Source of the DNA: Eledone cirrhosa
Taxonomy: Eukaryota
Direction: 5' to 3'
Length of the DNA: 64,000 nt
Assembly (NCBI GenBank): GCA_964016885.1
Contig: OZ024751.1
Location: 3,224,001 to 3,288,000, forward strand
Shown here: positions 1-64,000 of the stretch, piece by piece
How positions within the stretch are numbered: position 1 is the first letter of the stretch
Layout: each line of letters opens with the position of its first letter
Notes under the pieces: generated by a model
The model's input: the letters and a program-made list of their open reading frames with translations, nothing else
Told to the model about the DNA's origin: nothing
The model's database searches: none
Translations under genes and position numbers: made by a program

Positions 1-672
1 CAGAATGTGTTCCTGGATCCTCAGAACCTTCCAGTCGAGAGATTCCCGCACCATTATCCTTCTCTTCTCTACTTTCGCCCGACCACACCTTGAATACTGT
101 TGTCCACTGTGGTCTCCCCACACGAAACAAAGTATCATGAAACTTGAAGCTCCTCAAAGGGCAATCACGAAAAAGATAGATGGCATGTCAGACCTTGACT
201 ACTGGGGTCGATTGGAAAACCTGAAACTTTACTCACTCCAACGTCGCCGTGAGCGTTATATTATCTGCATGATGTGGAAAATGTTCCATTATCACTGCCC
301 AAATGATGTTGGCATCGCCTTCAAGATACACCCAAGGCTTGGGCCCCGTGCTATCCGTCCCATTCAAAAATCTAAATCGCAACTCATAACAACAATACGG
401 CACAATTATTTCACCTCAATCGGCCCTGCTCTCTTCAACATCACACCAGGACACGTCAAAACAGAAACTGACCACACAAAATTCAAGAAGTCTTTGGACA
501 AATTCCTCCAAGTAATCCCGGACAAACCACCCACACCCGGATATGTCTCCGCAAACAGTAATTCTCTTCTCGAATGGGCCATGGTGCCCAAATCCTGAAT
601 TGAAAGACTTCGCCAGGTGGTGCTATTAAGTTAGACATGGCCTGGGCCAATACTGGCCAAAACATTTCAAAG
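1..672 (+). mobile_element. 3' end of a CR1/L2-group LINE (ORF2 C-terminus + 3' UTR), ending at (TA)n
   Basis: ORF 5-598 has RPHLEYCCPLWSP and LKLYSLQRRRERY motifs typical of CR1/L2-group ORF2 downstream of RT. Confidence 0.8.
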
Positions 673-722
673 TTATATATATATATATATATATATATAT
701 GTCTATATATATATATATGTCT

Positions 723-1078
723 ATAATATATAAGATCAAAAGATGGTTAAAAGAGTTCCATATATTTTATTATGCGCATTTCAAAAACAAATATCATCAT
801 GCAATAACATTTGTGTTTTCATCAGATAAAATAGGAAGACATGATATGAAGGTTAAAAAACACTTGTGGAAAGTGCAGTTTTAAATCAACATATGTTGAT
901 ATGTTGATATGATGATTTAAAACTGCACTATCCACAAGTGTTTTTTAACCTTCATATCATGTCTTCCTATTTTATCTGATGAAAACACAAATGTTATTGA
1001 ATGATGATATTTGTTTTTGAAATGCGCATAATAAAATACATGGAACTCTTTTAACCATCTTTTGATCTTATATATTAT
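723..1078. repeat. Fold-back inverted repeat, ~170-bp arms, short spacer (MITE-like)
   Basis: ataatatataagatcaaaagatgg...gtgcagttttaaatca is mirrored by tgatttaaaactgcac...ttttgatcttatatattat; ORFs 699-884(+) and 917-1129(-) translate to near-identical peptides. Confidence 0.9.
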
Positions 1079-1175
1079 GTATACGCCAGTCCTACAAACT
1101 GTAGAGTGCTTATTATCCGATATCTGCATTGCTTTATTGTACTACAATAAAACTCACCACCTACATATATATGTC

Positions 1176-1210
<35 letters not shown>

Positions 1211-1634
1211 AAATGTAATCGAAGGTTTTCGAACATTAATAATCATATTTAATTCATGCGCAATTATGCAAACAGCCTCTTTTTTGAAGCCATGTCAGTA
1301 GAGTGAGCCCCTCAGTCTTGCTCTTGTGTTGCCAGGTAAACAGAACTACGGACACTAATGTTTCTGAGTATTACCCTTCATCAGTACAGTTCATTGTTCA
1401 CCTGCCAACTGTAGAGCTAGTGAAAATATACATAAGCAGATCCACTGATCAGCCAGATTTGCATATCAGCAGACTGGCCAGTCAGTTTCCTGTATACGAG
1501 CGATTAGTGGCCGGCTTGGCCATATTAAAAAAAAATGTTTTTCGCTCTACATGGCTGAATACAATAAACGTAATCTGAGTTTTTAATACATATATCTATA
1601 TATATATATATATAACGGACCTATAACACCCCCC

Positions 1635-1774
<140 letters not shown>

Positions 1775-2003
1775 ATGCTTACGCACGTGCTCAAGTATAG
1801 CTCTTTTTACAAAACGTTTTTTTTTTCATTTCAGGTAGACGCACGCCATCATCCACTTTTCTAAAACCAAATCATACACAAAACGCCAGCACCAACAGTT
1901 TTGCAAGAGATGTCAACATGAATGGACCTATTATTTTTATCTAAAGACAGTTTTTCCAATTCCATCTCGCCCGTCCACTTAATCTATTTTATTTCTCATT
2001 CTT

Positions 2004-2039
2004 TCTTCTGATGAATGGTTAGCGTCCGAAACGTTAAGA
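2004..2039 (+). ncRNA. Candidate minimal hammerhead ribozyme (PLE type), weak stem II
   Basis: TCTT-CTGATGA-atggttagcgtcc-GAAA-CG-TT-AAGA: intact core, stem I TCTT/AAGA, palindromic stem III AACGTT. Confidence 0.45.
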
Positions 2040-2117
2040 CCCTCTTCTGTTAACCTAATATATACCTTCCAAATACTGTACCGATTGTGTTGTTATTTCT
2101 CATTTCTCTTTACCTTT

Positions 2118-2172
<55 letters not shown>

Positions 2173-2174
<2 letters not shown>

Positions 2175-3070
2175 TAGCCGAATTACCCACGCCTTGCTGC
2201 GTTTCACACATTTTTAATTTTGTAAGAAAATGATGATTGATTTTAAATCAGTGATATCATTTATGGAGAAAAATTCTTCATTTCAGTATTACTCAATGTA
2301 AAATGTAATGCATGAAAAATTGGAGAACATTATTTTTTGGTGGATTGGCAGTATCGGTAGAGGGTCGGACGTCATGCTTTCCAGCATAGCTACGTCCCTT
2401 TACGATCTAAGTTCAAATCCCGCCGAGGTTGACTTTGCCTTTCATCCTTACGGGGTCGATAAAATAAAGTACCAGTAATGCACTGGATAATTGCTGGCCT
2501 TGTGCCTAAAGTAGAAACAATTATTTTTTGTAATATATCAAATTAAAATTACATTATTAAGTCTTATTCTTATTTTGTTTCTTGTAAATAATTTTTTTCA
2601 AAATATCAATTTAAAACTTTTGTGAATAGGCATCATATCTTGTCATTTACCTATCGTTTAAATTTCATATAAATCGAAGGGAAAACATTTCAGCGGGGGT
2701 TTTGTGCCACCGAGAAACCCTTTGATTAAAATGAAATATACTTATCCAAGTACCCTGGGCAATGTAGTTTCAGAATATATATGGTTATGTGGGTCTATCT
2801 CCAAAACCATAGGAGGAGTTCGTGAAATCTTGTCCCATTTATTGGCCAAAATTTTCACTATCTCTATAGTGAAAAATTTAACCCCTATTAGGGTGTCTTA
2901 ACATTATTGAAATTTGCTAAGATTTTGTGAATAGGCATCATATCTTGTCATTTATCTATGGTTTAAATTTCATATAAATCGAACAGAAAAAAATTAAGCG
3001 GTGGTTTTCAGCGGGCTTTTGAACTCCCGGGGAACCCTTTGATTAAAATGAAATATACGTAAGAAATCAA
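2173..3070 (-). mobile_element. Putative non-autonomous Helitron-like element with an internal ~140-bp duplication and a nested SINE
   Basis: minus strand ends acgc-agcaag-gcgt hairpin, then CTAG|T into (TA)n; ~2618-2740 is repeated at ~2923-3057. Confidence 0.4.
2340..2525 (+). mobile_element. tRNA-derived SINE
   Basis: A-box-like tggcagtatcgg, B-box-like gttcaaatcc, core gcctttcatcc...ggtcgataaaataaagtaccag, tail ggccttgtgcctaaagtagaaacaattatt; other copies at ~6882-7100(-), ~7645-7805(+), ~41448-41565(+). Confidence 0.75.
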
Positions 3071-3145
<75 letters not shown>

Positions 3146-3297
3146 CGTGTGTGTGTGTGTGTGTGTGTGTGTTTCGAAAAAGTTAAATTATAGCCAAAAC
3201 ATCAAAGTCAATGCCGCCGCTTTGTTTTTCTTTGAAATTGATTGTATTGATCACCGATTAGTTAATGTCTAAGCGTTTGTATAGTAAAACACCTCCA

Positions 3298-3382
<85 letters not shown>

Positions 3383-3504
3383 CAGAGACTGGAAAATCGA
3401 AACAACGCCGCCAAAAATACACGAACACCTCCCATCTTCAATTATTCATAGATTAGTTGACACGCACACACATGTATGAATGTGTGTGTGTGTGTATATA
3501 TATA

Positions 3505-4877
<1,373 letters not shown>

Positions 4878-5030
4878 ATAAATGCTCTGAAATAGCGATA
4901 TATATGTGAAGATAGACATAGAATATTCGAAAATATTCTGTATGTTTATAATAAACATTTTGAAGACCTAATCGCTATAGAATAGAATACGTCACGTATT
5001 ACAATTAGATTCTCGATAAAAGCAAGGGAA

Positions 5031-5073
5031 GTAACCTACGCGTTTCATTCTTATTAGAAATCTTCAGGATTAC
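5031..5073 (-). ncRNA. Type I hammerhead ribozyme fold (further copies at 5341-5383 and 5652-5694)
   Basis: GTAATC-CTGAAGA-tTTCT aata AGAAt-GAAA-CGCG-TA-GGTTAC; stem I GTAATC/GGTTAC extended by ttctcgataaaagca/tgcttttatcgagaa; palindromic stem III ACGCGT; GUA cleavage triplet. Confidence 0.8.
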
Positions 5074-5900
5074 ATATCCAGTGCTTTTATCGAGAATGAC
5101 ACAGCTAGAGACTTATAGAATACTTAGCTGTGTACAGGAACTGGTTTGAAAGAGCGGTTGCCGGTCCGGCAGAAATTAGAGATTGGAATAAATGCTCTGA
5201 AATAGCGATATATATGTGAAGATAGACATAGAATATTCGAAAATATTCTGTATGTTTATAATAAACATTTTGAAGACCTAATCGCTATAGAATAGAATAC
5301 GTCACGTATTACAATTAGATTCTCGATAAAAGCAAGGGAAGTAACCTACGCGTTTCATTCTTATTAGAAATCTTCAGGATTACATATCCAGTGCTTTTAT
5401 CGAGAATGACACAGCTAGAGACTTATAGAAATACTTAGCTGTGTACAGGAACTGGTTTGAAAGAGCGGTTGCCGGTCCGGCAGAAATTAGAAATTGGAAT
5501 AAATGCTCTGAAATAGCGATATATATGTGAAGATAGACATAGAATATTCGAAAATATTCTGTATGTTTATAATAAACATTTTGAAGACCTAATCGCTATA
5601 AAATAGAATACGTCACGTATTACAATTAGATTCTCGATAAAAGCAAGGGAAGTAACCTACGCGTTTCATTCTTATTAGAAATCTTCAGGATTACATATCC
5701 AGTGCTTTTATCGAGAATGACACAGCTAGAGACTTATAGAATACTTAGCTGTGTACAGGAACTGGTTTGAAAGAGCGGTTGCCGGTCCGGCAGAAATTAG
5801 AAATTGGAATAAATGCTCTGAAATAGCGATATATATGTGTACACAGCTAAGTATTCTATAAGTCTCTAGCTGTGTCATTCTCGATAAAAGCACTGGATAT

Positions 5901-5943
5901 GTAATCCTGAAGATTTCTAATAAGAATGAAACGCGTAGGTTAC
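5901..5943 (+). ncRNA. Type I hammerhead ribozyme fold (further copies at 6211-6253 and 6521-6563)
   Basis: same motif read directly on +: gtaatcctgaagatttctaataagaatgaaacgcgtaggttac. Confidence 0.8.
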
Positions 5944-6686
5944 TTCCCTTGCTTTTATCGAGAATCTAATTGTAATACGTGACGTATTCCATTCTATAGC
6001 GATTAGGTCTTCAAAATGTTTATTATAAACATACAGAATATTTTCGAATATTCTATGTCTATCTTCACATATATATCGCTATTTCAGAGCATTTATTCCA
6101 ATTTCTAATTTCTGCCGGACCGGCAACCGCTCTTTCAAACCAGTTCCTGTACACAGCTAAGTATTCTATAAGTCTCTAGCTGTGTCATTCTCGATAAAAG
6201 CACTGGATATGTAATCCTGAAGATTTCTAATAAGAATGAAACGCGTAGGTTACTTCCCTTGCTTTTATCGAGAATCTAATTGTAATACGTGACGTATTCT
6301 ATTCTATAGCGATTAGGTCTTCAAAATGTTTATTATAAACATACAGAATATTTTCGAATATTCTATGTCTATCTTCACATATATATCGCTATTTCAGAGC
6401 ATTTATTCCAATTTCTAATTTCTGCCGGACCGGCAACCGCTCTTTCAAACCAGTTCCTGTACACAGTTAAGTATTCTATAAGTCTCTAGCTGTGTCATTC
6501 TCGATAAAAGCACTGGATATGTAATCCTGAAGATTTCTAATAAGAATGAAACGCGTAGGTTACTTCCCTTGCTTTTATCGAGAATCTAATTGTAATACGT
6601 GACGTATTCTATTCTATAGCGATTAGGTCTTCAAAATGTTTATTATAAACATACAGAATATTTTCGAATATTCTATGTCTATCTTC

Positions 6687-6722
<36 letters not shown>

Positions 6723-6881
6723 CATATATCAGGTCACTCCTGTATGTATGCTTCTGGTAACATGTAACCCAGTACAACCTGAGAAATGACGAAGGAACTC
6801 ATATGTGAGTCGATGACTATCCAATTGTAGTTTGGAGTGAGGATATATTCCTACTGATTCAGTTCTGTTATAACTATCGGT

Positions 6882-7100
6882 TAATAATGGTTTCAGATTT
6901 AGGCACAAAGCCACCAATTTTGGGAGAGGAGAACAAGTCGATTAAATCGACCCAGTTCATTACTGGCATTTTATTTTATCAACCCCGTAAGGATGAAAAG
7001 CAAAATTAACATCGGCGGGATTTGAACTCAGAACGTAAAGGCCGTAACTATATGCCGCAAATCATTTCGTCCGACGCTCTACTAATTCTCCCGCTCCACC
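6882..7100 (-). mobile_element. SINE copy (same family as 2340-2525)
   Basis: reverse complement has ctgagttcaaatcccgccg, core ...ataaaataaaatgccagt and tail ggctttgtgcctaaatctgaaaccattatta. Confidence 0.75.
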
Positions 7101-7349
7101 ATTATTTGTCCTATTATCAGTATGGTAGCCATATTGCTAATGTGGAAATATTTATGGTTTGGGGTGAGGACAAATTCTTACTAATTAAGTTGTGTTATAG
7201 TGTATATAAGAGAATGTGTCTAAAAGTTGTTTCTTGTACAGTAAACAACTAGCTTCACTCAAGTTTGGCAGAACTAGAATATAATGTTCTCTTCTTTCTA
7301 TCTCTTTCTACTATGGTTAATAATATGACATTAATATATAGTTCCATGT

Positions 7350-7560
7350 TTAGGGCATCAACGTCATCCTCGGTCTCTCTCTTCCAGTGGACCACTGAGT
7401 GCAGTCATAATTCTGAATGTCGGTGAGCATGTCCAGATTAACCTCAGTCTCCTCTGTGTCGCTTTCGAGCTGATTTTTGGGAGGCTCCTGGGAGACACGG
7501 GACACAGTGACGATGATGAAGGACAGAGACCGCTGGAGAGAACTCATCCAGGGATCTCGG
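7350..7560 (-). mobile_element. RTE-clade LINE 3' fragment related to 12023-12450
   Basis: shares gatgtcggtgagcatgtccag...aacctcagtctcctctgtgtc...gagctgatttttggga with ~12040-12105. Confidence 0.6.
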
Positions 7561-7644
7561 AAATTGTATCCACCCTAGATAGATAAAGAGATAGTTCCAT
7601 CTTATCTGTCTTATTATAAGCTTTGCAGTATAGAGATACGACCC

Positions 7645-7805
7645 TTTACGTTCTGAGTTCAAATTCCACTGAGGTTAGATTTGCTTTTCATCCGTAGTGG
7701 GTCGATAATATAAAGTACAAGTAAGGAACTGGGGTTGAATAGACTTTAATATACCTCCCCTCCCCTGAGGTTGTTGGTCTTGGGCCTAAATCAGAAACCA
7801 TTATA
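7645..7805 (+). mobile_element. SINE copy
   Basis: ttctgagttcaaattcc, ggtcgataatataaagtac, tail ggtcttgggcctaaatcagaaaccattat. Confidence 0.7.
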
Positions 7806-8194
7806 AGTGATATCTCATATTCTCTTTTGTCGTATTTTAAGCTAGATCTCAAGTTCTGTTTCGTTTTATCTCATATTAAATTCTAACGATTGAAAGAATG
7901 GGTTGACGGAAGTATCCTTTTCTCAACAACTTCGCTGCCGGGAAGGTGGCCAGTCAATATACATTTTTTCCGTTTATCGTTTTCGGTGCACCCGGCCGAT
8001 TAACCCACTCGATATACAAATTGGGCTACTCAGCCGTTAATATGCATAAGGTAAGTATATACGTTCAACCATCTGGCAGGAAGGTATACGTTGCTGACGA
8101 TAGCTAATAAGCTTGAAACTAGTACAGCGTTCCTTTGTCAGTGTTGAAAAAACGAGCAACGATGGTTGCAAGACACTGTACGGCTTAATTCGAG

Positions 8195-9760
8195 ATGTAT
8201 GATCTTCTCAGATAGACAGCTCCAGGAGAAGTGCATGGAACAAGGTTTGGATCTGTATCAGGTTTTTGTCGATCTTACAAAAGCTTTTGATACTGTTAAC
8301 AGAAATGCATTATGGAAGGTTCTCCAGAAACTTGGTTGCCCTGATAAGTTCCTTGCTTTGGTTAGGTCTTTCCATGACGACATGAAGGCTTGGGTTAATA
8401 TCGGAGGTAACTTGTCGGAGCCTATCTCAGTAAAAAAGGGAGTGAAACAGGGGGATATTCCAGCACCGACCCTGTTTGCCATATACTTTGCAATGGTTTT
8501 CTATATTGCATTCAGGAATTAAGAGCATGGTGTCTACATCCGATATCGAACCTCAGGCAGCATATTTAACATCAGGCGCTTTTCTGCAAACACAAAAGTA
8601 TTTACATCAATCATAAGCGTCCTCTTGTACGCACATGATTGCGATCTTGTAGCGCACACAGAGAGTGATATGCAGCACATTTTGAATGCATTTTCTGATG
8701 CTTGCACTGCCCTAGGATTGACTGTCAGTCTCAAGAAAAGTCGTCGTCATATACCAACCTTCCCCTGGTAGGCAGTACAGTGAACCAAATAACTATGTGT
8801 ATGGTAAACGACTTGGAGTGGTTGATCAGTTTGTCTACCTAGGAAGCACTGCCAATCGATAGGATTAGGAAAGCAAGTGATGCTTTCGGAAAGCTAGAAA
8901 GGTGACTATGGGTTCGGAGAGACATATGCAAGAAGACAAAGGTAAAGGTGTACAAGGCATGTGTGCTCTATTCTCTTCTTTATGCCTGCGAGACCTGGGT
9001 CACATATCGACACCACCTTAAGCAATTGGAGCGCTTCAGACGGATCTATGGCGTTCACTAGAGGGACCACATCAGTGATGTCGAGATTTTGGAAAGCTCT
9101 CTGTGTGACAGTATAGAAGCTCTTGTGCTTAAGCAACGACTCCGTTGGAGTGGTCACCTTGCCAGGATGAAGGATTCTAGAATACCAAAACAACTCTTTC
9201 ATGGAGAGTTAGTTAAAGGAAAACGACCTCTACATAAACCAAAAAAGAGGTTTAAGGATTCCTTGAAAGCCTCTTTAAAAGACGCTAACGTCTCTGCTGA
9301 TACATGGGAAAATATTACTGCTGATCGTAATAAATGGAGAAAGATTGTATATGAGGGAAAAGTTGCCTTTCAGGCATCTTGAATCGCATACGAGAAAGTA
9401 AAGCGGGATGTGAGGAAGGGCATTGCTGTTACACTTCCAGACGGCGAGGGCCCTCCTGCGGAGCTGACATGCAGCGTCTGTGCGAGACTCTGCCTAAGCA
9501 AAGCTGGATTCGAAAGTCATCTTCGCAGTCATAAAGTAAGACCAGTGGTTGACTACTAGGCTGCTGTTGGAGATGCTACTCATCATGCTTGCCAAGCATG
9601 TGGTAGAGAATGTAAATCAGCAGGAGGGCTCAAACGACATACAAAAGTACATGAACTCCAACCACAGCCGGCTATTCCCAGTGAATGTTTTGGTTGCCGA
9701 CTCTGTGCAAGATATTTTAGATCATTGGCTGGGCTAAAAAGCCACATTCGATCGCAGCGC
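8195..9760 (+). mobile_element. 5'-truncated decayed RTE-clade LINE (RT + C-terminal C2H2-like zinc fingers)
   Basis: RQLQEKCMEQ...FVDLTKAFDTV, GVKQGDIPAPTLF, RLRWSGHLARMKDSRIPKQLFHGEL; C-x2-C...H-x3-H patterns at ~9470-9750; frameshifts. Confidence 0.85.
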
Positions 9761-10049
9761 TGTTAATTGCTATCGTGTGTGTAGATATGTTTATGTGTGT
9801 GTGTGTGTGTGTGTGTATGTGTGTATTATCAATGTTGTTGTTGTTGTCGTTATTATTATTGTTCTTTTTCTTCTTATTATTATTTTTTTCCCGTGCAATG
9901 GCCATACTCGATAACGGGGGGGCAGCCATCATATATGTATTTTTTTTTTTAAGGATCGATCGACTTTCGTCAAATCGGACCGAGGAAACAATGTTTCCAG
10001 TTGCAATGTTTCCAGTTGCTAATACTATCTATCGGTCGCAACTCCAGGT

Positions 10050-10165
10050 AGAAGGAGAAACGTGAAATAAAGTGTCTTGCTCAAGGACATAACGCATCGC
10101 CCGGTCCAGGAATCGAACTCACAATCTCAAGATTGTGAATCCAATTCTCTAACCACTCAGCCACA
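10050..10165 (-). mobile_element. tRNA-derived SINE with CORE/V-like central motif
   Basis: minus strand: TGGCTGAGTGG (A box), GTTCGATTCC (B box), then tgtccttgagcaagacacttt. Confidence 0.7.
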
Positions 10166-10424
10166 CGTGTATGTATGTATGTATATATATATATATATAT
10201 ATGTACGTATGTATTTATATGTATGTACGTATGTATTTATATGTATGCATTTATGTTTGTATATGTATGTACGTATGTATTTATATGTATGTATATATGT
10301 ATGTATATATATGTACGTATATATATATACACACACATATATACACACATACATATATATATACATACACATATATATATACATATATATATACATACAT
10401 ATATATACATACACACACACCCAC

Positions 10425-10478
<54 letters not shown>

Positions 10479-10996
10479 ATGTATATATATGTATGTATAT
10501 ATATGTATATATATACGGATATATATAGTAATATGATTAAATGTGAAGACTAAAATCCAAAGAGAGCTCGATAAGGATAAATATATATCAAATATATAAG
10601 AACCCTAGAGCAAATATTTATGAAAATAACAGATTAAAGTTTAAGCAAAGAATCGCTGCTTTCACCCTTAACGGAATCTTCTGAAACTAAAAAAAAATCA
10701 ATCAACGCAGAAGTAAATATTTCGAAAAACGTTGGAAAACCGAAGGAAAGCAGGAAGACGATACTTTGGTTCGTGAAGACGTTCCCTGACAATGAACGGA
10801 AAAATGCGAAGATAATACGTCGTTATGTGGTGCGTGGAGAACAAATACACGCAAAGACAAAACCATGTTTATGGTATAAATGGAGTCGCAGACTAATATT
10901 CTATTTAGAAAGCCGAATGATTCTCGTCTTCGGAGATAAGAATAATGTAAATAAATTAGTAGAACGAAAATGACAGAAGTTATTAATAACCTCTGT

Positions 10997-11149
<153 letters not shown>

Positions 11150-11272
11150 ATACTTGGGGAGGGTCATATTGTTGTAATAATATTGCCAGAATTAATAACT
11201 GAACAAACTCACTGTTTGGTTGGTCTTCGCTTCTGTATCTTTTATATCAGTTAATTAACTCGCAAAACTATA

Positions 11273-11312
<40 letters not shown>

Positions 11313-11319
<7 letters not shown>

Positions 11320-12022
11320 TTAGAAACACACAGATACATGCGGACACACACATATATATACATGAATGCATCGGCACCCAACTGTGAGTTAAGGGTGCCA
11401 ACTTCACCGATGTTGCTCAATGAATGACTGGGACAGAGCAATTCAGTTTGAACCAGACTGAACCAGTATCAGAGTTAAAAATACATTATGAAGAGAGAAG
11501 AAACATTTAGATATAATTAGTAATAAAATGTATCATACCTAAACTGTTCCTAAATTCCTCGACTACGTAGTTTCGTGGCATAAACAAAAACAATATATCA
11601 AAGATATAGAGTCCCTGCGAGGTCTGCCGACTTATCAAGAGGATACCTCATTTTACTAGTCTCAAGAACGCGTCTACACGACGTGAGAAAGAATCCCAAA
11701 AGGCGGAGGGGGAGATAGTCACGCGATATAACGGTCGAGAAACAGAGCTAAGCCTCTTATAACCACGAAAAAAATACCACGGAGGCGGAGGGGGTATTCA
11801 TATCGAGGCCGTAGAAGAGGTAGTGAAGAAGGCGAGAAGTATGAGTAATGGAAACTTTCCAGTTGTCCCCACACTTCAAAGATTGCTCGACCAGAGGGAG
11901 TTATTAATACATTTAGAAACACACAGATACATGCGGACACACACATATATACATGAAGTTATAAGAGGCTTAGCTCTGTTTCTCGACCGTTATATCGCGT
12001 GACTATCTCCCCCTCCGCCTTT
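11313..12022 (-). mobile_element. PLE pseudo-LTR-like unit with direct and inverted repeats and a degenerate hammerhead
   Basis: ~50-bp direct repeat at ~11313 and ~11907; 11698-11763 inverted at 11958-12022; hammerhead-like fold at 11556-11643(-). Confidence 0.55.
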
Positions 12023-12475
12023 GTGCAATGTCAACTCTGGATGTCGGTGAGCATGTCCAGCTAACCTCAGTCTCCTCTGTGTCACTTTTGAGCTGATTTT
12101 TGGGATGCTCCCATAAAGCTCTGAGTTTTTCATCCTCAGTGTATACTGATTAATGTTCAGAGCCATCCTCAACATTCTCGTGTAGCACCCATCCACCATC
12201 TGAGTGAGTTTCTTGGTCAGTGTCCAAGTCTCAGACCCATACAGCAGCACAGACTCCACTACAGCAATGAAGAGGCGGACTTTCAGGTCTCTACGAAGGT
12301 CTGACTTCCACACCGATCTCAAGCTGTGGCACGCCGCCAGGCCTTGCTCTTCCTCTCAACCACATCATCTTCCGTATTCCCAATCTTTGCTCCCAAATAC
12401 AGGAAGCCCTCAACCAATTCTAGCGGCTTCCCGCCTACATTAGTGATCCCCTCTGGCTTCTCAACATTCTCTACC
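12023..12475 (-). mobile_element. RTE-clade LINE fragment
   Basis: WKSDLRRDLKVRLFIAVVESVLLYGSETWT...RRLRLAGH motifs. Confidence 0.8.
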
Positions 12476-12779
12476 CATTACGTTATATATATACATATTA
12501 CGTTAACGCTTGAAATAGCAGGAAGAAGGTCCATTGATGTTGACATACATACATACATATATATAGACACACATATATACTTACACACATGCACACATAC
12601 ATACATACATCTCTGTCACGCTCCACTATGTCGTTAATAAAGAGACTAGAAAATCGAATACAAAATGGCTGCTAAGTGTCAAAGATAGATAAAATAATAA
12701 ACAGGGGCACATTTTGGTTGATCCCACTCAATGCAGTCAGTGCATGTTTATTTTATTGTTTAGGTCTCCAGATTAGACA

Positions 12780-13020
12780 CGAGCACTACTACAGCTAGTA
12801 CCACCATTACCACCACTACTACCACAACTAATACCATCATTACGACCATTACCACCACTAGTACTAGAGCTAAAACCACGATTATTACCATTACCACCAA
12901 ATCCACCACACCTACTACAGCTAATAGCACCATTCCCACCACTAATACTACAGTTGGTACCACCATTACCACGACCACTACTACAGCAAATACCGCCACT
13001 ACTACCACCACAACAACCAC
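12780..13020. repeat. Degenerate (ACC/ACT)n low-complexity tract
   Basis: direct reading; explains the poly-Val ORF. Confidence 0.85.
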
Positions 13021-13274
13021 AAGGACGGTCTCGTCGTAACGAGCGCTATCCACCACATATTGTCACGCCCTTATATTGTATATTTGTTGTTCTCAAGCTT
13101 GCTAGGGAGGTGTATATTCATACAGATATACATATATAGATAGACATACTTACATATTCATACGTATATACACATATATACATATATATACGTATACATA
13201 CACATACTTACATATATACATACACATACTTATATACATACATACCTCTTAAGTATATGTGTATATAGATACGC

Positions 13275-13341
<67 letters not shown>

Positions 13342-13585
13342 TTCATACAAAGAGAAAGAGAGGGGGTGTTCAGCCAGTAGACGGGGTAGACAACTGATTA
13401 ATAACAGATGTTTCAGACACGCTCAAACATCATCCACTCCGCCATCCTTACACATCATTCGTTGTAAAGACTAAGTGTTCCCACAGACACACACACACAC
13501 ATATATATATTGTTATATTTGGGGAGGGTCATATTGTTATAATATTGCCAGAGTGATTGTGCTTTATTATTTCTGGCAATGTTAC

Positions 13586-13616
<31 letters not shown>

Positions 13617-13724
13617 CATATATATATAGATACACACACACACACATATATATATATATAGATATACACATATATATATAGATACACACATATATATATA
13701 TATATAGATATACACACACACACA

Positions 13725-13813
<89 letters not shown>

Positions 13814-13892
13814 GCATATATACATATATACATATATATATATATATATGGGTATATACATATACATACATATATATATAAATATATATATG

Positions 13893-13926
<34 letters not shown>

Positions 13927-13939
13927 TATATATATATAC

Positions 13940-13970
<31 letters not shown>

Positions 13971-14109
13971 GAGAAGTGGTGGGAGGAAGAGGACTGGGCA
14001 GAGGGGAACTTTAAATCAGTCACGGATTTTAAGATGTACAGCAATAATAAATTGTGTATAAGAGCCCCCACCTACACCACTGGCTTGCTGCATGCACCTA
14101 CCGCCATTG

Positions 14110-14283
<174 letters not shown>

Positions 14284-14434
14284 AAGAGAGATAGAGATAG
14301 AGAGATAGATGAGTTAGTAATGGAGCATTATATGTGTGTATGTATATATATATATGTGTGTGTGTACATACGTGTATATACATATATATGTATATAAAAA
14401 TATATATGTATATATAAGTATATATATGTACATA

Positions 14435-14504
<70 letters not shown>

Positions 14505-14560
14505 TATCTATATATACATATATATATATGTGTATATATATATATATCTATATATCTATA

Positions 14561-14597
<37 letters not shown>

Positions 14598-14796
14598 CGA
14601 AGGAGTTGTGGTAAGGAACCAGATGGACCATAACGCACGAGAGTACTCAATACTTAGGGTAGTAGAGTGGGTAATAGGATATGAATAACCCCGACGGCAG
14701 AGCTCAAGCCGTTTGGACGGCTATTTCTAGCCATCCCCCAGAAATAGACGTCGAAACGGCTTGATCTCTGCCGTCGGGGTCATACATTTTCCTATA

Positions 14797-14842
<46 letters not shown>

Positions 14843-14931
14843 TATATATATATATATATATGAAAAAAAAATTGGAGTGAAAGCAACTGGTGCGTGTGTT
14901 TCTTATTGGCAACATGACCCTCCCAAAGCAT

Positions 14932-14971
<40 letters not shown>

Positions 14972-15237
14972 ATACTTGAGAAATAAAATTTCATTTTTTC
15001 CATTTATCGTTTTTGGTACGCCCGGCCGACTAACTCACTCGATATGCAAATTAGGCTGCTCAGCCGTTAATAAAAGGCAACGATGGTTGCCGAACACTGT
15101 ACGGCTTAATTCTGGCTTTTTGTTTATTATAATAAATGTTCGCTAAACCCATACGTACATATATATATGTGTGCATGTATGTATGTATATACATACTACT
15201 GTACGTCTGTATACATATATGTATGTACGTATATATA

Positions 15238-15286
<49 letters not shown>

Positions 15287-15292
<6 letters not shown>

Positions 15293-15798
15293 GATATTAA
15301 TAAATGGAAACTATATTTATAAAACCATATTTATTTCATTATACATATTTCAGGGATACCATATTAAATTATGGTATGCCTTCATCAGACAAAATACAAT
15401 ATATAACAGTTTTACAAATAGCTTTGACGTACCTTTTTAAAATACAACCATTACTTTTGGAGGCTGTCTGGATAGTGAATTGTTTATATTGTTTTAATAA
15501 GTCATAGTGTTAAGCACAATTAGAAAAAGACTTTTTTCTTTTTCTTTATCTCCGTCTTTTTCTAATTCTGCTTAACACTATGACTTATTAAAACAATATA
15601 AACAATTCACTATCCAGACAGCCTCCAAAAGTAAAGGTTGTATTTTAAAAGCGTACGTCAAAGCTATTTGTAAAACTGTTATATATTGTATTTTGTCTGA
15701 TGAAGGCATACCATAATTTAATATGGTATCCCTGAAATATGTATAATGAAATAAATATGGTTTTATAAATATAGTTTCCATTTATTAATATCGTATAT
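15287..15798. repeat. Fold-back inverted repeat, ~245-bp arms, ~22-bp pyrimidine spacer (MITE-like), next to (TA)n
   Basis: ORFs 15304-15507(+) and 15578-15781(-) are near-identical; arms end at agaaaaagac / gtctttttct. Confidence 0.9.
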
Positions 15799-15849
15799 CT
15801 ACTCCAAAAACTTGTCGAGTGCTTTATATCAGTTATAAAAATATTTACT

Positions 15850-16049
15850 NNNNNNNNNNNNNNNNNNNNNNNNNNNNNNNNNNNNNNNNNNNNNNNNNNN
15901 NNNNNNNNNNNNNNNNNNNNNNNNNNNNNNNNNNNNNNNNNNNNNNNNNNNNNNNNNNNNNNNNNNNNNNNNNNNNNNNNNNNNNNNNNNNNNNNNNNNN
16001 NNNNNNNNNNNNNNNNNNNNNNNNNNNNNNNNNNNNNNNNNNNNNNNNN
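15850..16049. other. Assembly gap (run of N)
   Basis: 200 N. Confidence 1.
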
Positions 16050-16161
16050 CACATTCACAGACACAGACACACACACACACACACATACACATATATATAT
16101 ATATATATACGCACAATATATTTGTATATATATATAATTGTTTCAAATTTAGGCACAAGGC

Positions 16162-16197
<36 letters not shown>

Positions 16198-16474
16198 CAA
16201 TACATTTATATAATATATGTGTATGTGTGTGCATGTATATGTATATATGTTTGTATATATCTATAAATGTATGTGTGTGTTTATAAGCGTATATAAATAG
16301 ATACATATTAACTTATTCTATCACAAACAAATACACACACATACACACACATATTTATGTAAAGTGGCATTATCAGATATCTAATTATTCTAAACAAATA
16401 TTTTATGTTTATTATAATTTCTATTAGAGCGTTTTCTCCGCCATTTTTACTTGTTATTATAATTATATATATAT

Positions 16475-16508
<34 letters not shown>

Positions 16509-16564
16509 GCATATATATATATATGCATATATATATATGCATATATATATGCATATATATATAT

Positions 16565-17970
16565 GAAAATGTTCAAGACCCTGACAGCAGAGCTCAAGCC
16601 GTTTCGACGGCTATTTCTGGACAAAATTAGATTTTTAGCGTGGTAATAAATAGCTGAACTTTTCAAGTGGTAATTCCATATATGGGCATGCGATAATTAT
16701 GCATTTCTGAAGGTTGTAGTTGTCAAAAGGATTGGTCAAAATTTCTTGTAAACACAGTTAAATCTTTCATGGCGGTCGGTGGGGTGGCGGGCGGCTGAAC
16801 TTGCCTGCAGAACAATGTGGTTGTGGGTGAAACTGGTCAAGCGTTGAAAGTAAATTCTATACAGCAAATTCTAAGGCGTGTGGATAAATTTGGCTAGCTA
16901 GAAAGCAGGCGAAAAAAGAATTCTAGAGGAATCTGAGAGTGGGAAATTATAAAATTAAAAAATTAATAAATTAAAATTAAAAAGTTAAAAAATAATAAAT
17001 AAAAAATATTAAAAAATTAAATAATAAAAAATGTTTAAAATAAATCTAGATGCTAAAACAGCTGCTATATTTTTAGCTGGTATTGCGGTTTCGGCCAATG
17101 CTATATAGAATTTACGGGGGTGGGGGTACTGAGGCGACAAAAGCCCGATGGGCTGCCTCAGGGTGAAGGAAAAAGGAAAAGGAAGAGGAGAGGGAGTGGA
17201 AGGAAGTGAGAAAAAGAGATAAAGGGAAAGAAGAAAAGAATGACATCTACCTATGTATGCTGTGGTTTCCCTATCTTGTTCGGCAAGTGGGGAAAGGAGG
17301 ATGTTACAACCATTGTCTACCCAAGCGAGTCATGAGGGGGTTTGTGGACAAGGTAAGTCCTACGCAATCAGTGTTTACATGCGGTTACAAGTTCGTCTTT
17401 TTTGTTTAGGAGTTGGTCCTTCGTAAACAGCATTTGTATTGTTTCCTCCGAGCATAAGTTACACGGAGGGCGTCCTCCCGTGTAGGATTTTGCCCTGGAA
17501 AGTAAGCTCCAAGTAAGATGGTATGTGATGTTATTATCTTGGAGGTCCCAGATGTGGCCCGAAAGTATAGTGGCATGTCGCCGGGCCGGGTTTCTGAACG
17601 TATGACCGTGTTGGTAGAGCCGGGTCTTAAAGTAACAAGTGGTTAATCCTATGTAGACTTTGTTGGAGTTTTCCGTCCGCACGTTGCATTGGTAGATCAC
17701 GTTACGTTCTCGGCATCTGTTGTTGAGGGGGAACGTAGATCTATCAGGGCAGTTACACCTCCTTGTCGGCTCCCACTAATGTCTATGTTGTTTCTTCCGT
17801 AGGGGTTGAGTTTCTTGTTGTTTGAGGAGGCGATGTTTTGTGCGAAGCTGGGTGTGGTGCTGTAGAAGAGTTTCATAGTATTTTTGTTGATTATGTTGTG
17901 GTGGGAAGTGTTTTTCGAGAAGTCTAAAGGAGATTTTCCTGATTGTTTTGCAACCTCAGCATTGTGGGGA
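16565..17970 (-). mobile_element. Penelope-like element, Naiad-like: GIY-YIG endonuclease region + 3' region
   Basis: LLEKHFP, CNC...PL..C...VIYQC, VYIGLT..FKTRLYQH, LSGHIW, CNLCSEE, LLNKKDELVTACKH (ORF 17368-17700); ends in (TA)n. Confidence 0.85.
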
Positions 17971-17971
17971 G

Positions 17972-19735
17972 GGTTGTTCGGAGACCTCTTGGCGGACGTC
18001 TACTGCAACTGGCAGCAGAACGGGAGAAGTCCCACCTCTGTGAGCCGAGGAGCGGTGGCGCTGCTGAGAAAGGATCCGAATAAGGGGGATAACATAGATA
18101 ATTTCAGACCCATAACTCTGCTAAACACAGAGTTCAAGATTTTGACAAGATTCTAGTAAGAGAGGCGCAGACATACGCCATTCCAGACAGATCCATCCAC
18201 GACAACCTCCACCTCATGCGATACATCGTAGAGAGGGTAGCTAGGGAACCTGGTACGGGTGGGTCCTTGATCAGTCGAAAGCTTTCGATAGGGTTGACCA
18301 TCGTTATCTGGCGGCAGTCCTGAGGGCGGATGGCTTTGGGCCTGTCCTCAGAGGCTGTATCACTGCCATGTACAGCGACGTCTGTATCTGTGGTGAGAGG
18401 GAAAGGTCACCTTTCGGAACCGTTCAACATCATGCGCTCGATCCACCACGGATGTTCCCTCTCGTCCGTTTTGTACGTATTGACTCTCAAGCCATTAACG
18501 CACAAACTGGAGACATTGATGGGGGGGGGGGGTCCCGCGAGAACTGGGATGTGGAAGATCCGTGTCAGCATATGAAGACGATGTCACCGTAGCGGTGTCG
18601 AACGCCAAACACTTCGAGGCGATCGGCACTACACTAAGAAAATACGAGGTGATGACAGGAGCAATGATCAACCAGGAAAAGTCGGTGGGCCTGCAGCTCG
18701 GCACCTGGAGAGGCAAGTTCATGCCGTCCAACAACGTGCTCGGGCGCTGGACGGACGGAGTGGTTAAATTGCTAGGTGTCTGGTTCTGTCCGGACCTCCA
18801 GACGAAAGGGACCGCTTGGAGACTGGAATGTCTTCAGGCGCTTACAGCCCTCAACCAGTCAGGCAATGCGATAGGTGGAAACTCCATCTTGTCGTTCTAT
18901 AGAGGATTAGTGGAGGTGAAGAGCGATGACGTACTTGGGGAGACTCTGGTTGATGAAAATCAACTAGCCATTCTCTTCGGGAGAACTTTCGGGCCGGGAC
19001 CTATGGACAACTTTCAGAAATCCCTGGCCTGGCAGTGCTACCGAGGAGCTTTGCCTGTTCGGGATAAACTCTACAGGCATGGAAGTGCCGTCAGCCGGGC
19101 ATGTCCGAAATGCGCGCAGGGCGACGAAACCGTCCTGCACGCACTCGTCCAGTGTCCGAGCATTGCTTACTTGTCGGTTTATGTCGAACACCTGCTGTCG
19201 CGTTTAGGACGGATCCGTCTATCAGCTGAATCCATCGTGAGGATTGCCCCGCCGCCTTCCTTTAGCCGGGAAGGGCAGGTAGTTTTTATCTGTCTGGTGG
19301 CCATGGCGAAAGAGATAGTGTGGTGGACACGTTTGAAAGGGCTGAAGACGAGCACTTACCTCTTCGGTGATGCCCTGATTAACTTTTTCAAATTTCATTT
19401 GAAAAGGAAAATCATGGTAGAGAGGGAAGTGTTCTCTTCCCAGCATTTTGTTGAAAGATGGGTGAGAGAGACAAGCATGGCCCGAGTGAATTGGCCTGCT
19501 CTGAGTATGCGCCTGTAAATTAAAGGTGGAAAACTGGGAGAGGGCACTTGCCCTGGTGGTCAGGGTCACTGTGGGCTTTCTCTACGAATGTCCCTCGGAA
19601 GTCTCCCCCCCATTGGGGAATTTTTCATTGTTTCTTTGTTGTCACATCCCCCCCCTTTTTTTTTTTACACATGCAGAAATGCTCATTTGTACCGCCCTGT
19701 ATTGTCCTGTGTTGTCCTTAATGTTATATTTTATA
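17972..19735 (+). mobile_element. Tx1/L1-type LINE fragment A (RT with internal deletion, zinc finger, 3' UTR); same family as 47523-53401
   Basis: NFRPITLLNTEFKI, YEDD, CPKCAQGDETVLHALVQC; frameshifts. Confidence 0.9.
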
Positions 19736-20530
19736 TCTGGCAGTGCTACAGGGGAGCTTTGCCGGTTCGAGATAAGTTCTACAGGCACGGAAGTGCCATC
19801 AGCTGAACCTGTCCGAGATACGCGCTGGGCGACGAAACCGTCGTGCACGCACTCATTCAGTGTCCGAGCATTGCTGACTTGTGGAACTATGTCGAACAGT
19901 TGTTGTCACGTGTAGGACGGATCCGGTTATCGACTGAGTCCATTGTGCAGATTGCCCCACCATCCTCCTTTAAGGAGGAGGAAGAGAAAGAAGTTTTCAT
20001 CTGCCTGGTGGCCATGGCAAAAGAGATTGTATGGTGGACAAGGTTGAAAGGATTGAAGACGGACACTTTCCTCTTAGGCGAATCCCTGATTAACTTTTTC
20101 AAATTTCACTTGAAGAGGAGAATCAGGGTGGAGAGGCAAGTGCTGTCTTCTAGTAAGTTTGTTAAACGGTAGGTGAAAGTGGCGTGTCTGGTCCGAGTGA
20201 ACGGGCCCGCTCTCAGTAAGCGCCTGCAGACTGAGCAGTGGGAGAACTGAGAGAGGGCGCTTACCCTGGTGGTCAGGGTGGCTGTGGTATTTTGTGTGGT
20301 TTTCCCCACGAGTGACCCTCGGAGCTTTCCCCCTTTTGGGGGAATTTTTGTTGTTTAAATTTTTTTGATTTGTTTTTCCACATTTCTATCTTCTTGTTAT
20401 AACCTTTTTACACGGCCAAAATCCACTTTGTATCGTCCTGTACCGTTCTGTGCCGTCCGTAATGTTTTTCTTCATGTTAGCGCTTGTGGCCAATAAAGAA
20501 ACCATTGTTATTATTATTATTATTATTATT
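19736..20530 (+). mobile_element. Tx1-type LINE 3' fragment B ending in AATAAA + (ATT)n
   Basis: WQCYRGALPV...HALIQCPS...WWTRLKG; tail cttgtggccaataaagaaaccattgttattatt. Confidence 0.9.
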
Positions 20531-23500
20531 ACAGTTGCATTTATCTTGCTTTATGTTCATACAAGTTATCACCAAGTCACAACCAGTGACCTCAAGAGAC
20601 AACAAGGTCCGCCATGTTCAAAAAAGAACATACATACACCCACAGGCATCTTGTGATGTACTTATATTGATGTACTTATATTGACAGAATCTTCCTTAGT
20701 ATATGGGCAGGTCCCATTAGTACTATCTTTTGTATTTCTCCTATACGCGGGTTTCCTGGGATTTGCGATAAATAATCATTAGACCCCTTAGGTATCATTC
20801 CTAGAGAGCCTACAAACACTGGTATTATTTTAGTTCTCAATTTCCATATTTTTCAAATTTCTATCTCCAGGTCTTTATACTTGCTCAATTTTTCAAATGA
20901 TTTTATAGATACATTCTTGTCTATTGGAACGGACATATCAATTAGCAGGCATACCCTCTTTTTAAAGTCCTTCAGTATTATATCAGGTCTATTTGCATCT
21001 ATTTTTCGGTCTGTTTGGATGGTAAAGTTCCACAAGATTGAGATGTGATCTTATTCAAGTACGGGAGGTGGTTGATGCTCCCACCAATTCTTTTGATGGG
21101 GCATGACAATATGCTTTCACATTATCCAATGTATGTATTGTGCAGCTCTGTCGTGCCTGTTTAGGTATTCGGATGGAGCTATAGGACTGCACATTGGAAT
21201 TATATGGTCTGGTCTCTGGTTGTTTTTTACATACACGGCATAATGGGCTGCATCCATTTTTTATTATGTTGGCTTTGTAATTTTTTGTTGGCAGACACTG
21301 ATCTTGCGCTGATATAATTAGTCCTTCAGTCTCCGATTTCAGTTCACTGATGCCAACCACTGATGCCAACCACTGATGCCAACCACTGATGCCAACCACT
21401 GATGCCAACCACTGATGGGTTTAAGTTTTGTCAACATCAGGATTGTTAGCTCTTTCTAGATATTTTCCATACAGAGGCTTTTCTTGCCATTACTTAGCTA
21501 GTATCTGTAGCAGTTCTTTCTTTGCAGTTACTTTTACCTGCTTTGCTTTTTCTGTTTTTCATTTCAGCAGTTAATAGAACTTCTGTAATTTGTAGTCCAT
21601 TACTGTATCTTTGTGCATCTTTTTTTTAATGGAGTATGATCTTTTGATGCTTTCGTGTTTCAAAACGAGTTTGATCATCCAATCATGTGATTCCCTTCGA
21701 TATGTAGATAATCCAATTGTTGCAGTTTTCAACGCAATATCTAAGTGGATTAACCCACGTCCTCCTTCTTTCCTAGGGAGATATATTCTATCTGTATCTG
21801 CCGTAGGGTGATGCATTCTGTGCATGATTAAGAATTTTCTAATTTTTGTATCGAGCCTACGGATCTCTGTGATTGACCAGTTGATGACATTGTAACTGTA
21901 GGTTACTACTGGTGTGGCAAGCGTGTTTATGGCATAGATCCTATTCCATGCATTCAATTGCGTTCTTAAGATTGCTCTTACATTCCTTCCTTATCCTTTC
22001 CCTCACTGTCGAGTGCTTGATTCCGTCTCCTTCACAAACACCTAGATATTTGTAAGTTTCCTCTTGATCAAGTTCTCTTATCACGTTCCCCCGATCAAGA
22101 TTAATGTCTGAACTTTTCAGCAGCTTTCCTCTGGTGAACGTTGCTTTGGCGCATTTATCTAGTCCAAACTCCATTTTAATGTAATCAATGAACTGCTTCA
22201 CAGTGGATAATAGCCCTTGCAATTGTTCATCATTTTTTTGCAAATAGTTTCAGGTCATCCATGTAGAACAAGTGATTAATGGTTTTGTCATAGACTTTAT
22301 ATCCATGTTTTGTTTCATTGAGCATTTTACTTAATGATATAAGTGCGATGCAGAATAAAAGCGGTGATAAAGAGTCACCCTGAAAAATTCCACAATTAAT
22401 ATTAACTTCTCCAGCTTCCAGTGATTTTTTTTTCACTATTCAAAAGGAGTGAAATAGATCATTTGTTATCAAGTGATTATATTTATATTCAGTTAGGACT
22501 GATGTTAAAATGTTATACATCGTGGTCAAGCAAGTTATCGGTCTGTAATTTTTGGGATTGTTTGTCTCATCATTCTTCGGAAGTAGGAATGTAATGCCGT
22601 TAACTAGCCATGATGGTATCTTTTCTGGCTCTTTAACCATTTCATTGTAAAGTTGGGCTAACAGCTCATGAGATTCTGTGAAGGCATTTATCCAAAAATT
22701 TGGTATTTTGTCTTTTCCTGGGGATTTCCATTTGCTGGTTTTTCTAAGAGCCAAACGCAACTGTTCAACTGTTATATTTTCCCATGTTTGTTCCTCAAGC
22801 TGAGCTGTATCTTTCATTTGTCTGTCTATCCATGGGGCATGTATATTATGAACTCTTTCTTCGGCCCAGATCTTTTCCCAGAATTCTTGCACTTCCTCCT
22901 TGGGTGGTATTGATTTAGCAGTTATTGTTGACTTGCCAATTTTTCTGTAGAATTTTCTTTGGTTGTTTTTGAACATATTATTGTCCTTATATAATCTAGA
23001 TCGTCTTTTAAAGCGCCTTATACGAGCAGCTTTGGCTGACACTTTTTGCTTGATTATTTCTATCAGCATGTCTATGTCACTTGTTGATTTTAGACTGTAT
23101 TTTCTTTTCAATATTCTAAGTTTAGTTTGTTTAACATGTTCACCTACTTTGTAGTTTGTTAAAATTTCTCTGTCAGATCGGACAAGGTTTATTTGGCGAT
23201 TGATGCTCTCTTAACAAGTAGGTTTTTTGTGGGAATTCCTTTTTTTTTTCATTTTCACTCCACATAAGTGAGTGGTGACTTTAGCCGATGCATAATAGAG
23301 ATGATTTAGATCAGTAATGTTTAGTAATTTCTTGGTGGTGAACATGGAGGGCCAACAGTAGGAGTATTCCGGTTATGGAAGGTCTCCAGCTCCGAATAGA
23401 TGGGAAGGTTTGAACCATTAGCTGATTTTTCGACCCCAGTCTGGTTCCTCTCTGAGAGACGCGGCCACTTTTGACACGGGTGACGGCCGGTCCGGTATGA

Positions 23501-23948
23501 GATTTTATCATTTGACATTGGCTTTATTTTGTTGCGTTTTATCCTTAACAGCCAGGGGGAAATCATTTCGTGTTACCACTCCTAGGACTAGTGTCAACCA
23601 AGGCTAGAGGGGTCGTCCATCCCTAGAGACACGGCTACCCCCCCCCCCCCCGGCCGCCATCCCGGGATTTCTTGGTCACGAGGTTTTTTTATTTTTGTTT
23701 ATTTTTTAAATTGTTATTATCATGAGTGGTTCCTTAATGTGAGCACTGCGTTGCTTAAGAATGAAATTATTATTAATAATATAATATACTTTTTGTTGAA
23801 GTTGCCTGCTGTTGTTGTTGGCTATGTCGGTGGTGCTGGGGCTTTTTCTATTGTTGGTGGGGAAGGAGGGAGCCAACAGTGCCATAGTGGTTGACGTTTG
23901 ACCGGGTCACTAAGTCAGTCTATTTATATCTTTTGATAGCCTCTCCCT
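20531..23948 (-). mobile_element. R4/Dong-type retrotransposon family A, decayed and internally deleted
   Basis: fragments [40 protein letters not shown] match ORF 53543-57193. Confidence 0.92.
21345..21416. repeat. 13-bp tandem repeat CACTGATGCCAAC, ~5.5 copies, expanded inside the Dong ORF
   Basis: single copy at ~54219-54235 in the intact element. Confidence 0.9.
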
Positions 23949-23959
23949 TATTATTATCA

Positions 23960-24018
23960 TTGTCTTGTACTGTCTTTAATGTCTACTTTGTGTAAACCCT
24001 TGTGGTTAATAAAGAAAG

Positions 24019-24073
<55 letters not shown>
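23960..24073 (+). mobile_element. ~60-bp Tx1 3' terminus + (ATT)n
   Basis: tgtactgtctttaatgtctactttgtgtaaacccttgtggttaataaagaaagcattatt matches ~53325-53390. Confidence 0.85.
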
Positions 24074-24074
<1 letters not shown>

Positions 24075-24440
24075 TTTGAGTCTCAGTCATTGATGTTAGT
24101 TAACTGGAAAGTTTGTTGAAATGAAAATCAAGCCACTACCTGCAGCCTCAGATATTCAGGACGTATCGGAGGGTTCTTGCTGTTTCCAGCAGGCATGCCT
24201 TTTGAAGCGTTCCAAAAAGCGTGGCGGGACCAATGTTCTTTAACCATCCCTGGAAACTCTTTGAGATAGTACCTAGTGCGCCTATGACAATCGGGACCAC
24301 TTTGACTTCATGGCAGTTCCAAATCCTTTTTACCTCCCACTTTAAGTCCTGGTATCGGTTAATTTTCTCCCTCTCCTTCTCTTTCACTCTCGTGTCGAAT
24401 GGGTAGGCCACATCCACAATCAGGCACGATCTTTTTTCTT
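24074..24440 (-). mobile_element. R4/Dong family B 3' fragment (RLE C-terminus)
   Basis: DVAYPFD...[12 protein letters not shown]...PIVIGALG. Confidence 0.9.
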
Positions 24441-26525
24441 TGGGAGCAGATCGGGAGCATTCCCAGTTTTGTGAGCCGGGGAGGAGTGGCGCTGCTGAGG
24501 AAAGACCCGAACAAGGGGGATGTTATTGATAATTTCAGGCCCATAACCCTGCTAAACGCAGAGTTCAAGATGTTGGCCAAGGTGTTAGCAACGAGGTTGG
24601 CGCTTGTCGTCAAGGGTCTGGTGGGAGAGGCGCAGACATGCGCTATCCCGGACAGATCCATAAACGACAACCTCCACCTCATGAGATACATCATAGAGAG
24701 GGTGGTTAAAGAACCTGGCAAGGGTGGGGCCCTGATCAACTTGGATCAAACCAAAGCATTCGATAGGGTCGACCATCGGTACCTGGCGGCGGTCCTCGAG
24801 GCAGCCGGTTTCGGGCCCGTTTTCAGGCGTTGGATCGCAGCAATGTACAGCGACATCTGCTCAGTTGTGAGGGTGAACGGTCACCTGTCGCAGCCGTTCA
24901 GCATCATGCGCTCAGTCCGCCAGGGTTGTCCCCTCTCGTCCCTCTTGTACGTATTGGCTCTCGAGCCGTTACTGCACAAACTGGGGGCGATGAGGGGCGT
25001 CCCACGCGAACTAGGATGCCGAAAATCCGAGTCGGCTTACGCTGACGACGTCACCGTGGTGGTGTCGAGCACCAGACACGTCCAGATGCTCGGCACCTCT
25101 CTCAAGGAATACGAAATGGTGACAGGAGCAAAGATAAACCAGGAAAAGTCGGTGGGCATGCAGCTAGGCACCCGGAGAGGCAAGTCCATGCCGTCCGACA
25201 GCGTCGTGGGGAGTTGAACGGACGGACCGGTTAAATTGCTCGGGGTCTGGTTCGGACCGGACCTCCAGATGGAGAAAAACTGGAACGAGGTGACGAGCAG
25301 GGTGGCCTCCCTCACCCAGAAATGGGCTGAGAGGAGGCTGTCCCTGAAAGGCCGGGCAGAAGTGGCGAATGCGTACATCGCCTCCGTCAACTGCTACCGC
25401 CTCACCGTCGTCCCTTGCTCCAGCCCAACTCTCACCAAAATGGAGCGCCTCCTCTTCCGCTTTTTGTGGAAGGGACGCGCTCCCATGGTCAGACGATCCA
25501 TCTGCTGTCAACACCCGTTGCGTGGAGGACTGGGCATGCCATGGCTGATGATGCGCAAACATGCGCTGAGGCTGAGACATCTCTGGTGCTTCCTTGATGG
25601 TGGACTGGTGGAGGGGAAGAGCGACGACGTTCTCGGAGAGATCCTGGGCGTCGAAGAAGATCAGCTGCTTGCTCTCTTCCGGAGAACTTTCAGCCCGGGG
25701 CCTATGGATAACTTCCAAAAATCCCTGGCCTGGCAGTGCTACAGGGGAGCGCTGCCGGTTCGAGATAAGCTCTACAGGCACGGAAGTGCCGTCAGCCGAG
25801 CCTGTCCGAGATGCGCGCATAGCGACGAAACCGTTGTGCACGCACTCGTTCAGTGCCCGAGCATTGCTGACTTGTGGAGCTATGTCGAACAGTTGCTGTC
25901 ACGTGTGGGACTGATCCCGTTGTCGACTGAGTCCATTGTGAAGATGGTCTCGCCGTCTTCCTTCGAGGAGGAAGGGCAGGCGGTTTTCATCTGCCTGGTG
26001 GCCATGGCGAAAGAGATTGTGTGGTGGACAAGGTTAAAAGGATTAAAGACAAACACTTTCCTCTTCGGCGAATCCCTGATTAACCTTTTCAAGTTTCACT
26101 TGAAGAGGAAAATCAGGGTGGAGAGGCAAGTGCTGCTTTCTAGCAAGTTTGTTGAAAGGTGGGTGAATGTAGCGAGAATGGTCCGAGTGAACGGGACCAC
26201 TCTGAATATACGTCTATAGTTTGAGAGATGGAAAAATTGAGAGAGGGCGCTTGCCCTGGTAGTCAGGGTGGCCGTGGTCTTTTGTGTGGTTTTCGCCACG
26301 AGTAACCCTCGGAGGTTTCCCCCTATTGGGGAATTTTTCATTGTTTCAATTTTCATTTTATTGTTTATATATATATATGTTTTATGTCTTTTTTCTTTTC
26401 TTATATAAATAATAAAAATATTTACACGCACAAAACCCACATCGTACCGTCCTGTTCCGTCTGTGATGTTTTTCTTGATGTCATCCCTTGTGGCCAATAA
26501 AGAAATCATTATTATTATTATTATT
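24441..26525 (+). mobile_element. Tx1-type LINE C, 5'-truncated, near-identical to ~45262-47526
   Basis: ORFs 24399-25217 and 25236-26219 (LDQTKAFDRV, RQGCPLS, YADD, zinc finger); same stop as copy E; internal deletion at ~25600; (ATT)n tail. Confidence 0.93.
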
Positions 26526-26699
26526 GAATAGGAAAATCAGGGTGGAGAGGCAATTTCTTCTTTCTAGCAAGTTTGTTGAAAGGTGGGTGAATGTAGCGAG
26601 AATAGTCCGAGTGAACGGGACCACTCTGAATATACGTCTGTAGTTTGAGAGATGGAAACATTGAGAGAAGGCACTTGCCCTGGTAGTCAGGGTGGCCGT

Positions 26700-29600
26700 G
26701 ATCTTTTTTGGGGGAAGCGATTTTTTTCGAAGTTTTTAAAAATAAATCGTAAGCCCGAATATTCAGATTTATTTTTAAAAACTTCGAAAAAAATCGCTTC
26801 CCCCACCAAAAGAAAATTATGGAAATTTTCGACCTTGAAACGGTAAACAACGTTCAGGTCAAAAGTTTAAAGGCAGCCACTGCAGATTTCACCACAACTA
26901 CGACGGCTACAGTCATGCCTGTCATCCACTCTACTGAATGTGAAGGCAAAACTCAAAAGCTACCATCACAACCTTCTGCCATAGCAGCAGTATCATCTGA
27001 AAACGACATCACCACCACCGCCACCACCACCACCACCACAACAACAACTCAGAGCAATAACGACAATAACACCGACAGCTTCAATGTAAACAAGGATGGC
27101 GGTGGCAACAGCAAGAATGACGACAACAACAACAATAAGAGCATCAGAAACACCACATTTGCTGCAGCAGCAAAAACAAAACGCTTATTGAATTTGATAT
27201 TGATATTAGCGATAAAGACGAACAGTTGGCCAAAGCGTGGAGGCTAATTAAACAGGAGAAGTCCTGGGCAAACCAGACCATCCTGGACGAGGCAATAGCG
27301 GCCATGCAAAGGAGGACGGTGCTCTTTCGATGTATTTCGGTGCAGACACGAAAAGTGGAACTTGCGAGCCAAGCAGAGGTAGAGGCTGCTTTGGAGTACA
27401 TCGGAAGTAACATAGAGTACAAAGCAAGAGGCAAACAGTTCGGTACCATCTCGGTACTGTTCAAAACCGAGGCCCTCGCAGAACGGAACGCATTATCATG
27501 CATCCCTCCTATATGGGTAAAAAGACAGTGAAGGTACGCATTCCCAGTATCCCACCAGGAATGAACATATGGTGGCTGCTGGGATGCGTAATCGAGGAGG
27601 GGAAGACACTACCCTCCTTGACATCAAATGGACAGAGAGAGAAGACTGGCCCGAAATGGATTTGGAGATTCTTCTCCAAATGAAACCGGATGATATGAAT
27701 AACATCCCGGATTTTGCCCGCCTGCAGGACGGGACAACAATCCAACTAATGATTGACGGAAGAAGGCCACGCTGCTTCGTCTGCGGGGAAGCAACGCATC
27801 TTCAAGCCTTCTGCCCTCAGCGCAAACATGCAGGGGGGTCGCAAACCTCCTTTGTTGCCAACGCCAGTGTCAGCACGGAAAGCTGCACCACCACCACCAC
27901 CACCACCACTAAAAACAACATCAACAAAAACACGGACACCAACATCAAAAGCAGCCGGATCACCACCAACACCAAAACCAATCCAAGGAGAAAACGAGGA
28001 AAGCTCTCCCCCCCCCCCCCAATTATACACATAGACAAAACAATAAACGCACACACAGACACAGAGACACTCACAGACACAGACCCTTTGTCTTCCAGCA
28101 GCGAAGATGAAGGAAAACCCAAAAGTGCAAAAAAAAACAGAGAAAACTCACAAAAAAAGCCCCAACAAAACACAAAAACACACAACAAAAAATACAGACA
28201 CCACTAACGCAAACACTTCCCCAATAACATCATCACCAACAGCAACATCGACACCCCCTCCACAATCCCCGAAACGCAAACAACCTTAACAAACACAAGT
28301 ACAAATAAACACACAAATACCTGAAATTGCAGACACCACACCTACAACAAACATAGACATACCCGAAACAACACAACCAAAACCATCGCCACCACCTTCA
28401 CCAAAACGAAAACAAATAAAACCACACCAACAAAATGTTAAAAACTTCGTGCTTGTCAGAAGGGCCAACGATAAACTGATGGCCTTCTTAGCGCGAAGCG
28501 AGGACATTCAAACAGAGGGGCAGATTTTTGAAATGAGCACATTTTTCGTGCCAGAAGATTTGCTTCTGGTCCGAATGTCACTCAATTCCTTCAAAGAAAT
28601 TCGAGAGAGCTTTCCCCAAGACGTGGGAACCCCGAATGTGAAACCCACATCGAGACTTTTAAAGGGGTTCCCAAAAGAAACCCCACCAACCATGGAGGTC
28701 GAACCACCCGACCTTCACAAGATCCGGGAGGTAAGTAAACCTTCCCCCTCTCTCTCTTAGCTTACCAATATGGCCATATTAAGAGTAGGAAGTTTAAATG
28801 TTCGCGGCCTGGGGTCACCCTGGAAGCAGGGTCGCCTGCTCAACGACCTCCGGTCGCTGGAAATGGATGTGATTGCCGTAAGCGAGAACAGAATTTCCGA
28901 CACGCGCGCACTAGCCCCCATTTTCGACGTCTATCAGATCTTCGCATCTGTTAGCAGGCCGGGAATGTGGGGTGGGGTGGCAGTGCTGTTTAGGAAAGGA
29001 CTGGATCTCGAGGTAAGGTCGATCTTCCGAGACCCGGACGGTAAGTTGGTGGTCTTGGATGTGAGCAGTAGCGAAGGTGGTGCTTTTAGACTGCTGGCCG
29101 TCTACGCCCCTACAGGGGCCGAACGACCTGACTTCTTTAGGCGCCTGGAGACTTTTCTGGGTACGTCTCGCCCTTTACTGTTAGCGGGGGACTGGAATGG
29201 CATCTTAGACGCACGCTTGGATTGTGTGGGAGTAGCCGATAGGAGCGGGGGGTGCAAAAGCCTCAAGCACCTACTCAGCCAGTTCCAACTGTCTGACAGG
29301 TATCGACTAGATTTCCTCAATGTGCCAGTATGAACATGGACCAACCGAATGGGGTCATCTAGATCGTATATAGACAGGATCTTCATTAGGAAAATAGATA
29401 GAAATAGTGTGGGCTGTCCACTTTTTAAAACGGTCGCCTATTCAGATCACAAATTTGTGATCTGTACGGTCGACCTAAATAAAACGCGTAGGTTAGGACC
29501 GGGTTACTGGAAGCTGAACATGTCATTTCCGGCACGTAAGGCTTACAGGGACCGAGTCAACAATTTAGTTAAGCAAAAGTTGACAGGGGGGATCATCAAC

Positions 29601-32472
29601 AACAGATGGTGGGGGGGGGCTCTCAAAAGAGAGATTAGAGTAACTTCGATAGAGTTCAACAAAGAACTAGCGTTAGAGAAAAATAGAAAGGAGGGGGAGC
29701 TGGTAGATAAGTTAGACGAGGCTATTTGTAGTGGCATCGCAACTGACGTGCTAGCGGCGAGAATGGCATTAGACCATTTCTTCAATGCCAAACACGAAGG
29801 TTGCATTGTCAGAGCTAAGGCGGGTGCGCTGAGAAACGAGGGAACTAAATCTGTTCGATGGGCCCGCGTGGCGGAGGCGCAGCGTGGTAATAAAACCACA
29901 ATTTAGTCTTTGGCGGACCGAGACGGACACGAGATAAGCGATTCCAAGCGGATGTGTGAGACCTTTCGCCAGCACTTTGCTCGGTTGTTCAGGGAGAGTG
30001 GCGAGTCAGAGAGAGTAGCGGATTTCAGTCCCTACCTTGACGGCTTGCCGCGCATCTGGACGGTCGACGCTGAGCGCTGCGAAAGGCCGATTACTTCAGC
30101 CGAAATTCAGGACGCCCTTGTCGGCTGCATGAGGCGCAAGTCACCCGGTTTGGATGGCCTGCCCTACGAGCTTTACGTAAATATGCCAGACTTGTTCTCC
30201 GAACTCCTCAAAGCACTCTACTGCAACTGGCAGCAGAATGGGAGTATTCCCAGTTCTGTGAGTAGGGGAGTGGTGACGCTGATAAGGAAAGACAAGAACA
30301 AGAGGGATACATTAGACAACTTCAGGCCCATAACTCTGCTCAACACAGAGTTTAAGATTTTGGCCAAGGTGTTAGCAAAGAGATTGGCGCTTGTCGTCGA
30401 GGATTTGGTTGGGGAGGCGCAAACTTGCGCAATCCCAGCCAGGTCCATACGCGACAATCTCCACCTCATGCGATACATCATAGAGAGGGTAGGGTGTAAA
30501 CCTGGCTTCGGTGGGGCACTGATCAATTTAGATCAATCGAAAGCATTCGATAGAGTCGACCATCAGTATCTGGAGTTTGTCCTCAAAGCAGCTGGCTTCG
30601 GCCCTGTCTTAAGAAGCTGGATCGTTTCAATGCACAGCGGCACACGCTCGGTGGTCAAGGTTAATGGCCACCTCTCGGAACCATTTCGGCTCTCCCGATC
30701 GGTCCGTCAAGGGTGCCCTCTCTCTTCCCTTCTGTACGTATTGACTCTCGAGCCTTTACTGCGGAAGCTGGAGCTGTTGGAGGGCATCCCGCTCGAACCG
30801 GGACGTGGAAAGGCAGTGTCGGCTTATGCGGACGACATCACTGTGATGGTGTCGAACACCTCAGAAATCGAGGTAGTCGGTACCTTATTGAAGGAATATG
30901 AAAGGTTGACAGAAGCCAAACTTAAGCCGGAAAAGTCGGTGGGCTTGCAGCTCGGAACCTGGAGAGGCAAGCCCATGCCGTCCAACAGCGTTGTGTGGCG
31001 CTGGACGGACGGGCCGGTAAAGTTGCTCGGGGTTTGGTTCGGACCAGACCTCCGGGTGGAAAAGAATTGGGACAAGGTAACGAGCAGAGTAGCCAGTCTC
31101 ACCCAAAAATGGGCTGGGAGGAAGCTATCACTGAAAGGTCGCGCGGAGGTGGCGAACGCGTACTTCGCGTCCGTCATCTACTACCGCCTAACTGTCGTGC
31201 CTTGCTCCCGTCCGCGCCTCGTCAAGTTGGAACGGCTCCTCTTCAAATTCTTGTGGAGGGGACAAGTTCCGTTGGTGAGGCGGTCCATCTGCTGCCAGCA
31301 CCCTCTACGCGGAGGGCTGGGCATGCCGTGGCTAATGATGCGCAGACATGCGTTGAGGCTGTGACATCTCCAGATATTCTGCCTCAATGGTGAACAGGTG
31401 TGGTCGCCGTTTATCAGACGGGCTTTTCCGCAGCTCATTTCTTTGACTGAGCTGCAGTCCTGGGTCAAGAAGAGACCGAGACTGTATGACTGGCACCTGG
31501 AATGTTGCCAGGCACTCACTGTCCTCTACCAAGCGGACAATGCGATCAGTGGAACTTCCACTCTCGAGTTCTATAGAGGATTAGTGGTGGGTAAGTGCGA
31601 TGACGCACTCGGAGAAGCTTTGGGCCTCGACGAAGTCGAACTGACCAGTCTGTACCGGAGGACTTTTGAGCCGGGGACGATGGACAATTTCCAGAAATCC
31701 CTCGCTTGGCAGTGCTACCGGGGGGCACTGCCGGTTCGGGATAAACTCTACAGGAACGGAAGTGCTGTCAGACGGACCTACCCAAGATGCGCACAGAACG
31801 ACGAAACCGTTCTGCACGCACTTGTCCAATGTCCGTGCATTACTGACTTGTGGAGTTATGTCGAACAGCTACTGTCGCGTGTGGAACGAATCCGGCTATC
31901 GGCCGAGTCCATAGTGAAGATCGAGCCGCCACCTTCCTTAGGTCAGGAAGAGCAGGAAATGTTCCTCTGTCTGGTGGCAGTTACGAAAGAGATTATATGG
32001 TGGACCAGGTTGAAAGGACTAAAGACAGTCCTTTTCTCTTCGGCCAATCCCTCATCAACTTCTTCAAGTTTCACCTGGAAAGGAGGATGAGGGTGGAGAG
32101 AGAAGTGCTGCCCCCCAGTACATTTACTAAAAGGTGGGTGAATGTGGCGAGAATGGCTCGTGTGAATGGGCCTACTCTGACCATGCGCCTATAGGCTAAC
32201 TAACTTGAGGAGAGGGGTGCTCTCCCTGGGTGCCCTAGAAGCGCAGGGGGGGTTCAGGATTGGTGGGGTACCCGAATCACCCCAGGGTTGTCCACCCCCT
32301 ATCGGGGAATTTATTTTGTTATATTTATGCATAGTTTATTTTATATTTTTATATTTTCATTGTTAAATTAGTCTTGCCATTGTGCACTTTTACTCGACCT
32401 TATTGTAAACCCCCACTGTCCCTGTCTTTGTATTGTCCCCTACATGTCGGCCCTTGTGGCTAATAAATGAAA

Positions 32473-32531
<59 letters not shown>
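26700..32531 (+). mobile_element. Near full-length Tx1-type LINE D (disrupted)
   Basis: ORF1 pieces 26819-28760 with CFVCGEATHLQAFC knuckle; ORF2 pieces 28770-32194 with APE (GSLNVRG, VYAP, GDWN, SDH), RT (YADD) and a decayed zinc finger; AATAAA + (ATT)n tail. Confidence 0.93.
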
Positions 32532-32532
<1 letters not shown>

Positions 32533-35500
32533 CTTGAATCTCAGTCATTGATGTTAGTTAACTGGAAAGTCCGTTGGAATGAATATCAAGCCACTACCTG
32601 CAGCCTCAGATATTCAGGACGTATCGGAGGGTTCTTGCTGTTCCCAGCAAGCATGACTTTTGAAGCGTTCCAAAAAGCGTGAAGAGGCCGATTTTCTTTA
32701 ACCATCCCTGGAAACTTTTGGAGATAGTCCCCAGTGCGCCTATGACAATCGGGATCACTTTGACTTCATGGCAGTTCCAAATACTTTTTACCTCCCACTT
32801 TAAGTCCTGGTATCGGTTAATTTTCTCCCTCTCCTTCTCTTGCATTCTTGTGTCGAATGGGCAGGCCACATCCACAATCAGACACGATCTTTTTTCTTTG
32901 TCCACAACCACCAGGTCAGGCCTATTGTGTTCCAGTTTCTTGTCCGTCTGTATCCTAAAATCCCACAGCACCTTCACCTGATCGTTCTCCATCACCGCCT
33001 CTGTCTTATGCTCATACCATTTCTCAGAATGTGGTAAATTGTTTACTTTGCACAGGTGCCAGTGGATCACCCTGCCCATCACATCATGTCTCCAGCCCTT
33101 ATAGTGGGTCTGGGCTAGGTGTTTACACTCGGATATGTTAGCCACAGTCTCCTCTCTCTCCACAGATCCTGCACAGTGGGCTAGCCTCCTCCTTGTAAAT
33201 ATAGTGTTTCAACCACTTCGTTTTGAGGGCCTGCTCCTGCGCAGCCATTAACATTCCTTCTGTAGCCTTTTTAAGGTCTCCTCTTCTTAACCAGTTCCAT
33301 GTCTGTGGATCTCTAAATTCAGTTTTCTCAAAGAAGGTACTATGAAGGGATTTTTCCTGAAGGCTGCTCTTTCTCCTTGATGTTATTTCCTCCTTGGACA
33401 TCCTCTGGCCTATTGTCCCCTCCTTCAGTACAGTTCTGAGCATTGGCTCCTTACTATCAGTCACGTATTTGTGTAGGTTGTTTTTCTCCATCTGAACACA
33501 GTCCTCTATGCTGATAAGACCTCTTCCACCCTCAGATCTCCTTCGGTAGAGTCTATCGACATCACTCCTCTTGTGGAACATGTTGTCAATAGCTTCCTAG
33601 TCTTCCTATCCATTTCTTTTTGTTCAGCAACATTCCATCTCAGAATTCCCGCACTGTACCTAATAATAGACACAGCTCGGGAATTTACTGCGCTTATGGC
33701 ATTTCTGCTGTTCAGATGTGACTTCAATACGCTCCTTACTCTCCGAATGTATTCAGTTCTTAACAATTCCTTCATTTTTTTGTTCTTTATGCCATCAGCC
33801 TCCAGAACGCCCAAATACTTATATCACTGCTGAAAATACGGACAGTGTCAACAAGCACATCCAACTCCTTCTCACTCTTCCCGAAGAGCTTAAGATCGTC
33901 CATGAAGAGGAGGTGATTGATGGTAAGCCCTCCCTTTCCCAACCCGTATCCTGCTCTCACTTTTCGCAGTACACTGGTCAGGGGCATCAGGGCAAGGACA
34001 AACAGAGGGGACAGGCTATCTCCCTGGAAGATACCTCTCTTGATCTTCACGCTTCCCAAGGATTCTCCAGTTGATGTCAACTCTGTTTCCCAGGACCTCA
34101 TACTCTTGCCCAACAACTGTCTGATGTTATCTGCCACCTTGAAGATCTCCAGGCTTTTGGTGATCCAAGAATGAGGCACCATGTCAAATGCCTTTCTGTA
34201 GTCTATCCATCCCATGGCAAGATCAGTGTGTCTCCTCCTGCAATTCCCCATTACCATCTTATCAATAAGTAACTGGTCCTTTGTACAACGTGACTTCTTT
34301 CGGCATCCTTTCTGTTCGTCCGGTAACAAGTTGTTTGTGTGGAGGTGATGGTAGATTTCCTCAGACACAATGCTCGTCAACAGTTTCCACATTACGGACA
34401 GACATGTGATAGGTCTATAGTTGGTAACATCATTACCCTTGATTCAGTCTTTCATTATCAGAACTGTGGTACCTTTTGTCAACCACTCTGGTACCTCACC
34501 TGACATCAAGCAGTCATTGAACATGGTTGTCAGTTTCGGGTGGAGGGATGTTATATTTTTAATCCAATACCCCTGCACACCATCTGGGCCTGGTGATTTC
34601 CAGTTGGTTAGTTTTTTGGCCTGCACCTTAAGAGTTTCAACTGTGATACTCGAATCAGTTTGTTGGTGTGCCTGCTCACCGATCTCCCTCTGTACTGTCT
34701 CAATCCACCCTGCCTGGTCATTATGTCTAACATCCTGCTCCCATATTCCTCTCCAGAATGTTTTAGTTTGTTCCGCCTCAGGGATCAAGTCGTTGCCTCT
34801 TTCTTTCCCCTCAAGCTGTCCAAACAGCATCTTCTGGTTGTTGTCGAACATGCGGTTCTGTTTATACTGACTGACTCTGTTCTCGTATCGCCTAATTTTT
34901 GCACTCTTTGCTATAATGCGTTGCTTCTGTTCCTCTATGATAATATTTAGCTTTTTCCTCCTAGTTTTGTACTTTATTTCCAGTCTATTTTTAGTGCCTA
35001 TGTTTTTTAGTGTCCCATTCAGTAGTGACTCAAGCTTTCCAATGTCATTTCTCATTTCCCTGATTTGACCACTCAGTCGTTTCTTCCACCAAGGCTCTGC
35101 TCTTTCTTGTCTGTTGTTTCCTCTCGCTTTTATACCAAGTAGTTTCCTCACCGTATTTGCTGTTGCTTTGAGGATATTGTTGCACTGGTGAAGGCTCCTC
35201 GCCTCAAGGTATGGGATGACTTTGTTTACCTTAGCTGTTGTTTCTTTTAACTTTTTCCTGTCTACAAATCTTAGGTTCATAGGTCTCCCACTATCATTGT
35301 TCAATTCATCTACCACTTAATTTAGGATGTCAACCGAATCTTGTCCTAGCCCGTCAGCATTCATCTCCACAGTGGCCGTATCTCTGTTCCAGGTATTATT
35401 TATCTCAGTATTCAGATCATTGTCTGCTTCGGGTGGTTCCTCCGTTCTCTCGACCTCTTCACCTTCTTTTCCCACTGGCTCGTTTGCCTGGAATACTCCA

Positions 35501-36204
35501 CCCTCCATCTCCAAGCTAATCTCTCTGCTCAGTTCCTCCAGTTCCAGCTCGCTTATCCACCCATTAGTTCTTATTACCCGAGCCTACCCGGCCAATTTTT
35601 GTTCATCTAATTTAAATAGACCAATCTCGTTCCAGATGTTATGCATCCGTCTCCTATAGCCCCTCTCCTTGGGGTTACTTTTCAGGTAACATTGCATAAC
35701 AGTTCTATTCAATTCTTTCGTCCAGTTGGTTCTGGTCCCTTTCCTTCTTCTTCTTCCTCCGACACCAGCAGTATTTGGTTGACAGCCAGGTTCCTGCTGC
35801 TGAGCCAGGGAGCACCTGTTGGGTGAGAGTCTGTCACATGACGTTCTAGTCTCCATTTCACCGTTATTCGAACTGTTTAGGTTCGATATTTAAACACTCT
35901 TATCGAGGATTGGCGAATGTATGGTTACATAATCATCTGTGGATTCACTGTCTCCGGTGGTTGCGCCGCTCCACTTGGCTCTTGTGTGGCATTATCACCA
36001 CGCTGTAGGCGAACACAAATAAACAAACAAACAAACAGGCAGAAAAAACCCCAAAAATGAATAAGCATAAGTTTCATTGTAATGTAGTGTTCGAATGTCT
36101 GACTTAGTTTTTCCCTTCTCTTCTCTGTCCGTCCGCTTGTTTCTCTCTTCATTCTTATTTTCTTTACGTTTTTTTTTGTTTTTGTTTTTCTCTGTTTGTT
36201 TTTC

Positions 36205-36206
<2 letters not shown>
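32532..36206 (-). mobile_element. R4/Dong family B element (disrupted ORF ~32606-35900)
   Basis: [43 protein letters not shown]; (ATT)n at both ends. Confidence 0.93.
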
Positions 36207-36262
<56 letters not shown>

Positions 36263-36263
<1 letters not shown>

Positions 36264-39200
36264 TTTCTTTCATTATTATTTTTGAGATATATGCCGAGTG
36301 TCTTCCTGACACCTAGGGCAAATAAATTCACAGTGCGCATTGGTAAGCCAGTTAATACAGCACATTGATTATAATGAAAAAATAAAAAAGTATACATATA
36401 TACACATGTGCATATGCATATGTAAATACAAGGAGGGATATCAATCTTACAGAGATAGTGCTCTTCTCAATACGTGTGCAGTACCAGTCAAAACAATTTT
36501 TTGACTTCTTGATAATTCCCAGTCCTCCCACAATCACTGGTATTGTAACGGCCTTGAGGTGACACATTTTCTCAATTTCAATAAGCAGATCTTTATATTT
36601 TCGTAGCTTGTCAAATTCTTTTGCCGCGATATTGTGATCACATGGGATGCTCATATATATCAATAAACAGACCTTGTTATGTTGATCTTTTACAATGATG
36701 TCAGGTCTATTTGCTTTTATTTGTAGTATATACAGGAAAGTCCCAGAGAATTGTTACTTTTTCTCCTTCAGTTACAGCCTCAGGGTGATGATTGTACCAC
36801 TTGTCTTCAGCTTTGATTTTGTAATGCCAACATATTACCCAGTGTATATATTGGCCAACTCTGTCATGTCTATATTTGTATTCTACTGGTGCTAAAACTT
36901 TACATCCAGAGACTGAGTGATCCACTGTTTCAACCTCAGCATTGCAGAATCGGCACTTTGGGTTTATTCCGTTTCTCATCACACTGGCCTGGTAATTACG
37001 CGTCAATAAGCTTTGATATGGGCAGCTAAGATGAAGCCTTCACTCTCCGCCTTTAGCCCTGAACTACGTAGCCACTGATGGGTGTGCTTTTGGTCAACAA
37101 CAGCTTGTTTGCTACGGGCCACATATTTGCCATTCAGAGGTTTCTGCTCCAAATTTGATGCTAATTGTCCTTGCCCTTTTGCTTTTGCCAGTGATTTTAT
37201 GTTCTTAGCAGCATCAGTTGCAACAGTTTCTTTAGTCTGTCCAGCCTAGGTATCAAGCATGAGATCAATAGCATGTTTTTGGCTCTCCTTCAAGATAGAA
37301 TGAAGCTTCTTACTTCTCTCATGCTTTTCAACATGTTTCAGCATACAGTCGTTAGTTGTTTCAAGGTATTTGGCCAGTCCAATGATGGTGGTCTTGTAAG
37401 CAAGTTCAAATTGGATCAGGCCACGGCCTCCTTGAGTTCTAAGAAGGTAAAGGCGATCCACATTTGCTTTTGGGTGGTGCATCCTATTACAGGTGAGTAG
37501 CTTACGGACTTTGGTGTCGATTCTTTTGATTTCACTCATATTCCAGTTCAACACACCGAAGCTATAAGTGACAACTGGGACTGCCAAGGAATTTATGGCT
37601 AGCACCTTGTTACGAGCGTTTAGTTCTGATCTCAGAACTGCACGTACTCTCCTGTAACATTCTTTCCTTATCCTCTCTTTTATACTTGCATGCTGTATAC
37701 CAGAGCCCTCATTAATCCCTAAGTATTTATAGGTTTGTTCCTGCTCAAGTTACTTTATGATTGTTTCAGCATCCAATTCAACTGAGTCTGAGTTGACAAG
37801 CTTCCCCTTCTTGAAAGTGGCTTTTGCATACTTGTCAAGTCCAAACTCCATCCTGATGTCATCGCTAAACGTTTTTACTGTCCGCAAAAGGCCTTCCAGT
37901 TCGTCATTATCTTTGCAATATAGCTTCAAATCATCCATATAAAATAGGTGGCTTATTTTTTTGTTGTCATTTCTATAACCGTACCCTGTTCTATTAAGCT
38001 TGGATGTAAGGGGTATTAAAGCTATGCAGAAAAGCAAGGGTGAATGGGAGTCACCCTGAAATATACCACAGTTGATGTTTATATTCCTAGAGCACAGTAC
38101 CCCAGTGGAATGAGACAATTGGAGATTTGTGTTCCATAATGACATATTGTGTTTCAGGAAGTTTGACATCACAGGTGAGATTTTGAAGATGCCCAGTGAT
38201 TTCAGAATCCATGAGTGTGGTATGCTGTCAAAGGCTTTTCTATAATCGATCCATGCAGAACTGAGATTTCTGAGTTTATTATGACAGTTCTCAACGATTA
38301 ATCAAAAGTTGATCTTTACAACCATATGAACCTCGTCGGCACCCTTTTTGTTCAATGGGGAAAAGATTGTTCTCCTCCAAAAACACGTATGCTTTTCCAT
38401 GAGAATAGAGGTTAATAGTTTATAAGTGGTGGACAAGCAAGTTATGGGCCGATAGTTTTTTGGATCTTTGGTTTCGTTGTTCTTTGGTAGAAGGTAGGTA
38501 ATGCCACTTGCTGTCCAATCAGGTGTATTTTTTGGATCTTTCATAATTCCATTAAACAGCTTGACCAATATATTGTGAGTGCACGGGAGTGAGGAAAGTC
38601 AGAAATTTGGCACCCGGTCTCTACCAGGAGATTTCCATTTATGAGATTTATTGAGTGCTGTCCTTAAGTTCGATATAAAGATGTCTTACCACGCCTGATC
38701 TAAATTTGTGTAGAATTTTTCCAGGCGACTAATCCAATCTACATTAGCATTATATGTCTTCTCATCACTCCAAATCTTACTCCAGAAGTTTTCTACTTCT
38801 CTATAAAATGACTTGGCATTGGATGAGAACAACTTATTTTGCCTGTAGAAGTTGTTTGGCTTCTCGAATCTACGAATTCGTTGGGCTTTTACTTGAACTT
38901 TTTGTTTCAGAGATTCTTTTGTTGAAACTATTGCTTCTCTAGAAGACAGTCCATATTTTCTCTTTAGGTTTCTTACCTTCTTGGATCTTATATCATTTCC
39001 AGCGGTTAACTCACTCAATAAAGATATTTCTCCTCTCATTACGTCAATCCCCTTTTCGATTCTACTCCTCCAAATTGGTTTACCTCGAAGATTCGACTTT
39101 TTCTGGGTTTTTTTGTGGTAAACAACTTGTTTCAATTACTCAAGCAGATGCATAAATGATTTCATTTAACTCAGTAAGATCAGGTTCTAGTTCTTCTATG

Positions 39201-40340
39201 ATTTCTTTTGTCACAGATTTACCAATCATTATTTGTTTTCTATTTTGGATTGTATTTGGGAGTTTTTGAAGTGGTTCTCTATAATTTATACTAGAATGTC
39301 TTACTACTGCAAGCTCATTCAGTATTTTTGGCTTTAATTCCTTCATAGTCTCCCTGTGTTCTTCAGCAGAAGTTTGGTTTTCAATTACTGTTTCTAAGTC
39401 CCTCTCCTGGCTATTTTCAGCGGGTTCTCATTTCTACAAACCTATTTGTGATTTGGTCAGATGGAGGTCTTTCAGTAAAGACTTGTAACTGGTTACTATC
39501 TCCAGGAGATTCTTCAGTTCTTTCATCATTTATATTTATATCATTCTCCACAGCCTGTTTGATCGCAGATAGTTCATTGTCTGTGAGTCTATTATTTCTG
39601 AAGATATACCTCCTTACATTTGCCAACTTATTTCCATCCATATCACGTCTGCTAGCTTGATTCCGAGTTTTCCAGATTTTGTAGGAGTTTAAAGTGTGAT
39701 GACTTACCTAATGCATAGTAATATGCATATATTACTTCTTTATACTCTTCTCGGGTCCATTTCATCCTTTTAGGTTTTTCTTTTTGAGGTGGTTTGGGTG
39801 GTGGATCTGGAGGGCTCGAGTTGGGGCAATCTCCGATCAAGTGACCATCCAGGTCCATAATTGGAGAAGAGTTTGTGCCAGAGGAGGACTTTTCGATTTC
39901 AGGTTGGCACCTTCCTGAGGGACGCGCTTCCTGATTAACCATAGGAAAAGCGATTTGGTATTGTGTATTAATTTTTATTTGTTCATCTCGCAGTACATGC
40001 TTGCGTTACGCATGGTATTGGACGTACATGGAAAGTTGCCCGGCTCTTTGAGTAGTGCATTTGCTGGCTGGCACTGAGATCATTATTACTGTTATAATAG
40101 TATAGTTATGGTCATTGCTGTTGTTGATTGAGGTGATATTGTTATGGTTGCAGCTGTAAGAGATGTACCAGAATTTTCTCAACTGTTCTTCTGGTGTGAG
40201 TGGTGTTGGTGGTGGTGGTGGCAGGGAAATTAATGCTGGGGGTGGGGGTGCTGGGAGTGTTAGTGGGTAGGGTGACATTGTAGCTTATAGGAGTTGCTTC
40301 TCCGATGTTATTTTCTGTCTATTTTGAGTTTGAGGTGTAA
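36263..40340 (-). mobile_element. R4/Dong family C element (disrupted ORF ~36450-39942)
   Basis: KWTREEYKEVIYAYY N-terminus, [29 protein letters not shown]...C, RHD; 5' boundary uncertain. Confidence 0.9.
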
Positions 40341-41447
40341 ATGGGGTGTTAGTATTCTTTTTATTCTACCCCTTTGTTTTGTCCTTTATGTGGGCTCCAT
40401 ACATAAATGTACATTCACACGTGCATACTGATACACGCGTATGTATATACACACATATATATATATACCCATACATTAGACACTGAGAAGGGAGGTAGGT
40501 AGCAGTCAGTGACAGTAGTATAAAAATAGATTGGGGATTTACTGGTGTGAATGTGTGAGGAAGTGGTTGTGAATGTGGTGGTGGGAGGGAGAAATGATCT
40601 TTCAACTGTCCATTTTCCTTTCAAAATCTGAAATTTAGCCACAATCGACCAAAATGTAAAAAAAAGAAAATTGTATTGGGGAAATATTTAAAAAATATAT
40701 GCACCTTTCACATCTTCAGCCACAGAGATGATTGCATAATAATTAGTCGGATTTTTGATTAAACAGAACTTATCCCCCAAAATAAACAGTGTGTTTTCCG
40801 ATCTATGTCTGTTTCTTTTCTTCAAATAAGTGTTTCTACTTTTGGCACAATATCTAAACAGCGATTGTAATCGGTAAATATATAAAAATATTTATGCAGT
40901 TCTCACAACTAGTGTCAGATTATTTGTAGAGATAAGTGGTGAAATAATTTGTCGAATTTTCGTGTTAGGGAATACCAAATTAAACAAAACTTACTCCTCG
41001 AAATACGCAACGTGTCGTCCGGTCTACGACTGTTTCTCTTCTTCAGATAGTTTTTTCTTTAAGTTCAAAGAGTGAATGTCTGTATATCTGCATGTTTGTT
41101 TTGTGTACATTTTTCGTTGTGTTTATAATACATGTATGTGTAATATAATCAATAGAGTTTGTTACATATATCGCTTTTCTTTTTGTTTTGATTTAAAATT
41201 CTGAGTAGTGGTGCGGCTGATATTCAGTTTCTTTATTTACAAATATGGTCCGATATTTTAATGAAGAATATTATGTTATAAGGACGATCCGTGTACAAAA
41301 TTTATTTTTTATACGTTTCTTTGGTATTCGTCCATTATGTTTCCACTTCGTTTTCTTAGTGTTTTTATTATTGTTTTGTCGATGGTGTTCGATTTATTTC
41401 AAATCTTGTGGGGAGCTTCGTTATGGGTGTCTTAAAAGGGCGGTGGA

Positions 41448-41565
41448 ATCCCGCCGAGGTTGACTTTGCCTTTCATCCTCACAGGGTCGATAAAATAAAG
41501 TACCAGTAATGCACTGGGTATTTGCTGGCCTTGTGCCTAAAGTAGAGACAATTATTATTATTATT
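41448..41565 (+). mobile_element. SINE 3' part whose (ATT)n tail abuts Tx1 element E
   Basis: nearly identical to 2417-2525; ends agagacaattattattattatt. Confidence 0.85.
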
Positions 41566-44500
41566 GGTTGGTGAAGCCACGCTTCTTATCGCCTCCAGTC
41601 TTTTTCAACGTTTTACCTCTTTTTCAACCGTTCTAAACCTTTTATTCAAGTTTTAAATTTGATAAAAGTTTAGAAGAAGTGATCCACCTAATACAGGGGT
41701 TCACTAGTAAATAATACGGCACCCCTTTACGGGGTGTAGTATTCGTATTTGTGTAAAAATATTTTTTGAAAAATTTCAACATGGATAACACAAAAAAGAG
41801 AGAGAGCGCTGTCAGACAACACAGAGAGAGGGAGACTTTATCAGCATGTCAACAAGACAGCGTTCCAGCGGAGGTAAATATAAACGAAAATATTACAAAG
41901 GAAAAAAAGATTGTTACAGATTTAAAATTACCAAATATTTCTAACACAAACAACACCAACAATAACACCAACAACATTACCAACAACAACACTAAAAATA
42001 ACAGCGGTAAAGTCGAGAACGACAATAACAAAAATAACAGCGGTAAGGTCGAGAACGACAATAACAATGACAATAACAACAGCCACAACAACAATAATAG
42101 TAGGAACAGTATCAACAAAAACAACAATAATAACAACAGCCACAATAACAGTAACAGCAGCAACAGTATCAACGAAAACAACAACTGTACCAGCGAAAAG
42201 AACAACAATGACACCGATACCTGTAATAGCGACCTCAGCACCACCAGTAAGACCAGTAACGGCAGCAATAGTGGTGCTGCTGAAAAAGGGACCACTTCTT
42301 TTGCAGGTGTCGCCCGAAATATCGAGACAGTGTTAGTCACAGAGGAGGAGATGGCAGTCGCAAGGGCCATGGTGACAAGAAGTGCAAATAGAGTTTCCCT
42401 GAAACCTCCACCCGATATTTTCAAGGACCAGCAGCTACGAACGGTGACTTACCGCACCGTAAGCAAAATCTCACATCGAGTGGAGGGAACCACGGAGGCT
42501 CAAATCTAAAAGGCCTTGGGGTGCATCTGGGCACGCAAAACACACATCACCCGAGGCAGAAAGTACGCCACAGTAGATATACTTTTCGCCACCCCCCAGG
42601 AAGCAAAGTCTCACTCTTTGGAAACCCTAAAGAGTGAGGAGTTAGTCTTGGTGCCCTCCTACTGCGGGCAGAAAATTGTGAGGGTCAAAGTGACCCAGGT
42701 CCCACCCGACGTGCCCATACCTTGGCTGGCCGCGTCTGTTCTTGCTGGAATTGAGAACAGGGCCACCATGCTGCAAGTAGAAAAAATAGGGAGATAGAAC
42801 AGGTCAGGTATAGGCATGCAAATGCTTATACAAACTGACCAGGAATGTATCGAGGCTATCCCCGATATCATAGACTTTGAGGAAGGACTCCAACTCCCTA
42901 TAAGTGTAGAAGGAAGACGGCCAAAATGTTATATCTGTGGGTCGAAAGGTCACCTCAGGGCCTTTTGCCCGCAGAAGACACCGAAGATGGCCCCTCTCCT
43001 TCCAATACCTGGTCCGCTGCTACCAAGAGCAGGACAGGCAACAAACGAAGAAGCCCCTTCCACGGTGAGTAGGGGGGCAACGTCCGTAGCACCCGTACCA
43101 AGGCCACGGATAACTAAAGCAGCATCATCAGTAGCGGCAACACCAATAGCTACATTTGAAATAGCTACACCAGCAACAACATTGCCGAAGAGGGCTCCAC
43201 TACCACCACCAACAGCCGTGGAACACATACCCCTCCCAGATGCGACAGAATCCGACATGGAGTTTGAGGCGGGAGTGACGTGGCAAACAGTCTGCCACAA
43301 AAACAAAAAACAAAAAAACCCTTAGATTCACCCTCCAAAAGCGAAGGCATACAAAGAGGGGTAAAGGCAGCAAGGAAACTTGCAACAACACCACCACAAA
43401 CACCAACAACGCAAACACAACAAGACACACACACCAAACAGCAACGAGAAGAAAACGGCAACAAAATCACACCTCCCCCCAAAAAGTACACAGCCATAAA
43501 CATAGCAAAAAAAAAACTCATAAAATATATAAAGCAGCACACGGAAAAAAACGGAAAAAAATTACGGAAACAAATTACTACACCCCACCAACACCAAGAA
43601 CTCTCCCGACAAACATAAGCATCATCGAAATCTCAATAGAATAATACAAACCTTCAAAACAAAAATTCCCCAACGCAGTTGGGGACTTCAGAGGGACGGT
43701 TACCAAGAGGATATACACTGACATCCTCTTGGAAACACCCATGACCAGCGAAAGGGACGGTTCTACTGTCCCTTCACCACACGAACCTTTCTCATTTGCC
43801 CCGTTTCTCATCCAACATGGCTGTACTCAGAATAGGCAGTATAAATGCACGTGGCCTCGGGTCATCTTGGAAGCAGGGTCACCTGCTCAATGAACTCAGG
43901 TCACTAAACATAGATGTGGTGGCCATCAGTGAAACCAGAATCTCCGAGGCACGGGCCTTCGCACCGATCTTCGGCGGCTACGATGTATACGCATCTCCCA
44001 GCCGTCCAGGATCGGAGGGAGGGGTTGCCGTCCTTTTTCGGAGAGGCTTGGATCTCGCGATACGGGCCATTTTCCTGGACCCAGAAGATAAGTCGGTGGT
44101 GCTGGACGTGACCGGCAGCGAAGGCAATGCTTTCAGGCTAGTAGCCGTCTATGCCCCAACAGGGGCAGAACGGCCAGATTTCTTCAGACGTCTAGAGACC
44201 TTTCTCGGATCGTCCCGCTCTTTAGTGTTAGTGGGCGACTGGAATGGTATCTTGGATGCAGGCTCGGATCGTGTTGGGCTAGTGGATAGGGGAGGAGGGT
44301 GCAAGAGTTTCACCAACCTTCTCAGACGTTTTGAACTGTCTGACAGGTATCGACTGGATCACCCGAATGTGCCAATGTGGACATGGACAAACCGCATCGG
44401 GTCATCCAGATCGTATCTAGATAGGGTATTCTGCAGGGAACCTGATAAGGCTAGTATAAGTTGTCCACAATTTAAAATAGTCGACTACACAGACCACAAA

Positions 44501-47500
44501 TTTGTGATCTGTGAGATCGACATAGACAGACTTCATAGACAAGGGCCTGGTTACTGGAAGCTAAACGCGTCTTTCCCGGCGCGCAAGGCCTACAGAGACC
44601 GGGGCGTTGACGGGAGCGGTCGTCAACAACAGGTGGAGGTTCGCCCTGAAAAGGGCAATTAAAGTAGAGTCGATTAGGTTTAGCAAAGGAGTAGTGATAG
44701 AGGAAAATAGAGTAGATGGAGAGCTAGTCAGAAAGCTAGAAGAGGCGTTTAGGACAGGCATCGCAACCGACGTGCTTGCGGCGAGATTGGCACTCGACCA
44801 ATTCTTCAACGCAAAACACGAAAGCTGCGTTGTCAAAGCTAGAGCGCGTGCTCTGAAAAACGAGGGGACAAAAGCCGTCCAATGGGCCCGGGTGGCAGAG
44901 GCGCGAAGTGGCAATAAAGCCACAATTCGGTCTTTGTCTGACCAAAACGGGTGCTTGATGCTCGAACCCGAGCGGATGTGTGAAGCTTTTCAGCAGCACT
45001 TTGCTGAAATGTTCGGGAGCGGCGGCGGCCCGGATCGGGGCATGGACTTCAGTGCATACCTCGACGGACTGCCTCGGCTCTCGACGACCGCAGCACAGTG
45101 TTGCGAAAGCCAATAACAGCCGGTGAAATACGGGAAGCGATGGCTAACTGCACAAGAGGTAAATCGCCAGGTTTAGATGGTCTGCCCTACGAGCTTTATG
45201 CATTTATGCCAGACTTGTTCGGTGACCTCTTGGCAGACGTCTACTGCAACTGGCAGCAAAACGGGAGCATTCCCAGTTTTGTGAGCCGGAGAGCAGTGGC
45301 GCTGCTGAGAAAAGACCCGAACAAGGGGGATGTTATTGATAATTTCAGGCCCATAACCCTGCTAAATACAGAGTTCAAGATTTTGGACAAGGTGTTAGCA
45401 ACGAGGTTGGCGCTTGTCGTCAAGGGTCTGGTGGGAGAGGCGCAGACATGCGCTATCCCGGACAGATCCATACACGACAACCTCCACCTCATACGATACA
45501 TCATAAAGAGGGTGGTTAAAGAACCTGGCAAGGGTGGGGCCCTGATCAACTTGGATCAATCCAAAGCATTCGATAGGGTCGACCATCGGTACCTGGCGGC
45601 GGTCCTCGAGGCAGCCGGTTTCGGGCCCGTTTTCAGGCGTTGGATCGCAGCAATGTACAGCGACAACTGCTCAGTTGTGAGGGTGAACGGTCACCTGTCG
45701 CAGCCGTTCAGCATCATGCGCTCAGTCCGCCAGGGTTGTCCCCTCTCGTCCCTCTTGTACGTATTGGCTCTCGAGCCGTTACTGCACAAACTGGGGGCGA
45801 TGAGGGGCGTCCCACGCGAACTAGGATGCCGAAAATCCGAGTCGGCTTACGCTGACGACGTCACCGTGGTGGTGTCGAGCACCAGACACGTCCAGATGCT
45901 CGGCACCTCTCTCAAGGAATACGAAATGGTGACAGGAGCAAAGATAAACCAGGAAAAGTCGGTGGGCATGCAGCTAGGCACCCGGAGAGGCAAGTCCATG
46001 CCGTCCGACAGCGTCGTGGGGAGTTGAACGGACGGACCGGTTAAATTGCTCGGGGTCTGGTTCGGACCGGACCTCCAGATGGAGAAAAACTGGAACGAGG
46101 TGACGAGCAGGGTGGCCTCCCTCACCCAGAAATGGGCTGAGAGGAGGCTGTCCCTGAAAGGCCGGGCAGAAGTGGCGAATGCGTACATCGCCTCCGTCAA
46201 CTGCTACCGCCTCACCGTCGTCCCTTGCTCCAGCCCAACTCTCACCAAAATGGAGCGCCTCCTCTTCCGCTTTTTGTGGAAGGGACGCGCTCCCATGGTC
46301 AGACGATCCATCTGCTGTCAACACCCGTTGCGTGGAGGACTGGGCATGCCATGGCTGATGATGCGCAAACATGCGCTGAGGCTGCGACATCTCTGGTGGT
46401 TCCTTGATGGTGAACGGGTGTGGTCGCCGTTCACCAGGCACATTTTCCCACAGCTCGTCTCCTTGACGGAGCTGTAGTCCTGGGTCAGAAAAAGACCGAG
46501 GGATAGCGCTTGGAAACTGGAATGTCTCCAGGCGCTCACTGCCCTCTCCCAGTTGGGCACCAGTATCGGTGGAACATCCACCTCGGCGTTCTATAGAGGA
46601 CTGGTGGAGGGGAAGAGCGACGACGTTCTCGGAGAGATCCTGGGCGTCGAAGAAGATCAGCTGCTTGCCCTCTTCCGGAGAACTTTCAGCGCGGGGCCTA
46701 TGGATAACTTCCAAAAATCCCTGGCCTGGCAGTGCTACAGGGGAGCGCTGCCGGTTCGAGATAAGCTCTACAGGCACGGAAGTGCCGTCAGCCGAGCCTG
46801 TCCGAGATGCGCGCATAGCGACGAAACCGCTGTGCACGCACTCGTTCAGTGCCCGAGCATTGCTGACTTGTGGAGCTATGTCGAACAGTTGCTGTCACGT
46901 GTGGGACTGATCACGTTGTCGACTGAGTCCATTGTGCAGATGGTCTCGCCGTCTTCCTTTGAGGAGGAAGGGCAGGCGGTTTTAATCTGCCTGCTGGCCA
47001 TGGCGAAAGAGATTGTGTGGTGGACAAGGTTAAAAGGATTAAAGACAAACACTTTCCTCTTCGGCGAATCCCTGATTAACTTTTTCAAGTTTCACTTGAA
47101 GAGGAAAATCAGGGTGGAGAGGCAAGTGCTGCTTTCTAGCAAATTTGTTGAAAGGTGGGTGAATGTAGCGAGAATGGTCCGAGTGAACGGGACCACTCTG
47201 AATATACGTCTATAGTTTGAGAGATGGAAAAATTGAGAGAGGGCGCTTGCCCTGGTAGTCAGGGTGGCCGTGGTCTTTTGTGTGGTTTTCGCCACGAGTA
47301 ACCCTCGGAGGTTTCCCCCCTATTGGGGAATTTTTCATTGTTTCAATTTTCATTTTATTGTTTATATATATATATGTTTTATGTCTTTTTTCTTTTCTTA
47401 TATAAATAATAAAAATATTTACACGCACAAAACCCACATCGTACCGTCCTGTTCCGTCTGTGATGTTTTTCTTGATGTCAGCCCTTGTGGCCAATAAAGA

Positions 47501-47522
47501 AATCATTATTATTATTATTATT
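41566..47522 (+). mobile_element. Full-length Tx1-type LINE E (few stops/frameshifts), (ATT)n at both ends
   Basis: ORF1 ~41781-43810 (poly-Asn N-terminus, CYICGSKGHLRAFC); ORF2 ~43817-47215 (APE GSINARG/GDWN/TDH, RT YADD, CPRC...H....C). Confidence 0.95.
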
Positions 47523-48092
47523 GAATGCTATGGTTGACGGAGGCTCGGCTCTGTAAGGTGTTGTAAATTTTGACCGCTATAACAATTGTAAATTGTTTAA
47601 AATTTTAACCAAATTGTAGGCAAAAACACCCTCCTCCTCGTCAGAGGGGTCTTTCTGCCCGTTATTTGGCCCTTCGGGGTTAAATAACCGCTTATTGGGG
47701 TTTTGTGCCCAATATTTATTTTAAGCAAAAAAAAAAACATGGCTACGAAAAAGAATTTTCATAGGTCACTCCCACTCATTCCTTCTTCTTCTTCCACAAT
47801 CGTCACTACAGCAGAGAGAAGATTGTCTCTCTCCCTCCCTTCTCTAAATGTGTCTCTCTCCCTCCCTTCTCTTTCGCAAGCGACGCCAGAAAAGAAAAAT
47901 CACGTGCAAAGCGTGCAAGATTTCTCCACGACGACGACGACAACGACGAAAAATGTGTGCGGGAAATACGAAAACCCATTTCATTCGTCTGACGTCACGA
48001 ATAATAGTAGTAGCAGCCGTAATAACAGCAGCAGCAGCAGCAACAATGACAAGGAAAACAACAGTAGCAGCATCATAAACAACAAAAGCATT

Positions 48093-48126
<34 letters not shown>

Positions 48127-51100
48127 ACAACCACAGCAACAGCGGCGGCGGCAGTAGTCGTAGTACCTGCAGCAACAACAAAAGTAACAGCAGCTCTGAC
48201 GACAACAACAACAACAACAGCAACAAAGAAAAACCAATCTCGTTTGCAGGTATCGCAAAGAACCTGGAAACCACCCTCATAACAAATGAGGAATTAGAGG
48301 AAGCGAAGAAGATGGTGACAAAAACCGGACACCGAGCAATCTGCAAGGCCGCCGAAAACTTTTTCGAAACCTAACAGCACTGTACTGTCATGTACCGTAC
48401 AGTAAGCACAAAATCCCGTAGGGTTGAAAGAGCCACAGAGGCTCAAATACAAAAAGCCTTAGGGTCTGTGTGGCAGCGGAAAACGCACATCACCCGAGGC
48501 AAGAAATATGCCACTGTAGACGTGCTTTTTGCCACACCCCAGAAGGCAAAAGCTCAATCCTTAGTGACCCTAAGGAGCGAGGAAATGGTGTTGGTGCTCT
48601 CCTACTGCGGGCAAAAAATTGTGAGGGTCAAACTGACCCCCCACCCCCCACCCGGATGGCCCCTTCTTGGCTGGCCGCGTCTGTCCTCGTCGGAATCGAG
48701 GACAAAACAACTGTACTGCAAGTACAGAAAAAAAGTAAGAGAAGATTGGGTCGGCACCTCCATTGAGATGTTAATCCAAACCAACCAGGAGTGCATCGAA
48801 GCTATCCCGGATGTGATAGACTTCGATAACGGCACTCAACTGCCCATAAGTGTTGAGGGCAAACGCCCGAAATGCTTTCGCTGTGGATCGAAGACTCACC
48901 TCAGGGCCTTCTGCAACGAGAAGACCCTGAGAAAGGAGAAAACCCCCCTCCTTCCGAAACCGGCTCCACGGCTACCGGCAACAAGACAAGCGGCAACCAG
49001 GAACGATAGGTCCGTGGCACCCATACCCACGCCACGGAAATCAAAAACAGCAGCAGCAGTGGAAGTATTAACAACAACAACAGCAATACCAAATGCAGCT
49101 GCAACAGAGACTCCAGTGCAAACATCACCAACAACAAGTGAAAGAGTGGAGCTGGTACTCCTCCCCGACCTCACAGAATCAGACATGGAGTGTGAGGTGG
49201 AAGAGGGATGGCAAAAGGTTGTAAGAAGGCACAAACGCAGAAGCAGCGCATCGTCGCCTTCGAAAAGGGAGGAAAGAAATGGAAAAAGGGTAAAGGCTAC
49301 TGCAAAGAGACTCACAGCAGCAACACCACCAACACCATCACCACCCACACTAGCACCACCATCACCACCGGCGACAACCCCACCGCCAACAACAACAACA
49401 CCTTCAACACCACCACCGCAAGCACCAACATCGCAAACACAACAACAATACACACACACCCAGCAACAACGCCAAAAAATAGCAGAACCACACCCCACCC
49501 CCAGAAAAACAAATGCACGGCAATAAATACACACAACAAGAAACTAATGACTTACATAATTGAACACACAGACATTTCACAGAACAACTACATAATACCA
49601 GCACCAATCAAAACGCCAACTAACATAAGACTGCTAAAACTGACACAGAAACAATACACAAACACTAAAACGAAATTCCCCAACGCAGTTGGTGATTTCA
49701 GAGACCTAGGAGGGACTCTCAACCGGAGAGTATATTCGGACATACTCATAGAAGAGCCGACGACCAGCCGAAGGGACGATTCAACGGTCCTTTCACCAGA
49801 CGATCAAGTGAAAAGGGATGGAAAAACCATCCTTCCTCTACGAAAAGTACGGTAAGTGGTATTTCCCATCTTTTCCACTCTATTTTAAACATGACCTCAC
49901 TCAGAATAGGCAGCATAAATGCGCGTCGCTTGGGGTCGTCATGGAAGCAGGGTCACCTGCTCAACGACCTCAGGTCACTAAACATAGATGTAGTGGCCAT
50001 CAGCGAGACCAGAATCTCCGAAGCACGGGCCTTCGCACCGATCTTCGGCGGCTACGATGTGTACGCATCTCCCAGCCGTCCTGGATCGGGAGGAGGAGTT
50101 GCTGTACTTTTTCGGAGAGGTTTGGATCTCGCCATACGGGCCATCTTCCTGGACCCAGAGGGTAAGTTGGTGGTGCTGGACATGACCAGCGGAGACGGGC
50201 AAGCTTTCAGGCTAGTGGCCGTCTATGCCCCGACAGGAGCAGGGCGGCCTGATTTCTTCCGGCGTCTGGAGACCTTTCTTGGAACGTCCCGCTCTTTAGT
50301 GTTAGTGCGCGACTGGAACGGGATCTTAGATGCACGCTGGGACTGTGTGGGATTAGCGGATAGGGATGGAGGGTGCAAGAGCCTCACCAACCTGCTCAGG
50401 CGCTTTGAACTGTCTGACAGGTACCGATTGGATTTCCCGAATGTACCAATGTGGACTTGGACAAATCGCATAGGGTCATCCAGATCATATCTAGATAGAG
50501 TATTTTGTAGGGAAATAGATAGGTCTAGCATAGGCTGTCCACAATTCAAGATAGTCAGCTACACGGACCACAAATTCGTGATCTGTGTGCTTGACTTAGA
50601 TAGGCTTCATAGACGAGGACCCGGCTACTGGGAGCTAAACGCGTCCTTACCAGCGCACAAGGCCTACAGAGACCGGATTAGCGAACTAGTTAAGCGGGCG
50701 TTGACGGGGACCATCGTCAACAACAAGTGGTGGTTTGCTCTGAAAAGAGCAATTTGAATAGAGTCCATTAGGTTTAGTAAGGCTTTAGCAATAGAGAAAA
50801 ATAGAGCAGAGGGAGAATTAGTTAGAAAATTAGACGAGGCGCTTTGCAAAGGCATCGCGACCGACGTACTTGCGGCGAAATTGGCCCTTGACCAATTCTT
50901 CAATGCAAAGCACGAAGGCTGCGTTGTCAGAGCTAGGGTGCGTGTTCTCAAACACGAGTGGACGTAAGCCGTTCAATGGGCCCGAGTGGCGGAGGCGCGT
51001 CGTGGCAACAAAGCCACGATCCGGTCTTTGGTGGACCACGACGGGCGCATGCTACTCGATCCCGGGCAAATGTGTGAAGCTTTGCAGCGACGCTTCGCTC

Positions 51101-53401
51101 AACTGTTCGGGGGCAGCGGCGGGTCGGATCGAGGGATGGACTTTAGTGTCTACCTCGACGGACTGCCGCGGCTCTCGGCCACTGAGGCGAAGTGTTGCGA
51201 AAAGCCGATAACAGCAGCTGAAGTACGGGAGGCAATGACTGGCTGCACAAGGGGTAAATCGCCTGGTTTGGATGGTCTGCCCTATGAACTTTACGTACAA
51301 ATGCCAGACTTGTTCGGAGGCCTCTTGGCGGACGTCTACTGCAACTGGCAACAGAACGGGAGAATTCCCAGCTCTGTGAGCCGAGGAGCGCTGGCGCTGC
51401 TGAGAAAGGATCCGAACAAAGGGGATAACATAGATAATTTTAGGCCCATAACTCTGCTAAACACAGAATTCAAGATTTTGGCCAAGGTGCTAGCAAAGAG
51501 GTTGGCGCTTGTCGTTGGTGGTCTGGTGGGAGAGGCGCAGACATGCGCCATTCCCGACAGATCCATCCACGACAACCTCCACCTCATGCGATACATCGTA
51601 GAGAGTGTAGCTAGAGAACCTGGCACGAGTGGGTCTTTGATAAATTTAGATCAGTCGAAACCCTTCAATAGGGTCGACCATCGTTACCTAGCGGCAGTCC
51701 TGAGGGCGGCTGGCTTTGGGCCCGTCTTCAGAGGCTGGATCGCTGGCATGCACAGCGACATCTGCTCTGTGGTGAGGGTGAACGGTCACCTTTCGGAACC
51801 GTTCAACATCATGCGCTCGGTCCGCCAAGGATGTCCCCTCTCGTCCCTCTTGTACGTATTGACTCTCGAGCCATTACTGCACAAACTGGAGACGTTGAGG
51901 GGGTTGCCGCGCGAAATAGGATGTGGAAGATCCGTGTCAGCATGTGTGGAAGATGTCACCGTAGTGGTGTCGAACGCCATACACATCGAGGCGATCGGCA
52001 CCACACTAAGAGAATACGAAACGGTGACAGGAGCAATGATCAACCAGGAAATGGGCACAGAGGAAGCTATCCCTGAAAGATCGAACGGAGGTGGCGAATG
52101 CGTACATCGCGTCCGTCATCTACTACCGCCTGACCGTCGTGCCTTGTTCCAAGCCTCGCCTTACTGCACTAGAGCGTTTACTCTTTCGCTTTTTGTGGAA
52201 GGGACGCGCTCCGATGGTCTGGCAGTCCATCTGCTGTCAACACCCGCTACGTGGAGGGCTGGGCATGCCGTGGCTGATGATGCTCAGACACGCACTCAGA
52301 CTACGTCATCTCCACCTCTTCCTCGACGGTGATCAGGTGTGGTCGCCGTTTGCTAGACGCGTCTTTCCCCAGCTCGTTTCCTTGACGGAGCTGCAGTCCT
52401 GGGTCAAGCGAAGACCAAAAGGGAGCGCTTGGAGACTAGAATGTCTTCAGGCACTCACGGCCCTCGACCAATCGGGCAATGTGAACGGTGGAAACTCCAC
52501 CTTGGCGTTTTATAGAGGATTAGTGGAGGGGGAGAGGGACGACGTGCTTGGGGAAACTCTAGGCGTCAACGAAAATCAACTTGCCAATCTCTTCGGAAGA
52601 ACTTTCGGGCCGGGGCCTATGGACAATTTCTAGAAATCCCTAGCGTGAAAGTGCTACTGAGGAGCTTTGCCAGTTCGGGATAAACTCTACAGGCACGGAA
52701 GTGCCGTCAGCCGGGCATGTCCGAGATGCACGCTGGGCGACGAAACCGTCCTGCATGCACTCGTCCAGTGTCCGAGCATTGCTGACTTGTGGGTTTATTT
52801 CGAACACCTGCTGTCGCCTACAGAACGGATCCGGCTATCAGCTGAGTCCATCGTAAGGATTGCCCCTCCCTCTTCCTTTAGCCGGGAAGGGCAGGCAGTT
52901 TTTATCTGTCTGGTGGCGATGGCGAAAGATATAGTATGGTGGACGCGTCTGAAAGGGCTGAAGACAAGCACTTACCTCTTCGGTGATGCCCTGATTAACT
53001 TTTTCAAATTTCATTTGAAAAGGAAAATCAGGGTAGAGAGGGAAGTGCTCTCTTCCCAGCATTTTGTTGAAAGATGGGTGAGAGAGGCAAGAATGGCCCG
53101 AGTGAATGGGCCTGCTCTGAGTATGTGTCTGTAAATTAAAGGTGGAAAACTGGGAGAGGGCACTTGCCTTGGTGGTCAGGGTCACTGTGGCTTTTAATGG
53201 GTTTTATCCACGAATGTCCCTCGGAAGTCTCCCCAGTATTGGGGAATTTTTCATTGTTATTTTTTTGTTACATCCTCTGTTTTTGTTTTTTACACGCAGA
53301 AATGCCCATTTGTACCGTCCTGTATTGTCCTGTACTGTCCTTAATGTCTACTTTATGTAAACCCTTGTTGTTAATAAAGAAAGCATTATTATTATTATTA
53401 T
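47523..53401 (+). mobile_element. Full-length Tx1-type LINE F (disrupted), head-to-tail after E
   Basis: ORF1 ~47739-49855 (CFRCGSKTHLRAFC); ORF2 49891-53134 APE-RT-ZnF with stops; tail aataaagaaagcattattatt. Confidence 0.95.
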
Positions 53402-53542
53402 TTGCATTTACCTTGCTTTATGTTTATACGAGTTATCACCAAGTCACAACCAGTGACCTCAAGAGACAACAAGGTCCGCCATGTTCAAGAAAGAACACAC
53501 ATATTCACACATGCATCCTTAGTGTTTAGACTTGTGATGTAC

Positions 53543-56500
53543 TTATATTGACAGGATCTTCCTTAGTATATGGGCAGTTCCCATTAGTACTATCTTTTGT
53601 ATTTCTCCTATACGCGGGTTTCCTGGGATTTGCGATAAGTAGTCGTTAGACCCCTTAGGTATCATTCCCAGAGCGCCTACAACCACTGGTATTGTTTTAG
53701 TTCTCAATTTCCACATTTTTCCAATTTCTATCTCCAGGTCCTTATACTTGCTCAATTTTTCAAATGTTTTTATAGATACATTCTTGTCTATTGGAACAGA
53801 CATATCAATTAGCAGGCATACCCTCCTTTGAAAGTCCTTCAATATTATATCAGGTCTATTTGCATCTATTTTTCGGTCTGTTTGGATGCTAAAGTTCCAC
53901 AAGATTGAGATGTGATCTTTTTCAAGTATGGGAGGTGGTTGATGCTCCCACCAATTCTTTTGATGGGGCAGGTCAAAATGCTTACACATTATCCAATGTA
54001 TGTATTGTGCAGCTCTGTCATGCCTGTTTAGGTATTCGGTTGGAGCTATAGGACTGCACATTGAAATTATATGGTCAATGGTCTCTGGTTGTTTTTTGCA
54101 TACACGGCATAATGGGCTGCACCCATTTTTTATTATGTTGGCTTGGTAATTTTTTGTTGGCAGACACTGATCTTGTGCGGAGATAATCAGTCCTTCAGTC
54201 TCCGATTTCAGTCCAGAGGATGCCAACCACTGATGGGTTAAAGTTTTGTCAACATCAGGATTGTTAGCTCGCTCTGGGTATTTTCCATACAGAGGCTTTT
54301 CTTGCCATTTCTTAGCCAGTTTCTGTAGCAGTTCTTTCTTTGCAGTTACTTTTACCTGCTTTGCTTTTTCTGTGTTTTCCATTTCAGCAGTAAATGGGAC
54401 TTCTGAAATTTGTAGTCCATTACTGTATCTTTGTGCATCTTTTGTAATGGAATATGATCTTTTGGTGCTTTCGTGTTTCAAAACGAGTTTGATCATCCAA
54501 TCATGTGATTCCCTTAGATATGTGGATAATCCAATTGTTGCAGTTTTCAACACAATGTCTAACTGGATTAACCCACGTCCTCCTTCTTTCCTAGGGAGAT
54601 ATATTCTATCTATGTCTGCCTTAGGGTGATGCATTCTGTGCATGGTTAAGAATTTTCGGATTTTTGTATCGAGCCTACGGATCTCTGTGCTTGACCAGTT
54701 GATGACATTGTAACTGTAGGTTACTACTGGTATGGCAAGCGTGTTTATGGCATCGATCCTATTCCTTGCATTCAATTCCGTTCTTAAGATTGCTCTGACT
54801 CTGCGGTAACATTCCTTCCTTATCCTTTCCCTCATTGTCGAGTGCTTGATTCCGTCTCCTTCACAAACACCTAGATATTTGTAAGTTTGTTCTTGATCAA
54901 GCTCTCTTATCACGTTCCCCCGATCAAGATTAATGTCTGAACTCTTCAGCAGCTTTCCTCTGGTGAACGTTGCTTTGGCGCATTTATCCAGTCCAAACTC
55001 CATTTTAATGTCATCACTGAACTGCTTCACAGTGGATAATAGCCCTTGCAATTGTTCATCATTTTTTGCGAATAGTTTCAGGTCATCCATGTAGAACAGG
55101 TGATTAATGGTTTTGTCATAGACTCTATATCCATGTTTTGTTTCATTGAGCATTTTACTTAATGGTATAAGTGCGATGTAGAATAAAAGCGGTGATAAAG
55201 AGTCACCCTGAAAAATTCCACAATTAATGTTAACTTCTCCAGCTTCCAGTGATTTTGTTTCACTATTCAAAAGGAGTGTCGTTCTCCATGTCCTCATACT
55301 GAATGACAAAAACCTCCTGACAACGGGGGATATTTTGAAAATCTCTAAACATTTTTCAATCCAACTGTGTGGCAAACTATCAAATGCTTTTTTATAATCT
55401 ATCCAAGCAATCGATAGATTTTTGTGTCTATTATGACAATCTTCCAGTATCATTTTGTTAACCAGAAGCTGATCCTTACAGCCATATGAGCCTCGTTTAC
55501 ACCCTTTCTGCTCAATGGGAAATAGGTCATTTGTTATCAGGTGGTCATATGTGTATTCAGTTAGGACTGATGTTAAAATTTTATACATTGTGGTCAAGCA
55601 GGTTATCGGTCTGTAATTTTTGGGATTGTTTGTCTCATCATTCTTCGGTAGCAGGAATGTAATGCCGTTAACTAGCCATGATGGTATCTTTTCTGGCTCC
55701 TTAACTATTTCATTGTAAAGTTGGGCCAACAGCTCATGAGACTCTGTGAAGGCATTTATCCAAAAGTTTTGTATTTTGTCTTTTCCTGGGGATTTCCATT
55801 TGCTGGTTTTTCTTAGAGCCAAGCGCAGCTGTTCAACTGTTATATTTTCCCATGTTTGTTCTTCAAGGTGAGCTGTTTCTTTCATTTGTCTGTCTATCCA
55901 TGGGGCATGTATGTTATGAACTTTTTCTTCGGCCCAGATCTTTTCCCAGAATTCTTGCACTTCCTCCTTGGGTGGTATTGATTTAGCAGTTATTGTTGAC
56001 TTACCAATTTTTCTGTAGAAGTTTCTTTGGTTGTTTTTGAACATATTATTGTCCTTATAGAATCTAGATCGTTTTTCAAAGCGCCTTATACGAGCAGCTT
56101 TGGCCGACACTTTTTGCTTGATTGTTTCTATCAGCATGTCTATGTCACATGTTGATCTTATACTGTACTTTTTTTTCAATTTTCTAAGTTTAGTTTGTTT
56201 AACATGTTCACCTACTTTATAGTTTGTTAAAATTTCTATGTCAGATCGGAGAAGGTTTATTTGGCGATTGATGTTATCTTGCCAAGTAGATTTCTTGTGG
56301 GAATTCCTTTGTTTTTTCATCTTCACTCCACATAAGTGAGTGGTGACTTTAGCCGATGCATAATAGAGATGATTTAAGTCAGTAATGTTTATTTTGTTTG
56401 TGATGATAATGTTTTTGAGAATTATGTTAGTCTTGTGTATTATCTTTTGGTTCTGTTTGGAGTTCTGGATCTTAGGGAGGGTGTCTCGTTCCCCCATGTC

Positions 56501-57193
56501 AGTTTCTTTCATTTTCATCCATTCGATCATAATTTCATCCTTCAAGTTGGCAAGTTCATTCTCATTCATTTCTTTATCATTTACGATCTCATTATTTTCA
56601 TTTGGAGTTTCATCCTGAGCATGCACTCCCTCCACTTTTTCGCTCCTTTCTTTAATTTGTTCTGTTGCCAGTGATTCCGCCCCAACTCTGGGATTCGAAG
56701 TGTTACAGTTTACCTCGTTTTCACTGACACTTGCTTCATTTTCCCTTCGCTGACTTTGTGCTACTAGCTTGATCTGATCAATTTCTATATCAGTTAGTAA
56801 CTTTTTTCTTACAATATTTCTTCGTATATTGGCTAGTTTGTTACTGTCAATATAGCCTCTGTTTTTGGGATGTTTCTTTTTCCAGTTGATATATGTTTGC
56901 TCTGTATTCGATGTATTTGATGGGTAGTACATGGCAGTATAGAAAGCCTCAAGGACTTCTTTATTATCTTCCCTTGACCATTTTTCTCTCTTTTTCTTTG
57001 GATTTCTTGGTGGTGAGCATGGAGGGCCAACAGTAGGACTATTCCGGTTATGGGAGGTCTCCAGCTCCGAAGTGATGGGAAGGTTTGAACCATTAGCTGA
57101 TTTTTCGACCCCAGTCTGGTTCCTCTCTGAGGGACGCGGCCCTTTTTTACCCGGGTGACGGCCGATCCGGTATGAGATTTCATCATTAGACAT
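53543..57193 (-). CDS. R4/Dong-type protein: reverse transcriptase + CCHC knuckle + restriction-like endonuclease, 1216 aa, uninterrupted
   Basis: [38 protein letters not shown]; CRVCKKQPETIDHIISMC; RHD; NRPD...LIDMSVP...KLSKY. Confidence 0.95.
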   Translation of the reverse strand: MSNDEISYRIGRHPGKKGPRPSERNQTGVEKSANGSNLPITSELETSHNRNSPTVGPPCSPPRNPKKKREKWSREDNKEVLEAFYTAMYYPSNTSNTEQTYINWKKKHPKNRGYIDSNKLANIRRNIVRKKLLTDIEIDQIKLVAQSQRRENEASVSENEVNCNTSNPRVGAESLATEQIKERSEKVEGVHAQDETPNENNEIVNDKEMNENELANLKDEIMIEWMKMKETDMGERDTLPKIQNSKQNQKIIHKTNIILKNIIITNKINITDLNHLYYASAKVTTHLCGVKMKKQRNSHKKSTWQDNINRQINLLRSDIEILTNYKVGEHVKQTKLRKLKKKYSIRSTCDIDMLIETIKQKVSAKAARIRRFEKRSRFYKDNNMFKNNQRNFYRKIGKSTITAKSIPPKEEVQEFWEKIWAEEKVHNIHAPWIDRQMKETAHLEEQTWENITVEQLRLALRKTSKWKSPGKDKIQNFWINAFTESHELLAQLYNEIVKEPEKIPSWLVNGITFLLPKNDETNNPKNYRPITCLTTMYKILTSVLTEYTYDHLITNDLFPIEQKGCKRGSYGCKDQLLVNKMILEDCHNRHKNLSIAWIDYKKAFDSLPHSWIEKCLEIFKISPVVRRFLSFSMRTWRTTLLLNSETKSLEAGEVNINCGIFQGDSLSPLLFYIALIPLSKMLNETKHGYRVYDKTINHLFYMDDLKLFAKNDEQLQGLLSTVKQFSDDIKMEFGLDKCAKATFTRGKLLKSSDINLDRGNVIRELDQEQTYKYLGVCEGDGIKHSTMRERIRKECYRRVRAILRTELNARNRIDAINTLAIPVVTYSYNVINWSSTEIRRLDTKIRKFLTMHRMHHPKADIDRIYLPRKEGGRGLIQLDIVLKTATIGLSTYLRESHDWMIKLVLKHESTKRSYSITKDAQRYSNGLQISEVPFTAEMENTEKAKQVKVTAKKELLQKLAKKWQEKPLYGKYPERANNPDVDKTLTHQWLASSGLKSETEGLIISAQDQCLPTKNYQANIIKNGCSPLCRVCKKQPETIDHIISMCSPIAPTEYLNRHDRAAQYIHWIMCKHFDLPHQKNWWEHQPPPILEKDHISILWNFSIQTDRKIDANRPDIILKDFQRRVCLLIDMSVPIDKNVSIKTFEKLSKYKDLEIEIGKMWKLRTKTIPVVVGALGMIPKGSNDYLSQIPGNPRIGEIQKIVLMGTAHILRKILSI

Positions 57194-57446
57194 CTACTTT
57201 ATTTTGTCGCGTTTTATCCTTATCCGCCAAGGGGTAATCTTTTCGTGTTACCACTTCTAGAACGAGTGTCAACCAAGACTAGAGGGGTCGTTCTCCCCTA
57301 GAGACATGGCTATTCCCCGCCGGCCGCCATCCCGGTATTTCTTGGTCACGGGGTTTTATTTTTGTTGTTTTTTTTTAAATTGTTATTATCATGAGTGGTT
57401 CCTTAATGTGAGCATTGCGTGGCTTAAGAATGAAATTATTAATAAT

Positions 57447-57491
57447 TGTCTCCACTCCAGGGACAAGGCCAGCAATCACCCAGTGCATTAC
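57447..57491 (-). mobile_element. 45-bp 3'-end SINE insertion flanked by an AATAAT duplication
   Basis: reverse complement gtaatgcactgggtgattgctggccttgtccctggagtggagaca matches the SINE tail at ~41506-41550; absent from the sister Dong copy at ~23765-23785. Confidence 0.8.
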
Positions 57492-58219
57492 AATAATATA
57501 ATATACTTTTTGTTGTAGTTGGCTGTTATTGCTGCTGGCTATGTCGGTGGTGGTGCCGGGGCTTTTTATATTGTTGGTGAGGAAGGGGTGAGCCAGCAGT
57601 CCCATAATTGTTGATGTAGACGTTTGTCCGTGGCAAGGTCACCAAGTCAATCTATTTATATCTTTTGCTAGCCTCTCTCTTGTCTAGTGCTACCACCACC
57701 TTCCCTTTTCTCTCTCAAGTTAACAGGGGAATAGTGTCAGTAGCATTGAATGAGTGGTGGCGGCGATGATGGATGTGGTGGAATGGTGGCAGCGGTGGTG
57801 TTGTGGTTATTGATATAGTATCTATGAGTTTGTGTTCGTATGTTTAATATATATTTTCATTATATTTTGTGTTGACATATTCCCGTAAAATTTGAATTAA
57901 ACATTTTTTTAAATTTGAGACAATAATAATAGTAATTATTATTATGATGCCGGTGAAGTTGCCGTTATATTTAGTGTGATGGGATAGGTAGTGTATCAAG
58001 TTTCTGGTGTTGGTGAAATTGAAATTGCCGCTGTTCTATATAGTGTAGACAGAGGGTGTTTTGTTCCATTTATAACCATTTTCTTTTTTTGAATACAAAA
58101 TATATCATACAAAATTGAATATTTGAGCGATATAACAATATAATATGGATACAACAATATAATATGGATCCGAAACTTTATGGGACCTCATTCGGTGCCT
58201 TTATGCAACATTTGTGCTA

Positions 58220-58270
<51 letters not shown>

Positions 58271-61200
58271 GTTCTTTGAGTCTCGGTCACTGATGTTAGT
58301 TAACTGGAAAGTTTGTTGAAATGAATATCAAGCCACAACCTGCAGCCTCAGATATTCAGGACGTATCGGAGAGTTCTTGCTGTTCCCAGCAAGCATGCCT
58401 TTTGAAACGTTCCAAAAAGCGTGAAGGGGCCAATTTTCTTTAACCATCCCTGGAAACTTTTTGAGATAGTACCTAGTGCGCCTATGACAATCGGGACCAC
58501 TTTGACTTCATGGCAGTTCCAAATCCTTTTTACCTCCCACTTTAAGTCCTGGTATCGGTTAATTTTCTCCCTCTCCTTCTCTTGCACTCTCGTGTCGAAT
58601 GGGCAGGCCACATCCACAATCAGGCACGATCTTTTTTCTTTGTCCAAAACCACCAGGTCAGGTCTATTGTGTTCCAGTTTCTTGTCCGTCTGTATCCTAA
58701 AATCCCACAGCACCTTCACCTGATCGTTTTCTATCGCCGACTCTGGCTTATGCTCATACCACTTCTCAGAATGTGGTAAATTGTTTACTTTGCATAGGTG
58801 CCAGTGGATCACCCTGCCCATCACATCATGTCTCCAGCCCTTATAGTGAGTCTGGGCTAGGTGTTTACACTCGGATACAATGTGAGCCACAGTCTCCTCT
58901 CTCTCTCCACAGATCCTGCACAGTGGGCTAGCCTCCGCCTTGTAAATATGGTGTTTCAACCACTTCGTTTTGAGGGCCTGCTCTTGCGCAGCCATTAACA
59001 TTCCTTCTGTAGCCTTTTTAAGGTCTCCTCTTTTCAACCAGTTCCATGTCTGTGGATCTCTGAATTCAGTTTTCTCAAAGAAGGAACTATGAAGGGATTT
59101 TTCCTGAAGGCTGCTCTTTCTCCTCGTTGTTATTTCCTCCTTGGACATCCCCTGGTCTATTGTCCCCTCCTTCAGTACAATTCTGTGCATTGGCTCATTA
59201 CTATCAGTCACGTATTTGTGTAGGTTGTTTTTCTCCATCTGAACACAGTCCTCTATGCTGATAAGACCTCTTCCACCTTCAGATCTCCTTATCGACATCA
59301 CTCCTTCAGATCTCCTATCGACATCACTCCTCTTGTGGAACATGTTGTAGATAGTCAATAGCTTCCTAGTCTTCCTATCCATTTCTTTTTGTTCAGCAAC
59401 ATTCCATCTCAGAATTCCCGCACTGTACCTAATAATAGACACAGCTCGGGAATTTACTGCACTTATGGCATTTCTACTGTTCAGATGTGACTTTAATACG
59501 CTCCTTACTCTCCGAATATATTCAGTTCTTATCAATTCCTTCATTTTTTTGTTCTTGATGTCATCAGCCTCCAGAACACCCAAATACTTGTATCCTTCTT
59601 CAGTGTCAATTTCCTTTATCATCTCACCTGTTGGTACCTGGATTCCGTTGCTTCTGCTCAATTTACCCCTCTTCATCACAAGCACTCCACACTTACTAAT
59701 ACCAAATTGCATACATATATCATTGCTGAAAATACGCACAGTGTCAACAAGCACATCCAGCTCCTTCTCACTCTTCCCGAAGAGCTTAAGATCGTCCATG
59801 AAGAGGAGGTGATTGATGGTAAGCTCTCCCTTTCCCAACTTGTATCCTGCTCTCACTTTTAGCAGTATAATGGTCAGGGGCATCAGGGCAAGGACAAACA
59901 ACAGAGGGGACAGACTATCTCCCTGGAAGATACCTCTCTTGATCTTCATGTTTCCCAAGGATTCTCCAGCTGTTTCCCAGGACTTCATACTTTTGCCCAA
60001 CAATTGTCTGATGTTATCTGCCACCTTGAATATCTCTAGGATTTTGGTGATCCAAGAATGAGGAACCATGTCAAATGCCTTTTTGTAGTCTATCCATCCC
60101 ATGGCAAGACCAGTGTGTCTCCTCTTGCAATTCCTCATTACCATCTTATCAATAAGTAACTGGTCCTTTGTACCACGTGACTTCTTTCGGCATCCTTTTT
60201 GTTCGTCCGGTAACAAGTTGTTTGTGTGGAGGTGATGGTAGATTTCCTCAGCATAATGCTTGTCAACAGTTTCCACATTACGGACAGACATGTGGTAGGT
60301 CTATAGTTGGTAACATCATTACCCTTGATTCGGTCCTTCATTACCAGAACTGTGGTACCTTTTGTCAACCACTCTGGTACCTCACCTGACATCAAGCAGT
60401 CATTGAACATGGTTGTCAGTTTCGGGTGGAGGGATGTTATATTTTTAATCCAATACCCCTGCACACCATCTGGGCCTGGTGATTTCCAGCTGGTTAGTTT
60501 TTTGGCCTGCCCCTTAAGAGTTTCAACTGTGATACTCAAATCAGTTTTTTGGTGTGCCTGTTCACTAATCTCCTTCTGTACTGTCTCAATCCACACTGCC
60601 TGGTCATTATGTTTAACATCCTGCTCCCATATTCCTCTCCAGAATGTTTTAGTTTGTTCCGCCTCAGGGATCAAGTCGTTGCCTCTTTCTTTCCCCTCAA
60701 GCTGTCCAAACAGCATCTTCTGGTTGTTGTCAAACATGCGGTTCTGTCTATACTGACTGACTCTGCTCTCGTATCGCCTAATTTTTGCACTCTTTGCTAC
60801 AATGCCTTGCTTCAGTTCCTCTATGATAATATTTAGCTTTTTCCTCCTAGTTTTGTACTTTATTTCCAGTCTATTTTTAGTGTCCATGTTTTTTAGTGTC
60901 CCATTCAGTAGGGACTCAAGCTTTCCAATGTCATTTCTCATTTCCCTGATTTGACCACTCACTCGTTTCTTCCACCCAGGTTCTGATCTTTCTTGTTTGT
61001 TGTTTCCTCTCGCTTTTATACCAAGTAATTTCCTCACCGCATTTGCTGTTGCTTTGAGGATATTGTTGCACTGGTGAAGGCTCCTCGCCTCAAGGTATGG
61101 GATGACTTTGTTTACCTTAGCTGTTGTTTCTTTTAACTTTTTCCTGTCTACAAATCTTAGGTTCATAGGTTTCCCACTATCATTGTTCAATTCATCTACC

Positions 61201-63050
61201 ACTAAGTTTAGGACATCAACCAAATCTTGTCCTAGCTCGTCAGCATTCATCTCCTCAATGACCGTATCTTTGTTCCAGGTATTATTTATTTCAGCATTCA
61301 GATCATTGTCTGCTTCGGCCAATTTTTGTTCATCTAATTTAAATAGACCAATCTCGTTCCAGATGTTATGCATCCGTTTCCTATAGCCTTTCTCCTTGGG
61401 GTTACTCTTCAGGTAACATTGCATAACAGTTCTATTCAATTCTTTCGTCCAGTTGGTTCTGGTCCCTTTCTTTCTTCCTCTTCCTCCGATACCAGCAGTA
61501 TTTGGTTGACAGCCAGGTCTTTGCTGCTGAGCCAGGGAGCACCTGCTGGGTGATAGTCTGTCACAATACATTCTAGTCTCCACTTCACCGTTATTCGAAC
61601 TGTTTAGGTCCCACATTTAAACACTCTTATCGAGGATTGGTGAATGTATGGTTACATAACCACCGGTGATTTCATCACTCCCGGTGATTTTTGTGTGGCA
61701 CTATCACGCTGTAGACGAACATAAATAAACAAACAAACAGGCAAAAAAAAACCTAAAAAGAATAAGCATAAATTTCATTGTAATGTAATGTTTGAATGTC
61801 TGACTTAGTTTTTCCCTTCCCTTCCCTTCTCTGTCCGTCTGTTTGTTTTTCTCTTCATTTTTCTTTTCTTTCTTTTCTTTACGTTTTTCGTTGTTGCTGT
61901 GCTGCTTTGATTTTGATTTTTGTTTTTTTGATTTTTTGACCGGGTCATCAAATCAGTCTATTTATATATTTTGATGCCTTCCTCTTTTAGTGGGGACACT
62001 ACGATGCATGTGTTAGCAGGAGGTAGTGGGAGAGAATAGCGGCGGTAGTGATAATGAGGCAGTGGTGGTGGTGGTGCTGTACTAGTAGTACTTAGCAGGA
62101 GGTAGTGGGAGAGAATAGCGGCGGTAGCGATAATGAGGCAGTGGTGGTGGTGATGTGATCATAGTACTGTAGTGATGGTGTTGAAGTTGAAGTAGAAATA
62201 GAGGTTGAGGTAACTTGACTAGAGTTTTTAGCGTGGCAATGGTGTTGGTGGTGAAATTATCTTCTCTGTCCACTTAGCTATTTAGCTATTTAGTCATTTT
62301 GCCATTTTCCTCCTTTTCGACTCTAACATTCCTGATCCAAAAATTAAATATTAATATTGTTTATTAATATTGTCTAGTGATACCGCCACCTTCCCCTTTC
62401 GTAAGTTAACAGAAGGTAATGGAGGAATAGCGGTGGTAGCAATGAAGGAGTAGTGGCGGCGGTGATGGGATAGTGGTAGCAATGATGGATGGGGTGGTGG
62501 CGGCGGTGACTATAGTGATGGCGTTGTCGTTACTGAGTTTTGTTGAATAGACTGTAGTTTGTTTGATCGGCGAATATATGCGGTTAGTCGCGTATGTTTA
62601 ATATATGTGTTGACATATTTTCTTAATATTGGAATTAAACATTTTGTGAAAACTTGAGACAATAATAATAGTAATTATTATTATTATGCTGGGATTGGTG
62701 GTGGTAGTGGTGAAATTGCCGTTATCTGGCTGTTGTATTTAGTGTACACAGAGGGATGATGGGATAGGTGGTGTATCTAGTTTGTGGTGTTGGTGAAATT
62801 GCTGTTATTTGGCTGTTCTATATAGTGTAGACAGAGGGGGTTTTCTTCCATTTAAAACCATTTTCTTTTTTGAATATAAAATGTATAATGCAAAATTAAA
62901 TATTTGAGCGATATAACAGAATATTATGGATCCGAATTTTCTGATAGTTGAGTCTGTTGCTAAGAATTGCTATTTCACAATTGATTTAAATATGTTAAAA
63001 ATCAAAAACTTACGGGAGCGATTTCATGACCTTCTATCCACCACGTGCGC
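58271..63050 (-). mobile_element. Near full-length R4/Dong family B element (one frameshift near 60250)
   Basis: ORFs 60138-61616 and 58348-60291 together cover N-terminus, RT, CCHC and RLE; upstream region shares blocks with the family A leader; 5' boundary inferred. Confidence 0.88.
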
Positions 63051-63051
63051 C

Positions 63052-63059
63052 TTCTTCTT

Positions 63060-63143
<84 letters not shown>

Positions 63144-63146
63144 TTT

Positions 63147-63185
<39 letters not shown>

Positions 63186-63196
63186 GTTATTGTTAT
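63052..63196. repeat. Compound (TTC)n(TTA)n microsatellite
   Basis: direct reading. Confidence 0.95.
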
Positions 63197-63433
63197 TCCT
63201 TGAATCTCAGTCATTGATGTTGGTTAACTGGAAAGTCCGTTGGATTGAATATCAAGCCACTACCTGCAGCCTCAGATATTCAGGACGTATCGGAGGGTTC
63301 TTGCTGTTCCAAGCAAGCATGCCTTTTGAAGCGTTCCAAAAAGCGTGAAGGGGCCGATTTTCTTTAACCATCCCTGGAAACCTTTGGAGATAGTCCCCAG
63401 TGCGCCTATGACAATCGGGATCACTTTGACTTC
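63197..63433 (-). mobile_element. 5'-truncated Dong family B 3' end flanked by (ATT)n on both sides
   Basis: matches 32532-32768; followed by attattattgttattat. Confidence 0.9.
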
Positions 63434-64000
63434 ATTATTATTGTTATTATGTCAGGTCGTTCTTCAGCGCTACTGGTAACACTGGTAACATGCAACCCAA
63501 TACAACATGTGCATGATCGGGTCGTCGGCGACTAAATCGGCAACCCTCCAAGCTTGCTTGTGAGGAGGGGGAATTTGGACACCCTTCAGGACAAAAGACA
63601 AAACCCATCAAAGGGGAGGAACTCAGCAGAGCCAACGGCCATCCAATAATTTGTTTTTTTCTGTGGCGCGAGGGACTGCTAGTCTTCATTAAGACATATC
63701 TCTATGAGAAGGTCACTCTGATATAAAACCTGCGGCTTCATTTGCATCCAATGATGTAGATCAGTTTTTTTCTTTTTGGGTAAATGCATTCGATGTTCAG
63801 AGAGTGGGACTGGCCCCGTGCAAAGCCTTTCCTTACTTAAAAAAGCTTCAAGCACAGGTATTACTTAATATGTGACATTTTTTACGATGCATGATATTAC
63901 TGGACATAAGCAAGCAGGACTAAAAAAAAAAAATATCCGTGATACTTATGCTTAAGTATCAAGCTCGAAATCGAGTTGCAGCCATCATATATATATATAT

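Follow-up and report, generated by a model that had tools for sequence, protein, structure and literature searches.

Dong, of the R4 clade, has a TAA microsatellite as its target in Bombyx mori, Anopheles gambiae, and Biomphalaria glabrata (PMC3812793), and the B. mori element carries an HDV-like ribozyme at its 5' end (PMC3774820). Tx1-clade families with an APE endonuclease are also described from microsatellites, including Kibi in (TC)n, Koshi in (TTC)n, and crocodilian families in (TTCC)n/(TTTC)n, and mobilization of the crocodilian SINEU by Tx1-Mar has been inferred from a common target preference (PMC4494074). In the (TTAGG)n telomeric repeats of B. mori, TRAS and SART lie in opposite orientations and form arrays (PMC10088271), while for R1 tandem arrays and transposable element dimers of Drosophila, duplication of the target is described as permitting a second insertion at the same site (PMC5932611). 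Hotspots of transposable elements are reported in octopus, with Dong-R4 and L1-Tx1 among the recently active LINEs, and the sections of that study consulted here contain no target analysis (PMC13282606).

Insertion of Dong into TAA and of Tx1 groups into microsatellites is already known. The literature, as distinct from Repbase and Dfam, whose descriptions may already note the target, yielded no description of a Tx1-like group that targets ATT, nor of an APE and an RLE group with one common target. Here we describe an octopod genome in which, very probably, six LINE families and a SINE insert into (ATT/AAT)n in fixed opposite orientations, with nicking and priming likely on opposite strands and with likely regeneration of the tract.

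Layout of the array

The window, which is the whole 64,000-nucleotide stretch of Eledone cirrhosa DNA analyzed here, contains a one-way array of ~45 kb (17972..63450) in which the tracts of at least 5 units read (ATT)n on the + strand in 11/11 cases and (AAT)n in none. A preliminary description had placed all Tx1-type pieces on + and all Dong-type pieces on −, and Pfam and tblastn agree for both groups, as the pieces with APE, L1-type RT, and zf-RVT (17974-53384) are on + and every piece of the single-ORF RT and RLE elements is on −. The three + families (73–82% identical between families) and three − families that it counted were also recovered.

At its left edge (17974), the array lacks an ATT tract and adjoins a Penelope-like GIY-YIG fragment on the − strand. 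The array begins with a 5'-truncated Tx1-like fragment with an internal deletion (17974..19734, +; 87% to family A), joined without a tract to a Tx1-like 3' fragment (19737..20503, +; 82% to family B). Across an ATTGTT(ATT)7 tract (20504..20531), the latter stands tail-to-tail with an older, 5'-truncated copy of Dong-like family A (20532..23949, −), which has internal deletions and 90% identity to the copy at 53403-58219. A short imperfect ATT tract and the 61-bp 3' tip of a Tx1-like family A element (23950..24019, +) precede an (ATT)18 tract (24020..24073), also tail-to-tail, and a 3' fragment of Dong-like family B (24074..24440, −) that meets, head-to-head and without a tract, a 5'-truncated Tx1-like family B element (24441..26507, +; 98% to 41566-47504). 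Next comes an interval (26508..26812, +) in which (ATT)6 is followed by 190 bp repeated from the Tx1-B 3' region and by part of the Tx1-C 5' UTR in inverted form; it leads to Tx1-like family C, which encodes ORF1, APE, RT, and zf-RVT with in-frame stops (26813..32474, +). A tail-to-tail (ATT)19 tract (32475..32531) separates it from a degraded Dong-like family B element (32532..36207, −), which is linked head-to-tail by (ATT)18 (36208..36281) to a degraded, near full-length Dong-like family C element (36282..41440, −).

The right half begins with an internally deleted SINE (41437..41550, +), the 3' end of which resembles Tx1-like 3' ends, and (ATT)5 (41551..41565) separates its tail from the 5' end of a near full-length Tx1-like family B element with frameshifts (41566..47504, +), encoding ORF1 with a CCHC knuckle, APE, RT, and zf-RVT. 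This element is joined head-to-tail by (ATT)6 (47505..47522) to a near full-length Tx1-like family A element with frameshifts and one small deletion (47523..53384, +), and a tail-to-tail (ATT)6 (53385..53402) follows. The next element, a young copy of Dong-like family A lacking ~100 nt of its 5' end (53403..58219, −), has an open 1216-aa ORF (53543-57193, −) with RT, CCHC, and the RLE motif. A Dong-Dong head-to-tail (ATT)17 tract (58220..58270), a near full-length Dong-like family B element with one frameshift (58271..63050, −), a compound tract of (CTT)13(ATT)18, a T-run, and (ATT)9 (63051..63196), a 3' fragment of Dong-like family B (63197..63433, −), and a short ATT tract at the right edge (63434..63450) complete the array. 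The (AAG)n repeat (Dong sense strand), as at 63051..63196, recurs elsewhere at Dong 5' junctions. Outside the array, a solitary copy of the same SINE as at 41437..41550 (2336..2520, +) is flanked by an 11-bp target duplication starting with ATTAT.

Twelve junctions had been listed as (ATT)n in the preliminary description, and ATT-type sequence is present at all 12, although two are short or imperfect (23949, which is TATTATTATC, and 63434, with 3 units). The four proposed tail-to-tail Tx1/Dong junctions (20510, 24020, 32475, and 53385) were found, the Tx1-like partner at 24020 being the 61-bp 3' tip only. The remaining junctions are not all head-to-tail as had been stated, because 23949 and 24441 are head-to-head, and the tract at 41551, while of ATT type, lies between a Tx1-like 5' end and the tail of the SINE, which had been overlooked. 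Since the left edge (17974) and three inner junctions (19735, 24441, and ~41440) lack an ATT tract, growth of the array from one microsatellite can be called only plausible.

The region is repeat-rich and contains an N gap (15850-16049), so a collapsed or misjoined assembly should be considered. Public runs over 17300-23990 gave only short, fragmented, multi-copy contigs and are neutral on this point. However, the copies in the array differ by 2–35% and carry private deletions, and the same junction types recur at hundreds of loci, which makes a misassembly most unlikely. The genome-wide polarity rule would hold even if this locus were misassembled, and the array in the window is one of many rather than a special locus.

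Element identity

The names Tx1 and Dong are used provisionally, based on domain layout and target rather than on a tree with named references. The + RT is closest to L1 ORF2p among the best PDB matches (E 4e-44 vs 1e-19 for R2), and the N-terminal endonuclease of ORF2 is an APE (PF03372, E 3e-17), with a match to the L1 endonuclease as well. The Tx1 clade has a separate ORF1 with a CCHC knuckle and a zinc-binding domain at the C-terminus of ORF2. In the + elements, zf-CCHC in ORF1 is weak (E 5e-4, slightly below the curated cut-off), the C-terminal zf-RVT of ORF2 has an E of 7e-9, and ORF1 is open for >700 aa in other copies. The − element has a single 1216-aa ORF with RVT_1 as the sole Pfam domain and no APE; its closest PDB entries are R2 proteins, and a CCHC and an RLE motif, RHD..RPD..D..K (PD..D..K), were read directly. 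The target-sequence preference of the Tx1 clade is present in the + families, and the (TAA)n insertion of the Dong/R4 clade is present in the − families.

Homologue searches returned 13 Dong-like and 266 Tx1-like sequences, nearly all unnamed and with no named Tx1 reference among the matches, and the tree relatives were unnamed only. Distant Tx1-like relatives in metagenomes (80 loci, 23–39% identity) had an ATT tract of 4 units in 1/80 cases, and thus provide no evidence for an ATT target beyond close relatives. The full ORF is present in 11/20 sampled young Dong-A copies, which are ~99% identical.

An HDV-like 5' ribozyme is a known trait of Dong and does not define the clade. An Rfam search for a 5' ribozyme in 6 loci gave only microsatellite-driven miRNA noise under the gathering scores, and a rough home-made descriptor, unvalidated on a known ribozyme, found no HDV-like ribozyme in Dong families A–C. 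A cluster of descriptor matches in Tx1-C was discarded because shuffled sequences reached the same (1/20).

The repeat as insertion target

Orientation elsewhere in the genome, for which the preliminary description had proposed a check for randomness, is fixed: genome-wide, ATT/AAT adjoins either end of the elements, with opposite polarity in the two groups. In whole-genome pattern counts, TTATT precedes 2484/2536 Tx1-A 5' termini, and AATAAT occurs within 6 nt after 2323/2428 Dong-A 3' termini on the forward strand; the reverse-strand count of Dong-A 3' termini (3344) was left out because the same sites were counted repeatedly. Flanks were also tallied for best-scoring copies, using queries without the tract and counting the window copy where matched. 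The 5' flank is ATT in 30/30 Tx1-A copies (AAT in 0) and in 24/24 non-window Tx1-C copies, and the 3' flank of Tx1-A is ATT in 29/30. The 3' flank is AAT in 30/30 Dong-A, 29/30 Dong-B, and 24/25 Dong-C copies, the 5' flank is AAT in 29/30 Dong-A and 26/30 Dong-B copies, and ATT was found in none of the Dong flank sets tallied.

Many LINEs bear short tandem tails, and the tracts could accordingly be the tails of loosely inserting elements, with arrays arising as later elements land in these A+T-rich tails. The length of the 3' tract does vary by family (median 51 nt in Dong-B, 22.5 in Dong-A, and 18 in Dong-C), and part of each tract may therefore arise during insertion. However, the tract is also found at 5' ends. 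Among 20 young Dong-A copies picked by their 3' ends, 14 are 5'-truncated at differing points and (AAT)n stands before 14/14 of these truncation points, while 12/29 Tx1-A 5' ends have no recognized element past the tract. SINE copies in unique DNA likewise lack an (ATT)n tail and show just the ATTAT site in duplicate. The 5' tallies largely refute an origin of the tracts as tails, which has very little probability left; the truncated Dong starts after (AAT)n and the SINE duplications starting with ATTAT indicate that the repeat is the target. A few fixed ATT letters could be part of the Tx1-A 5' end itself; the truncated copies of Tx1-C and the SINE make this less likely, though not decisively so for family A.

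The tract is present at both ends of 20/20 Dong-A copies and of 17/18 Tx1-A copies in which the 3' end was reached (20 fetched). These single copies, together with 8–19-bp SINE duplications starting with ATTAT, support the proposal that insertion regenerates the target, with the duplication observed directly for the SINE only, as the length of a LINE duplication is unreadable inside a pure repeat. Deletion of a neighbor's 5' half by incoming Dong elements was considered and rejected, as the upstream flank is not the missing half in copies with both ends; it is also unnecessary because 14/18 uninterrupted young Dong copies are themselves 5'-truncated.

Associated SINE

The SINE is ~190 bp long and makes up 2.3% of 400 kb sampled. 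Its 3' junction is ATTAT in 29/30 copies, and a target duplication of 8–19 bp occurs in 24/30 copies vs 14% of shuffled pairs. By eye, its head has A- and B-box-like motifs and appears tRNA-like, and its 3' end (CCTTGTG...AAAG..GAAA.C) appears common to the Tx1-like LINE ends; ARAGORN and Rfam found no tRNA in the SINE. The Tx1-like enzyme may mobilize the SINE, and a Tx1-like LINE can be named as the likely partner of this abundant SINE.

Polarity and array formation

The polarity rule is kept by 689/697 recognized tract sides at 292 loci and broken by 8/697. It is also kept by 12/12 sides in samples taken at even intervals (400 kb in all) and by 28/28 at long tracts. A second array lies 36 kb to the right, and where it has Tx1-like elements on − and Dong-like elements on +, its tracts are AAT. 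Under the TPRT model, the APE enzymes would use the AAT strand for nicking and priming and the RLE enzymes the ATT strand, so the fixed opposite orientations likely arise because the two enzymes cut opposite strands. Each insertion likely leaves a tract on both sides and hence a fresh target for the next, so that long one-way arrays would build up. On this reading, the 45-kb block would have accumulated through ~14 separate insertions that differ in age, and deletions would have trimmed it afterwards.

Alternatively, a single event of RT template jumping or unequal crossing-over could generate tandem copies. Head-to-tail neighbors of the same family exist, such as five Tx1-A 5' ends 6–7 kb apart (C1), the Tx1-B pair in the window is 98% identical, and a few Dong-A neighbors are ~99% identical. 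However, neighbors frequently belong to a different family or are far older, with age differences present in the samples, and beside young Dong-A copies many same-orientation neighbors come from a different family or are only 85–95% identical. Together with the 2–35% divergence among copies, such unlike neighbors imply that most copies did not come from one event. Jumps between sense RNAs also cannot yield opposite-strand Tx1/Dong junctions, and single events are an improbable source of the arrays.

A LINE adjoins 15/16 tracts of at least 14 units vs 2/17 short random tracts, and 22/30 young Dong-A 3' ends face a LINE vs 3/36 random tract sides (Fisher p = 2e-6 and 8e-8, respectively, which overstate independence because the long tracts are clustered and the search loci overlap). 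The 16 long tracts form clusters within the initial 4.2 Mb of a single contig, and the element library was built from local copies, so old families beside "empty" tracts may escape. Targeting may be real while the arrays build up mainly through selection or chromatin, that is, by survival in LINE-full regions, rather than through longer or regenerated tracts. The clustering of long tracts fits this explanation, and the enrichment of young Dong-A copies beside older LINEs, far above random tracts, is predicted by both models and could reflect selection or chromatin. On the other hand, 15/16 long tracts are LINE junctions, whereas the ~160 kb flanking the two local arrays contains only two short LINE matches of another type and scattered SINEs, placing the clustering at the scale of the junction rather than the region. 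We regard build-up mainly through selection or chromatin as unlikely, although it is the strongest of the alternatives. For array growth by repeated insertion, we propose a feedback in which junction tracts, being longer than ordinary ones, attract further Dong insertions.

A broader scenario, which we advance tentatively and rate at slightly less than an even chance, is a self-amplifying octopod guild. An ATT-specific Tx1-like lineage would have evolved the target of Dong on the opposite strand, and most long (ATT)n tracts would be made by the guild as its own safe landing sites, giving thousands of polarized interstitial arrays as an APE/RLE parallel to the telomeric TRAS/SART arrays, with the APE enzyme driving a SINE of ~2% of the genome. 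The system is a clean natural example of convergence, in which two unrelated classes of LINE endonuclease chose the same simple repeat as target, and its RLE partner supplies young, intact copies for cleavage and structure work. It also suggests a testable mechanism for part of the octopus transposable element hotspots and for the origin of long ATT microsatellites; for practical use, most long ATT microsatellite markers of this genome are junctions of retrotransposons.

Comparison with known systems

Like Dong, the − elements have one ORF with RT, CCHC, and the RLE motif, and are flanked on either side by (AAT)n. Unlike known Dong elements, three families coexist here, with ~4800 3' ends in family A alone, and share their target with an APE group; in contrast to B. 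mori Dong, an HDV-like 5' ribozyme was not found by Rfam or the rough, unvalidated descriptor. The + elements resemble Kibi, Koshi, and the crocodilian Tx1 families in inserting into a microsatellite, but the target is (ATT)n, which is not one of those named for them in the cited passages, and the host is an octopod. Like SINEU and Tx1-Mar, the SINE has a target preference in common with the Tx1-like group, although, unlike SINEU, it has a tRNA-like head (by eye) and a LINE-like 3' end, and needs ATTAT only, with no long tract.

Drosophila R1 arrays and transposable element dimers are single-family tandems, whereas the octopod arrays mix six families with a SINE, and their target can itself lengthen. 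The closest functional analogue is TRAS and SART, in which two LINE families insert into one repeat in opposite directions and form arrays; both are R1-clade elements at telomeres, whereas the octopod system pairs APE and RLE partners in interstitial arrays at thousands of sites.

Composition and Polarity of the Array

In the window, a segment of contig C11 (3224001–3288000) in a 3.0-Gb assembly, Pfam and tblastn searches placed all pieces with APE, L1-type RT, or zf-RVT domains on the + strand and all single-ORF RT and RLE pieces on the − strand (17974–63433), and all 11 tracts of at least five units in the array read (ATT)n on +. Pairwise identity and an RT tree resolved three families in each group, and a long, fully supported branch of the tree separates the two groups. 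Strand polarity, tract sense, and the number of families are thus as claimed in the preliminary description. The positions in its junction list are also correct, but it overlooked a SINE (~41437–41550), two head-to-head junctions (23949 and 24441), and four junctions without a tract (17974, 19735, 24441, and ~41440).

The best solved-structure match of the + strand RT was L1 ORF2p (E-value of 4e-44 vs. 1e-19 for R2), and the + elements also carry an APE domain, an ORF1 knuckle, and zf-RVT. Their nearest named homologue is an Argonauta hians protein (66% identity), a single label that points to a likely octopod host. The − strand ORF (1216 aa, open at 53543–57193) matched only R2 proteins among solved structures and contains CCHC plus an RPD..D..K motif. 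Domain layout and targets appear to fit Tx1 (+) and Dong (−), and the elements are termed “Tx1-like” and “Dong-like” because the homologues found bore no named Tx1 or Dong reference.

The 5′ UTRs of Dong-like A and B are 71% identical and have the same terminal bases (window 57680–58150 and 62370–62931; loci L251 and L112–L140), while their ORFs are only ~40% identical and the RT tree places A with C. A and B may have exchanged 5′ UTRs. A GCTCC..AAG-T-run-like motif, identified by eye only, lies 25–45 nt from the 5′ end in Dong-like A–C and in Tx1-like families at loci L003, L008, and L012, and is possibly an internal promoter element common to both groups.

Other repeats were found in and near the window. 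A Penelope-like GIY-YIG fragment (−, ~17300–17970) lies immediately left of the array and a degraded RTE-like LINE (+, ~8200–9880) ends in mixed GTT/ATT/CTT sequence, both recognized by eye. Two adjoining 310-bp tandem arrays (4872–5839 and 5838–6696) have approximately three copies at 99% identity, and beyond the right end of the window, a tandem repeat of ~420 bp (L031–L032) has a 240-bp unit in common with window positions 7960–8200.

Genome-Wide Orientation

Flanks were collected with queries that ended before the tracts and from best-scoring copies, and the sets are hence skewed toward young copies. ATT follows the 3′ end of Tx1-like A in 29/30 copies and precedes its 5′ end in 30/30, and it precedes the 5′ end of Tx1-like C in all 24 non-window copies, several of which are truncated at different points. 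For Dong-like elements, AAT follows the 3′ end (A, 30/30; B, 29/30; C, 24/25) and precedes the 5′ end (A, 29/30; B, 26/30), and ATT was never found at either end. Unranked pattern counts across the assembly gave TTATT before 2484 of 2536 Tx1-like A 5′ termini and AATAAT after 2323 of 2428 forward-strand Dong-like A 3′ termini. As background, flanks outside arrays contained three ATT units in 13 and three AAT units in 112 of 6399 30-nt windows.

Orientation relative to ATT/AAT elsewhere in the assembly is fixed, not random: among 429 tracts in 292 loci, some overlapping, 689 of 697 recognized sides follow the polarity of the window (Tx1-like +, 215; Dong-like −, 381; SINE +, 93). Most of the eight exceptions involve an AAT tract adjoining an ATT tract. 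All 12 recognized sides in 40 evenly spaced 10-kb samples also conform. A second mixed array lies 36 kb right of the first on C11 (window coordinates ~99700–121800; L034–L036). Part of it is inverted, and there the elements change strand and the tracts change sense with them, reading AAT. Because of this array and five Tx1-like A 5′ ends spaced 6–7 kb apart on contig C1, the window array is an example, not a singularity. At least three more Tx1-like families, absent from the window, have an ATT tract directly before their start and share this orientation (L003, L004, L008, L012, L019, and L028).

The Repeat as Insertion Target

The repeat is an insertion target and not an element tail. Tracts occur at both ends of single copies in 20/20 Dong-like A and in 17 of the 18 Tx1-like A copies in which the 3′ end was reached (20 fetched); the eighteenth has ATT followed by (CTT)n. 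Twenty young Dong-like A copies selected by their 3′ end comprise four near full length, two interrupted by the SINE, and 14 truncated at the 5′ end. The truncated copies start at varied points and all 14 begin after (AAT)n, three of them with a little filler sequence or a piece that is duplicated. At some junctions (L247, L118, and L266), ATT is replaced or adjoined by long stretches of (CTT)/(AAG)n.

The SINE was examined in unique DNA at 30 loci, two of which look like duplicates and one of which is a distant match. ATTAT is present at 29/30 3′ junctions, and a target duplication of 8–19 bp in 24/30, vs. 14% in shuffled pairs. Because the SINE and Tx1-like 3′ ends look alike (by eye), the Tx1-like enzyme likely moves the SINE, and its probable nick site is on the bottom strand, immediately after ATAAT. 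SINE insertions within Dong-like A copies at least 99% identical to the family (L368 and L370) indicate recent SINE mobilization.

Array Growth

Another LINE lies across the 3′ tract in 22/30 and across the 5′ tract in 23/28 young Dong-like A copies, and random tracts have a LINE on 3/36 sides. Of the first 16 tracts of at least 14 units on C1, 15 touch a Tx1-like or Dong-like LINE, vs. 2/17 short random tracts; p-values for these comparisons are optimistic because the samples are small and clustered. The shared target, opposite orientation, tracts on both sides, sequential ages, and SINE duplications are established, and array growth by positive feedback is the simplest reading, with build-up through selection or chromatin instead of feedback as a live rival.

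In the established TPRT model, priming at the 3′ end of an element uses the strand that lies opposite to the element’s sense. Accordingly, the AAT strand would serve Tx1-like elements for priming and the ATT strand Dong-like ones. Every insertion leaves tract on both sides, and growth by feedback would putatively involve tract lengthening and a preference for long tracts. The median Dong-like A tract is 52.5 nt on the 5′ side vs. 22.5 nt on the 3′ side, and Dong-like 5′ junctions repeatedly show (AAG)n runs, for which the element’s own first bases are the likely template; together, these features suggest slippage during integration. At window 26702–26813, an inverted piece at the Tx1-like C 5′ UTR hairpin adjoins a 190-bp repeat of the preceding element’s 3′ region and may be a fold-back or twin-priming product.

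Comparison With Known Systems

Dong-R4 and L1-Tx1 are among the abundant or recently active LINEs of octopus, and the portions of these accounts covered contain no target-site analysis (PMC13282606, PMC8967140, PMC10294476). In the covered portions of the other sources, TAA is a known insertion site of Dong, with a snail among the hosts (PMC3812793; PMC3774820), and the targets given for Tx1 families are (TC)n, (TTC)n, (TTCC)n, and (TTTC)n (PMC4494074), unlike the (ATT)n of the Tx1-like group here. TRAS and SART likewise insert in opposite orientations into one repeat, although both belong to the R1 clade and the repeat is telomeric (PMC10088271). For Drosophila, elements have been described that insert twice where the target was regenerated (PMC5932611), and further general background is available (PMC4640811, PMC3747384, PMC4758252, PMC3531059). 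Within the full-text articles searched, which do not take in Repbase, Dfam, or supplements, there was neither a Tx1 element that targets ATT nor an APE/RLE pair sharing a single microsatellite. The phenomenon is real, general in the Eledone cirrhosa genome, and assembled from known parts; what is new is the ATT specificity of Tx1-like elements, the cross-class sharing of a target with fixed polarity, the link to a SINE, and the evidence for feedback.
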